64,000 nt of DNA from Chiloscyllium plagiosum (taxonomy: Eukaryota), in NCBI RefSeq assembly GCF_004010195.1, contig NC_057718.1, forward strand, positions 39,291,143 through 39,355,142. Direction: 5' to 3'. The notes below the pieces were generated by a model. That model saw only the letters and a list, made by a program, of their open reading frames with translations, did no database searches and was not told the origin of the DNA. How positions within the stretch are numbered: the stretch's first letter is position 1; every line of letters starts with the position of its first letter. A program made the translations under genes and the position numbers. Shown in pieces: positions 1 to 64,000 of the stretch.

Positions 1-188
1 TGCCAGAGGAAGTGGTGGACACAGGTACAGTTACAACATTTAAAAGACATTGGATTAAGTTCATAAATAAGAAAGGTTTGGAGTGATATGGGCCAAATGT
101 AGGCAGGTGGGACTGATTTAATTTGGGAACATGGTCGATGTGGACTGATTTGAATAAAGAATCTGTTTCCATGCTGTATGACTCTGAC
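1..188 (+). mobile_element. HER1/CR1 LINE 3' end (truncated by window edge)
   Basis: Same sequence as the 3' ends at about 12230-12410, 23040-23235 and 57440-57637; ends in a tgtatgactct tail. Confidence 0.85.
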
Positions 189-261
189 TAAATATCATAC
201 AGCTGTTAATTATGCATGCCACATCCATGAGATCCACATGGAAATGTTCATATGTGTGGAT

Positions 262-370
262 TCTTGTGATGCAGTGGAAATGTCCCTACCTTGATGCAGG
301 AGGTCTGGCTTCAAGTCCCACTTGCTCCAGAGATATGTCATAACATCTCTAAATAGGTTGTTTAGAAAGA
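262..370 (+). mobile_element. Short tRNA-derived SINE
   Basis: gcagtggaaatgtccctacc...ggcttcaagtcccacttgctccagag...ggttgtttagaaa; similar copies at 6545-6665 (-) and 40380-40485 (+). Confidence 0.6.
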
Positions 371-1364
371 TAGGTACTGTGCTAACAGCAATATAAAGTG
401 CTGCCTGTACAGTTTCACAGCCTTTCACATCTGTGAACACATTAAAAAAAGGCAATTTGGCCAACATGCCAACATAAATCCAAAGCCTCTCCAACAGAGA
501 TCTTGCCAGGGTCCACATCTCCAGCACAGGATATGGAACAAGCGACAGAAAATTGGGTAAGACATGATAGAAAGAGAAAGCTTTAATAAATAATTTTTAA
601 AAATGAAAAGTTACAGGTAAGTGATGACTTGAGTAGAAAGTTTTCTTCTACATGATGTATAGAAAATAAAACTTTAATAAATGAAGAAGTTTTGCAAATA
701 AAGGAATATACACAAATGTCTAAGATAATGTTTTGCATGCCTTACCATCTTGGATGGACTAAATGATATCTAAACAAGATCCAACTTCCAGTGGCCAAGG
801 CAGCTATATGCAGGGTTCAGCATAACACCATCACCACTCAGTTGACAAATTGAACTGCTCAGTTCTGTCCCTTATGTAACACTTCAAACAAGTAAGCTAA
901 TGTCATTGAGATATGGCATGTTACAGAACATTCAACACAATAAACAGATGTAAAAACACTCAAAATGAAAATCTATTGCTGCCAGGATTTGTAAAAAACC
1001 AAATCAAAAACCCTGTTAGAACTGTGAATCTTCTGTAATTGCTTTTAAAATCAATTTACAACTTCCAAGAATTTAATCAAGCCAGTTCCCATGACAAAAA
1101 AAACAACATATGACAGTCCTATATACAATACTACGCTTTCTTTAAAAATTGTTATTATATGCAATGATTTTCACATCTTCTTTCTGTTAACATTTACTTT
1201 ATGAATTAAACAAAGATTGTAAGATAAAAAGAAGGCCTGACGTTCTATTTTGATATACGAGTGGCCAAACAGAAAACCATTTTCCAAAACCTCTCCATAC
1301 TATCTTACTAGAGTGGCTGATGGTGGGTGTTTCCAACTTATTTAATAGCAAATGGTTATTCCCA

Positions 1365-1960
1365 ATAAGAACAGAAAATCCTGGAAATACTCAGCAGATC
1401 TGGCAACATCAGGGGAGACAGGTCAATGACCTTTCATTAAAATTTAAGCAAAGTTTGACAACTAAATATCCAACTAAAGGATAAAGAGAAGAAAAATGAT
1501 GGTAGGGTGAAGGCAGGTGAGAATAAAAGCAAGAAGAATGATGGTGATTGGCAGAAGGGTTGGTAAAGGGAGAAATAAATAAAGGAGAGATGGTTTGAGA
1601 GTAGATGTAAATAGGGAATAGCAGAACCATTATGAATAGTTGTTGTCTGAAAAAATGTGGACAGTGATTATGATCTGAAATTGTTGAACTCAATGCTAAG
1701 TTCAGAATGCTCTGTACCTAATTTAAAGGAGAGGTGATGTTCCTTGAGCATTCATGAGTAGAGACATCAGAGTGGGAGACTGAGCAGAACTTGGTGACCA
1801 AAAGCTTAGATCACCTCATTAACTGTGCGAGGGTGTTCTGTTAATTGATCTCCCATCAGTGTTTGGTTTCCACATTTGAGCAAAAACCATAATGTAGGAA
1901 GCTAAAAGAAATATAAGAAACTTGCTGGTTCACCTAGAAAGAGAGTTCATCTTTTGGGTT
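1365..1960 (-). mobile_element. Decayed Penelope-like element (GIY-YIG C-terminus plus terminal repeat)
   Basis: Minus strand near 1680-1710 reads ...LSIEFNNFR, like the PLE endonuclease C-terminus. acagaaaatcctggaaatactcagcagatctggcaacatc matches the PLE terminal repeats at 15940 and 30120. Confidence 0.6.
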
Positions 1961-2029
1961 CTTTTCAGGGAGGATCTCCTTGTTGCTCAAACAGGCAAGT
2001 GTTCCATTGCAATACCCAGAGGACCTATA

Positions 2030-5027
2030 ATCTCATGAATCCCCTTATGGAAAATAACTGTCCTGTTGAAACAGGCAATTTCTTTTCTGCAAATCCCAAA
2101 TCGCTGAAGCGGGCAATCTCTTGACTGTATCCTGGATCTCCAGGCATAGGTTGCCCCTTTTCAGGGGTGGCATCCAGATGTACTACGCCCCCAACCTGTA
2201 TCACTCTCAATCTGCCGGTAAATCTGTGTTGAAATTTTCTACTCTTTACTTTAAACTTGTTAACTTGGATACTTTCATTCAGCTTCAGCGAATGTGGTAT
2301 TGGTGAAACTACAATGTTCACTTCATTATTTGTACCATTTGAGAATTGTTTCTTTCTTGGCAAGATCTCTGTCACTATTCCTGAGGATCATTCTTAGCAA
2401 GATAAGGAAATGAAATGCTCTGTTTGAACATGCATCTTCTGAATCACTTCAGCATCTGACTTAAATCTGTCATAACTATTCATTCACCAAGCTGTTTTCC
2501 AATCTGTGTTACTTTCGTTACAGATGATTGAGTAAGTTCAAGTGGGGTATGCTGCTCATTGGCTAGGTGGCTGCCAGCGTTTACTCGCAAACATTGCTGA
2601 TCCTGGCAGTCAATTCTCCTTGGTGCCAATAGCAGTGAAAAACATCTCAGCCAATTCACTATAGTCACAGGTTTCCATCTTGCCTACAATACAAAATAAA
2701 CTTCTTGTGCCAGCACAGATAACCTAAATTGATTCAAATTTGTTTTTGGGTTCTAGCATGAATCTAAGCAGCCCCATGAAATTATCTACCAGTTGAATTT
2801 TGACCAGTTATTCCATGATCCACTTTTCCAAACTGAATGTTCCATCATTGGCTGATCCCAGAGGGCAAGACATGCATTCATCTTCAAGAATGAGCAATTT
2901 TGATGGCGAAATCAAACCCAGTGTTTGATTGTTGCTGTGGTATCCATTCAATTTTAAGTAGCATACCTCTTGAACCATGCAGTTGCGCTGTTTTGACTGT
3001 GGACAGTGTGTTTCAAGCTACAGTTTGATATCTGAAAGTATAATCACAATCACTCTTGTATCATGTTTAACTTAATGAAATTTTCATGTTTGTCTGTTAA
3101 CATTTGTATCCCAAGAATGGATTATGTTGATCTCCTGTGATGACATTTTTTTCGGATTGATTTACTCTGCTTCCAGACTTCTGCTTCGCTCATCACCTGT
3201 ACAGCTTTGTCTGCAGTCAAATCTTTTCTTTAATGTAATAAGGCTGTCAAACACTCAACAGAATTCCAACAATAATTCTGCTTCCCGTGAACTTTAGCTT
3301 TAAATCACTATCGTCACATTTTCCACTAACGTGTCTGAATTATTAATGAAATTGTTTATTGATTCCCTTGAATCATGAACTCTTCTGTTAAACCTTGCTC
3401 TTTCTAAAATTTGTTTTGGTCTGAGGTTAAACTAATTGTCAAAGGCTTTCAGAATTTATTCAAAAGCATCAGTTGCTTAATTAACACCTTGTTGAATTAT
3501 AACACCATGAACTACATCTCATTTGAATATAAAAGTGTCTTAACTTGTTCAACTTTTTATTTAGTAACTAGTTTAGCAGTTAATCTGTATCTTATGAACC
3601 CTTCTTTGAGATGTCCAACTCTGTGTTTTATGTGGCATATCACCGTAATTTAATCTTCCTGGAAATATTATTTCTGATTTTATATCTTCCTCATGTGATC
3701 ATTTATTTGCCTTGCTTTTATATTTGCAGCAATTGTGCTGCTACTACAGTGTGCTGTAATTGGAGGATTTTCTTGAAATTTTGTGGTCAAAATGGAGAAT
3801 TTCTGCTTTTCACAGATAAAATAGAAAATTCACACATTTTTATGACATTTCCAGATGAATTTCCCTATTTGTAGCCTAAAGAAATTATTTATGTTTCCTA
3901 AACTGCTTTATTGAATAAATTCTGATTCCTGTGGCTTTAATTAAAATGCTTGCTTTAAGCATGTTGGTTTTCTGACTGATCCCTGCTACATACAGCATTA
4001 ATAAATGCATCTATCACAGTTTTAATAAAGGATATCCCAGCTTTTTTGCAATCTTAATGAAGTTTCCTTTTTCTTCCATTAGACCTTGTCCACTTAGATT
4101 CCAAATATGCTTCTTTATCACTTTAATTCTGGTTTCATGACATCCCTGGTTCGAAAACCAGTTTGAACTACTTCTGGTGCCTTTGATTTCCCATATTGTA
4201 GCCATGCGCCATGTTGCCAACTGCTCCAGTGGCAATGCTTGGTCAGAGCTACTGGTATTTCCTTTCCTTCAGCTTTCTCATTCTGAAAGTCTTTTAAAGA
4301 TTTCCCCGCTCAGCAAAAGCGTATGGCTTTATTCATTGAGTCTTCGATATCCATTTGCTTTCTAGTTGAACCCTGACTCAGAACATCTCCTATAGGTCTC
4401 TGGCACATGATGCAATTTGTCATAGCCTTGGAAGGACTAATATTCTAGTTTCAGGGAGCTTGTAACTCTCCTGCTAAAGCATTCCTCTTTCCAGGTCGAA
4501 ATGCTTTCATTTTTGTCGATAGATTCTTCCTTGTTAAGTCTTGCTAGGAGGTTGTCTTCTTTTCGGTTCTTGAATGTTCAGCTCCTTGTAGTCAGTCTGC
4601 AGGAGCTAGGTTCTTAAATTACTGTATGAAGCGACAAAATGGAATCCACACCGCTGCTCACAATGTTGTGTGGACAATCCTCACCACTGACTACCTTGTT
4701 GCATAAGGCAATCTGCACTATCACTCACCATATGATAAGCTTGCTGCCAATATCTGTTTTTAGTGTAGGGGTTGATAGGGCCCTCTTGGTCTGACAATGG
4801 TAGAGAAACATAACTAGTCTAATTAGACAACGCACTTGGCTTAAACAAGATGTAGTTTATTTCATTTTAACAATTATGTACAAGTTTCTCTGATATAATA
4901 GACATTGTGATGGAGACTGTGTGTGGTAGGTCTTACTTCTTTGAAATCCAAAGCTCTTCTCCCACCAAGTGCATTTAACATTACTATCAGCATTCACCCT
5001 TTCAGACCCACACACCCTTATACAACA
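2030..5027 (-). mobile_element. Decayed Gypsy (Ty3/Mag-like) LTR retrotransposon with candidate 5' LTR
   Basis: Minus-strand gag remnants near 3250-3620 (FIRYRL..KL...EQVKTLLYS; ILERARFNRRVHDSRESINNFINN; RIIVGI) and weak integrase-like remnants at 2030-2650. Candidate LTR at 4755-5027 (TGTTG...AAACA, internal AATAAA) is followed by a PBS-like TGGCAGCAAG. Many stops and frameshifts. Confidence 0.7.
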
Positions 5028-6544
5028 GTACTAACAATGTCAAGGAGTTAGTATTTAACGTAGGTGGCGATGGTCTCACCATCTGGCTGGACAGTCAAAA
5101 AGAGCACCACAGCGCCTCTTTGCAGGAATGCCTAATGAATTAACTGGGCAGAAGTGGGTCTTCACCAGGCCAGAGACCACAGGAGCCAAAGTCTCACTTG
5201 CTAAGAGCTGCTGGCCAACCATGTCTAACAGCTCTTCACTGCTTGGTAGCATCGCTTGGTAGCATCACTTGGGTCTCTGTGGCTGCAGCCACCACTAAAC
5301 CCATCAAGGTCCAACATTGCCAAGAATGGGTCACTTAATGAGAGCTACAACTTCATTGAAGCAAGCAACATTGAAAAAGTTCCTTTTCAACGTCCATCAT
5401 AGCTGCTACCCTCCTTGCAACTTGGTAAATATCAGCGGCAATAATTGCCCGTGTAAGGGCCTCAATTGAAGATAGGAACAGAAAGGCTTAAAAAATGACT
5501 CTTCCTGTCATAGTCTTAAATAGGGCAGAGGGGGGAATGAAACAGGGTCCAAATGCATTACCTTCTTATCTAATTAAACACCTTCCACCACCAAACTCAC
5601 AATGGGAGAAACAATGAAATTCCATTCTTGTTGTGCCATAATGCAAACAGCATTAGACTGAACATTTTCAGATAGTTTAATTTTTTTTTGTTACAAATCC
5701 AAATAAAAACACTATTTTGAATTAGAAAATATTTAATTAATAAAATATTTCTTAATTCAAACAGTCCTTCATCTCAAGGCTTTTGCTTTGAAAATCAAAC
5801 ATTATTACTGTCATCAGTTTTTCTATGTACAAATTCAGGTGTACAAATGTTACTCTGGAAGTAACAATGAGTGGAGAACATGGATTCTGTCCTCTTGCTA
5901 CTCTTATATTAACAGTATACAGAGCCATGGGACAGGATCACAAGCAAAAAAGTCAAATGACTCATCACGGACAAGAGGTATAAAATTGAACTGTAGCTCT
6001 TTTGTATCCTTGGCTTCCACAGAGTCCTCAGGAACAAGTTGGATAATGAGTCCTGTCCATATGCACAGCTCTACTAATGAACTCCTACTAGCTAATTTAA
6101 GTATAAATCGTGCAAAAGGCCCAAAACCTATATCAAAACTTAATAGTCTAGTCCCCAAACTGCATGTGAGTATTTAGATCCAGTCAATGTTCCATTGTTC
6201 AAATGGTGAGTACAGCCATGGTTTTAGGAGAATTGACAATTTGTAAAAAATTTAATGGAAAGTAATTATAAAAGGTACCCTCCACATGGCTCAAATCTCT
6301 TTGGCCACCAGATGAGTCCCACCTGATGCAGATACCAACCTTTTAATAGCCCTGAAGGTCAGAGACAGAAATTTCCAAAATGTACATCTCAGCACTAAAA
6401 CTAAGCTGTGCCATATTGGAGACTTGTGGGGTCCAATCATCTTGTTTGGATAACCTGATACTTTATAGAAATGAGGACAACATGGGAAATACAGGAATAA
6501 AATGGTCATCTTCGTAATGTTAAAAAATCGAAAATCCAACTGCT

Positions 6545-6665
6545 GTATATATTTTCTAAACAACCTGTTCCACAATGTTATCACACACTACCTGAGTTCA
6601 CCGGGCTTGAACCCAGGCCTCCCGACTCAGAGGTAGGGACACAACCACTGCACCACAGAGCCCTC
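6545..6665 (-). mobile_element. Short tRNA-derived SINE
   Basis: Reverse complement has an A box (tggtgcagtgg) and B box (ggttcaagccc) plus the same tail as the 262-370 copy. Confidence 0.65.
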
Positions 6666-7984
6666 ATCACCAACTATTATATAATTAATGTTTAAAAGGT
6701 TCAGTATGTAGATATACTAATTACGCTAGAATTGTCACTTAATTTCAAGGCAGTCTTCAATAAGGTTTCTCATTCCATGTGGATTCAGGTTCAGAGGGTA
6801 TTGGGAGTTCAAGGCACTATTCTGAAAGTGGAACAGAAAGAAACATAGCAGTGCTAGTCAGGGAGTGATGTCAGGCTTGGTTAATACCAAGTGAAGTACC
6901 ATCAGGGTCAATGCTATGACACGCAAATGATCTGAATCTATATAAACCTTCTCTAAAGGGGTGTAAGCAGGGACATCACTATCTATTATTTAGAGCAAAA
7001 GTTGCAATTCATTCCTTATAACAAAGATATTTGAATTTTCCCCATGGACTCAGAAACCCAATGCAAATCAATTAAATTAACAGATTGTATGGAAATACAG
7101 AATGCAACTGTGGCTGAGAAAGTAGTCTGGGACCTACCAAAGAAATTTGTCCATCAACAGACAGAAGACATTTAATATATTTGGTACTCCTCACCAAAAT
7201 AAATGTGGCTTTTGTGTATATGTATTGATGAAACAGGATTAATACTGGATGCAATGCTTAGTGTGTCAAATTGATATAAAGCAAGAAAATCAACAAGATT
7301 ACAACAGTGTTAAATATGAATTAAATGATGCCTTGATAAAACTCTACAACACAAGTAATTTCAGGCCTTCAGGAATTTGATAGTCCGAGTTGACAAGATT
7401 CAGGAAAAACACTCAGAGCATAGGGATGGTAGAGAAATGTCAAGATGTTAAATATTGTTGACAAGAGGCTAAATTCTGAACAAAGATTGAAAGCAGTGAG
7501 TTGTTTATACTTGAAAGGAAGCAGCTAAGGGTAACCATTTAAATATAATCCAGAATGTGACCTTAAAATAATCCAGAACCACACAACATGGCAGACGGAT
7601 TAGAAGCAGCTTAAAGTTTATCCAGGGTCAATAACAGCTTCTTCACATGGGGATTCCAAATATGGGCTCGGTTGTGCAATCTGCTGGCAATGCTACACAT
7701 GTCTGAAATCTCATAAAAGGACAGTCAATCACTGCCAGCACATCCCAAACAACACGCTGTGTTTGGAAGGTTGCTGGCATGCTGTGGCACGAGTGCACAA
7801 AAGAATGCAGAATGGGGACATTATGCGTTAGTCACCATTAATACTGAGCTGGTAATCAAATTCACAAGTTGAGTGTTGCAGATCTTGTGAACATTCTCTC
7901 TTTAACATGCTCAGTTTACCATGCATTCAGTTTCAGAAATAGACCTCGAGACCTGAAGTTCAGCTAATGTTCTGGGGACCCAGT

Positions 7985-8333
7985 TATGGTGGCTCAGTGG
8001 TTAGCACTGTTGCCTTACAGCACCAGGGACCTAGGTTCAATTTATCCTCAAGTGACTGTCTGTGTGGAGTTTACACATTCTCCCTGTGTGTGAGAGAGTT
8101 TCCTCTGGGCTTTTCGGTTTCTTCCCACAGTCCAAAGATGTGCAAGTTAGGTGGATTGGCCAGGCTAAATTAGTCTGACCTGTCCAGGGAAGTGCATTTT
8201 AGGTGGATTAGTCACGGTAAATTCACGATTACAGGGATACGATGGGGTCTGTGTATGTTTCTGAGTCTGTGCCTGAGTGGAATACCCTTTAGAGAGTCGA
8301 ATGGCCTCTTTCTGAACTGTAGGGATTCAATGA
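7985..8333 (+). mobile_element. HE1-type V-SINE
   Basis: tRNA head ggtggctcagtggttagcactg; V-domain gtgtggagtttacacattctccctgtg...tcccacagtccaaagatgtgc; CR1-like tail. Confidence 0.85.
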
Positions 8334-8590
8334 CCCAGGTCCAAATCTCACCATGGTAGATGGTGAAACGTGAATTCAATAAAAATCTGTAATTAAGACT
8401 AATTCAGAAAAGCCTATCTAGTTCAGTAATGTCCCTTAGGGAAGGAAGATGCTATCACTACCCCATCTGACCCATGTGTGACTCGACCCACCACAATGTG
8501 GACCACTCTTGACTGCCGTGTGATCAATTCAGGGGGATAATAATTGCTGGCCTGGCCAGAGAGGCCTTTATACAATGAATGAATAAAACT
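8334..8590 (+). mobile_element. SacSINE1/Deu-type SINE remnant
   Basis: Matches the fuller copy at 18741-19085 (gaattcaataaaaatct...gtcccttagggaagga...tgaatgaataaaa). Confidence 0.6.
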
Positions 8591-8689
8591 TTCTTTCCTC
8601 GCTAGAGAGTATGTGTTGTTGGATAAGTGATTAAAAGTTTTTGGGAGTTAGAAGGGAACAGAATCTGACATTCCCAAGAGGTTAGCACC

Positions 8690-9360
8690 GCAGAAAAGTT
8701 ACTGCACAGACAAGAGGCATTCAGCCCATCTATCTGTTCCAGCTGAAAAATATCCAGCCACCCATGCGAAGACCACCTTCTGGAACTTTGGCCCTGCTAC
8801 TACAGTATTTCAGATACAGATGCAGGGACTTACTAAATGAATAGAGGGTTTTTGCCTCCACCACCAAACCAGGCAGCGACATCCAAACACACACCACTCT
8901 ATAGGTTACAAAAAAAATTTTGATCATGTTCCTACTAATCCTTTTACCATTCCATCACCATAAATCTGTGCCCCTTCACTCCCTCCCCTCCAACTAATCT
9001 CTGCACTATTGGAAAGCGAGTTTTCCTGTCTACTTTAGCTAAACCCATCATCATTTTGTGCATTTCAGTTAAATCAAGACTCTGACTCCTCTGTTCTGAA
9101 AAAAAAATCTTAGCTTATCTTTCATTCTAGCTGCAATTTTCAAGCCCAGGCAACATTTTTGTAAATCTCCTCTGTACTCTCACCCATCCTCTCACTACCA
9201 ACTACACAGTCAATTTTTGTGTCATCTGCAAATTTTCCAATCATGCCTTGCTTATTAAAGTCCAAGTCGTTAATATATGCAAGCAGCAAGAGACCCCATA
9301 ACGTCCCATGGAATGCCAATGAAAACCATTTGTCATTCACAAAAATGTCTATTGATTATT
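8690..9360 (-). mobile_element. Decayed CR1 LINE fragment
   Basis: Minus-strand RT motif YINDLD...GKFADDTK (ORF 9140-9340) and a CR1-type 3' end near 8700. Confidence 0.75.
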
Positions 9361-9599
9361 ATCTTTATTTCATCATCACTGAATGTGATGAGGAAACTGA
9401 AATCTTTTCCTGGATGTAAGAGTTAATCTGGTCCAAATGGATTCCATTTTATCATTTTATCTTGTGATCAGACCTTTTCATTCCTGTTAGTGAAAATATT
9501 GCATCATTGGTACTACACAGTGCTGCTAATTACACTCCAAACATTCACTTTCATCAGTTATTCAGAAATATGCCACTTTCTGAAATGCAACATCAGTTT

Positions 9600-10770
9600 T
9601 TTTTAATCGCTTATGGGACATGAGTGTTGTTGGCTGGGCCAACATTTTTGTCTGTTTCTGGATCAGTGGTGCTGGAAGAGCACAGCAATTCAGGCAGCAT
9701 CCAACGAGCAGCAAAATCGACGTTTTGGGCAAAAGCCCTTCATCAGAAATAAAGGCAGAGAGCCTGAAGGTTTACCACATTTTTGTCTGTCCCTAGTTGC
9801 CCATGTGAAAATGGTGGTGGCCTGCCTTCTCAAACCACTACAGTCCATGTGCTGTGGATAGACCCACAATGCTGCTAGGGAGGGAAATCCAGGATTTTGA
9901 CCCAGTGACACTGAAGGAATGACAATATATTTCCATGGTGAGTGACTTGGAGGGGAACTTGCAGGTGGTTGTGTTCCATGATCTGCTGCTCCTGTCCTTC
10001 TAGATGATAGTGATCATGGGTTTGGAAGGTGTTGTTTAAGTAGCCTTGATGAATTTCTGCTGTGCATCTGATAGACAGTACACATTGCTGATATGGTGAT
10101 GGATGGAATGAATGTTTGTGGATCTGGAGCCAAACAAGTAAGCTGCTTTGTGCTAGATGACGTCAAGCTTCTTGAGTGTTCTTGGAGCTGCACTCATCCA
10201 GTCAAGTGAGGAGTATTCCATCACAATCCTGATATGTGCCTTGTAGATGGTGAACGGGCTTTGGGAAGTCAGGAGGGGAGATACTCGCTGCAGGATTCCT
10301 AGTCTCTGATCTGCTCTAGTAGCCACTGTATTTATATGGTGAATCTCATTCAGTTTTGGACAATGATAACCCCCAGTATGTTGATAGTGGGGGATTTAGT
10401 GATGGTAATGCCATTGAATGTCAAGGGATGATGGTTAGATTGTCTAATATTAGAGATTGCCATTTCCTGGTACTTGTGTGGTACAAATATTACTTGCTAC
10501 TACTCGGGCCAGGCCTGGATATTGTCCAGGTCTTGTTGCATTTGAGCATGGATCACCTCAGTACCTTAGGGGTCATGAATGGTGCTGAATATTGTGCAAT
10601 CATCAGCAAATATTTACACTCTGAACTTATGATGGACAGAAGATCATTGGTTAGGCAGCTGAAGACAGTTGGGCCTAGGACAAAACCCTGAGGAACTCCA
10701 GTAGAGCTGTCCTGGAGCTGAGATGACTCACTGCCAACAATCACAACCATCTTCCTATGTGTTAGGTATA
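9600..10770 (-). mobile_element. CR1-clade LINE 3' fragment (family sharing its tail with the Deu-type SINE)
   Basis: RT motif TGVPQGFVLGPTVFSCLTNDL (ORF 10553-10750); interrupted at 9656-9776 by a PLE mini-insertion. Confidence 0.8.
9656..9776 (-). mobile_element. 121 bp Penelope-derived insertion with 14 bp TSD and hammerhead-like motif
   Basis: Flanked by acatttttgtctgt at 9642-9655 and 9777-9790. Minus strand reads CUGAUGA-A-GGGC-UUUU-GCCC-AAAA-CGUC (9746-9719; G12 mutated to A). Confidence 0.8.
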
Positions 10771-11149
10771 ATTATGGCTAGTATCTGGTTCTATTATATT
10801 AAGTTTGATTCTAATTACAATGATATGTAAAGATTTGCTTTCTCTCATATCTGTAAGGGTCGTAAATTTATACAAATTGAAATTAGGCTGAATAATCCCA
10901 TAGTGTACTCAAAAACTACACATTTACAGCTGAAATAAACTTGTTATTTTGTGCTAATCAGCACTAAATTGACAATCACAATTCAGAGATCACATGCATA
11001 GGTGCAGGAAATGATCATATATTGAAGCAGAAGGGCAGTACATTAGTATGAATACATATTAAAGGATATTGTTAAAACTGAATAGAGATAGTTTTACACT
11101 ATTTTAATTTAATTGCTCATTCACCACATTCAACATATGCAAGTATACT

Positions 11150-12410
11150 GGAACTATATTTGGATGAGAATATAGAAGGTAAGGTTATTAAGTTTGTGGA
11201 TGACACCAAAACTGGTGGACAGTGACGAAAGTTATGTAAGAGTAAGATTAAATGGGCCAACCAGCTGAAAAGTGGCAGATGAAGTTTAATTTACATAAAT
11301 GTCAGGTGTTGCACTTTTGGTATGGCAAACCAGGACAGGACTTACACAGTTAATGGTAAGGCCCTGGGCAGTGTAGTTGAACAAGAGGGACCTAGGGTGC
11401 AGACTCAGAGTTCCTTGGAAGTGGCATCGCAGGTAGACAAGGTGGTGAAGAGGACATTTGGCACGGTTTCCTTCACTGATCAGAGCATTGAGTATACAAA
11501 TGGGACATCATGTTGTGGCTTTACAAGGTGCTGGTGAGGCCACTTTTGGAATACTGTGTACAATTCTGATCACCCTGCTATAGGAAAGATGTTATTCAAC
11601 TAGAAAGGGTGTACAAATAATTTACGAGGATGTTGCCAAGACAAGAAGGTTTCAGTTATAAGGAGAGACTGGATAGGCTGGGTCTTTTTTTCCAAGAGCA
11701 TCAGAGCTGAGGGGTGACCTTATAGAAGAATCATCACAGAATCTCTATGTGTGGAAAAAGGCCATTTGGCCCAACAAGTCCACACCAACTCTCCGAAGAG
11801 TAGCCCACCCAGACCCATTCCACTTCCTTATTACTCTACATTTCCCCTAACTAATGCACGTAACCTACACATCTCTGAACACTATGGGCAATTTGGCATG
11901 GTCAGTTCACCTAACCTGCACATCTTTGGACTGTGAGAGGAACCCAAAATGCCCGGAGTAAACCCACGCAAACATGGGGAGAATGTGCAAACTCCACACA
12001 GATTCCACAGGCTGGAACCGAACCCAGGTCCCTGGCGCTGTGAAGCAGCAGTACTAACCACTGAGCCACCATATGAGGGTCATAGATAGGTGAATAGCCA
12101 AGGTCTTTCTTCAAGGCTAGGGGAGTCCAGAATTAGAGGCCATAGATTTAAGGTTTTGAGGAAAAAGCTATTAAAGTGACCTGAGGGGCAACTTTTTCAC
12201 ACAGAGGGTGGTGCGTGTATGGAATGAGCTGCCAGATGAAGTGGTAGAGGCGTATACAATTGCAACATTTAAAAGACATTTGGACAGGTGCATGAACAGG
12301 AAAGGTTTAGAGGGATATGGACCAAATGCAGGCAAATGGGTCTAGTTCAGTCTGTGATACCTGGTCAGCATGAATGGTCTGTTTCCGTGCTGTATGACTC
12401 TATTACTTTG
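11150..12410 (+). mobile_element. 5'-truncated HER1/CR1 LINE, interrupted by an HE1 SINE
   Basis: KFVDDTK RT motif near 11190, ORF2 C-terminal remnants, tgtatgactcta tail; homologous to 56700-57637. Confidence 0.9.
11730..12072 (-). mobile_element. HE1-type V-SINE nested in a LINE
   Basis: Reverse complement starts ggtggctcagtggttagtactgctgc and carries the V-domain; LINE sequence resumes on both sides. Confidence 0.9.
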
Positions 12411-13594
12411 TTATTAGCTACTTTATAAAATGTATTTTCATATAATTCTTTAAATGTACTTTAAAGGGAAAAACAACTAATGTATTTTTACATGAACCTT
12501 TACTGTCAAGTGTTTACCTTTAATTTATAGCCCTCAGCCCTACCCTGGAAATCCATATGAAACCATCAGGGGTTAACTGGTAGTCTTCCTACATGGCAAA
12601 GGATTCTCTCCAGCTATTAGGAAAATGGCAGTGGAGGGAGGAAGAGCACCTATTAGCCACTTAAGTGATTCAACTGGACTCCTGGGAGAGTTAGCCATCT
12701 GTTACCTTCTCCTGTTGTAAAAATGATACAGCAGTAAGGACATAAACAGCACACAACCAAACACCTTTCTGAACCATTTTCTACCCTTCCCATCTACATC
12801 CCATTCAAAGAAAAAGCCCTAATTCAGCCCTTATTTCAGTGGTGTTAATGGTAAATATCTAACAAAAAAACTTCTGAATTCATTCAGCAAAGCAGAGACG
12901 AGAGGTCAAACAGAAATCTAAAATGAGATCTTACAAGCTTCAGTAAAATGTTCATCTTTTTAGGAAATAATATTACTCTGCAATGATTGAAGGTAAGGGA
13001 CAACTAGAATTGAGAAAGAAACTTACCAGTGTTGATTTAAAACAATGTATTTTTTAACCATTAGATTAATAATAATTGCATCCATTAAGCAATTTATCAG
13101 CTTCAGGGAGATTAGCATGGGCTAAGTTGTGATTTGGTCAGACAGTACAAATAAGGACTAAAAGCAAGTGTGAAATAAACTTTATGGTGCTTACCAATTA
13201 AGAACACACTGAAGGCTGAGATTTGGTTTGCTCATTCCAAATTGAGTCATGTTGAGCAGGCAGATATTGATTCTCCCAACAAAGAAGTGAAATAATTAGA
13301 GAATGGAAGCATTGACAAGTAATGGCAGGGGGTGGGGGGTGGAAATCAACCCATGGTCTAGAATGGCATCATATTTCTACTCTCTGCAAGCAAGATGCCA
13401 AGTGAGCAAAGGCGAACACAACAAGGTCAAAAGAACAAATAAAGACTAAAAAACATACTCAGAAAATACCTCCTTTATAAAAGACATTAAAATCATTCAA
13501 TGACACGTATATCTATTTTAATCTCAGAAACATATTATGCAGGTTTGGAGGAGATGAGGGGTAGTGTGAACACAAGAAAACAGAGGGAAAGAAA

Positions 13595-13830
13595 GACCAT
13601 AAGAAATAGGAGCAGAAATTAGGCCATTCAGCCCATCGAGTCTGCTCTACTATTCAATCATGGCTGATAAGTTTCTCATCCCCATTCTCTCACCTTCCCC
13701 GTGTAACACTTGTCCCCTTGACAATCAAGAACCTATCTATCTCAGTCTTAAATACATTCAATGACCTTGCCTCGGCAGCCTTCTGTGGCAGTGAATTCCA
13801 TAGATTCATCACTCTCTGGCTGAAGAAATG
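13595..13830 (-). mobile_element. CR1 LINE 3' end
   Basis: agaccataagaaataggagcagaaattaggccattcagcccatcgagtctgc..., related to copies at 27590, 49490 and 50730. Confidence 0.75.
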
Positions 13831-14949
13831 AAAGACAAATGTTATGTTTGTATAAATAAGCAATTTACATTAGGGGTATTTTTGAGTTTGCAATACAGTT
13901 GCAGGCAGACTGCAGCGGTTCAAGAAGACAGCTCACCACTATCTTATCAAGGGCAACTAGGGACAGGCAATGAGTGTTGACCAGCCAGTGACACCCACAT
14001 CCCACAAAAAAAAGATTAAATAAAAGAAAAATAGCAAGTCAGCACTCTGCTTTACATTTCTTTTGATTTCTAAATCCATTGAAGCATTAGTCTGGTCGCT
14101 GCCTGCATTCTAACAAGGAGAACATTTACAATTATATCATTCACAGCAAAGTATTTTATACCCCTACAACACTGTGAGCATTTTAGTCAGGCAATTCTCA
14201 TTGCGCAATGATGACTAAGTAAGCAGCATGGCATTCTGGAAATTGCAAATGCTAGTAAGTACCAGTACAAAATCTGTACTGCAGGAACAGGCATCTTCTA
14301 CCATAACTACAGCAGGAGATCAGTGAAATCCTGGAGAAACAGCATGATCAAGCCACAGTCAACACTTCACAAAGGGGTTTTTATGATTTCTCATTGCGAA
14401 AATTTATTTCATTTTTCATTAATTCTACATGGTTCCAATTTAGTCAACAAACCTTGGGAATTAAGTACATGACAGCACCAACTCAAAAGCATGGAACCCA
14501 ATTGATGAAGAACACGATGATTTCTTTCCTATTGTCTATCTTCTCAAATGACACATCATGTGGTATTTTCCCAGATAACCATTCCTGATACCTTGTGGGA
14601 CTTGCCACCTCAGGCAGTATGTTGTATTGGGTGACATTGTTTTAACCAACAGTTGTCGGTCTTTGCTTTGTCTTGGGCCTATCTATCGATTAGTGATAAA
14701 GGATGCATCACTATACAGTATTTACAGAAGCTGCAATCTTCTTGGACAGCAAGATAATTTACTGCAATTGCAATAAATACAACCAGGTTAGATATAATTA
14801 CAAGGAACCTAGGGAGCCAGTACACATAAATCTGTTATTCATAAAGCTATCTCCACACTGACCATGTGACAGCAGTAAAATGATGAAGCCAATGAAACAT
14901 CAAAACCGCTTCTGAGCCATTACGTTAAGTAACATCTCATTCCAAGCTT

Positions 14950-17280
14950 TTTTTTACCCCAGTAGTTAAACCATTCTACAATCATGTATATAATTATACG
15001 ACATTTACTAATATACCAACAGCCTCAAGTCTCTGACCTCACAAATGTCCTTAATTTCATTCCTGGAAGACAGTTGCTCCACTGAACTAAGTATTTGCTT
15101 TCTTATGATGTTCTGGAATAGGCTGTTGTTTTCTAATTGGAATAGGTAGTAGTAGTGGCTCTTTTTTTTTTGCAGTTTCTTGGATGCATCTACCAGGCTT
15201 TTCTTGATCATATCTTGGATCAATGGGATGTTGGTCTGGCTCCCTTGGAGTTTATATCTCCCTAAAGTTGTTGATCATACTAGATGTCTTCAATCACCCA
15301 TTGTCGTCCTTGCTTGAGCAGTGAAGGAAACCTTTCCATACTTTCAATCATGTTAATGAAAGATTGCTACTCTCTCAACACTATCCCAGTCACTGGCTTT
15401 GAATGTCTCATTTTAGAAGACAAAGAACTGAACTCTTCCTTCATTCCTGTGAAATCTATCCCTTCCTCCATTTTGCTAATATTAAACAGCTCTCTATGCC
15501 AACATTAGCAATCTCACTCAATTCTTTCGTCAGTTTGGTTTCTATTATGAGTCTGGGAAGTCCAGTGAAGTCTTTTGCTGGTTACTTTTGACTGACTGGT
15601 CAATATCAGTCTGTTCATGGACCAGTGTTTGAACAGCTGTTTACTTCTGGGCCAGCTGTTCTCTAGGAGGTTCCCGACTCCTTTAACTCTTCTGATGAAG
15701 CTCAGGTCGAGACACGTAAGCAGACTCAAAAGTGAAGTCGGTTATGTGAAAATCTTAAAAATTCTCATCTCTTATTAACATTGTTATTGTAATATAACTT
15801 TTTGCATTCCAATGCTTCTGTCACTTATTTCACCAGGTAGTCCTATGAGGAAAGGCTGCAACTCTGCTTCTTTAGTCACAGTTACTGGTTTGATAGAATA
15901 GGAACATTTGCTCCTGTACCAACAGCATATCCAGTGGTAGAAACAAAAACAAAAGTTGCTGGAAAAATTCAGCAGGTCTAGCAGTGTTTGTAGACAGAAA
16001 GTAGAGTTAACATTTCAGGTCCAGTGACCCTTTTTTTTTGTCCAATGGCAGAAACAAGTTCTGGCTCTTCTGGCTTGTCTAGTTTAGCTATTTCTCCTGG
16101 GAATGCCTGAGGAATCTTTTCCAATGGAGGTATTTTGTCAAATCTAGTTATAGTTTACAATGATGATGAGCATTCTACTGAATAGACCTTTTTATGTGTG
16201 TGATCATGAATACTCCACTATTCTGAAACTTATGTCTAATCTTCTGCATATCATCTGAAAGTGACCTACAACTTAAAAAATATTAATTCCCTCAGTGACA
16301 ATTGGACATCATCAATGTCTATAAGTCCTATTGCACCACAGTAGTTAGACTGCATTTTTGCAACTCGTTGATACCTGTGTACAGAAGGTTACATGCATCT
16401 CTAAAGTATCCATTCCTTTATAAAAGTAAGATGCTATGTTATCAGCTTTAGGTAATGTTGTTCTTCTCATTTCAGGATCTGTCCACGTCTTCTTGGCTTC
16501 TGATTTCATCACAATTTGAATAGCTTTCTTCAAAGTCAAATCTGCTTTGGATTGTTAAAAGATCTGACAAAGTTTTATCAAAAGTTTGAAGAACAGTTCT
16601 GTCAGTTAGGAATTCTGTTATAAGGGTTCTAGATTCAATTTTCCAGTCATTTGAGGAGATCATTAATGACCACATTCATATAGCTCCATAAGTCAAACTT
16701 TTCTCCGAAATCTTGCTCATGCGAAAATGTTCTTAAATTGAAGTAATTACCAAAAGCTCCAAGAACACCTTCAAAAGTGTCTATATTCTCCTTGATGTAT
16801 TTCTCTGTTAATAACACCATCCATAACTGAACCCACTGAATATAATAATTGCTCAGTTTCAGTTTTATTGTTTAATTTTAAGGCAATATGTATCTTAAGA
16901 ATTGTTTTTCCATGGAGTTCAATCAATATGCTGACCTCTGATCTTGAATGTACTGGCAAGTATGATATATTTTTCCTTTTCCCCTCAAGGTGGCGATTCT
17001 TTTTATTACTGAAAAGGTATTTCAAATGTGAACAATTTCAATATTGATTTAAATCTACTTATTGTTTAAGACATGATGCTAGTTTTAAATTGAATGACAA
17101 TAGAGTTTGCTAAACTCTGCATCACAACAGTGCTGCAGTATTTCCTTTCTTTGCCCGTCTCTTTAACGCTTTTACTATATTGAATTCTTCAATAAATCTT
17201 CAAGTTGTATTATGGGTTGTTCTGTCGCAATTAATTGCTTTCAAGCTTTTCAAATTTGATTTTTTTGTAATATTTCCTCA
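14950..17280 (-). mobile_element. Second decayed Gypsy (Mag-like) LTR retrotransposon
   Basis: Gag remnants LKLNNKTETEQLLYSVG (ORF 16771-17025) and TLKKAIQIVMKSE (16345-16539); remnant of an integrase Zn-finger region near 15160-15230. Resembles the element at 2030-5027. Confidence 0.65.
15940..16032. mobile_element. Penelope-derived terminal-repeat fragment
   Basis: Matches the left arm of the palindrome at 30121-30213. Confidence 0.65.
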
Positions 17281-17320
17281 CCATTTTCAGGGTTTTATCA
17301 AAATGGCAGCTACCCACTTC

Positions 17321-17644
17321 TCATGATTCGGAGATGCCGGTGTTGGACTGGGGTGTACAAAGTTAAAAATCACATAACACCAGGTTATAGTCCAACAGGT
17401 TTAATTGGAAGCACACTAGCTTTCGGAGCGACGCTCCTTCATCAGGTGATTGTGGAGGGCTCGATCGTAACACAGAATTTATAGCAAAAATTTGTAGTGT
17501 GATGTAACTGAAATTATACATTGAAGAATTGATTGTCTGTTAAGCCTTCATGAATGAAGAAGGGCTCATGCCCGAAACATCGGTTCTCCTGCTCCTTGGA
17601 TGCTGCCTGACCTGCTGCGCTTTTCCAGCAACACAATTTCAAGC
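17321..17644. mobile_element. Two abutting Penelope-derived terminal repeats, each with a hammerhead-like motif
   Basis: 17321-17547 is a well-preserved, CpG-retaining repeat homologous to 41178-41292. 17554-17644 is homologous to the right arm at 43147-43234. Confidence 0.8.
17412..17450 (-). ncRNA. Putative minimal type-I hammerhead ribozyme motif (PLE-associated)
   Basis: Minus strand: CAC-CUGAUGA-A-GGAGC-GUC-GCUCC-GAAA-GC-UA-GUG. Intact core, perfect 5 bp helix II, palindromic AGCU helix III, CAC/GUG helix I. Confidence 0.65.
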
Positions 17645-18194
17645 CACACAATTAGCCTCACAATCATTGTAAAAGTGTTGATCCATACTGAAGTGCAAAG
17701 AAAATTGATGCAATTGTTTAAAAAAGGTATTTTTTGTGCAGCTGGCCACTGAGTGTTTCAAATATAATTAGAGCAGTTTAAATCTACAATTAACACAATA
17801 AACTGAACATGTTATAGACGCTTTGGCTCTATAACTTCTAAGACTGCAACCAGCTGCTCCTTTCCCATCTATCAAATACGATTAACAGAGGAGATTAGGC
17901 AGAGCATAGATAGTTGACCAGTAGCTCTCCTATCTGTCTCTTTTCTTTTGCTTCTTCGCTGGTTTCATATCTCTTCAAATGGTAGGGGACACCAACAGAA
18001 ATCTCTTCACACTTCATCTTAACATTGCAAAGCCTGTTGGTAATGTGGCTTTCATCAAACAAAAACCCTGCAGGATGAATGGCTCCCAAGCCGAAAAAAT
18101 AGATCAGAGTTACAGTGGCTTGACAGTGTTGGGAGCAAAGTCTAACCATGTTGTTCCCCTGATACGAGTACAAATTACTCAACCTCTTCACAGT

Positions 18195-18710
18195 ATTCCA
18201 GACGTGGTATGACTAGTGCCTTGTATAGTTTCAGCAAAACCTCCCTATTTTTATACTGTCCAGGTCGTTCTGCTATACATGCATTTTCTTAATGCAGATT
18301 TGCGATAACGCAATTGACAAATTGGGGACACTGTTTCTCTTGCATGAACTTTTAACACGTGTTGGTTATAATGCAATTCTGGCCCCATTATTTTAAACGG
18401 TGCTGCTGTTACACGATTTTCTTATAACACGAGATTGCACGAGAACGGAATTACCATTTTACAGCAGAACTTCACTTGAAATAAAGGCAAACATCCCATT
18501 TGCTTTCCTTATTACCCAATGAGATTGGATATTAGCTTCTTGTGACTCTTAGACAAGGACTCCCAAATTCCTCTCTTCCAATAGTTTTCTGCAGGTTTTT
18601 CTCCATTTAAATAATATTTAGCTCCTCTGTCCTTTGTGCCAAACTGCATAACCTCACATTTTCACAAATTATAATCTGCCATGCCTTTGCCCACTCGCTT
18701 AAACTGTAAA
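18195..18710 (-). mobile_element. Decayed CR1 RT fragment interrupted by a MITE
   Basis: cagtattccagacgtggt..., atcccatttgctttcctt... and aactgcataacctcacatttt are reverse-complement CR1 RT signatures. Confidence 0.65.
18261..18472. mobile_element. MITE (probably Tc1/mariner-pogo type)
   Basis: Imperfect terminal inverted repeats caggtcgttctgctata ... tacagcagaactt around a CpG-containing interior of about 210 bp; interrupts a CR1 fragment. Confidence 0.6.
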
Positions 18711-18740
18711 TTGGTTGTTTGTACAGCTATTAGCACAAGG

Positions 18741-19085
18741 GGAGGCGATGGCCTAGTGATACTATTGCTGGACTGTTAATCTAGAGACCCAGGTAATGTT
18801 CTTGCGACTGAGGTTTGAATCCCACCACAGCAAGTAGTAGAATTTGAATTCAATAAAATCTGGAATTAAGAATCTACTGATGACCATGAAACCATTGTCG
18901 ATGGTCAGAAAAATCCATCTGGTTCACTAATGCACTTTAGGAAAGGAAACTGCCATCATTACCTGTTTGGCCTACATGACTCCAGACTCTCAGCAATGAC
19001 CCAACAGACTCTTAACTGCCCTTTGGGATAGGCAATAAATGCTGGCCTATCCAGCGATGCCCCCATCCCATGAATGAATAAAAAT
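18741..19085 (+). mobile_element. SacSINE1/Deu-type SINE, full length
   Basis: tRNA-like head ggaggcgatggcctagtg...ggtttgaatcccacc; tail ggcaataaatgctggcc...catcccatgaatgaataaaa shared with CR1-clade LINE ends in the window. Confidence 0.7.
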
Positions 19086-20493
19086 ATATTCAGGGTTGTT
19101 CTGGAAATGCTGCTAAATCTCAGAATTACACCCAACAAATGGACACATCTTCCTGCCTATCAGCATTTTGTCTACTTTATCTAAAATACTCTCGTGTTAC
19201 AAAGAACTGAAGGAGCATGCAAATTGTAGTTGTTCAGAAGAGTACAGTTAGAATGACAAATCAAATGTCACTATTGAATTAAAGAAAATTAATATTTCAT
19301 ACAGTTAGAATATTAGAACCAAATGGTTGGTTTAAACAGAATACTAAAGATATTAGGGAATAACAGCTGTAACTGAATAACAGTTATACGGGAAGCACAC
19401 TGGGTATGGACTCACTGTGACAGAATGTAAGTGAACACAGTTTGTAACAGCTACTTGTTAATGTGACAGCTCACCCTCCAGGCAGTGAGATAACTTTAAC
19501 TGCTCATTATTTCTTTGTGGTACTGTTTCTCTTCCCTGTGCATCATTTTTTCCATGCATCTAAGTTGGCTACATTGATTTCCTTAATCATTCATATCAGT
19601 CATTAATCTACTGTATATATTTATTTTGATCACCAACAATTAACCATGTATTCTTTTCTAAGGAAAAGAACATTTTTATTTTAAGAAATATTGTACCACG
19701 AGAAGGGTTTTCCCAGCACTGGGATGTCAGGTTGTGATAGCAGGAAGATAGGAAAATAGCAGAGGAAGTGGGAAGCATGCAGATCAATTGCATGCTGATA
19801 CTGAAATGAGCACGAATACAGGTAATTAAGGTGCCAAATCAGGCACATCTTCCTGCCTATCAGCATTATGTCTACTTTCTCTAAATGCTGCCAGCTTTGG
19901 CTCCCAGAGGTTCCTTACATCAAAGAGGGCTCCATGATGAGGCAACACATACTTGCAGCCCCAGTAATCCACTGGAGGAGGTTCCTCCAATTGGAACCCG
20001 TCCAGTCAGCCTGGTCTGAGTATTGATTTTTAAATTATCTCTCTATGGGTGCTGCCACATAAAGGTGCCAAATTCCAATTAACCTCAGCAGCGCCTGTCT
20101 CTGCTAATGGGGCTGCTAAGCCTCTAGAGCTGCCAGCCTTCTATGCATATTGGGTGCCTACTCACCATCTTAAATAGATGGCAAAAATGGAAGCAGACCA
20201 TTAGGTTTAATAGGTCCTCCGGTCTGACTGTCAGTTAGGTTTGGGTCTTCCATTTGTCCCCATTGTCAGGGTCTGAAAACCAGTGGGAAATATTGAGGTA
20301 TAGGAGTCAGAATGTCAGACATAACACACATGGGTCAATTCATTGATCTGATAATCAATTCTTGTGCAACAGTGCAAATCTGATATAATTACATACAAGG
20401 TCAGTAGATACCTGGATGTACCTGCAAGTCCCATTCCAAGCCATACACTACTCTGACTTGGAATTAGGTGTGGTTCAAGAAGGCTGTTCACCT

Positions 20494-21297
20494 TCATTTT
20501 CAATAAGCTAAAACGAATTACTGATGGATGAGACCATGAACTAATTTATTGTTTCGACAATCTGGAAGAGTCTATCACTAGCCAATTATGGTTGTCCAGG
20601 GCATTAGGGATGGGCAATAAATGCTGGACCAGCCAGCGATGCCCACAACCTGTGAAATAATAAAACAAATTAAACTTACCTCATTCATGTTTGGACATTC
20701 ATATTAGTTAAGGAGCAACATTAAAACACAGCAACATAGCTAATTAAAATACAACATTGGATAATGTTTTTGTTCATATTTTCAACAGGCAGTCCTACAT
20801 TTCAGACAATCAGAACAATTCAGAAAATAGCAAAAGGGCAGATCTTTCTTTTTGCACTTCACAACGCTCTTTAATGAGTGGTACTGCATAGGGGATATCA
20901 GACAAAGGTTATTCCAGTGCCCTGCAGAGACAGAGATAATGAGATGGTAGTACCATCCTCAGGACTTGCATGGTTTATGAGTGGACAGAGTAGCAGGACA
21001 ACTTGCCTTCAAGCAAACTTCATTTGCTTATTCAACAGTAAAAGTGGCTTCAAGACATAGTTGGAGAGAAAATTAAAGTACATGTTCTTCAATGATAAAA
21101 GGCTTCATTATAAATAAACAATTTCTGTAATTATGTTTGTGAACCTGTGTAAAAAATTAATTCTGCTTAAATCAGTGGAATAAAATTTGGACATGTGCTA
21201 TAATTGGCTAGTGATTGGATCCTCAAGTATAAATTGAAACTATAAATTAGTTCATGGTCTCGTGCATCAGTAATTAGTTTTAGCTTATAGAAAATGA
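20494..21297. repeat. Inverted repeat pair of about 96 bp (20494-20589 / 21200-21297)
   Basis: tcattttcaataagctaaaacgaattactgatggatgagaccatgaactaatttat...atcactagccaattat is the reverse complement, with scattered mismatches, of ataattggctagtgat...ataaattagttcatggtctcgtgcatcagtaattagttttagcttatagaaaatga. Confidence 0.9.
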
Positions 21298-21309
21298 TTT
21301 TTAAAATTG

Positions 21310-21860
21310 CAGGATGACTAAACTATCAAATAGGGAACAGAATATAATTGTTCTTGATGATCATGGTATATGTCATTGATTTAGACTTGTGTGGGGGACC
21401 TAAGAGAGATGTTTGCAGATCAGCAGATCAAACAAAAATTGGTTATGTCATTGATAGTGAGGAAGAAAACATTTAATTGTTGGAAGACATCAATGAAGTT
21501 ATGTGGCTGAAAAGAGAAAACTGGAATTCAATCCAAAGACATGCCAGGTAATTCTTTGGAGGAGATCAAACAAGGAAGGGAATACACAATGATGTAAATG
21601 TGGTAAATGGTCAGACACTGATATATATATATATATATATATATACAGCAGCAGATTATCTTATGTCTGCTACATTCCTCTGAAAGTAGCAGAACAGCTT
21701 GGTAAGATGGTTACAATAACATATAGAATACTTATCAGCTGAAATATTAGAGTTACCCTGGAGCTATATAAAGCACTAGTTAATCCATAGCTAGCCATTC
21801 TGTTCACCACTTTACAGGAAGGATGCAATCGCATTATAGAAGATACAGGGAAAAGTTAAG
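21310..21860 (+). mobile_element. Highly decayed CR1 RT fragment
   Basis: Remnant ...FAD...TKIG...DSEE motifs and downstream ORF2 signatures. Confidence 0.55.
21621..21645. repeat. (AT)n microsatellite
   Basis: About 12 AT units read directly. Confidence 0.95.
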
Positions 21861-22319
21861 TTCAATGTTGATACACAAATAGAAGTGGTGGAACTCAATC
21901 TGGAATAGAAAGCTAATGACAATGATGGTGACCATGACAAATATCAATGATTACCGTAATAACAAACATGTTTACAAATATTCTTTAGGGAAGAAAATTT
22001 GCCATCCTTACTTGGTCTGACTTACACGTGACCCCAGAGCAATGTGTATGATTCTTAACCATCCTCTGAAATGGTCTAGCAAGCCATTCTGCTCAGGAGC
22101 AATTAGGAAAAGGCATCAAGTGTTGGACTGAGCAGTGACATTCACAGTCCATGAAAGAATATTATGATTGTTATCTTTGCAACAAAGGAACCTGATGGAA
22201 AATTTAACTGAGATGTATCAAATTATGAATGGCCAGGACTTCTGAGTGGATCAAATAGACTTATTTCAAGAAGTCAGTAACCGGGAGACAAAGATTGAAA
22301 GAGCTTGGTCCAAGAATTA

Positions 22320-23235
22320 TAATTAGTAAGTTTGCAGATGACACCAAAATTGGAGGTGTAGTGGATAGCAAAGAAGGTTACCTCAGATTACAACGGGATC
22401 TTGATCAGATGGGCCAATGGGCTGAGGATTGGCAGATGGAGTTTAATTTAGATAAATGTGAGGTGCTGAATTTTGGGAAAGCAAATCGGAGCAGGACTTA
22501 TACACGTAATGGTAAGGTCCTAGGGAGTGTTGTTGAATAAAGGGACCTTGGAGTGCAGGTTCATAGCTCATTGAAAGTGGAGTCGCAGGTCGATAGTGAA
22601 GGTGGCGTTTGGTATGCTTTCCTTTATTGGTCAGAGTATTGGGTGCAGGAGTTGGGAGGTCATGCTGTGGCTGTACAGGACGTTGGTTAGGAATATTGCA
22701 TGCAATTCTGGTCTCCTTCCTATTGGAAAGATGTTTTGAAACTTGAAAGGGTTCAGAAAAGATTTACAAGGTTGTTGCCAGGGTTGGAGGATTTGGGTTA
22801 TAGGGAGAGGTTGAATACGCTAGGGCTATTTTCCTGGGAGCATCGGAGGCTGAGGGGTGACCTTATAGATGTTTATAAAATCATAACGGGCATGGATAGG
22901 ATAAATTGACAAAGTCTCTTCCATGGGGTGGGGGAGTCCAGAACTAGAGGGCACAGGTTTAGGGTGAGAGGGGAAAGATATAAAAGAGACTTCGGGGGCA
23001 ACTTTTTCATGCAGAGGTGGTACGTGTATGGAATGAGCTGCCAGAGGAAATGGTGGAGACTAGTACAATTGCAACATTTAAAAAGGCATCTGGATGGGTA
23101 ATATGAATAGGAAGGGTTTGGATGGATATGGGCCAGGTGCTGCCAGATGGGACTAGATTGGGTTGGGGTATCAGGTCGGCATGGATGAGTTGGACTGAAG
23201 GGTCTGTTTCCTACTGTACATCTCTATGACTCTAA
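22320..23235 (+). mobile_element. 5'-truncated young HER1/CR1 LINE
   Basis: SKFADDTKIGGVVDSKEGYLRLQRDLDQMGQWAE and QFWSPSY...RLRGDLI; tail tctctatgactcta; closely similar to 56710-57637. Confidence 0.95.
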
Positions 23236-23911
23236 GTAGAAAAAGGTGAGGATAGTTGATTTTTTACCCAGAATACATTGAGAATCCAGAACACTGTTTG
23301 AAAGCCTCATGGTAATTTTTAAAAACTAAAATAAGCTGGGCGAGATGAAGTCCCATTGTCTACAAAGGTACTGACAAGTGGTGCAAAGTGGAATTAGGTT
23401 TGGAAGTATTTTCCTGGATGACACAGACAAATATCCTCCTCCTGTGCTGATACTATGCAATTAACAGAACAGAAGGCCATTTGGCCGATCTTAACTATGC
23501 CAGCCAAGAAAACACTTACCAACTTAATTCCACTTTCCGGCTCTTAATTATCTCCTTGAAGGTAAAACACTTCAAGTGCAGGATGAATCTGAACTTGCCA
23601 GTTATAGCCCCATCAATCTACTTTGAATCATCAACTAGGTCTTGGACAATGTCCTTGACAGTTCAATTGAGCAGCACTTACTCAGCAACAGACAGTTCAC
23701 TGATGCTTTGTTTGGGTTCTGCAAGGGATGATTCAAATCAAGATATTAATCAGTACTTGGAATAAACACAGACAAAAGAGCTAAATTCCAGAGATGAGGC
23801 AAGAGAAAATGTCCTTAACATGAAAGGAGTATGAGAGTGGGTGTGGTATCTATGAGTCCTCGCACAAATGAAAATTGAGGGAATGTGCTCCACTGAGTGG
23901 AGTCATACATT

Positions 23912-24210
23912 TTTAGATTAGGTTAGATTCCCTACAGCGTGGAAACAGGCCCTTTGGCCCAACCAGTCCACACCGACCCTCTGAAGAGTAACCCACCCAG
24001 ACCCATTTCTCTCTGGCTAATGCACCGAACACTATGGACAATTTAGCATGGTCAATTCACCTAACCTGCACATCTTTGGACTGTGGGAGGAAACCCACAC
24101 AGACACGGGGAGAATGTGCAAACTCCACACAGTCGTCCGAGGCTGAAATTGAACCTGGACCCTGGCATTGTGAGGCAGCAGTACTAACCACTGAGCCATC
24201 ATGCTGCCCC
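23912..24210 (-). mobile_element. HE1-type V-SINE
   Basis: (ttaga)n tail on the left, V-domain, tRNA head on the right. Confidence 0.9.
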
Positions 24211-24229
24211 AATAACACTAAAGAAGATA

Positions 24230-25170
24230 GCTGAGGTTGCTGGGATCAAACATCATAGTTCCAGGACATCACTTCAGGAGTTTCTAAAGGTTTCATCGGA
24301 GGCTAGTTCACCTTCAGCTGTTTCAGCAATAGCCATCCTCCATTAATGTCAGATGTGTGGAAATTGAAACAAATACTGAAGCCATCTATGCTCACATGCA
24401 CCAAGACCTAGAAAGGATTCAGACTATGACTAACAAGTGGCAAGTAACATTTGTTAAGTGTCAGGCAAAGGCAATCTCCAATGATAGAATCTATAAATTC
24501 AATGTCATTATCATTGCTTAATACTCCATCATCAACATTATGAGAGTTACTATTGACAAGCAGCTGAATTGGACCAATCAGAGAAATACCACTTCGACAA
24601 GAGCAGGTCAGAGGCTGGCAATTCTGTGGCAAGTAGTTTTCTTCCTAACTCTCCAAAGTCTGTGCACCATCTACAAGCCACAAGTCAGCAAAGTGGTGAC
24701 ATACTCCCTGCTTGCCAGCAATGCACACATCAACACCACCAAAGAAGTGCAACACCATCCAGAAAGCAGCCTGTTTGATTAGTACTCTTTGCATCATCTT
24801 AAACATTCACTTTTTCACCATCAGTATGCAGTGACAATAGTATATACCATCTACATGATGCATGCAGCAACTTGCCAACCCTCCTTTGATAGCATCTTCC
24901 AAACTCTCGACTTCTACAACTTAGGACAAAAGCAATAAACACTTGGAAGCATTACCATCCATAAGATCACCTCTAAGTAGCAATCCATCCTGACTGGATT
25001 TCTTCATTGTCACTAGCTTAAAATTCTGAAGCAACTTCCCTAACTGCATTGAGGATATACCTACATCACATAACTGCAATGGCTGAACAAAGCATTTCAC
25101 CATCTTACTCCCAGGGGCAATTTAATGTGGGTAGGAAATGCTGGCCTGCACAACAATGTTCATATCATAA
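24230..25170 (+). mobile_element. Decayed CR1-clade LINE 3' fragment
   Basis: VTIDKQLNW...RAGQRL...LCTIYKPQV (ORF 24540-24782); same family as 9600-10770. Confidence 0.75.
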
Positions 25171-25793
25171 GACTATATGAAGCTAAAAAGGACTGTTCCA
25201 TGAAGCAATCATTTTTGGCTGTTCCTGTTCCATTAAATTTATTTAGTCTCATCTCAATGCTAATTACTTTCCTCCATGCACAACCTTTGCCAATCTACAG
25301 TTGAAACTCTTCCGGGACACCCTGTCACTTTAACAAATCCCAGTTTTCCTGGTCTTAATCACTTCATTTTAATCATGACTAAAAAATCCCTCTGCACATC
25401 CATATCCTCTCAGGATAGTTTTTAGGCCTTCTGCTTTATCCATAAAAAGCAGACCAAATAATTCCCAGATCTCAGCTCCCTCTTCTGCCTTGCTGAACAA
25501 CTTCTCGCATTGAGCATTTTATCCTTCATTTCATTTTTCCTTAAGTATGTTTCTACTATATTAATATTATTTCTGCCATCTCTTGTTCAATTCTTCAAAG
25601 ACCACTTTATTTATTTTCCTATTGGTTATGTATTGACATTTCTCCCTCCCCTTGTTTTATACCTTTTCAAAATCTATTCACTTGTAATGCCAAACACTAA
25701 TGATGAAGAGCCTAGAACATTTTTGTTCTTTTCTCTCCATAGAATCTGACTGACCTTTCCATTGTTTTCTGTTGTTGCAGGTTACTATGATAC

Positions 25794-26890
25794 TGTTAAG
25801 AATAACTTTATGTTTAATTTAGAGCTTGTATTGTATGTGTTAAGAAGAGGAAGACATGGTTTCATTTTGTAGAGTTATTTTGGGCTTCATACAAGGACTC
25901 CAAAGACCTTCTTGTTTACATGCATTTTACACCCTTGAGCTTTGAGCATTAAAAATAACCATGGAGAGGAAAAATAACTGTGTTATTACCTAGCAACAGG
26001 GGTCCAGGGTCTCAGAGGGAGAACAATCCAGGAAGTCAGTCAGGGGTGTGTGGCAGAGAAAAGACTGCTGGAAGCTAATATTAGGAAAATTGCATCTTTG
26101 CTTTGAAGTATCAAGTAACATTGAGTTTGTGAGTTTTGAGAAGATTTGTAGCTCAGGTTGAGGTTCTGGATGTAAGTTTGCTCACTGAGCTGGAAGATTT
26201 AGTGAGTTTAGCTTGCAGTTTGTTTTAGGTGTCAGAGAGACAATAAGTTTTAAAAAAGCAATACACCTCAAAAGGAAAATGGTTATAGCCATACCAGTCT
26301 GGACTTGAGCAAGAAACCCTAAAGATGGTGGTGACTCTTCAGTAAGGTGTGGGTACTTTTAAGAATATTACTAGGATAAAAAAGAATAATATGAATTTGG
26401 TTTTTTTTCAAGGATGTGTGCAATGAAATGTATCTAACCCTTTTGTCTCATGTAAATGTAATTCATGTTATTTTTGTTTATTAAACATTTTATTATTTCT
26501 GTTATAGGTACACTGGCAGACTCTTGTTAAATAACTGACCAGCATATTCAATCCCATCTATCTATCTCCGAGAAAAAGAACAGGAAATAACATCACTGAG
26601 ACAGAAAATCTCACCCAAGGAAATCTAAACACATAAATAGCAAGCAAGACATAACGCCAGTGCTTTACTACAGGTTCACTTATGTTATTTAGTATGGTGA
26701 TGAATGTCTGAAAACAAACTTTCCAGCTCAGTGAGCAAACTTACATCCAGAACCTCAACCTGAGCTACAAATCTTCTCAAAACTCATTGACCACCACAGT
26801 TTAAACAAAGTACAAAATTTGGCCTTTCAAGCTAAGTTTTCAAGTTTTCAAGCTAAGTTTCATTCAGGGATCTGACTTAGCCAGAATTAC
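25794..26890 (+). mobile_element. Candidate solo LTR carrying two oppositely oriented Penelope-type terminal repeats
   Basis: TG...CA ends (tgttaag...aattaca). Internal segments 26130-26200 and about 26550-26787 contain a 70 bp near-perfect inverted match. The LTR call rests on pattern only. Confidence 0.4.
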
Positions 26891-27029
26891 AGCATTACAT
26901 TTTGAAAGATAATTAATAAAACTTGTGTAATAGGTGGAAAGTATAAATTAACATTTTTAGTTTAACATATATTAATTGTTGTTTAATCACATTGTTGTTT
27001 ATTTCTCCATTCATCAAGACAGACCAGTA

Positions 27030-27272
27030 CAGTTCATACATGGGAACACCACAACCTGCAAGCCACACACCATTTTGACTTGTAATTATATTGCATGTCC
27101 TTCACTATCACTGGGTCAAAATCCTGGAACTCCTTTCCTAACCACACTGTGGGCATTCCTCCACACCAAGGACTGCACTGATTCAAAAATGTAGCTTCCA
27201 ACTATCTATTCCAGGGCAATTAGGGATGGGCAATGAATGCTGACCTCCTCATGACCTCACATCCCATGAATA
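27030..27272 (+). mobile_element. CR1-clade LINE 3' end
   Basis: catgggaacaccacaacctgcaag...agggcaattagggatgggcaat tail. Confidence 0.7.
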
Positions 27273-27589
27273 TTTTTTTAAAAACTTAATAGCAAATATC
27301 TGTATTATGCCTAACATTCAATATATTTCCCACAGAATGTATCCACAAGATCCATTTCCTACAGAATTTAAATGAATGAGAAAAAGAATTTCAAACCAAA
27401 TTCTGTTGTTCTATATTAAGTACCACTGCATCACTGAGGGCTAAAATTGACCATGGACACCACTTGAAGCAGATTTGCATCAATTTGAACATACTGGAGA
27501 GTTTGAATATCCATTCTGACATATCTAGCAGACTCTATGGCAAAAACATTGACTTAGTCAATTATTACACCACCTCGTGATCACACTAA

Positions 27590-28270
27590 TTATAGAAACA
27601 TTCGAATGGGAATAGTCCATTTAGACTCTCAAGCTTGTTCTGTCATTTTATGAGATCATGGCAGACTTGCAATCAGAATTCTATGTAACCACCTTGCTCC
27701 AAAACTCTTACTACATTTGGTTAACAAATATCTATTAATCTCCAATTTAAAATTAATAAATGATCGAGCATCAGTTGTACGTTATGAAAGAGAATTCCAA
27801 ACTTCTACCATCAGTCGTGTTCAGATGTTTTCCTAATTTCATTCCTCAAAATGTCGAACTCTGATTTTAATACCATTCCCTCCAGTTCTAGTCTACCCAA
27901 TTAATAGAAACAATTTATATCGACCATAACCTTTCAACTTAATATCTTGAGAATTTCGATCAAATCACCTCCTGACCTTCTAAATGCCAGGGATTGCAAT
28001 CATTTTCCAAATTAAACTTGAGGAATCTTCTGGTAAATGTAAACAGTACTACCACCTAAGATGTTGTCCCCAGGCCTACTAAAAAATCTCCAGGCATTGT
28101 CTAACAAAAGATTTGTTTAGCTGAAGCATGACTTATACATCCTTGAATCAGAGTCCTGTACATATAAAGGCCTTCATTCTATTAGTTATTTTGATTACCT
28201 TGTATACCTGCATGACATTTTAATGAAAATGTACGTTAACATCCCACACTCTCATATCTTTGCATTTCCA
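27590..28270 (-). mobile_element. Decayed CR1 LINE 3' fragment
   Basis: Homologous to 13595-13830 and 49490-49990. Confidence 0.6.
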
Positions 28271-28879
28271 TTCTTTCAGCTTTTCATGATGAGTACACTA
28301 TTCTATCCTTGTTCTCATCCTTTGAGAAGATAATGAGTAATGCCAGAAACAGCAGGAAATAATCTATTAACAGAAAGTGATATAGTCAAATTCATGCTGA
28401 GCTAGGGAATGCACAGCACAAACTCAGTTGCAAAACCAATAAAAGGTAACTTAAGCATTTAAGCTTATTCAACTGGGACTGTACATTTCCACTAACATAA
28501 GCAAATGCAAATCTAAACTCTTGGTACATTGTACTCCTTATACGTAGAGCTTAAAATTTCTAGATTTCTAACAATCTCCTTGTAACTCTAATCAACAGAA
28601 AACCTGTGAAATCTTTTGGAAACTGTAAAAATGCTTCATAGAAGGCCTGTGCAATTTAAGCCCTAATATTTATATCATAACTACAAAAAAAGCCCTCGGT
28701 AGACAAAGGATCCCTACATTACAGACTATAACGAAGACATCAGCCTTGACAAACCCATTTGGATAAACCTATATCTATGTAATGAAGTTTGAGGTTTCAG
28801 TCCTACTCCAGTGATTTGACAGATAATTTGGAAAAAAAAATTCAGTACAATGATGAGAGGTATGACATTGCAACAAAAC

Positions 28880-29350
28880 ATTTATTCATTCATTGGATGC
28901 AAGTGTCACTGGTTCGGCCAGCATTTATTACTGATTCCTATTGTCCTTGAGAAGGTGATGGTAAGCTGTCTTCTTGAATCACCCAATCTATTTGGTGCAG
29001 GTAGATAAACAGTGGTGTTAGGGATGGAGGTTATGGATATGGTACCAATCAAGTGGATGCTTTATCCTGAATGGTGTCCTGATTTGGAGCTGCACTTATC
29101 TAGGCAGATAGAGACTTTTTATTCCACTCTTGATTTGTGCCTTGTAGATGACGGACAGGCTTTGGGAAGTCAGGAGGTGAGTTACTCATTGCAAGTTTTT
29201 TATTTGCTCTTGAAGCCACTGTATTTATGTGGCTGTTCAAGTTCAATTTCTGGTCAATGGTACCCCTCAAGATGTTGGTAACAGTGTAGTGATAGTAACA
29301 CAACTGAGTGTCTTGAGGCGATGATTAGATTCTGTCTTGTTGATCAATAT
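28880..29350 (-). mobile_element. CR1-clade LINE 3' fragment
   Basis: NILRGTIDQKLNLNSHINTVASRA (ORF 29100-29303); same family as 9600-10770. Confidence 0.75.
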
Positions 29351-30089
29351 GTTTGGCTTTAAAGTACACATGAAAAATTGTTGAATCTGCACTACTAATT
29401 GGTCTCTTGAAACCAGTGCCTACTTTTCCTCTTCCCATTCTATCTTTTAATTCAAAGTCTTTCAAACCTCTCCTATGTTTTCTCCTGAGTATGCCTGCTA
29501 TTATCTCTGGAACATCAGTCACATGTGAAATTCCTCTATTTATTTAGATTCTGCTGTCATTAACACATTGATATAGAGGTATCATAAATGTTTAATTCAA
29601 GACAACTTATTGTCTTCATACTGCTCTTGCATCAATTTTCAAGTTCACTAAGACTTTGCACATGACGCATGAATTTTATGTACTGAATTTGTTACATATA
29701 AAACCACTCAAACATATGAAGCTTAAAATTGCAATATTGTCCAATGCTACTAAATATTATTATGACATGCATAGTAAAATAATTTTCCAAATTTCATCAG
29801 ATATTAAAAATGTGACCTAAAAATGAATCCTACCACTTTTACTGCAGCAGAAGACAGCCACACTGACAGCTAAAGCACACAATGTGCAGGAACATGCAGT
29901 TTGACTTAATTGGATCTACCCTCACAGCCTACAGCAAGAGACTCAATTGAGGCTCAGCATAAAATATTTACCACCAAAGTAGCCATAGTACTTCAACTCC
30001 CAGTTTCTGCAGGACGGTGAAAACATTAACAGTTTTAAACATTTGTTTGTCATCTATAATAAACAATTTTAAAATATTTGATAAAAACT

Positions 30090-30310
30090 GAAAGAACTTT
30101 GGAAGCTGCAACTCACAAACAAAAACAGAAATTGCTGGTAAAGCTCTGCAAGTCTGGCAGCATCTGTGCAGAGAAATCAGAATTAACTTTTTGGGTCTGG
30201 TGACCCTTCCTCACTTCTGAGGAAGGGTCACCTAACCTGAAATGTTAACTTTGATCACTCTTCACAACTGCTGCCATACCTGTTGAGCTTTTCCAACAAC
30301 TTGTTTTTGA
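30090..30310. mobile_element. Palindromic Penelope-derived mini-element
   Basis: Arms at about 30121-30213 and 30218-30309 are inverted, with centre tgacccttcctca-cttc-tgaggaagggtca. Decayed hammerhead-like CUGAGGA-A-GGGU...CCU-GAAA-UGUU at 30217-30246. Confidence 0.75.
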
Positions 30311-32981
30311 TTAAAATGTTTGAACTAGTTTAAATATAAGACAAAACTGGAACATACCTTCCACATAAATCTTGTCTTGCCTCTGATTAAACAAAAAGCC
30401 GTCTCTCAACTATAATAATTTCATCATTTACTAGCAAAAATGGTGCCCTATTTATTCCAATTTCTGCATGGCCTCTGATTACTAAACCATACTTCTTTCT
30501 ATTATCCACATGGGTACATCAATATAAAATAATAAGAATAATTCTAGCAAGTAATTCTCTTCTGACAACCCCAACATAACCATGATATTTCATTAGTTTA
30601 ATTACATCTCAAAATCAATAATGATTTTAGTTCTAGCCAAGCACAAATAATGTCTTTTCAATTTGTAGATGCAACGTAATTTTACAATTCTGAATTTGTA
30701 AATGGATACTTTGCTGATCACCTTGTATCTCACAAGTACTACCACGGATTATTGCACGAACAAAAAAAAAAGAATTATTTGTTTTCTGTACTGTCCAATT
30801 CAAACTTTTTAATCTTATTATTTATTTTAATTGTCCTAAAATTCAGTATCTCTATTTTAGTGGCTCAAGTACTAATCAATTCATCAATTCCAGCCCGTAC
30901 TTACTCATCTGAATAAAAACTCATGCCTGATTTAATCAACTAATAAGAAAGAAAAGTGTTATTGATTAAAGCATGTCATTCTAAACACATCATTAAACGT
31001 TGTTTCCATCTGGATCAGGCCACCTTTCAATTCAGTGAATGTTGAGCAGCTTAAATGTACCCTATTTTACATTAGCTTGGATGGAACAACACTTCTTTCA
31101 AATGTTAATTTTGTTGGTGGGTTAGTTGCAACTGATAGATCAAGTACACAGGATTTAAAATTTCCTGGACTGGCCACATTACTTAGCAGGTCTTTGACTT
31201 TAATCAATAAGATAATGGCAGCAAAATCTCAGAGAGGTGCTCATTAATTGTTGCTGCAGCAGCTAGTACAATAATATGTATGCAATTCCTGTATAGACAT
31301 TGACACTAAGAGGAACTGACATTGGCCATTCCTAAGACACATAAGAAGATCTGGTATGACTGTAAGGCCAGTAACATCAGAATTAAGATGACAATTGGCT
31401 TTGTGAGTCCATAGGTAGTGGGGACAGCTGTACTCATTGACTCTTGGGGGGGGTTAGAACTGAATTTAATCAAGGCCATAGGGATCTTGCCCTCCAGCTG
31501 GACAGCAGGCAAAATCCCTGTGTCACCTCCGTTGGGAAGGCCCACCATATTAAATGTCTATCAGGCACTTAAATGACCACCATCTAGCCTTTCCCAGAAC
31601 TAAAGACCCAAGGAGATGGAAATGTTGCCTGCCAACAGTTGCTGGAGATTCAAGGCCCCTGCAGGAGTGGTGGCAGGCACCTATCATAGGCCCAGGATTA
31701 ACTAGGTACCCAAGGCCAAGCTGAGGGAGGGTAGGATGGGCAGGTAAGTGCCCCCCCCTCAATTCAACCAGATTTCAGGTCCATCAATCAGGCATCAAGT
31801 GCCTTTGATCAAAGGGCCTCCCACAAGTAAACGTAAGACCATCTCTACTGCGCATTCAATGTCAATAGCGATGGGATAAGATGCTTAAGGGCTTAATTAG
31901 GTGGTGATGAAATGACAGAGGGATCCCCACCCTGCACACTCCTAACTTTTTAAATGTCATCCTACCTCTAAATGTGCACTGGGAAAGGGGCATTAAAATC
32001 TGTCCCTTTTCTCTGGCTCTTAATTGAATGGATTCCTTGTAAATTGTCTGGGGTGGATGATCTAGCTAGGCAATAGCTGTTAAATGATTGCTGTTAGGTC
32101 TTAACTGGGAGGGTAATTTTTAATGGGTAAAATAAGTTAAAATCTTTGGTGGCAAAAGATACGAACTTGAGGAGAAATGAGAACGAAATACCCCTTTCAT
32201 AATGAATCGCTGGTAGAGCTGCTCAGAGAGAGGCAGCAAAGAAAAATAGCTTATTTGAAGAAGACGATCATTCTGTGAAAGTCACGATACATGGTGATAC
32301 ATGGAGTTAATGCAACAAGTATAATTGAGGATTAAGTTTCTTGTATCACAGGAATTTCATGTAAATTTCTGTTAGACCCAATTGTGTACGACACAAACCA
32401 AAGTTGTGAACTAGAGCACCCTCAGGGAGTTGGCATTTAAACAAAAGCAGATCATCATTCCCCTTTTGTATACAATCTTCAGTGCAACCAAACTGCACCA
32501 AACACTTCTAATTGGACACAAAAATAACTTTCTCTGTCTGACCTAACTGCATTGCCACCAGAATCAATATGCATGAACACAAATTTGTATATGAAGGAAC
32601 ATGGACTAGTCAGGTGAGCAATTGTCTAGATATTCAAGCAGTTTGTAATATGTGGATATCTTTCTTATATTTCCTGAAGGCTGTCTACAACTACAAGAAA
32701 TGTACACTTGCTAGTGGAAGAACATGTTTGCTGACGGAATTCATTTCCTGTGAGGAGAGAGTATCTTGAGATTGGAGAACATTAAGATAAGTGATGAAGG
32801 CAGGAAATTGCATGTCTATTTGGATTTCTTGTATTTTTAAGGTGTACCTTAAAAGAGGAGAGAGAGATAGTGAAGTGGGAGAGGTTTAAGGAGTGAATTT
32901 CAGAGCTCAGGGCCTCGGTAGCTGAAGGAACAGTCACAACCGATGGAGTAATTAAAATTAGAGATGACAATAAATGAAAAT

Positions 32982-33272
32982 GGGGTGGCACGGTGGCACA
33001 GTGGTTAGCACTGCTGCCTCACAGCGCCAGAAACCAGGGTTTAATTCCCACCTCACTGTGTGGAGTTTGCACATTCCTCCTGTGTCTGCGTGGGTTTCCT
33101 CCGGGTGCTCTGGTTTTCTCCCACAGTCCAAAGATGTGCAGGTTAGGTGAATTTGCCATGCTAAATTGCCCATAGTGTTAGGTGAAGGGGTATGGGTGGG
33201 TTGCGCTTCGGCGGGTCGGTGTGGACTTGTTGGGCCGAAGGACCTGTTTCCACCCTGTAAGTAATCTAATCT
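32982..33272 (+). mobile_element. HE1-type V-SINE, full length, young
   Basis: ggggtggcacggtggcacagtggttagcactgctgcctcacagcgccag head, V-domain, (taatc)n tail; adjoins an L2-like fragment at about 32840-32980. Confidence 0.95.
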
Positions 33273-35205
33273 AGTTATATGTTTCATTGAATGACATTCA
33301 TAACACTCAGTCTGCCTTGGCTCACACAACCTTCCACTCTTCACTTCACTTGTTATGCTTTTTGGCACCTTTCTCAGGGAATCAAAGTAGCTAAAGGTGA
33401 TAGTTTGCTGGGCAGGATTGATAAGATAGGAAGCTATGTATTAATGAGGTAAGATGTGCACTTAATAACTCCCTTTTGACACCTGGCATTTGCACAAAAG
33501 TGCAACAGGTTGTTTCTCAACATTGAGATTGGTCTTGTCAGAACTTGCATGGGATTCTGCCACATTTCTTGGCATAACCCATGTCATTCAGGTCCCCATA
33601 GATATCTACGCATCATGCCAATGCATGGTCATAAGTACAAAGTGAACTTTGCAAGTCTATTGTGTACAAGCCCTAAGTACAAACTCAAGAGTTCACACAA
33701 TTATTAGGACACCCAAAGATAACAATTCATGTGGAAAATGTGGCCTTCAATTCCCAGCTCTGAAAGAACTTTGTAAGGCATGTGGCTGAAAAAGCCACTA
33801 GCAGAGGGAATGAACTGCAGCAAAGGCTCATACAACTACAGTGAGCTGTGCACTAACCCAAACAGACCATACACAAGGTGCACCTCAAGCTACCAACTGC
33901 TATCACACCAGAAGTGTACATACTAAATGATCAACAAACCATAATGTTCATGATGAGACAAAGACTGGTGAATATATTGCACATTGTCAATCTCATACAA
34001 AATATCAATGGCATCACACCATCCAAATTATTTGCACAAATTTAAATAATTATCTTCAGTATTGTTTAAGAGAGCCATAGGGGAAAACGTTAATATAGTA
34101 CCCCTTCAAAATACATGCCCCACATACATGGGAAGCGATTACAAAATTTACTAACACAAAACTGTGAGTATGTGTCAGTTCACCAATTCCAAGTGCAGGA
34201 TCAATGGTGCTGCGGTGCAAACACAATTACTCCATTTAGATGTCACCAGCAGATATGCCAGCACTAGTCACAACCCAGTCAGATGTCAGAAACACCACAG
34301 AAAAAGCAGCAGACTATTCAATAAACACTTACAGAACTGAATGTGCAAAAAGAATGGGACACCACTGTTCTGAATTAATGGATTAAAATTTCAGCTCTCT
34401 TACTGTAGGGAAGGATCAAGAGGAAAATGCTGAACAACTAGCTCAGAACAAAGCCAAAATTTAGAATACCATCTTTTGAGATGAAGAAATGTTTAGGAAG
34501 TGGGTGATTTTTGCCAGCTCACAAAGATGAATGATGAGTTGAAAGAGTAAGAAAAGAGGCAAGATGAGTTACAAGCTCTGCATTATCACTTCAATGAAAA
34601 GACTGCCAGATTACAGAAAACAGACCAAGCTGAGCCAGAGCAGCTGCAGAAACTTTAGCTTGAGCTCTCAAAGTATTGCTGAAGAAAACGGCAGACCTGC
34701 AAATAAAGTTGGAGATCACTCAGGAGCCAGTCCTTCCAAATGTAAATACTCTAGTGAAACAGTTCAAGCAGGACAGAAAAGAAACCAAACAAACACTGAA
34801 GTAGCAAATGGATGAGGTCCAGTCTTCAAAGGGCGTTCATCAGGAATTAATAAACTATTATTTTGTTTAAAACAATAAAACACATTACTAGTTACGAAGC
34901 AGGCATTACAGCAAGCCAACTGATATTTGGATGTTTGAAGCTTGCATGGTTTACACCAGACTACCAACCAGGCAGAGTTCAATACTGTATACACAACACA
35001 TGGAGTCTTTAAATGTGAGCTCTCTTAAAGACAAGATATACACACAACATTCCCTTCCTTTCTTCTAAAAGCAACATTAGCTATTTACGATAATGTGAGC
35101 CTACGAGGCTGTCTGTAACATATACAAGATTTGCTGAGGTTGTGAGGTGACTGTCTGGAAGTGCCATTGATTGTCATGGTCATTAATGATATTGTATGTC
35201 ATTAT

Positions 35206-35440
35206 GATTAGATTAGATTCTCTACAATGTGGTAACAGGCCCTTCGGCCTAAGAAGTCCACACCGACCCTCCAAAGAGTAACCCACCCAGACTCATTCCC
35301 CTACATTCACCCCTGACTAATGCACCTAACACTATGGGCAATTTAGTGTGGCCAGTTCACCTAACCTGCACATCTTTGGACTGTGGGAGGAAACTGGAGC
35401 ACCCAGAGGAAACCCACGCAGACACGGGGAGAATGTGGGA
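35206..35440 (-). mobile_element. HE1-type V-SINE, 5'-truncated
   Basis: (attag)n tail and V-domain reverse complement; tRNA head missing. Confidence 0.9.
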
Positions 35441-35654
35441 AAGTCTCAGCCATATCTAAATAATCATAAAGCTCCTTTTTACCATTGATGCTAAGCTTGA
35501 CGCCAAAACATTTGCCATAAATTAAGAATAGAATCCACATATGATATTTACATTCTATTCCTCACAATAAGAAGGAGGATAGTCTGCCATTTGCTGCACA
35601 CAATACATCCTTATGAGGATCTCTGATTTATAGTGCATAATTGAAAATGTGAAG

Positions 35655-36350
35655 TCTTAGAGTCGTTCGCTGAGCTGGTGTAGTTTTTCTGCAGACATTT
35701 TGTCGCCTCACTAGGTGACATCGTCAGTGTGCCTTTGATACGGTATTGGTGGTCTGTTCCACCTGGTATTTATGTGTCTCCATTTTTTTGGTACTTCTGG
35801 TTCTGCATCTGAGTGGTTTGTATATGGAGTCCAGTTCAATGTGTTTATTGATTATTGAGTTCCAGTTGGAGTACCAGGCTTCAAGGAAGTCTCTCCCGTG
35901 TCCCTGTTTAGCCTGTGCTAAGATGGTTAAATTGTCCCAGTTGAATTTGTGTCCTTCTTTGTGTAGTTCAAAATGAGAGGGGACTGGTCACGTCTGGCAG
36001 TAGCAAGTTGATGTTCGTACACTTGTATGGTCAGTTTGCTTCCTGTTTGTCCTATGCAGTGTTTTTCACAGTCCTTGCAGGGTATCTTGTAGATGTTTGT
36101 CCTCTTGGATGTGGGTGTCTCGTCTTTAACCTTTGTGAGGAGCTGGTGAAAGGTGCCTAATGGTTTGTGGGCCACTAAGATTCCTAGGTGTTCGGGTAGT
36201 CAATACAGATTTGTTGCATAGATATTGCAGGATAGTGCTCTTGGGTTACCCATTTCATTTAAATCCCTTGAATCGGTGTTCCTGTTCTGCCTTCTGGAGT
36301 TATGGATTGCTGCTGTCTGTCCTTGCTCATTTAAATAGTGTATTTTGAAA
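35655..36350 (-). mobile_element. Penelope-like element 3' part with GIY-YIG endonuclease remnant
   Basis: NIYKIPCKDCEKHCIGQTGSKLTIQVYEHQLA (ORF 35927-36175), followed downstream by decayed hammerhead-like CUGACGA-U-GUCACC...GGCGAC-AAAA-UGUC at 35727-35694. Confidence 0.85.
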
Positions 36351-36969
36351 ATGCATTTATTTTGCAAAGTTATCAGTAACAAAAATAACTGGTGCAGAAT
36401 ATCCCTGCAATCCATAAAGCATTTAATTGTCTGTAAAGTACCAAGAAACATTCCCATTTCCAATGCTTGCTTTTTCTTTCTTTAATATTGAAATTTGTAA
36501 CACACCTACCTTCACATACATTCCATATTTGGACTTCACATTTTCATAACATTCTGTTTACTTTCTATCTGCAAATCTACTTTTCATCAAGATAAAATCA
36601 TTTACATATACATATGGTTCACTAATAATTTGTTTAGTTAGCAATGATTGCTAATTTTATAAATATTGAGATAATTTTGTAAAATATCTACATTTTTATA
36701 AAGAAAAGGAATTCAACTTTTCTTTGAAAAGGTTGTAATTCAACTATTTAATCGTAAACACAATCTACTGCCAAGTTCCTTCTGTTGCTATTCTCTAAAC
36801 TAATCTTAATTCTAGCCTGATAATGTCCTGTCAATTGAGCCTATCCAGACTATCTTTGTTGTGAAATAATCCATTTTTTCCCCAAAAGACATATTACATG
36901 TAACTTACATAGCAAAATCACTTTGAAGGAATTTTAAATACTAAAATCTAACAAAACCTAAGAGTTTAA

Positions 36970-37250
36970 AAATGAAGTACTGAGGCTCTGTCTGTCATCT
37001 AAGGTGGACTTAAAGGCCACCAAAACATCATTCAAAGTGCAAGGAAGTTCTCTCATTCTTTAGCACAAATTTTAACCAAAAGTTAAAACAGATAATTGGT
37101 CAGTATTTCATTTCCGTTTTAAGAGCTTCAGTGCACAAATTAGCTGGCATGTTTCCTATAATTCTAGTGTCTGCACTTCAAAGGTATTTAATTGCCTATG
37201 AAGCAAGTTAAGACATTTTAACGTTATGAGAAGTATTGCATAAAAGCAAT
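36970..37250 (+). mobile_element. Ancient Deu-domain (AmnSINE-like) SINE remnant
   Basis: aggtggacttaaaggccacc...gtgcacaaattagctggcatgtttcctat...cacttcaaaggtatttaattg resembles recalled Deu-core and tail motifs. Confidence 0.45.
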
Positions 37251-37644
37251 TTTTTCTGACTAATGTATAATTCTCACCTTTCAAACTTACCCAATTAAGA
37301 TCACTCATGTTATCCATAGTCATCTATTGTACGATCTACATAATTTTATTAGATCAATATCAATTAAGCTCCTAAGCAAAATAACAATGGTGAGCTATGA
37401 TACTATTAGCAAATTTTTCAGTTCAATGCAAATTTAATTGGTACACTCCACAGTATGCTGTCATACTGCCTATCTAGCCAACCAGGAATATACTTTCAGA
37501 TATTTTTAGATACATATAGTTTCCATAATGCATAGTATTATGAATGTTTGAAAGCATATAAGTTACTACTGTCTGACCTCTAAATAGCCTAAATGTCAGT
37601 ATAACATCCACAAAAGTAACCAGAATCAATACAGCATGTTTTTA

Positions 37645-37905
<261 letters not shown>

Positions 37906-38539
37906 CTATAGAGAAATATGCAAATAAAATCAATTTTTGCCTCACAAATTTAGAAATAGCACACTATACTAATTTGTCACACACTGCACATAGAACATCT
38001 TGCATTCAAACCAGATGGAACACATTTTCAACAAGTAAATATATCTGCACAGAGCAAACCATTCATTTTTGATATTACTCAATACTAATTAACCTGTGAA
38101 AATAAACACCATTAGCAAAATCACATCAATTCTTTCATGATTTTCCACACAATTGCAAAAAAAACTTTCAATATGTCAGGGAAATGCTCAGAATCATATA
38201 GCAACGATACAATCATTTCAAAAATGCTGTATATTAAATACAAGTTATGAGAAATCATTGTAGCTTGTTAAAAAAGGTTTCAGGGATTCAGAAATGCAAT
38301 ATATAATTAAGTAACATGTTATTCAAGTTTCATACATATAATATGCATAAATATGCATTTGGTGATACAGATCTTGAGTACTGCTGAAAAAGATACATTT
38401 TGTCAAAGCTCTTCATCTTTCACTCATCAAGACAACTGGCAAGAAATACAGATGTAAAGAAAATCCAATATTTATCACTGTTTAAGAAGACAGTCCTGCT
38501 TGTGTGGCAAGTGAACTCTGACTGGTGAGGGATTGCCAT

Positions 38540-39881
38540 GAACATTGAAATAGAACAATACAGCGCAGAACAGGCCCTCGATTTGCGCTGACCTGTGAAC
38601 TAATCTAAGCCCATCCCCCGACACGATCCCATCGTCATTCATATGCTTATCCAAGGACTATTTAATGCCCCTAATGTGGCTGAGTTAACTACATTAGCAG
38701 GTAGGGCATTCCATGCCCTTACCACTCTCTAAGTAAAGAACCTTCCTCTAACATCTTTCTTAAACCTATCACCCCTCAATTTGCAGCTATACCCCCTGAT
38801 ACAAGCTGACGTAATCATCTTAGAAAAAGGATTCTCACTATCCACTCTATCTAATTCTCTGATCATCTTGTACATCTCTATTAAATCCCCCCTTAGCCTT
38901 CTTCTTGCCAATGAGAACAGGTTCAAGTCTCTCAGTCTTTCCTCATAGGACCTTTGCTCCAGACCAGGCAACATCCTGGTAAATCACCTCTGCACCTTTT
39001 CCAATGCTTCCAAATCCTTCCTGTAATGGGACAACCAGAACTGTACACAATATTCCAAGTGAGGCCACGCAAGCATTTTGAACAGTTGCAGCATGACATC
39101 ACGGCTCCAGAACACAATCGCTCTATCAATAAAACCTTACACACTGTATGCCTTCTTAACAGCACTATAAATCTGGGTCGCAACTTTCAGGGATCTATGC
39201 ACATGGACACCAAGATCCCTCTGTACATCCACACTACTAAGGATCTTTCCATTGACCCAGTATTCTGCCTCCCTGTTATTCTTACCAAAATGAATCACCT
39301 CACAATTATCTGCATTGAACTCCATTTGCCACTTCTCAGCCCAATTCTGCAGTTTATCCAAATCCCCCTGCAACCTGCAACATTCTTCCACACTGTTCAC
39401 CACTCCACCAACTTTAGTATCATCTGCAAACTTACTAACCCATCCACCTCTGCCTACATCCAAGTCATTTATAAAAATGACAAACAGCAGTGGTCCCAAA
39501 ACAGATCCTTGTGGCACACCACTAGTAACTGGACTCTAGGTTGAATATTTTTCATCATCCACTACTCATTGCCTTCTTACAGAAAGCCATTTTCTAATCC
39601 AAACTGCTAAATCACCCTCAATACTATGCCTTCACATTTTCTCCAATAGCCTACCATGTGGAACCTTATCAAAGGCTTTACTGAAGTCCATGTACACCAT
39701 GTCAACTGCCCTACCCTCGTCCACATGCTTGGTCACCTTCTCAAAAAACTCAATGAGGTTTGTGAGACACGACTTGCCCTTGACGAAACCAGGTTGACTA
39801 TTTCCAATCAAATTATTGCTTGCCGGATGAATATAAATCCTCTCTATTATAATCCTTCCCAAAACTTTTTCTACAACAGAC
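38540..39881 (-). mobile_element. 5'-truncated CR1 LINE (second subfamily)
   Basis: GFVKGKSCLTNLIEFFEKVT...DMVYMDFSKAFDKVPH; PQGSVLGPLLFVIFINDLD...KFADDTK; same subfamily as 53857-55085. Confidence 0.95.
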
Positions 39882-40379
39882 CAACAAGCACCAGTTAGAT
39901 GAAGACTGACAGTGAACTCCTAAACAGGCCTAAAGTCAACAGTTTGATTCTGAAAAGTGTCCACTATTTTGGATTATACTGGAAGGGTAAGGTATCTCCC
40001 TAGGTTGAACTAAGTGAAGCTACAATGCAGCAGTAACATGAGTAGCATTTGCCATTAACAAAATGCTACCATTAAGCCAAAAAGGCTTTCAGACTATCAC
40101 ACAAATGAGCAATGTCAGTGTCAATGTATTGTTAGGATTTTGGGCTGGACAGATCCCTCTGTCAAACTGTTTCCTTCACCTGTTCACAACAAAAAAGGTA
40201 CTGACCCTACACAAACCAGCCTGTATGAAAAAAATTCAGAACAATGTGTCCAAACTTAAATGCAATTCAGCAATTAGACAGCATTTGCTAATTCACGCAG
40301 AGTGAGCTAAGAATAATGCTAACAATCAATTTATGACTGTCAGTCAAGCTCGCAGTGACATGTGCATACTGGAAGCCAC

Positions 40380-40485
40380 ATGGTGCATGGTAGTATCCCT
40401 ACCCCTGAACATAGAGACTTGGGTTCGAGTCCCACCTGCTCCAGAGGTGTGTAATAGCATCCCTGACCAAGTTGATTAGAAAAAA
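40380..40485 (+). mobile_element. Short tRNA-derived SINE
   Basis: tggtgcatggtagtatccctacc...gggttcgagtcccacctgctccagagg; same family as 262-370 and 6545-6665. Confidence 0.65.
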
Positions 40486-41177
40486 GTTTGAATTAAAAAT
40501 AATTAAAACACAGGCTCCTTTGCAGACAAAAGTAACATGTACACACATTGTGCCTGTTACAATACAATGAAATAGATGAAACTCATCCTTGCATTCATTC
40601 TCAGCTTTGATCAGAGTCAATCCACTTGGTTTAAAATTAAACAAAAATTGGCAGTTTACCATCACTCATCAACTAACTGGCACATTTTCCATGGCAATGC
40701 TTCTACCAATGAGTCCACTTGCCAACCATTTAGCACTCTTTTCTCATATAGTACAAAGTGTTGTTTACCTTTACATTGATACTTTTGTGCATTGTCCTAA
40801 TCTGTTGAGGACAAAAAGCTTCAATAAAATGTGTATTTTTCAGCAATATATATTTTATTGGTCTGTAGGGAGAATCAGCTTCAATGTGCAGCTGAGAATT
40901 TACCACTAATTTGTGCTCTCTTAGTATTGTTTCAGCAAAAAGGTTCTGTTAATCATAACAATACTGTCTGCATCACAGCAAACTTGAACAGGACAACATA
41001 AAGTCATGCAAGATATGAAAAGAAATACTATATTTCCACAAAAACAAAGCATTGAAAATAAATTCTGAATGTTGTCCGAGGACTTCAAACACAAAATGGT
41101 GGAATGGGACGCTGATACTAAAATGAAAAGGAAAATGCTTCCAGCTTCTGTTCAGTTTTGCTTAATACATTCACAAA

Positions 41178-41292
41178 TGATTTGGAGATGCCACTGTTGG
41201 ACTATCACCTGATGAAGAAGCGTCACTCCGAAAGCTAGTGTGCTTCCAATTAAACTTGTTGGACCATAGCCTGGTGTTGTGTGATTTTTAAC
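41178..41292 (+). mobile_element. 115 bp Penelope-derived insertion with 12 bp TSD and hammerhead-like motif
   Basis: Flanked by tacattcacaaa at 41166-41177 and 41293-41304. Contains CUGAUGA-A-GAAGCGUCACUCC-GAAA-GCUA; its first 26 bp are inverted relative to the rest when compared with 17325-17450. Confidence 0.85.
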
Positions 41293-43007
41293 TACATTCA
41301 CAAAAGTAGCCAGCAACTTAGATGCAAGACGTTTTGATTTATTCAGGATGTACATTCTAGAAATGAGTTACAACTAAAGAAAAATCAATAGTTACAAGTG
41401 AAACCTGTGCAATCTTGGAGCCACACTTTAACTATGTAGTTTGCAACAGCATATACAACAACATATTTGGTTTGAGACTTCAGTGTGTTTCCATGAAATA
41501 CTAAGCCATCCTCGCTGAATATCCAGAGTTCCTACTTGCCTTGATATAAAATGGACATCTAAATGCATCTTAGGAGACAAATAATTGGAAGGGTCAGGAA
41601 TTCTTTAGTCCAGTAATTACAGATCCTAAGGCTTAATGCATGGGAAGAAAAACATGAGTTATTGTGGTGCCTATAAGGGCTGAATGTCAGGATAACGATA
41701 TTTTTGCAAGATTGCACTGGCTTGAGTAATTTCACTTGAGTAATCAAACAGATGAATGCATGGCTCAAAGATTAGTGTGTGAGAACTGGATTTTGATTCA
41801 CATGGCACTGGCAGCAGTACTGAGGATAACAGTTGCTGCATCATAGAGTCTTAGAGTCATACAGCACGGAAACAGATCCTTTGGCCCAACTTGTCCATGG
41901 CGACCAAGTTTCCTAAATTTAACTAGTCCCACTTTTCTGCATTTGGTCTGTAGGCCCCTAAACCTTTCCTATCCATGTAACTGTCCAAATGTCTTTTCAA
42001 AGTTGTAGGGATGGGCACAGGAGTTTCTGGTATTCCGAGCTAGCTTGTTGGAGCACCGATACGATGAGACTTTCCCCAGATAGCCAGAAAGTTCTGCTGA
42101 GGAGGAGGAAAACAAGACAATTTGGTTGCTGATCATGGTCAGGGACAGGAGGGTATAGCTACAAATGAGGCAGGTATTGGGACCAGAAAGATAGAAATGG
42201 AGAGTCTCAGCTCTTGAAATTGTCCAACAGTTTTGTGGTTCTTGCAGTTTGAGTGTATGAGAATGGGGCCTGTAAGATGTACACGCGAACTGACCATGAC
42301 ACCATGTTCAAATGGGGGGAACAAATAGGAATATTGTGCTCATAGGAGAGAGTATGGTCAGTGACATAGATAGTTCTCTACAGCTGATAACATGAATCCA
42401 GACTGTGTTACCTGCCTAGTGCCAATGTTCAGGATGTCAGCTGGAGGTACTTACAATGGGAGGAAGAGGATACAGTTGGCATGGGTCCCAATACGAGTAG
42501 GATTGAGATTCTGTTTAGGGATTATGAGCAGCTACAGGCTAATTTAGAAAATTGAAGTTCAAAGGTAACAATCCCTGGATTATTCTAGAAGGGTCCCTGC
42601 AGATTAAAAAATAGCTAGTATAACATGTTTATTTTTTTAAAAAAGGGAAGGTAAGCGGCAGGAAATTCTAAGTCAAGCAGCTTTATATCTACCATAGGGA
42701 AATTATTATAATCCATTATGAACATTCTATAGCAAGATGCTTAGAAAATCATAATGTGAGCAGAGTCAACATGGCTTTGTTAAATGGATATCAGTTTCCT
42801 AATTATTAGTTTTCTTTTAGGAAGGAGCAAATAATCTCTGGATTATTACCCCAGTCACAAGCAAAGTAAATAAGATCAGAGGAATGAATGCATGGCTCAA
42901 AGACTGGCGTGTGACAACTAGATTTTGACTCACATGGCACTGGCAGCAGTACTGAGGATAGCAGTTTCTGCATCATAGAGTCTTAGAGTCATACAGCATG
43001 GAAATAC

Positions 43008-43238
43008 TAGGCAAAAGTGAGGACTGCAAATGCTGGAAATCAGATTCTAGATTAGAGTGGTGCTGGAAAAGCACTGCAGGTCAGGCAGCATCCAAGGAGT
43101 AGGAAATTCGACGTTTCGGACAAAAGCCCTTCATCAGGACTGAAGACAGTCCTGACGAAGGGCTTTTGCCCGCATGTCGATTTTCCTACTCCTCGGATGC
43201 TGCCTGACCTGCTGTGCTTTTCCAACACCACTCTCACC
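43008..43238. mobile_element. 231 bp palindromic Penelope-derived mini-element with 14 bp TSD
   Basis: Flanked by cagcatggaaatac at 42994-43007 and 43239-43252; inverted arms 43054-43142 / 43147-43234 with a 4 nt loop. Confidence 0.9.
43106..43141 (-). ncRNA. Putative minimal type-I hammerhead ribozyme motif (PLE-associated)
   Basis: Minus strand: UC-CUGAUGA-A-GGGC-UUUU-GUCC-GAAA-C-GUC-GA. Intact core, canonical GUC cleavage triplet, palindromic ACGU helix III. Confidence 0.6.
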
Positions 43239-44215
43239 CAGCATGGAAATACGTCCTTTAACCCAGCTTGTTCATGTCAACCAAGTTTCCTAAACTGAAC
43301 TAGTCCCATTTTCCTACATTTGGCCCATATCCCTCTAAACCTTTCCTATCCATGTACCTATACAAATGTTTTATCAAAGTTGTAAGTGTATTCACCTCCA
43401 CCACTTACTTTGGGAGCTCATTCCATATATCCACAGCTTCTGTGTGAAAAAATTGCCCCTCAGGCTCCTTTTAAACCTATCACCGCTCACTGGGATGGGC
43501 CAAGTATTCTGATAAGTCATAGAACCAGGATTGCAGAAATCATTTTAAAATAAATAGTGGGAGAAAGGGATTGCGTGAGAGATCCTGGTAACGAAAAACC
43601 CAAGACAGGATTCATCAATAACTTCTTGGTAAAGGAGCACTAGGTGACAGTGTCATAACAGGATAGAACTTTATGTTCAGTTTGAAGGGAGAAATAATAG
43701 TTGAGGACTAGTATTTTAAATCTCAAAAAAGAATTATAAGGCATGAAGGTAAAGTTAGTTAAACTGAACTGGGAAATTATGTTAAATGGTAGGACAGTTG
43801 TGATGGGAATACCTCTCAGCAAAGATTAAACCCAGTGAGAAAGATAGACTCTTTAAGAAAGATGTATTATCAGTGTTGAAATAAGAAAGTTAAGAGTAGT
43901 ATCAAATTCAAAGAAACACTGTAAACATCAGCAAAGAATTTTGGCAGCAGTCAGAAGATTGATCAGATTTTAAGAGCCAGCAAAGAACAACTAAAAACCA
44001 AATAGAGGGACAAAGTAGAGTATGAGAGAAATCAAGTTCATAACATGAAAACAATAGTTATTGCAACAATTATTTAGTTTAACAATTATTTAATTTGAAA
44101 AAGAGTAAGTCAAGCTTGTATTGGTCCTCTAGAGGGAGACACTGGGGAATTGATCATGGAAACAAGGAAGGAATAGAGGCACTCAACAGTTATTTATGTC
44201 TGATTTAATTGTAAA

Positions 44216-44482
44216 AGATTAGATTTAGATTAGATTTAGATTACTTACAGTGTGGAAACAGGCCCTTCGGCCCAACAAGTCCACACCAACCCGCTGAAGC
44301 GTAATCCACCCAGACCCATTCCCCTACATTTACCCCTTCACGTAACACTACGGGCAATTTAGCATGGCCAATTCACCTAACCTGCACATTTTTTTGGATT
44401 GTGGGAGGAAACTGGAGCACCCAGAGAAAACCCACGCAGACACGGGGAGAACGTGCAAACTCCACAGAGAGAGTCGCCTGAG
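44216..44482 (-). mobile_element. HE1-type V-SINE, 5'-truncated
   Basis: (attag/atttag)n tail and V-domain; same subfamily as 32982-33272. Confidence 0.9.
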
Positions 44483-45699
44483 GTGGGATGTAGAAAACTT
44501 CCCCATTTTATTTGCAGATCAGGAGGTAAACAGGAAGGAGGAACATAAAACAATCACCATGACCAGGTAAAGGTGCTGGAAAATCTTTTAGAACCAAAGG
44601 CTGACAAATCCCCAGACCCAAATGGTCTGCATCCTAGAATATTGAAAAAGTGGTTTTAGAGATAATAGGTGGAATTATTATAAATTTACAAATTTCCTGA
44701 GATTCCAGAAGTGTCTCAGATGATTAGAAAATAGCTAATATAACATCAGAAAGCTGGAAGTCAAGCATCTTTATATCTATCATAGGGAAATTGCTATAAT
44801 CCATTATGAACATTATATAGCAAGATGCTTAAAAAAATCATGATGTGATCAAAGTCAATCTGACTTTGTTAAATGGAAAGCAAGTTTCCCTAATTAGTAG
44901 TTTTCTTTTAGGAGGGAACATGTTAGGTGAGTAAAGGAGAACTTGTTGATTGAAAAAGCATTTGATAAGCTGGCACATAAGATGCTATTATTTAAAAGCA
45001 CATGCTGTAGTAATATATTAGCTGATAATTAATTGGTTAGCCAACAGGAACATTACGTATAAATTAGTCTTTTTTGGCTGGTCAAGCTCTATCCAGCGGA
45101 GTATCACAGTCATGTATTTACAATCTACATCAAAGGCTTGGATAAAACTGTGGAATGTATGACAGCTAAACTTACAGATGACACCAAGATAGAAAAGAAA
45201 GTTTATTGTTGATAGGCGGTAGAGAGTTTGCAAAGAGATTTAGACAGGTTAAGTGGAGTGGGCAAAAAATTGGCAGATGGAATATAATATGCAAAAATGC
45301 CAACTTGTTCAATTTGGTAGCAAGCATAGAAAGGCTGTATAATATTTAAATGGGAGAGAAATAATAGATTCAGTGTAACAAAGTGATCTGAGTATCTTTG
45401 TACATGAATCACAAGAAGGCAGCTTCCAGCAACAGCCAGTGATTAGGAAGGCAAATGGAATGTTGTTTATTGTAATAGGAATGGAATAAAAAAAAAAGGC
45501 AGGTTCTACTGCAGTTGCACAGCACTTAGTGAGACACATTTGGAATACTGTGGACAGTTTTGGACTCCTTAACAGAAATTAGATACGAATAGCATCGAAC
45601 CAGTTCGGCCAAGGTTCATTTACTCATTCCAAAGATGAAGACTTTCATAGTTGCAGGGAAAGAATCAACAAATGTCAGGGTTGCAGGGAAAGAATCACC

Positions 45700-46900
45700 A
45701 AATGCTGCTACTATCTGAATGGCCAATCAATAGCTGTCATACTTAGCAGGTCGTATTGCGAGCTTCACCTGTGTGGTTCCACCGGTGGCTTCCACACTTA
45801 TGGAATACCTATCCTTAAGGGAAATCCATTGCCCCAAGAATGCATCCAGGCATTTTGAGGGTTGGAATGCAGGTCAGAGGCACCCTGGAATGTCAAAGGA
45901 TGGAGCAGCCATGGTAACTACAAAAGAAGTGGGTACACACCTGGAGTCTGTGATGTGGCTACAGAACAGTTTGATATTGAGGGAATGGAGGCCTTTCCTA
46001 CACATGGATCTCACTGGCCAGTCACGAGGTGCCTTGATAGGTGCAAATCATGATCCCTTGAATGTGGGTAATCCAATGATGAAGGTGGAATGAAATGCCT
46101 TTGGCCTGATAACATTGCATCTGGCCTCAGTGACCAACAAGTACAATGGTGACCGTTTGCAAGATGCCACCAAGGTCTGCAGCTAATACTCAAAAGGAAC
46201 CAGAAGCAAAGCAGCTCAAGGTCATAATGACTTTGATAGCCTCTGGCAGGTTAGCTGAGGACACAGATCTCTCCATGACCATTTGTTTAAGGGATCACAG
46301 TCTTCTGGAGCACTGATTCTGAGTCAGCTACAGGTAGCTTATCTTCAGCTGCATTCAAGGTTTGGTCTTAGCTACTTTCTAACCTGTTTCCTCTCCCCTG
46401 CCTTCCTGATGTTTAGGTTTCTGCTCTTCATGCAAAGGTATTGCCACCTTAGCATCACGGAATCCAATCTCTGACAGTCATATTCCCCAGTGCTAAGCAC
46501 AGCTTTTTTTTCCTGAGCACATAGCCTCATATTGATCCAATGTCAGCGATGTGATGACTCCATTCAAAGTATGGGCACTGAATGCCCGCTCTTCCTATCA
46601 CCTGTTCAATGCCAAGACACTCCCTCACCAAGTACCAGTTCCTCTTTGTCCCATTGACCTTCTGTTGAGTGTGGAGACATGCTGTGTGGAAGCTTCAGTT
46701 AGCTCTTTGCCCACCTCCCTTTAAATGATCAATTTCTTAAGCTGTGGAAGCCTGTACGGCCTTTTAAACATTTAAACTATTGCATTGAAAACATTTTAAC
46801 AGTTTTGTTTGGCCATTATTGGGAGGAAATAAAATTCCTGTCCTGCTCTCCAGTATTACCAACACCCAGCCTGACCATGATGATTAAAACCAGCACCAAA
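45700..46900 (-). mobile_element. Decayed PIF/Harbinger DNA transposon
   Basis: Minus strand about 45900-46075 reads GLP..G...IKAPRDWPVRSMCRKGLHSLNIKLFC, matching the Harbinger/HARBI1 DDE motif (GFP.V.GAID...NRKG.HS.NVQ.VC); possible Myb-like remnant near 46550-46690. Confidence 0.65.
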
Positions 46901-48761
46901 CTGACATGCTATAGCGCCGGCTTGTTTGACAAACCACTACACTATTTCTGCCCTTGATTTCCTTGATTTCAGAATAATGTTGGGGAGATTTTGCTACAAA
47001 GGCATAAAATTGCTCTATCTATAGGTTTCAACTTGAATTTGAATCTAAATTCACTATTTCTTTGTGAACTGCTCTAATTTTTAAAAACAAACTCAATAAC
47101 TAACATTTATGGGACTTCATATTGTGCATGTTTGTTGTTCAGGTCAAGCTGAAAACTTACATTGCACTGATGTTAGCCCCAAATATAACTGGAATGTACA
47201 TGGTAAAGGAAACTTAAAAGGAAAGTATTGAAAGAAGAACACGACTTCACGATGTTATTCCCGAGATCCAAAGGCTTAAAATGAATTAAAATTTTAATCA
47301 CTGAACTACAACACATATTTTCTGCTTTGCTGACAGTTAATGAGCACAGAGCAGAAATGTGAAGAGGCAATATTCACAGTTCAACTTTGCACTTGAAAGG
47401 GAGTCTCCACAGAATTCAAATCTCTATTAAGCAACTACAAAGGAGCAGCTGTTCTTTTACGCAGTCACACTTCAATAGAAGAGCCAAAAACCACCAAACT
47501 GAATCAAAATCAACTCTCAAAACATCAACCATAAATTATTACAAGCCAGTCAATATTGGACAGGAAACTAACATATTATTCTTTCACATTTAACCATTAT
47601 CTAACAAGAGTGGTATAATGTATCATTCAATTATTTTTATGGCATGTTGTGCAATCCATTTTGAGTAATCTGTGTAAGCAGCATAAAATTTGTATTGCTA
47701 CTTACTGCATCTGGAACAAATTTGCAAAGTAGAATTTTCAATGGAATATTCATCATGTCAGACTTAGACATGGTACTTTGAGGTGTTCAATTAGAGAAGG
47801 AACATAAATCTTTACAAAGTAACAATCAGATCTTCCACTAATGGCACTGCCACAGGATGGCAGACCTTAAGCTGTCTTGTAGCAAGTCCAGCTTCTCTTG
47901 TACTAGAAACTGACTATTCCTTCTTACTGTCACATGTTCTTTCACTACATATTCAAAGCTATCTCCTTTTTAAAAAAACTACAAGATAGTAAGCAATATA
48001 TAGCAGAGAAAGACTTCTGGCATCTAGAGGAATGTGGACTTGGAATTCCGATTGGCAGGCAATGAGTTGCACGAACCAGGTGAAAACAAGAGGATGAGGC
48101 CTGGGAGAGTGCTGAGCAAGAGCTGATGACTGATGTAATGTGAAGTACATCTGAACACCAACGGAATGGAGCTTGGGAAACAAAAAGCACAAGCTCAGCT
48201 TCAACCCATACCTCAAGGAGGATTACCACGTGAACAAATTTATTGGTGTAGGATGAGTAATTTTACAGTTACGTTTAGTTTTTGCTAGGGATTGAAGTAT
48301 TAATGCTAAATGTTTTTATGTGTTTACTCCCTGTTTGTTTCTAAATAGGTCCATCAGATCTTTTACATCTACCTTAATAGATGATCAGACACTTTATTTA
48401 ACAATACATGTCAAATGCAGAACTTTTATACGAGTTATTTTTTAATAATTAATCATTTTGACTTGAAGAAATAAGTGAGGAATAAAGTTATACCTGTATT
48501 CTGTTTGAGCGTACTTAGGTGTCAGGAAACAAGCCAAATGGCCGAGGCCTAAGCTAAGTTTTATGGTCTTATAGTTGCTATTATAGCTGAAGCTAATATA
48601 CACTTGGGCTAACACGTGAGAATATTTCGAGGTATAAAAACGTTTACTCAAAGTCACATACATGTTTTAAGAAGTTTCATTTTGTAACTTAAAGCATGTA
48701 ACACACCTATATGTATGGTTATCTTTCACTGTAATTTAATTTTTTTCCAAGCATTCACAGC

Positions 48762-49479
48762 TGTTATGGAGTCATACATCTTCTTGTCATTAAAAGATAT
48801 TGATAAGTTTTGGAAAATATTCAGATGCATTGGTTGGGATACTTGAGGTGATAGTTAATCATTAGGAGGTGACACTCGTGCAGATGCAAAAATTGTTCAC
48901 TGGTGCCACCTTAACTTGGTAAAGTTTAGTTGGTCAAGTTGGTAAGTAATGAGGGGAGAGCTGTTATAAAAGGGATAGTCTTATCAAGTAATTGGCATGT
49001 CAAAGCATGAAACTAAAAACAGCAGGAAATGTTATTCAGCAAGATGACCATTCCTCTTAATGAAATCAATCAGGAGTCAGCCAGACATCACCTGGCTAAT
49101 CCAAAATTGATCGTGAACAGAACGTGCAAGCTCATGCGTTAATAAACCAATTAGAACTCAGGCTGTGTCTGATTATGAACAGAGGTGGTGGTTAGCCACA
49201 GTTAATAAATGATGATTCTTAATGGGTTTGCACACAAAAAGGAAGACCAAAGGAAGAAGGAGAACTTTAGTCAACAGACAAGAACAAGGGACCTGTGCCC
49301 AATCAACCTTTGTAGCAAAGTGGCATTCCAGAGGGAATCTTTCATATTTGTTATGATAAACACTATAAATTCTGCAGGATTTGTGAAAACATTTGTACCT
49401 GGAATGGATCTTCTAAATAATCAAGACTGGGAAATATTTAGACTTGTTCTCTCAAATTCAGTCGATGACTGTCCATGAC
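48762..49479 (+). mobile_element. Candidate solo LTR
   Basis: Short imperfect inverted termini tgttatgga ... tccatgac; TATAAAA near 48965 and AATAAA motifs. Pattern only. Confidence 0.3.
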
Positions 49480-49487
49480 TTTACAAA

Positions 49488-49990
49488 CATATGAAACAGG
49501 AGCAGAAGTAGACAGTTTGCCCCCTCAAGCCTGCTCCACTATTCATTAAGATCATGCTGATCTATTTGAGTTTCCAATTCCACATTCCCATCTACCCTCA
49601 ATAACCTTTGCCTAACAAACATCTATCAACCTCTGCCTTACAAATATTCAATGACCCCCATCGCCACCTCTTTTTGAGGCACAAAGCTCCAAAGGTGCAT
49701 AATCCTCTGAAAGAAAACATCTCTCCCCAACTTTGTCCTAAAGGTTAACCTCTGATTTTGAAAAAGTGCCTCCTAATTCTTGACTCACCCGCAAGAGGAA
49801 ATGTCCAATTCATGTTCACTTTGTCAAGACTTTTCAGGACCTTAAGCACTTCATTTGAACCACCTCTCACTCTTCTAAACTCCAGTGAAAACAAATAAGC
49901 CTGTCCAACCTTTCCTCATTAGATTACCAACTCTCTGCAGGTATCATTATAGTAAATCGCCTCTGAACTGCTTCCAATGTATTTACTTAC
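49488..49990 (-). mobile_element. CR1 LINE 3' fragment
   Basis: catatgaaacaggagcagaagtag... tail; related to 13595 and 50725. Confidence 0.75.
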
Positions 49991-50225
49991 ATTCTTCCAT
50001 GCAGAAGGAGAACAAAACTACATACAATTTTGCAATTAAACTTAAAGTGAACCCTAAATTCTCACACTTAAACAATACAGTTCTCCCTGAGTACACCACC
50101 AGAATGGCAAAATGCATTACATACTCAAGTCCTAGAGTGGCGTTTGAACCTATGACCCAAATCTAAAGATCCGAACACCACCAACAGAAGATTGCATTAT
50201 GTCAAAAAATTCTAAAGAACCACTA

Positions 50226-50501
<276 letters not shown>

Positions 50502-50724
50502 TTAACAGCTACAAAATGAATGTAAAGCCAGTGTTGAAGAAAGAGCAACAGGTGCAATTTTTTTCCATTTTCAGTGAAAATGTTTTGTCGATTGAGGTTT
50601 ATGGCTCCCGTTACACCACTGCTCAGAACTACATTTCTCACAAAATCTTCACTCTTTACCCTATCAGTTATACAACTGGGCTATTTAAAACTTTAATTAT
50701 AATTGACTCAGGCCTTACAAACAT

Positions 50725-50890
50725 ATAATATAGGTACAGAAGTTGACCATCTGGTCCCTTGACCCTGCTCCACCATCCAATAAGATCATTGCTGACATGT
50801 TTGTGTTGAATTCCACATTCCCACCTACCCCTGAAAACTTCTGATTTTCCTGTCTAACAAGAATCTGCCTACTGCTGCCTTTCTCAGGGC
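50725..50890 (-). mobile_element. CR1 LINE 3' end
   Basis: Similar to 49495-49650 (ttccacattccca.ctaccc...ctaacaa.atct). Confidence 0.7.
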
Positions 50891-51049
50891 ATCACGTGGC
50901 TGGAGGTATGGAAGTCCTCGCCATCATTGGAACCTTATGTCATTCATGCTACTGGCACTATGCTTAAAGCCCAGCTGCAAACCATTTCAAATGTTGCAAG
51001 TCAAGGACTGGCCCTCATGCTATAGCACTCGACCATGATCCCCGAGGAC

Positions 51050-51600
51050 ATGGCCCAGAGGAAAGGAGATCTCACTCCCTGCCTCATGGACAGGGAGCTG
51101 GAGCTCTTGGTGGTTGGGTGATGGAGAGAAGGGCAATTTTTCTTTCAGCTGCAGATAGCCACTGGAAGCCACACCCTTAGACCAAGTCAGCCTGAAGTCA
51201 GTGCCAAAGTCAATGAGTACGGTATAGGGTAAACCAGCAATGTGAAGTAAACAGCGGCAGGCTGCCTACAAAACAGTGCAAAGTGACTGAGTACAAAAAA
51301 AGCAAGCTAAGAGCTGTAAAAATTATGGTGTACAAATAGATAAGATGTGTGCATGTGTGTGTCTGTACACAAAAGGACTTGGCAGATGCATGCAAATCAT
51401 AGGTGTCCCTGAGCTCCAAAGTAAAATGTTGAAGGGCTGAAGTGGTTTGTGAGTTGTCCTGAGTCCAGTCATGATAACGAGGTGAGGCTGGTGGTTTGTC
51501 AATGTCAATTTGCATGGATGATGGGTAAATGGGGTTGGTAAGCCATGGAGCATACAGGGCCATTGATGTGAAGAAACAGTTGGGTGATGACTGGCACAAA
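51050..51600 (+). mobile_element. Decayed Harbinger Myb/SANT-like ORF remnant
   Basis: From 51050: MAQRKGDLTPCLMDRELELLVVG..MERRAIF...TKSA*...VNE...QQC, similar to Harbinger Myb/SANT DNA-binding proteins. Confidence 0.5.
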
Positions 51601-52682
51601 CAGGTTAGTGATATCTACTGTCCTTCATGGGGAAGGAAAGCTTCCCAACATTATGTGTAAACAGCCAAACTACAAATTTAATGCTCTTGTTCTTGATCTT
51701 TCAAACTAGGTTTCTAGGTAATCGAAGATGGAGAATGGGAAAAAATTGTGGCTGTTAGCGCTGCTGCTTTTTTTGAGGTATTTTAGATGTTGAAGGGGAT
51801 TGCCTCAAATTCCAGGAGTGGTAATTACTGTTTTACATGGAATTGCATTTTTTTGGATCTTTGGGGAAAAAAGATCAGAACAACGGCACTTTTAAAAGGA
51901 GGAAGACAGACAAAAGGCAGTGACCACATGGTCAGTGAAGGAGAGAGAGATAAAAAAAACCTACACTGCTAACTGACGCAGCAGTGAGTCTGCACAGTTA
52001 CTGCATTTGCTGTTTGAGTTCATGTATCTCTGGACATGGAAGTGTGTCTAAAAAAATTAACACACAGCAACATTCACAGCTGACTTTGGAGGAACCAGTG
52101 TGGGGGAGCTCACAGCACAGGAACAGGTAAGTGCATAGTTTTTAACATGTAACCCTGCTGTAAGTCAACAGTAGTGAGTACAGTGGGTTCTTTCTTGATT
52201 ATATGTTTTATTGAGATCTGTCTCTTGATTAAATTTTAAAAATATAAACCATAACTACTAAGTTAGCCTGCAGCACTGGTTTTTAGAGCAAAAAGACAGT
52301 TCTATTTTCAGGGTCTGCAGATTGTGAAGGAGAAAGATGGCACTTAGTAGAGTGATATGCTCTTCCTGACAGATGTGGGAATTTAGAGAGGGCTTCCATG
52401 ATTATATCTGCAGGAAGTGTCTTTGGTTATGAATCCTGTCAGATCGCATGGATCGATTGGAGCAGCAGTTAGAGGCAATCAGGAATTTACAAGAGCTAGG
52501 GGGTGTGATGGATGGCAGTTATAGGAAGGGAGAAAAACCACAGATACAGTCAGGTAGATGGGTGAACTCCAGGCAGGGAGGAGGAGTAGTCAGGTAGTGC
52601 AGGAGCATCCTGTGGCTATCCCCATTTCAAACGAGTATGCTGTTTTGGAAAAAGTAGGGAGGGATGGACTCTCAGGGGAATG

Positions 52683-52785
52683 CAATGAAGGGCTTATGCC
52701 TTCTCCTGCTCCTCGGATGCTGTGCATTCCCACCACAACACCCTTCACCTCTGATCTCCAGCATCTGCAGTCCTCACTTTCTCCT
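52683..52785 (+). mobile_element. Penelope-derived fragment inserted in LINE ORF1
   Basis: tgaagggcttatgcc..ctcctgctcctcggatgctg...ccagcatctgcagtcctcacttt matches the 43008-43238 element; aatg occurs on both sides. Confidence 0.75.
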
Positions 52786-53856
52786 AATGTAGCACAGACA
52801 GCCACGTTTGTGGTATTGAGACTGGCTCTAATGTAATGAGAGGTACATCAAGTTCTAAGCGATCAATTGTTTTAGGGGACTGTCTAATCAGAGGCACAGA
52901 CAAACGTTTCTGCAGCAAGCAGTGAAAAATCAGACTGATGTGTTGCCTCCCTGGTGCCAAGATCAGGGATGTATCAGAGATGGTGCAGAATGTTCTCAAG
53001 GGGGAGAGGACCCAGCAGGAGGTCAATGTACACACTGGAAATGACGACATAGGAAGGGAAAAGGATGAGATTCTGAAGGGTGAATATGGAAAGTTAGGCT
53101 AGAATTTAAAAAGAGGCCCTCGAGGGTAGTAATATCTGCATTACTCCCGGTGCCACGAGATACTGAGGATAGAAATAGAAGGATAGAGCAGATAAATGCA
53201 TGGAGGAGGAGCTAGTACAGAGGAGAAGAATTCACATTTTTGGAACATTGGTATCTCTTCTGGGGTAGAAGTGACCTGTACAAGAAGGATGGATTACACC
53301 TGAATTGATGGGGGACTAATATACTGGCAGGGAGGTTCACTAAAGTTGCTCAGGGCGGTGGGGAGGACCCAGGGAATTTGTGAGGAAAGAAATCAATCTG
53401 AGACAGGTACAGTTGGGAAAAGGAATGAGTCAAACAGTCAGGGCAGGCAGGAACAAAGCAGAGAACAAGGTAGGACTGATGCATTGAAATGAATGCAGTT
53501 TAATTTAAGAGGCCTAACAGGGAAGACAGATGAACTCAGGGCATGGTTAGGAACATGGGACTGGGATATCATAGCAATTACAGAAATATGGCTCAGGCAT
53601 GGACAGGACTGGCAACTTAATGTTCCAGGATACAAATGCTTTGTGAAGGATAGAAAGTGAGGCAAGAGAGGAGGGGGTGTGGCACTTTAGATAAGGGATA
53701 GCATTACTGCTGTACTTAGGAAGGATATTCCTGGGAATACATCCAGGGAAGTTATTTGGGTGGAACTGAGAAATAAGAAAAGGATGATCCCCTGATTGGG
53801 ATTGTATTATAGATCCCATAATAGTCAGCAGGAAATCGAGAAACAAATTTGTAAGG

Positions 53857-55085
53857 CCTCACTAACCTTATTGAGTTCTTCGAGAAGGTGACGAAACAGG
53901 TGCATGAGGGTAAGGTGGTTGATGTGGTATACATGGACTTCAATAAGGCATTTGATAAGGTTCCACATAGTAGACTATTGCACAAAATAAGGGTTTTCAG
54001 GATTGAAGGTGATTTAGTGTTTTGGATCAGAAATTGGCAAGCTAAAAGAAGACAGAGGGTGATGGTTGATGGGAAATGTTCATCCTGGAGTTCCGTTACC
54101 AGTGGTATGCCGCAAGGATCCGTTTTGGAGCCATGGCTGTTTGTCATTTTTATAAATGATCAGGAGGTGGGCATAGAAGGATGGGTTAATAAATTTGCAG
54201 ATGACACTAAGTAGGCAGAGTTGGGGATAGTGCCGAAGGATGTTGTTGGTTACAGAGGGACATAGATAAGGTGGAGAGTTGGACTGAAGTGGCAAATGGA
54301 GTTTAATGCGGAAAAGTGTGAGGTCATTGACTTCGGAAGAAGTAACAGGAATGCAGAGTACTGAGCTAATGGTAAAATTCTCGGCAGTGTAGATGAACAG
54401 AGATCTCGGTGTCCTGGTGCCCAAATCCCTGAAAGTTGCCACTCAGGTTATTAGGGGTGTTAAGAAGGCATATAGTGTGTTGACGTTTATTGGTAGGGGG
54501 ATTGAGTTTTGGAGCCACGAGGTCATGCTTCAGCTGTACAAGATACTGGTAAGGCTGCACCTGGAATATCGCGTGCAGTTCTGGTCACCGCATTATGGGA
54601 AGGATGTGGAAGCATTAGAAAGGGTTTAGAAGAGATTTACTAGGATGTTGCCTGGTATGTAAGGAAGGTCTTACACAAGGCTGAGGGAACTGAGGCTGTT
54701 TTCATTGGAGAGATGATGGTTGAGAGGTGACTTAATCAAGATGTATAAGATAATCAGAGGGTTAGATAGGGTGGACAGTGGGAGCCTTTTTCCTCGGATG
54801 GTGATGGCTAACACAAGGGGGTATAGCTTTAAATTCAGGGGTGGTAGTTTTAGGACAGTTATCCGGGGTAGTTTCATTACTCAGAGTAGTAGGGGCATGG
54901 AACAGCCTGCCTACAAGAGTAGTAGACTCGACAACATTAGGGCATTTAAATGGGTATTGTACATACATATGAATAATAATGAAACGGTGTAGGTTAGATG
55001 GGCTTCAGATTAATTTCACAGGTCGGCGCAACATCAAAGGGCTGGAGGTCCTGTACTGTGCTGTAACATTCTATGTTCTATGTTC
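53857..55085 (+). mobile_element. 5'-truncated CR1 (second subfamily) nested in the endonuclease domain of the full-length LINE
   Basis: Begins abruptly at LTNLIEFFEKVT and ends in (ttctatg)n; the host endonuclease sequence stops at EKQICK and resumes at VICKNNKAVMVGDFN. Confidence 0.92.
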
Positions 55086-57689
55086 GGTTTCAGTTATCTG
55101 TAAGAATAATAAGGCGGTTATGGTAGGGGATTTTAACTTTCCAAACATAGACTGGGACTGCCATAGTGCTTAGGGTTTAAATGGAGAAGAAAGTGTTAAG
55201 TGTGTACAAGAACATTTTCTGATTCACTATGTGGATGTACCTACGAGAGAAGGTGCAAAACTTGACCTACTCTTGGAAAATAAGGCAGGGCAGATGACTG
55301 AGGTATCAGTGGGGGAGCATTTTGGGGCAAGCGACCATAATTCTATTATTTTTAAAATAGTAATTGGAAGACCAATACTTGTTATTTAACCATTTATTAT
55401 TTTACATCTCTACTGAGGATAGACCAGATCTAAAAGTTGAAGTTCTAACGTGGAGGAAGGTTAATTTTGACGGTATTAGGCAAGAACTTTCAAAAGCTGA
55501 TTGGGTGCAGATGTTCACAGGTAAAGGGACAGCTGGAAAATGGGAAGCCTTCAGAAATGAGATAATGAGGGTCCAGAGAAAGTATATTCCTGTTCGGGTG
55601 AAAGGAAAGGCTGGTGGGTAGAGAGAATGCTAGATGGCTACAGAAATTGAGGTTTTGGTTAAGAAAAAGAAGGAAGCATATGTCAGGTATAGACAGGAGA
55701 GATTGAGTGAATCGTGAGAAGAATATAAAAGCAGTAAGGAGTATACTTAAAAGGGAAATCAGGAGGGCAAAAAACGGACATGAGATTGCTTTTGCAAATA
55801 GGGTTAAGGAGAATCCAAAGGATTTTTATAAATACATTAAAGACAAATGGGTAACTAGGGAGAGAATAGAGCCCCTCAAAGGTCAGCAAGTCAGCCTCTG
55901 TATGGAGCCGCAGGAGATGTGGAGATACTGAAAGAATATTTTGCATCAGTGTTAACTGTGGAGAAGGACATGTAAGATATAGAATGTAGAGAAATAGATG
56001 GTAATATTTTGAAAAACGTCTATATTACAGCAGAGGAAGTGCTGGATGTCTTGAAACGCATAAAAGGTAGATAAATTTGCAGGACCTGATCAGGTGTACC
56101 CTAGAATTCTGTGGAAAGCTAGGGAAGTGATTACTGGGCCCCTTGCTGAGATATTTGTATCATCGATAGTCACAGGTGAGGTGCCGGAAGACTGGAGGTT
56201 GGCTAACGTGGTACCACTGTTTAAGAAGGGTGGTAAGGGCAAGCCTATAGACCAGTGAGCCTGACGTCAATGGTGGGCAAGTTGTTGGAGGGAATCCTGA
56301 GGGACAGAATTTATATGTATTCGGAAAGGCAAGGACTGATTAGGGATAGTCACCATGGCTTTGTGCAGAGGAAATCATGTCTCACAAACTTGATTGAGTT
56401 TTTTGAAGAAGTAACAAAAAGGATTAATGAGTGCAGTGCAGTAGATGTGAACTATATGGACTTCAGTAAGGCATCTGACAAGGTTCCTCATGGGAGATTG
56501 GTTAGCAAGGTTATACCTCATGGAATTGAAGGAGAACTAGCCATTTGGATACAGAACTGGCTTAAAGGTAGACGATGGAGGGTGGTGGTGGAGGGTTGCT
56601 TTTCAGACTGGAGGTCTGTGACCAGTGGTATGCCACAAGGATCAGTGCTGGGTCCACCACTTTTCATCATTTATATAAATGATTTGGATGTGAACATAGG
56701 GGGTATTGTTAGTAAGTTTGCAGATGACACCAAAATTGGAGGTGTAGTGGACAGCAAAAAAGGTTACGTCAGAGTACAATGGGATCTTGATCATATGGGC
56801 CAATGGGCCGAAGAGTGGCAGATGGAGTTTAATTCAGATAAATGCGATGTGCTGCATTTTGGAAAGGCAAATCAGGGCAGGACTTATACACTTAATGGTA
56901 AGGTCCTTGGGAGTGTTGCTGAACAAAGAGATCTTGGAGTGCAGGTTCATAGTTCCTTGAAAGTAGAGTTGTGAGTTAGATAGGATAGTGAAGAAGGCGA
57001 TGGGTATGCTTGCCTTTGTTGGTCAGTGCATTGAGTACAGGAGTTGGGAGGTCATGGTATGGCTGTACAGGACATTGGTTAGGTCACTGTTGGAATATTG
57101 CTTGCAATTCGGGTCTCCTTCCTATTGGAAGGATGCTGTGAAACTTGAAAGGGTTCAGAAAAAATGTTCAAGGATGTTTCCAGGTTTAGAGGATCTGAAC
57201 TATAGGGAGAGGCTGAATAGGTGGGGGCTGTTTTCCCTGGAGTGTCGGAGGCTAAGGGGTGACCTTATAGAGGTTTATAAAATCATGAGGGGCATAGATA
57301 GGATAAATAGACAAGGTATTTTCTCTGGGGATGGAGCAGTCTAGAACTAGAAGGCACAGGTTTAGGGTGAGAGGAGAAAGATATAAAAGAGACTTAAGGG
57401 GCAACTTTTTCACGCAGAGGGTGGTATGTACATGGAATGAGCTGCCAGAAGACATGGTGGAGGCTGGTACAATTACAGCATTTAAAAGGCATTTGGATGG
57501 GTATATAACTAGGAAGGATTTAGAGGGATATGGGCCAAGTTTTAGTAAATGAGACTAAATTAGTTAGGATTTCTGGTTGGCATGGACAAATTGGACCCGA
57601 GGACCTGTTTCCGTGCTGTATATTTCTATGACTCTAGATGAAAGACTTTCTATCAAACAAATCTCTCAGTCAACCAACTATATCAGTTC

Positions 57690-59010
57690 AATTAATCCTT
57701 AATTTTCCGTGCTCAAATGTTAAGTTAGCCAACTTAAATCTGCATCGCACCCTCTCCGAGACCAGTTTATTTGAGATGCAGAGCCCTGAAATAAATGCAG
57801 CACTCCAGATGTAGTCAACCAAATATGAATCCATAGCATAACTTCCTTCCCTTTAAATTCCCTTCACAAAAAGTCTAAAATTCCATGAGCTTTTGGGTTT
57901 TTTTGTACTTGCGTAGTGTCATTTAGAGCCTTCTGTGTACCTAATTCACACTGCTCCTGAATTGTCTTAGGTCCATAAAGAATAATATTGCATTTTTCTG
58001 GATTAAACATTACCAGCTATAATTTTATCCATTTGCTTAATCTATCACTGTCCATTTACAACTGCTATTCTCTCCACCACCCCTCCTTCTCATTTCCTCT
58101 CTCCTTCCCACAACTTCCCCTTTAGCCCTCCCTTTCTCCTTTACCCTCACTCTGCTTCTCTTATCCCTATCGCTCCCTTCACTCCTGTTCCCATACTCCT
58201 TTCCCTCTCTCCTTTCTCATCTGCATTCTTTCACTCCCTTCTCCCTCCTCCTCTAATTTGTCATTAAAACAAACAGACTAAACAGGAACAGAGGAACATG
58301 GTCAATAAGATCATGGCTGACCTGATTAGGTTCCAAACTGCACACATATTCGATATGTGGTCTCACCACTTCAGAACTGAGGCATAACGTCTCTTGTTTT
58401 ATTTTCAATTCCTTTCATAAAAAGCACAATAACCCATTAGCCTTCTTGAATATATGCTGTACCTGCATACTAATGTTTGGTAAATCATGCAGCTGGTATT
58501 CCGTAGTTGTTCTCTATTTAAATTACAATCTACTCTTTGATTCTTCTTGCCAAAGTGAACAATTTCACATTTTCCTATCTTAAGCTCCACCTGCCATATT
58601 TTTGCCCATTCTCTCAATTTTATTCTGCAAATTCCCTCCATCTTCTTCACAACATCCTTCTCTCATCCAAGTCATTCTTGCAAATTGTAGTCAGTGAGTC
58701 CCAGCAGAGAACTTTGTGGACTTCACTAACAAATCCTGCCAGTCAGACAAAGACCCATTTTTGCATACTCTGTTTTCTGCAAGTAAGCCAAACTACTAAA
58801 CATTCTAATATGTTACACCAGACACCATTGGCTTTTATTTTCCACAATAAACTTTGACTGGCATGTTGTTATATGCCTTCTGGATCTCCAAGTACACTGC
58901 AGCTACAGATTCCTTTTATCACAGCACATATTACTACTTCAAAGAAATATAATGAATTGGTGAAATGTGACTCCCCTTCCAAAATATCAGGCTGACTCTT
59001 CTCGGTAACC
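57690..59010 (-). mobile_element. Decayed CR1 RT fragment
   Basis: LREWAKIWQVELKIGKCEIVHFGKKN and GESHFTNSLYFFEVV (ORFs 58405-58650, 58869-59063). Confidence 0.75.
58068..58255 (+). repeat. Low-complexity C/T-rich tract
   Basis: About 190 bp, mostly C and T on the plus strand. Confidence 0.85.
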
Positions 59011-59639
59011 TTGTGTTTTACTTCTCCTTCATGGGACGTAGGCACTGTCAGTAAGGTCAACATGTGTTGCCTACCCTAGCTTGTGGGGCCATTTCAGATG
59101 GTATTTTAGGCACAATCACTGTGTTAATGTGTATTTGCAGTCACATGAAGACCAGACCAGGTAAAGACAATTATATTCTTTTTTCCTTAAATTTGATGCT
59201 TTCCCCAACTTCTTTACTTAACCACAAATGGTTAATCCTTCTTTTAGAATTTTTAAAAATGTATATTTAAGGACCTCAATTGACCCAAGGGCAGGCAAGC
59301 TGATGGTAAAATACTCATGGAGACAGGTAGGTAATGGGCATGGTGCTGCAGCCACAGCAGTTTATTTTACATCTTAATATCCACTGTGGAGAAGCCATAA
59401 AATTCCATTGTATTCAACTTTATCCTTGCCCAAAGTCCACTTACAACAGGGGTCTGTGAATACCAGGAACACAATCCCAAAATGGCTTTAGCTCAGGGCA
59501 CCAATATAATAACCATAACAAATATTTCAGGAATTTTTGTGTTTGAGCTATCCAAAACTTTGTTGTCACTGTGCTATAAGTCACAGTTAAGTTCCATTAA
59601 ATCTTTATATTTGTGCTCAGAGATGTACACTGACTCCCG

Positions 59640-60000
59640 GTTAAACAACACATCATTTTTAAAATTCTAGTCATTATGTTCAAACCCCTCATGTGATCAT
59701 CTCTCCCAAACATTGTTATCTCCTGCAGCCCCATAATCCTCCAAGGCATCTATGCTCCACCAATTCTAGCATCTTGAACATTTACATTTTTACTGACTTC
59801 AATATTTGTGGCCATGCCTTTAGCACCCATTATCTTTAGAATTCTCTTTCTAAAGCTCTGCACCCCTCTCTCTCTTTTGTATGCTTTAAAACACTCCTGA
59901 AACCTTAATACTTTGACCAAGCATTTGGGCATTCCCCCAATAATTCTTGGTGTGACTTGGTGTCAATTTTTCTTTTATCATGCTCCTTTGACAAGTTGTT
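59640..60000 (+). mobile_element. L2-like LINE 3' remnant
   Basis: gccatgcctttagc...tttaaaacactcctgaaacct..ctttgaccaagcattt resembles the L2 C-terminal FK..LKT.LF..AF region. Confidence 0.5.
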
Positions 60001-60024
60001 AGAATTTAGCTTAGTTTTTCTTTG

Positions 60025-61150
60025 GAAAAGCAAAATGCAACAGTTGCTGGAAAGCTGAAGTAGGAAGAATAAAAACTGGACAAAACCTGGGAGATAAGGC
60101 CACATCATCGGGTCAATGACCTTTCTCAGAACTGAAGAATAGAAATTGAAGAGATTTAATGTTCATAGTGGGATGGGGAATGAAGAACAAAGGAAAAGCT
60201 ATGTGATGGGGTGGAGTCCGGGGTAGATTAAATCTCAAAAGATTTCATAATGGATGAGACAAACAGAAAGTTAATGGCTATAGTTAGGAAATAATAGTTA
60301 TGGCCAAATAAAGTGTAAATTTGAATGCAATATGATGGGATAAAAAAAAGACAAAGGCCAACCCAACAAAATAAAACAAGGGGAAGAAAACAGCACATCA
60401 AACAAGATGAAGACAGAGGATATGAACTAAAGTTGCTGAATTTGGTGTTCAGCCCAGGACGCTACAGGGTGACAATTCAAAACATGAGGTGTTGTTCCTC
60501 AAGCTTGCATCGAGTTTGAGTGGAACACAGTCACAGGCCAAGACAGAAAGAGTAACATGGGAGCATGAGGAGAATTCTAATGGCACAACCAGAAGCTCGG
60601 GATTATGCTTGTGGACTGAATGAAGGTCTTCTGCAAAACAGTCACAGAGTCTGCAGTTCTTCTCTCCATTGTGAAGAAGACCACATTGTGAGGAGCAAAT
60701 AGAATCACAGAGTCATAGTCATAGGGATTTATAGCACAGAAAAAAGGCCCTTCACCCCATCAGTCTGTGCTGGTCAAAAACAAGCAATGAACCATTCTAA
60801 TCCCACTTTGCAGCACTTCGCCCATAGCCTTGCATGCCTTTGGCACCATAATTGCACATCTAAATTCCTCTTAAATGTTAGGAATGTTTCTACATCCAAG
60901 TCTATTTATTTGGAGGAAGTACATGGTGGATTTGTAAAGAAAATTTTTGTCAGAGTAAAGACAACCTCAGCCAGGCATAGGATGGTGTTGGTGGATGGGG
61001 ATTGGTTGGGCCTTTGTTTGAGGAAATAACAGAGTTCTGAAACTGTCCTGGTGGGGAATGGAGGTGTGGAGAGAGTGGATGTCTACAGCAAAGAAGAAGC
61101 AGTTAGTTACTGTTGAAATGCTATAGGACATCAGAAGAGTTGTGGACATA
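60025..61150 (-). mobile_element. Decayed Penelope-like element (RT and GIY-YIG remnants), interrupted by a CR1 tail at about 60700-60900
   Basis: RT remnant FFAVDIHSLHTSIPHQD (ORF 60967-61149); endonuclease C-terminus RCKLEEQHLMF..TL..PGLNTKFSNF near 60430-60512; terminal repeat at 60025-60130. Confidence 0.8.
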
Positions 61151-62209
61151 CATCCGAAGAGACTGCTTACAGGTTATTTCTTAGTCTGTATGTCCGAATT
61201 AGATAATGTCTCAGAGGAGCAACATTATCTTTCAATATAATAAACAACGCAAAAAGAACACTGCATGTGGTTGAACTCTCCAGAATTATAGAAAGCAACT
61301 TAAGAATTAGAAGGTATGATGAAGCCAGTTGTCACCCTTTCATCAATGCTGCAAAAGCTGGGTTGTTGTTATTGTTGTTACATCGAATGTACTGTATGAT
61401 AATCTGAAACCTAAAATGAACCTTAGCTTTAACAGCAAAGGATTATGTCATGGAGTAATCTATTTCTAAACCTTGCAAAGGTGCATTATGTCATGACTAA
61501 CTTAATAAAATAGTCACAAATTAAATTAATGTATTAATCAGAAAATACAGCATATTGTATTACCCCCTCCAGCTTCTATAACAAAAAAAACCATTTCAGG
61601 CTGATGGACTTTGATTTTCATTATATGGCCTGATTTCTGCTAAATGGGTGCACAGCTAAAAAATGAACAGGTTATTTGCACAGTCAGATCCAAACCATAT
61701 CCAGTAGTTTCTCAAGCAAGCTAAAACAGATGGGCATCACCTAAACTTAGTATATCAGTTTGCATTTCCAGACATTAGCCAGTGCCTAAGCAGCAAAACA
61801 GCCAGGGTCACAATAGTTCCACATCAGGATGGAAAAAGCACTATTAGGTTTAACACTAAACTTTCCCATAAGGAAGGTTGTGATCTCTCCTGCTCCCAGA
61901 TTCCAATCCATCCCTTCTCAAAATCCCTCCTGCCATTTACTTAGAAATCAGACAGCTGCCATGAGTATTTTGAATTCGCAAATTAGGGAGTTAAAATCAA
62001 CAATTTTGTTCAACAATTTCAATCTCTAGATACTATAATTTTAACACGCAAAACCAGTGCTTCAACAGTTACGCATTTCTGCCCAGTACTTTAAATTCAA
62101 TTGGTGGAATTTCCAGGCCCTCCCAGAGCTTTTATAAGGGCAAGCTGGGGAAATTAATTGGGTTGGAGGCAAAAATCACATTTCTCACCGGCAGGTTTAA
62201 GTTTTGCTA

Positions 62210-62340
62210 TTATTGCTGAAATACATTAAATTTTGTCAAAGCTTTTCAACTTGCACTCATCAGGGCAATCCACAAGAATACCAGGTCAGGAGGACACTGT
62301 TTGAGAGGTAGACTATTGATTGGTTGGCAAGTGGACAACT
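62210..62340 (-). mobile_element. Penelope-type terminal repeat with hammerhead-like motif
   Basis: Homologous to 38378-38520; minus strand CUGAUGA-GUGCAAGUU-GAAA-AGCU at about 62263-62240. Confidence 0.6.
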
Positions 62341-64000
62341 TGAGCTACCCATGGCCACTGGGTTCACCAGCTACCACTGCCAAGTCTGCCTTTGTCAGTC
62401 AGAATGGCCTCTGATTGTTAATCACAGTGAAGCGTGTTCTTGTCTTCTGGAAAAGCTTCAGATGAGCCTCTCAGGAAGCACTAAAGCATGACACTGTTCT
62501 TTGCCAGGTCTCTAATATCTCCCAGGGGTGATGCAGGTGACGAGCAGAGGCTGAGTGATGCTCCTAGGTTTCAGAAAATGGACATTTGGATAATGGGACA
62601 CAGAAGGTCCCAGTGCTCTTCATAATTTCTTGCCCATAAAATTTGGTGTTTTACCCATGCATGTGTTTACAGCTGAGAAAAACATAATTGCACAAAAAAG
62701 CCTGACCAAATCCCTGAATAGAAGACCCTCCCACGTTCATGAACACCTCAATCAAGCAGGCTGTTTTCTCTTGATGGTGGTTCTTGAGTGTGGAGCTACA
62801 ATCATCCACACAAATTGAGTTATTCCATTAAACTCCCGTCACATGCCTTTTAGATGTTACAACAGGATGGGGAGGTTGTAATAGGTGAGTTACCCTTGCA
62901 AAATTCCTCTGACCTGCTCTTGCATCCACAATATTCTATGATACATTATTCTATGATTCTAATGTAGCTTGTGCTCAAATGTTTGCAAAATCCTTTCAAC
63001 CCATCTAACATGTTATACTCTTTGAATTTATTGTGCTAGTTCTTATGGTCAGTATGCCATACCATGCCTGTATGATCAGAGCATGTAGGCATCTCATAAT
63101 CCATTTTACCTCAAACCATTTGAAGCATGACACTCTACTGGAAGCATGCTCCCCCACTGTAATATAATAGCTGAATATTAGCCCAGACACTTATGTATCC
63201 AATGAATGTAATGTTTGCACACAATAGTTAGTTGCAGTAAATGTCTATTGGATTCTTCAGTACCATGATATCCAGAATTAGTTCCTTATGTTAATGAAAC
63301 AACATTGTCACATCAGTTAACAACTCCTGTTGGAGGGAAACATAGTAGCAGCATTGAAAGTCTATCAGAGACTCCAATAGCTTGGTCACAAATATTTGGA
63401 AAGTTGAAAATCAACTAAACAACAGCTATGGACAACAGAATATTCAAACAATTGGGTGCATTCTCACTCTTAAGCAACTTAGTTTCTGTGAACAGACAGC
63501 TGTACATAACTGTAAATAAGGTATTAACCTAAGTTAAATGGTTTGATCTGAGTGCAAGTCTTTCAAGAGAAAATTAATTTCTAAGGTTAACTTAATTAAA
63601 TAATAAATAAAGTTAAAAAGGTGAAGTGCACACAAAAAGGCGAAGCGAGGACAGGAAGCAAGTCTAGGGTAGTGCAGAAAGCTGGAAGATTATAATGGTC
63701 TGTTCCTGCTTTTGATATTTAAGAAATATCTTTCATCAGTACAGCTAAGTGTTTTGTTACGAAGGAATGAACAGTTTTAATTTACACTGACTCAAAGTCA
63801 ATACCCACAGTTCTACAACTTTTGTATGCCATCTATGACACATGATCAAGAAATTACAGACCTGAACTTTTACTTTATAAATAGTTAATTAATAATTAGA
63901 AGTGATAAGTCAATGAAGATATTTTCTTCCCAAAGGAGGGACTGTTGGAAATTGGGATCCCTCTAAAACTGAATTTTTCTAGTATTTACCATGTATCATG

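What the first reader, a model, noticed from the sequence alone, without database searches (positions are those of the whole stretch)
9656..62340. About five Penelope-derived families in one gene carry covarying minimal hammerhead ribozyme motifs
Seen: the core CUGANGA...GAAA recurs at 9719-9746 (-), 17417-17445 (-), 17555-17581 (+), 30217-30246 (+), 35694-35727 (-), 41209-41237 (+), 43110-43137 (-) and 62240-62263 (-). Several copies carry point changes in the core. Helix II differs between families but stays paired (GGGC/GCCC, GGAGC/GCUCC, GUCACC/GGCGAC). In the intact copies helix III is a palindromic tetramer (ACGU or AGCU). Most have one extra nucleotide after CUGANGA. One motif lies just downstream of a GIY-YIG remnant. 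Established: Penelope-like elements carry minimal type-I hammerheads with very short palindromic helix III, proposed to cleave as dimers. Inference: shark genomes hold a large, diverse and probably unannotated set of such ribozymes, including an extra-nucleotide core variant.
Basis: partly seen in the sequence, partly recalled or inferred. Interest (0 to 1): 0.75.

Follow-up and report, generated by a model that had tools for sequence, protein, structure and literature searches.

The report
Penelope-element hammerhead relics in shark introns
These are real but mostly broken copies of the small self-cutting RNA motif that Penelope-type jumping genes are already known to carry, left as insertion stumps in introns of a shark potassium-channel gene; only one family, which may fold with an extra knot, looks unusual.

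Summary
All 8 motifs are at the stated places, and full hammerhead anatomy far exceeds chance (3 hits vs 0.015 in shuffles; the bare core alone is at chance, 8 vs 7.6). They belong to five repeat families (17 fragments) in introns of shark KCNH1. Four insertions have 12-14 bp target duplications; two are head-to-head palindromes with a one-sided tail, the known Penelope-like element (PLE) footprint. Family D follows a GIY-YIG remnant. Only 2 of 8 copies (17445, 43137) keep core and helix II; 43137 is locked in a long hairpin with its antisense twin. The 'extra-nucleotide variant' is not new: Cervera and De la Pena 2014 list it as a conserved feature of PLE minimal hammerheads. Verdict: new members of a known kind, most likely inert here; cleavage untested. 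This scan found the same thing several times before on other shark DNA. One odd part: family E (62263) has no extra nucleotide, a 2-bp helix II, a 6-nt palindromic helix III and an upstream 6-mer complementary to loop II. That suggests a pseudoknotted, dimer-type hammerhead, abundant in three species' DNA runs, but no covariation was shown and its PLE origin is only inferred.

The parts
9656..9776 (-). Family A fragment, hammerhead 9719-9746 with G12A (dead); flanked by a 14-bp target duplication at 9642-9655 and 9777-9790
17320..17459 (-). Family B fragment with the one fully intact min-HHR (17417-17445): helix I 3 bp, extra A, helix II 5 bp, palindrome AGCU, predicted cut after CUA; sense to KCNH1
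17554..17638 (+). Family A fragment, hammerhead with C3A and G16.2A (dead), head-to-head with the family B copy
30082..30310 (.). Family C palindromic insertion: minus arm 30121-30214 plus one-sided tail, plus arm 30217-30309 (core intact, G.U at 10.1-11.1 and 15.2-16.2); target duplication 12 of 13 bp at 30069-30081 and 30311-30323
35727..36364 (-). Broken PLE coding end (linker and GIY-YIG endonuclease, in several frames); 60% over 73 aa to a Chiloscyllium RT + GIY-YIG protein
35658..35727 (-). Family D hammerhead (35694-35727; G12A, C15.2U, one helix II mismatch) and tail; A9, the extra U and G10.1 spell AUG, opening 24 stop-free codons
41180..41292 (+). Family B fragment, core intact but two helix II mismatches (41209-41237); short inverted tail piece at the left; target duplication 13 of 14 bp at 41166-41179 and 41293-41306
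43008..43238 (.). Family A palindromic insertion in a CR1-like 3' end: minus arm with intact core and helix II (43110-43137, helix I 2 bp) plus one-sided tail, plus arm 43151-43232 with a damaged GAAA; exact 14-bp target duplication at 42994-43007 and 43239-43252
62209..62338 (-). Family E fragment: hammerhead 62233-62268 with 5-bp helix I (4 of 5 here), no extra nucleotide, 2-bp helix II (damaged here), AAGCUU palindrome, candidate pseudoknot with 62270-62275
38376..38519 (-).
40711..40848 (+).
26130..26790 (.). Family D-like copy (26515-26790 +, decayed hammerhead near 26690) with an inverted 71-nt piece at 26130-26200
15944..16035 (-). Family C fragment lacking the 5' half of the core; possible 11 of 12 bp target duplication
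1370..1435 (-). Family C/A-like decayed fragment
52685..52786 (+). Family A fragment with the 3' half of the core deleted
50262..50461 (-). Host KCNH1 exon (about residues 460-525 of P0004)
37653..37905 (-). Host KCNH1 exon (cNMP-binding domain, from residue 526; 100% to P0004)

Best explanation
The motifs are the minimal type-I hammerheads (min-HHR) that Penelope-like retroelements carry in their pseudo-LTRs. Reverse transcription starts just downstream of the ribozyme (the 'tail') and usually stops after 100-250 nt, so most insertions are stumps: the ribozyme-bearing end, often joined head-to-head to an inverted copy and flanked by a 12-14 bp target duplication (anatomy shown; the steps are inferred from PMC11167929 and PMC8557442). 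In the live element, two motifs in a tandem transcript would pair through the palindromic helix III, probably helped by the element's protein, and cut after H17 (inferred from the papers; not tested). Selection in the active elements kept core and stems, hence the covariation between families. Once inserted in KCNH1 introns the copies decay neutrally, largely at CpG sites, and are most likely inert: monomers, mostly with lesions, one intact copy masked by its antisense twin.
For: Shown: full anatomy far above chance. Five families, 17 fragments. Across one copy each of families A-D, 27 of 28 stem positions pair, against 39 of 84 when strands are swapped between families; permutation P 6e-6. 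Target duplications of 14, 14, 13/14 and 12/13 bp in 4 of 15 placements tested, against 3 of 150 random placements reaching 12 matches. Palindromes with a one-sided tail match the PLE insertion form in PMC8557442 Fig. 2 legend. GIY-YIG remnant directly upstream of D. A Chiloscyllium homologue, P0123, reads through the same spot with a translated intact core, TEDVTSAGDETF against HTDDVT**GDKMS here. Published Fig. S3 rows for Acropora and Clonorchis closely resemble families A and D. Read by eye, 9 of 15 departures in the 8 named sites fall at CpG. The 43137 copy folds into a long hairpin of -179 kcal/mol (z -21.7), and helix II probability is 0.0.
Against: No cleavage evidence: the RNA run gave 9 reads on family E and no pile-up of ends. 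A protein link exists only for D (no PLE protein match elsewhere). The covariation test is partly circular: copies and registers were picked because they pair, and there are only four families. Only 1 of 8 sites passes the published descriptor unchanged. The P0123 footprint pattern alone is not significant (1 hit, 0.3 expected); its position is the argument. 11 of 15 placements show no 12-bp duplication. Genome-wide consensus was not obtained for A-D, as no genome is held.
Confidence: 0.88

Rival explanations
1. The intact sense-strand copies (17445, 43137) cut the KCNH1 pre-mRNA and have been kept as host regulators, like the conserved intronic hammerheads of amniotes.
For: Both intact copies lie on the minus strand, the sense of KCNH1.
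Against: Two of two on one strand is a 1 in 4 chance event. 43137 is sequestered in a long hairpin. 17445 has a 3-bp helix I, no same-strand family partner in the window and a helix II probability of 0.018 in 320 nt of context. The min-HHR monomer tested in PMC4209133 showed no cleavage.
Confidence: 0.05
2. Families A, B, C and E are non-autonomous elements (retrozyme-like or SINE-like) that move as short units using PLE proteins, not truncated ends of autonomous PLEs.
For: No PLE coding match next to A, B, C or E. Uniformly short copies. Non-LTR retrozymes related to pLTRs are reported, including in one chondrichthyan (bioRxiv 2026.07.22.740005).
Against: No tandem arrays here. Palindrome centres and 5' ends differ from copy to copy, as expected for 5' truncation. 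The same preprint notes most PLE insertions are 5'-truncated with one terminal repeat. This rival changes the carrier, not the nature of the motif.
Confidence: 0.2
3. Chance matches to a short consensus.
For: The bare core occurs at chance level, 8 vs 7.6; Rfam finds no hammerhead.
Against: Full descriptors are far above chance; the motif sits at the same place in repeated families, and its stems covary.
Confidence: 0.02

Closest known systems
Minimal hammerheads (min-HHR) of metazoan Penelope-like elements (Cervera and De la Pena 2014, PMC4209133)
   Same: Type I; CUGANGA plus one extra nucleotide; G10.1-C11.1; 4-6 bp helix II; helix III reduced to a palindrome; several families per genome; mostly single truncated copies; pairs on opposite strands. 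Families A and D resemble the Acropora and Clonorchis rows of Fig. S3.
   Different: No cartilaginous fish appears in Table S1 or Fig. S3. Family E falls outside the paper's descriptor (stem II of at least 3 bp, GAAANNUH).
Poseidon element of Anolis carolinensis, PAc (Frangieh et al. 2024, PMC11167929)
   Same: Ribozyme at the pLTR/ORF junction, start codon at the start of stem II, cut site 26 nt downstream, tail from internal priming. Family D has an AUG at the same place, 28 nt before its predicted cut, and no Cys-rich linker before GIY-YIG (Penelope/Poseidon-like; inference).
   Different: PAc is intact and was assayed (cleavage needs the protein and is not needed for insertion in vitro); the copies here are fragments.
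Pseudoknotted hammerheads with very short stem II (Perreault et al. 2011, PMC3088659)
   Same: Stem II of two base pairs or fewer, with a Watson-Crick pseudoknot between the stem I and stem II regions; the model for family E.
   Different: In the passages seen the tested example is metagenomic, and highly repetitive type I motifs were left out of the stem-length analysis. Family E adds a loopless palindromic helix III in a high-copy vertebrate repeat.
Non-LTR retrozymes (PMC7229834; bioRxiv 2026.07.22.740005)
   Same: Short non-coding animal repeats with type I hammerheads, related to pLTRs, reported in one chondrichthyan.
   Different: Retrozymes are head-to-tail arrays; the copies here are monomers or head-to-head palindromes.

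Membership tests
PLE min-HHR (families A-D) | CUGANGA and GAAANNUH core | tested here: met
   Intact in 17445, 30217, 41209 and 43137; lesions in 9746, 17554 and 35727. For D the intact state is inferred from P0123.
PLE min-HHR (families A-D) | Extra nucleotide between 9 and 10.1 and a G10.1-C11.1 pair | tested here: met
   Extra nucleotide in 7 of 7 named A-D sites; G-C in 6, G.U in 30217; listed as conserved in PMC4209133.
PLE min-HHR (families A-D) | Palindromic 15.2-16.2, no real helix III | tested here: met
   ACGU or AGCU in 4 of 7; AUGU or ACAU (CpG decay) in 3 of 7.
PLE min-HHR (families A-D) | Helix I of at least 3 bp (published descriptor) | tested here: inconclusive
   Met by family B (17445); 2 bp in the A, C and D copies. 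5' ends are often insertion junctions.
PLE min-HHR (families A-D) | Covariation of stems between families | tested here: met
   27 of 28 against 39 of 84; four families, selection bias noted.
PLE min-HHR (families A-D) | Self-cleavage as a dimer | not testable with these tools
   Needs an assay.
Penelope-like element | RT plus C-terminal GIY-YIG ORF upstream of the pLTR | tested here: met
   Family D only: the remnant matches P0001, which has RVT_1 (E 9e-7) and GIY-YIG (E 0.004, below cut-off). The remnant itself has no Pfam GIY-YIG hit. None beside A, B, C or E.
Penelope-like element | Inverted 5'-truncated copy and one-sided tail | tested here: met
   43008-43238 (A), 30082-30310 (C), 41180-41292 (B), 26130-26790 (D-like).
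PLE min-HHR (family E) | Helix II of at least 3 bp, extra nucleotide, GAAANNUH | tested here: not met
   At most 2 bp, no extra nucleotide, GAAA-AGCUU-H. It works like a dimer-type PLE hammerhead but is not a min-HHR as defined.
Pseudoknotted short-stem-II hammerhead (family E) | Watson-Crick pairing of loop II with nucleotides 5' of helix I | tested here: inconclusive
   6 pairs with 2 G.U in the window copy. Majority and loose-end letters give UCUUGC against GCAAGA in three species' runs. Chance 0.4% per test. No compensatory change seen; the 38430 copy breaks one pair.
Non-LTR retrozyme | Head-to-tail tandem units each with a hammerhead | tested here: not met
   No such array among 6 tandem repeats.

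The most novel reading that the evidence does not exclude
Family E is an undescribed hammerhead build in a high-copy shark retroelement: a 2-bp helix II held by a 5-6 bp pseudoknot to the 5' flank, combined with a loopless palindromic helix III (AAGCUU). It would be a fast, protein-independent ribozyme gated by dimerisation, unlike the sluggish min-HHRs, missed by the published descriptor, and a handle on what PLE hammerheads are for.
Probability: 0.35. Interest if true: 0.5.

Novelty: new member of a known kind. Interest (0 to 1): 0.2.

Why it matters
As found, it extends a known retroelement RNA motif to carpet sharks and shows five families within 64 kb: useful for repeat annotation, not surprising. 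The role of PLE hammerheads is still open (PMC11167929 found cleavage dispensable in vitro), and abundant shark families could supply natural variants for that question. Family E is the only part that could add a new structural variant.

Tried and rejected
Rfam scan: no hammerhead family among 9 weak matches. No whole genome held, so no genome-wide counts for A-D. The family E pattern gave 0 matches in viral and in metagenome contigs. Run search: no RNA holder listed. The one RNA run laid (about 2% read) gave 9 reads, both directions, no pile-up of ends, which says nothing on expression or cleavage; only family E was laid. Pfam on 240 stop-free frames of at least 62 aa: 7 RT fragments, 1 cNMP exon, 2 weak hits, no GIY-YIG. 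MFE cofolding of two copies did not give the hammerhead dimer for any of 7 cassettes; helix II palindromes or other pairings won, which is uninformative for such short helices. Pseudoknot-like pairing was sought in 8 copies; the 9-bp runs in A43137 and C30217 come from the inverted arms. 'Extra-nucleotide variant is new' was rejected. Literature searches for hammerheads in sharks listed no paper on them apart from one unnamed chondrichthyan in the 2026 preprint. Lunse et al. 2017 is not held and may cover sharks or family E; bioRxiv supplements were closed; Repbase and Dfam could not be checked. Searches of earlier findings for family E returned nothing (few words, weak).
Full report
OBSERVATION. 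The bare CUGANGA..GAAA core is no more frequent than chance (8 observed; mean 7.64 in 200 shuffles, 98 of which reach 8), but core plus helices is: 2, 4 and 6 hits at 0, 1 and 2 mismatches against 0.017, 0.10 and 0.95, with 0 of 60 shuffles reaching each count (one of the 6, at 28598, is not a named site and belongs to no family, so it is probably chance). The published descriptor (PMC4209133 Fig. S7) passes 1 of the 8 sites, and 3 of 8 if stem I may be 2 bp. Rfam has no matching model at E<=10.

STATE OF THE COPIES. Intact core and helix II: 17445 (family B) and 43137 (A). Core intact, stems damaged: 30217 (C), 41209 (B), 62263 (E). Core lesion: 9746 and 35727 (G12A), 17554 (C3A). That G12 is the general base comes from PMC6155905 (passages). 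Reading by eye against the family majority, 9 of 15 departures are CG to TG or CA, as expected for neutral decay of methylated DNA (inference).

HOST. Two minus-strand exons (50262-50461, 37653-37905) match shark KCNH1; the second is 100% identical to Hemiscyllium, Chiloscyllium, Stegostoma and Rhincodon proteins, among others. No other exon was found, so all motifs lie in three KCNH1 introns, provided the gene runs beyond both window ends (inference). The closest relatives of the endonuclease remnant are Chiloscyllium proteins, so the DNA is from a carpet shark (inference).

CARRIERS. Profile searches built from the window's own copies give five families and 17 fragments: A 5, C 4, B 2, D 3, E 3 (seeds match by construction). 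A and C share their 3' part. Of 15 placements searched, 4 have target duplications of 12 or more matching bases, against 3 of 150 random placements. The insertions at 43008-43238 and 30082-30310 are head-to-head palindromes centred just 5' of the core, with an extra tail on one arm only. This is the PLE insertion form described in PMC8557442 (passages) and explained by internal priming in PMC11167929 (parts 1-2 of 4 read). Family D follows a broken coding end at 35727-36364 that is 60% identical over 73 aa to P0001, a Chiloscyllium protein with RT and weak GIY-YIG hits. Of 14 further relatives scanned, 4 have RT hits and 4 sub-threshold GIY-YIG hits. With 151 such proteins as queries, no other PLE coding stretch appears in the window, apart from one weak hit inside a CR1-like RT. 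P0123 aligns through the same spot and spells an intact core in translation; the pattern alone is not significant. In D the extra nucleotide is U and forms an AUG that opens 24 stop-free codons, as in the Anolis element, where the ORF starts at stem II; in A, B and C it is A.

COVARIATION. One copy each of A-D pairs at 27 of 28 stem positions, against 39 of 84 for strands swapped between families; permutation P 6e-6. Registers were chosen for pairing and E was left out, so this overstates the evidence, but the two-sided changes (for example C-G, A-U, G-C at equivalent places) are real.

MECHANISM. Shown: anatomy, family structure, insertion footprints, decay. Inferred from papers: the motif belongs to the pLTR; two motifs in a tandem transcript pair through the palindrome and cut after H17; activity is low, nil for the monomer tested (PMC4209133, parts 1-2 of 4 and the whole supplement read), and protein-assisted but dispensable in vitro. 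At this locus the copies are most likely inert. 43137 lies in a hairpin of -179 kcal/mol with its antisense twin, with helix II probability 0.0; 17445 is a lone monomer with helix II probability 0.018 in context, though the isolated cassette folds helix II. Against this: both intact copies are on the host's sense strand, which two copies cannot make significant.

COMPARISON. [quoted passage not shown] So the 'extra-nucleotide variant' is the standard form. No cartilaginous fish is in its Table S1 or Fig. S3. A 2026 preprint reports hammerhead-bearing retrozymes and PLEs across vertebrates including one chondrichthyan (parts 1-3 of 5 read; supplements closed). Lunse et al. 2017 was not available; I know it only through PMC6765202 (passages). 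PMC7229834 was seen in passages. Earlier notes of this scan report the same class in this and other shark genomes; they are unchecked AI notes and are not used as support.

FAMILY E. It differs from A-D: helix I of 5 bp (UUGUC/GACAA by majority of three copies), no extra nucleotide, helix II of at most 2 bp, helix III the 6-mer AAGCUU. Laying contigs on 62120-62420 at 80% likeness gave 747, 806 and 791 records in DNA runs of three organisms (X1, X10, X15; X1 may be the window's own source). Summed depth peaked at 5397, 22364 and 42892 over the core against 3.25, 12.6-16.2 and 26.1 in the flanks; the tool warns that this is not a copy number, but the family is clearly abundant. About 85% of depth reads A at 62249 on the minus strand, giving loop GCAAGA, and loose ends upstream read UCUUGC in all three runs, its exact complement. 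The window copy pairs there over 6 positions with two G.U. A perfect 6-mer complement in a 15-nt stretch arises 0.39% of the time, before allowing for the five families looked at. Short stem II held by a pseudoknot is known in other hammerheads (PMC3088659, passages). Against: no compensatory change was seen, mapping favours the reference letters (C at 11.1 is below 10% in the DNA runs and is inferred from one window copy), the 38430 copy breaks a pair, and no PLE protein is linked to E. The shortest helix II in the published Fig. S3 is 3 bp. The same insertion is present in organisms B and C (records 9, 11, 17), so it is old.

VERDICT. Observation confirmed; interpretation right in kind, wrong on novelty. 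New members of a known kind, mostly dead. Interest 0.2; the family E pseudoknot is the one lead worth a test.

Noticed in passing
window 62209-62338 (-), 38376-38519 (-), 40711-40848 (+): Family E carries CCAAT-like boxes and, in two copies, an AT-rich TATA-like stretch upstream of the hammerhead: a possible pLTR promoter (reading by eye).
   Followed up: no
window 35719-35727 (-): The last endonuclease frame stops at the UGA inside the CUGA core, and the next AUG is made by A9, the extra U and G10.1. Homologues end at scattered places, so the stop may be incidental.
   Followed up: partly
window 26130-26790: 71-nt inverted repeats, 97% complementary and 515 nt apart, far better preserved than the decayed hammerhead between them; no target duplication found.
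   Followed up: partly
window 17320-17640: A family A copy and a family B copy sit head-to-head about 110 nt apart; 43008-43238 and 9656-9776 lie inside other repeats.
   Followed up: no
window 10556-12400, 22259-23220, 38915-39920, 53855-54670, 56237-57620: Several decayed LINE copies with RT hits; the name CR1 is recalled, not tested. Also several SINE-like repeats (for example 11735-12024, 33050-33280, 35203-35437).
   Followed up: no
P0122, P0123: Annotated 'uncharacterized' Chiloscyllium proteins are read-throughs of PLE remnants into the hammerhead DNA, so such gene models are probably spurious.
   Followed up: partly
window 32694-32885 (-), 55707-55928 (+): Weak Pfam hits below cut-off (TUTase E 0.007; DUF3627 E 0.005), probably chance.
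   Followed up: no
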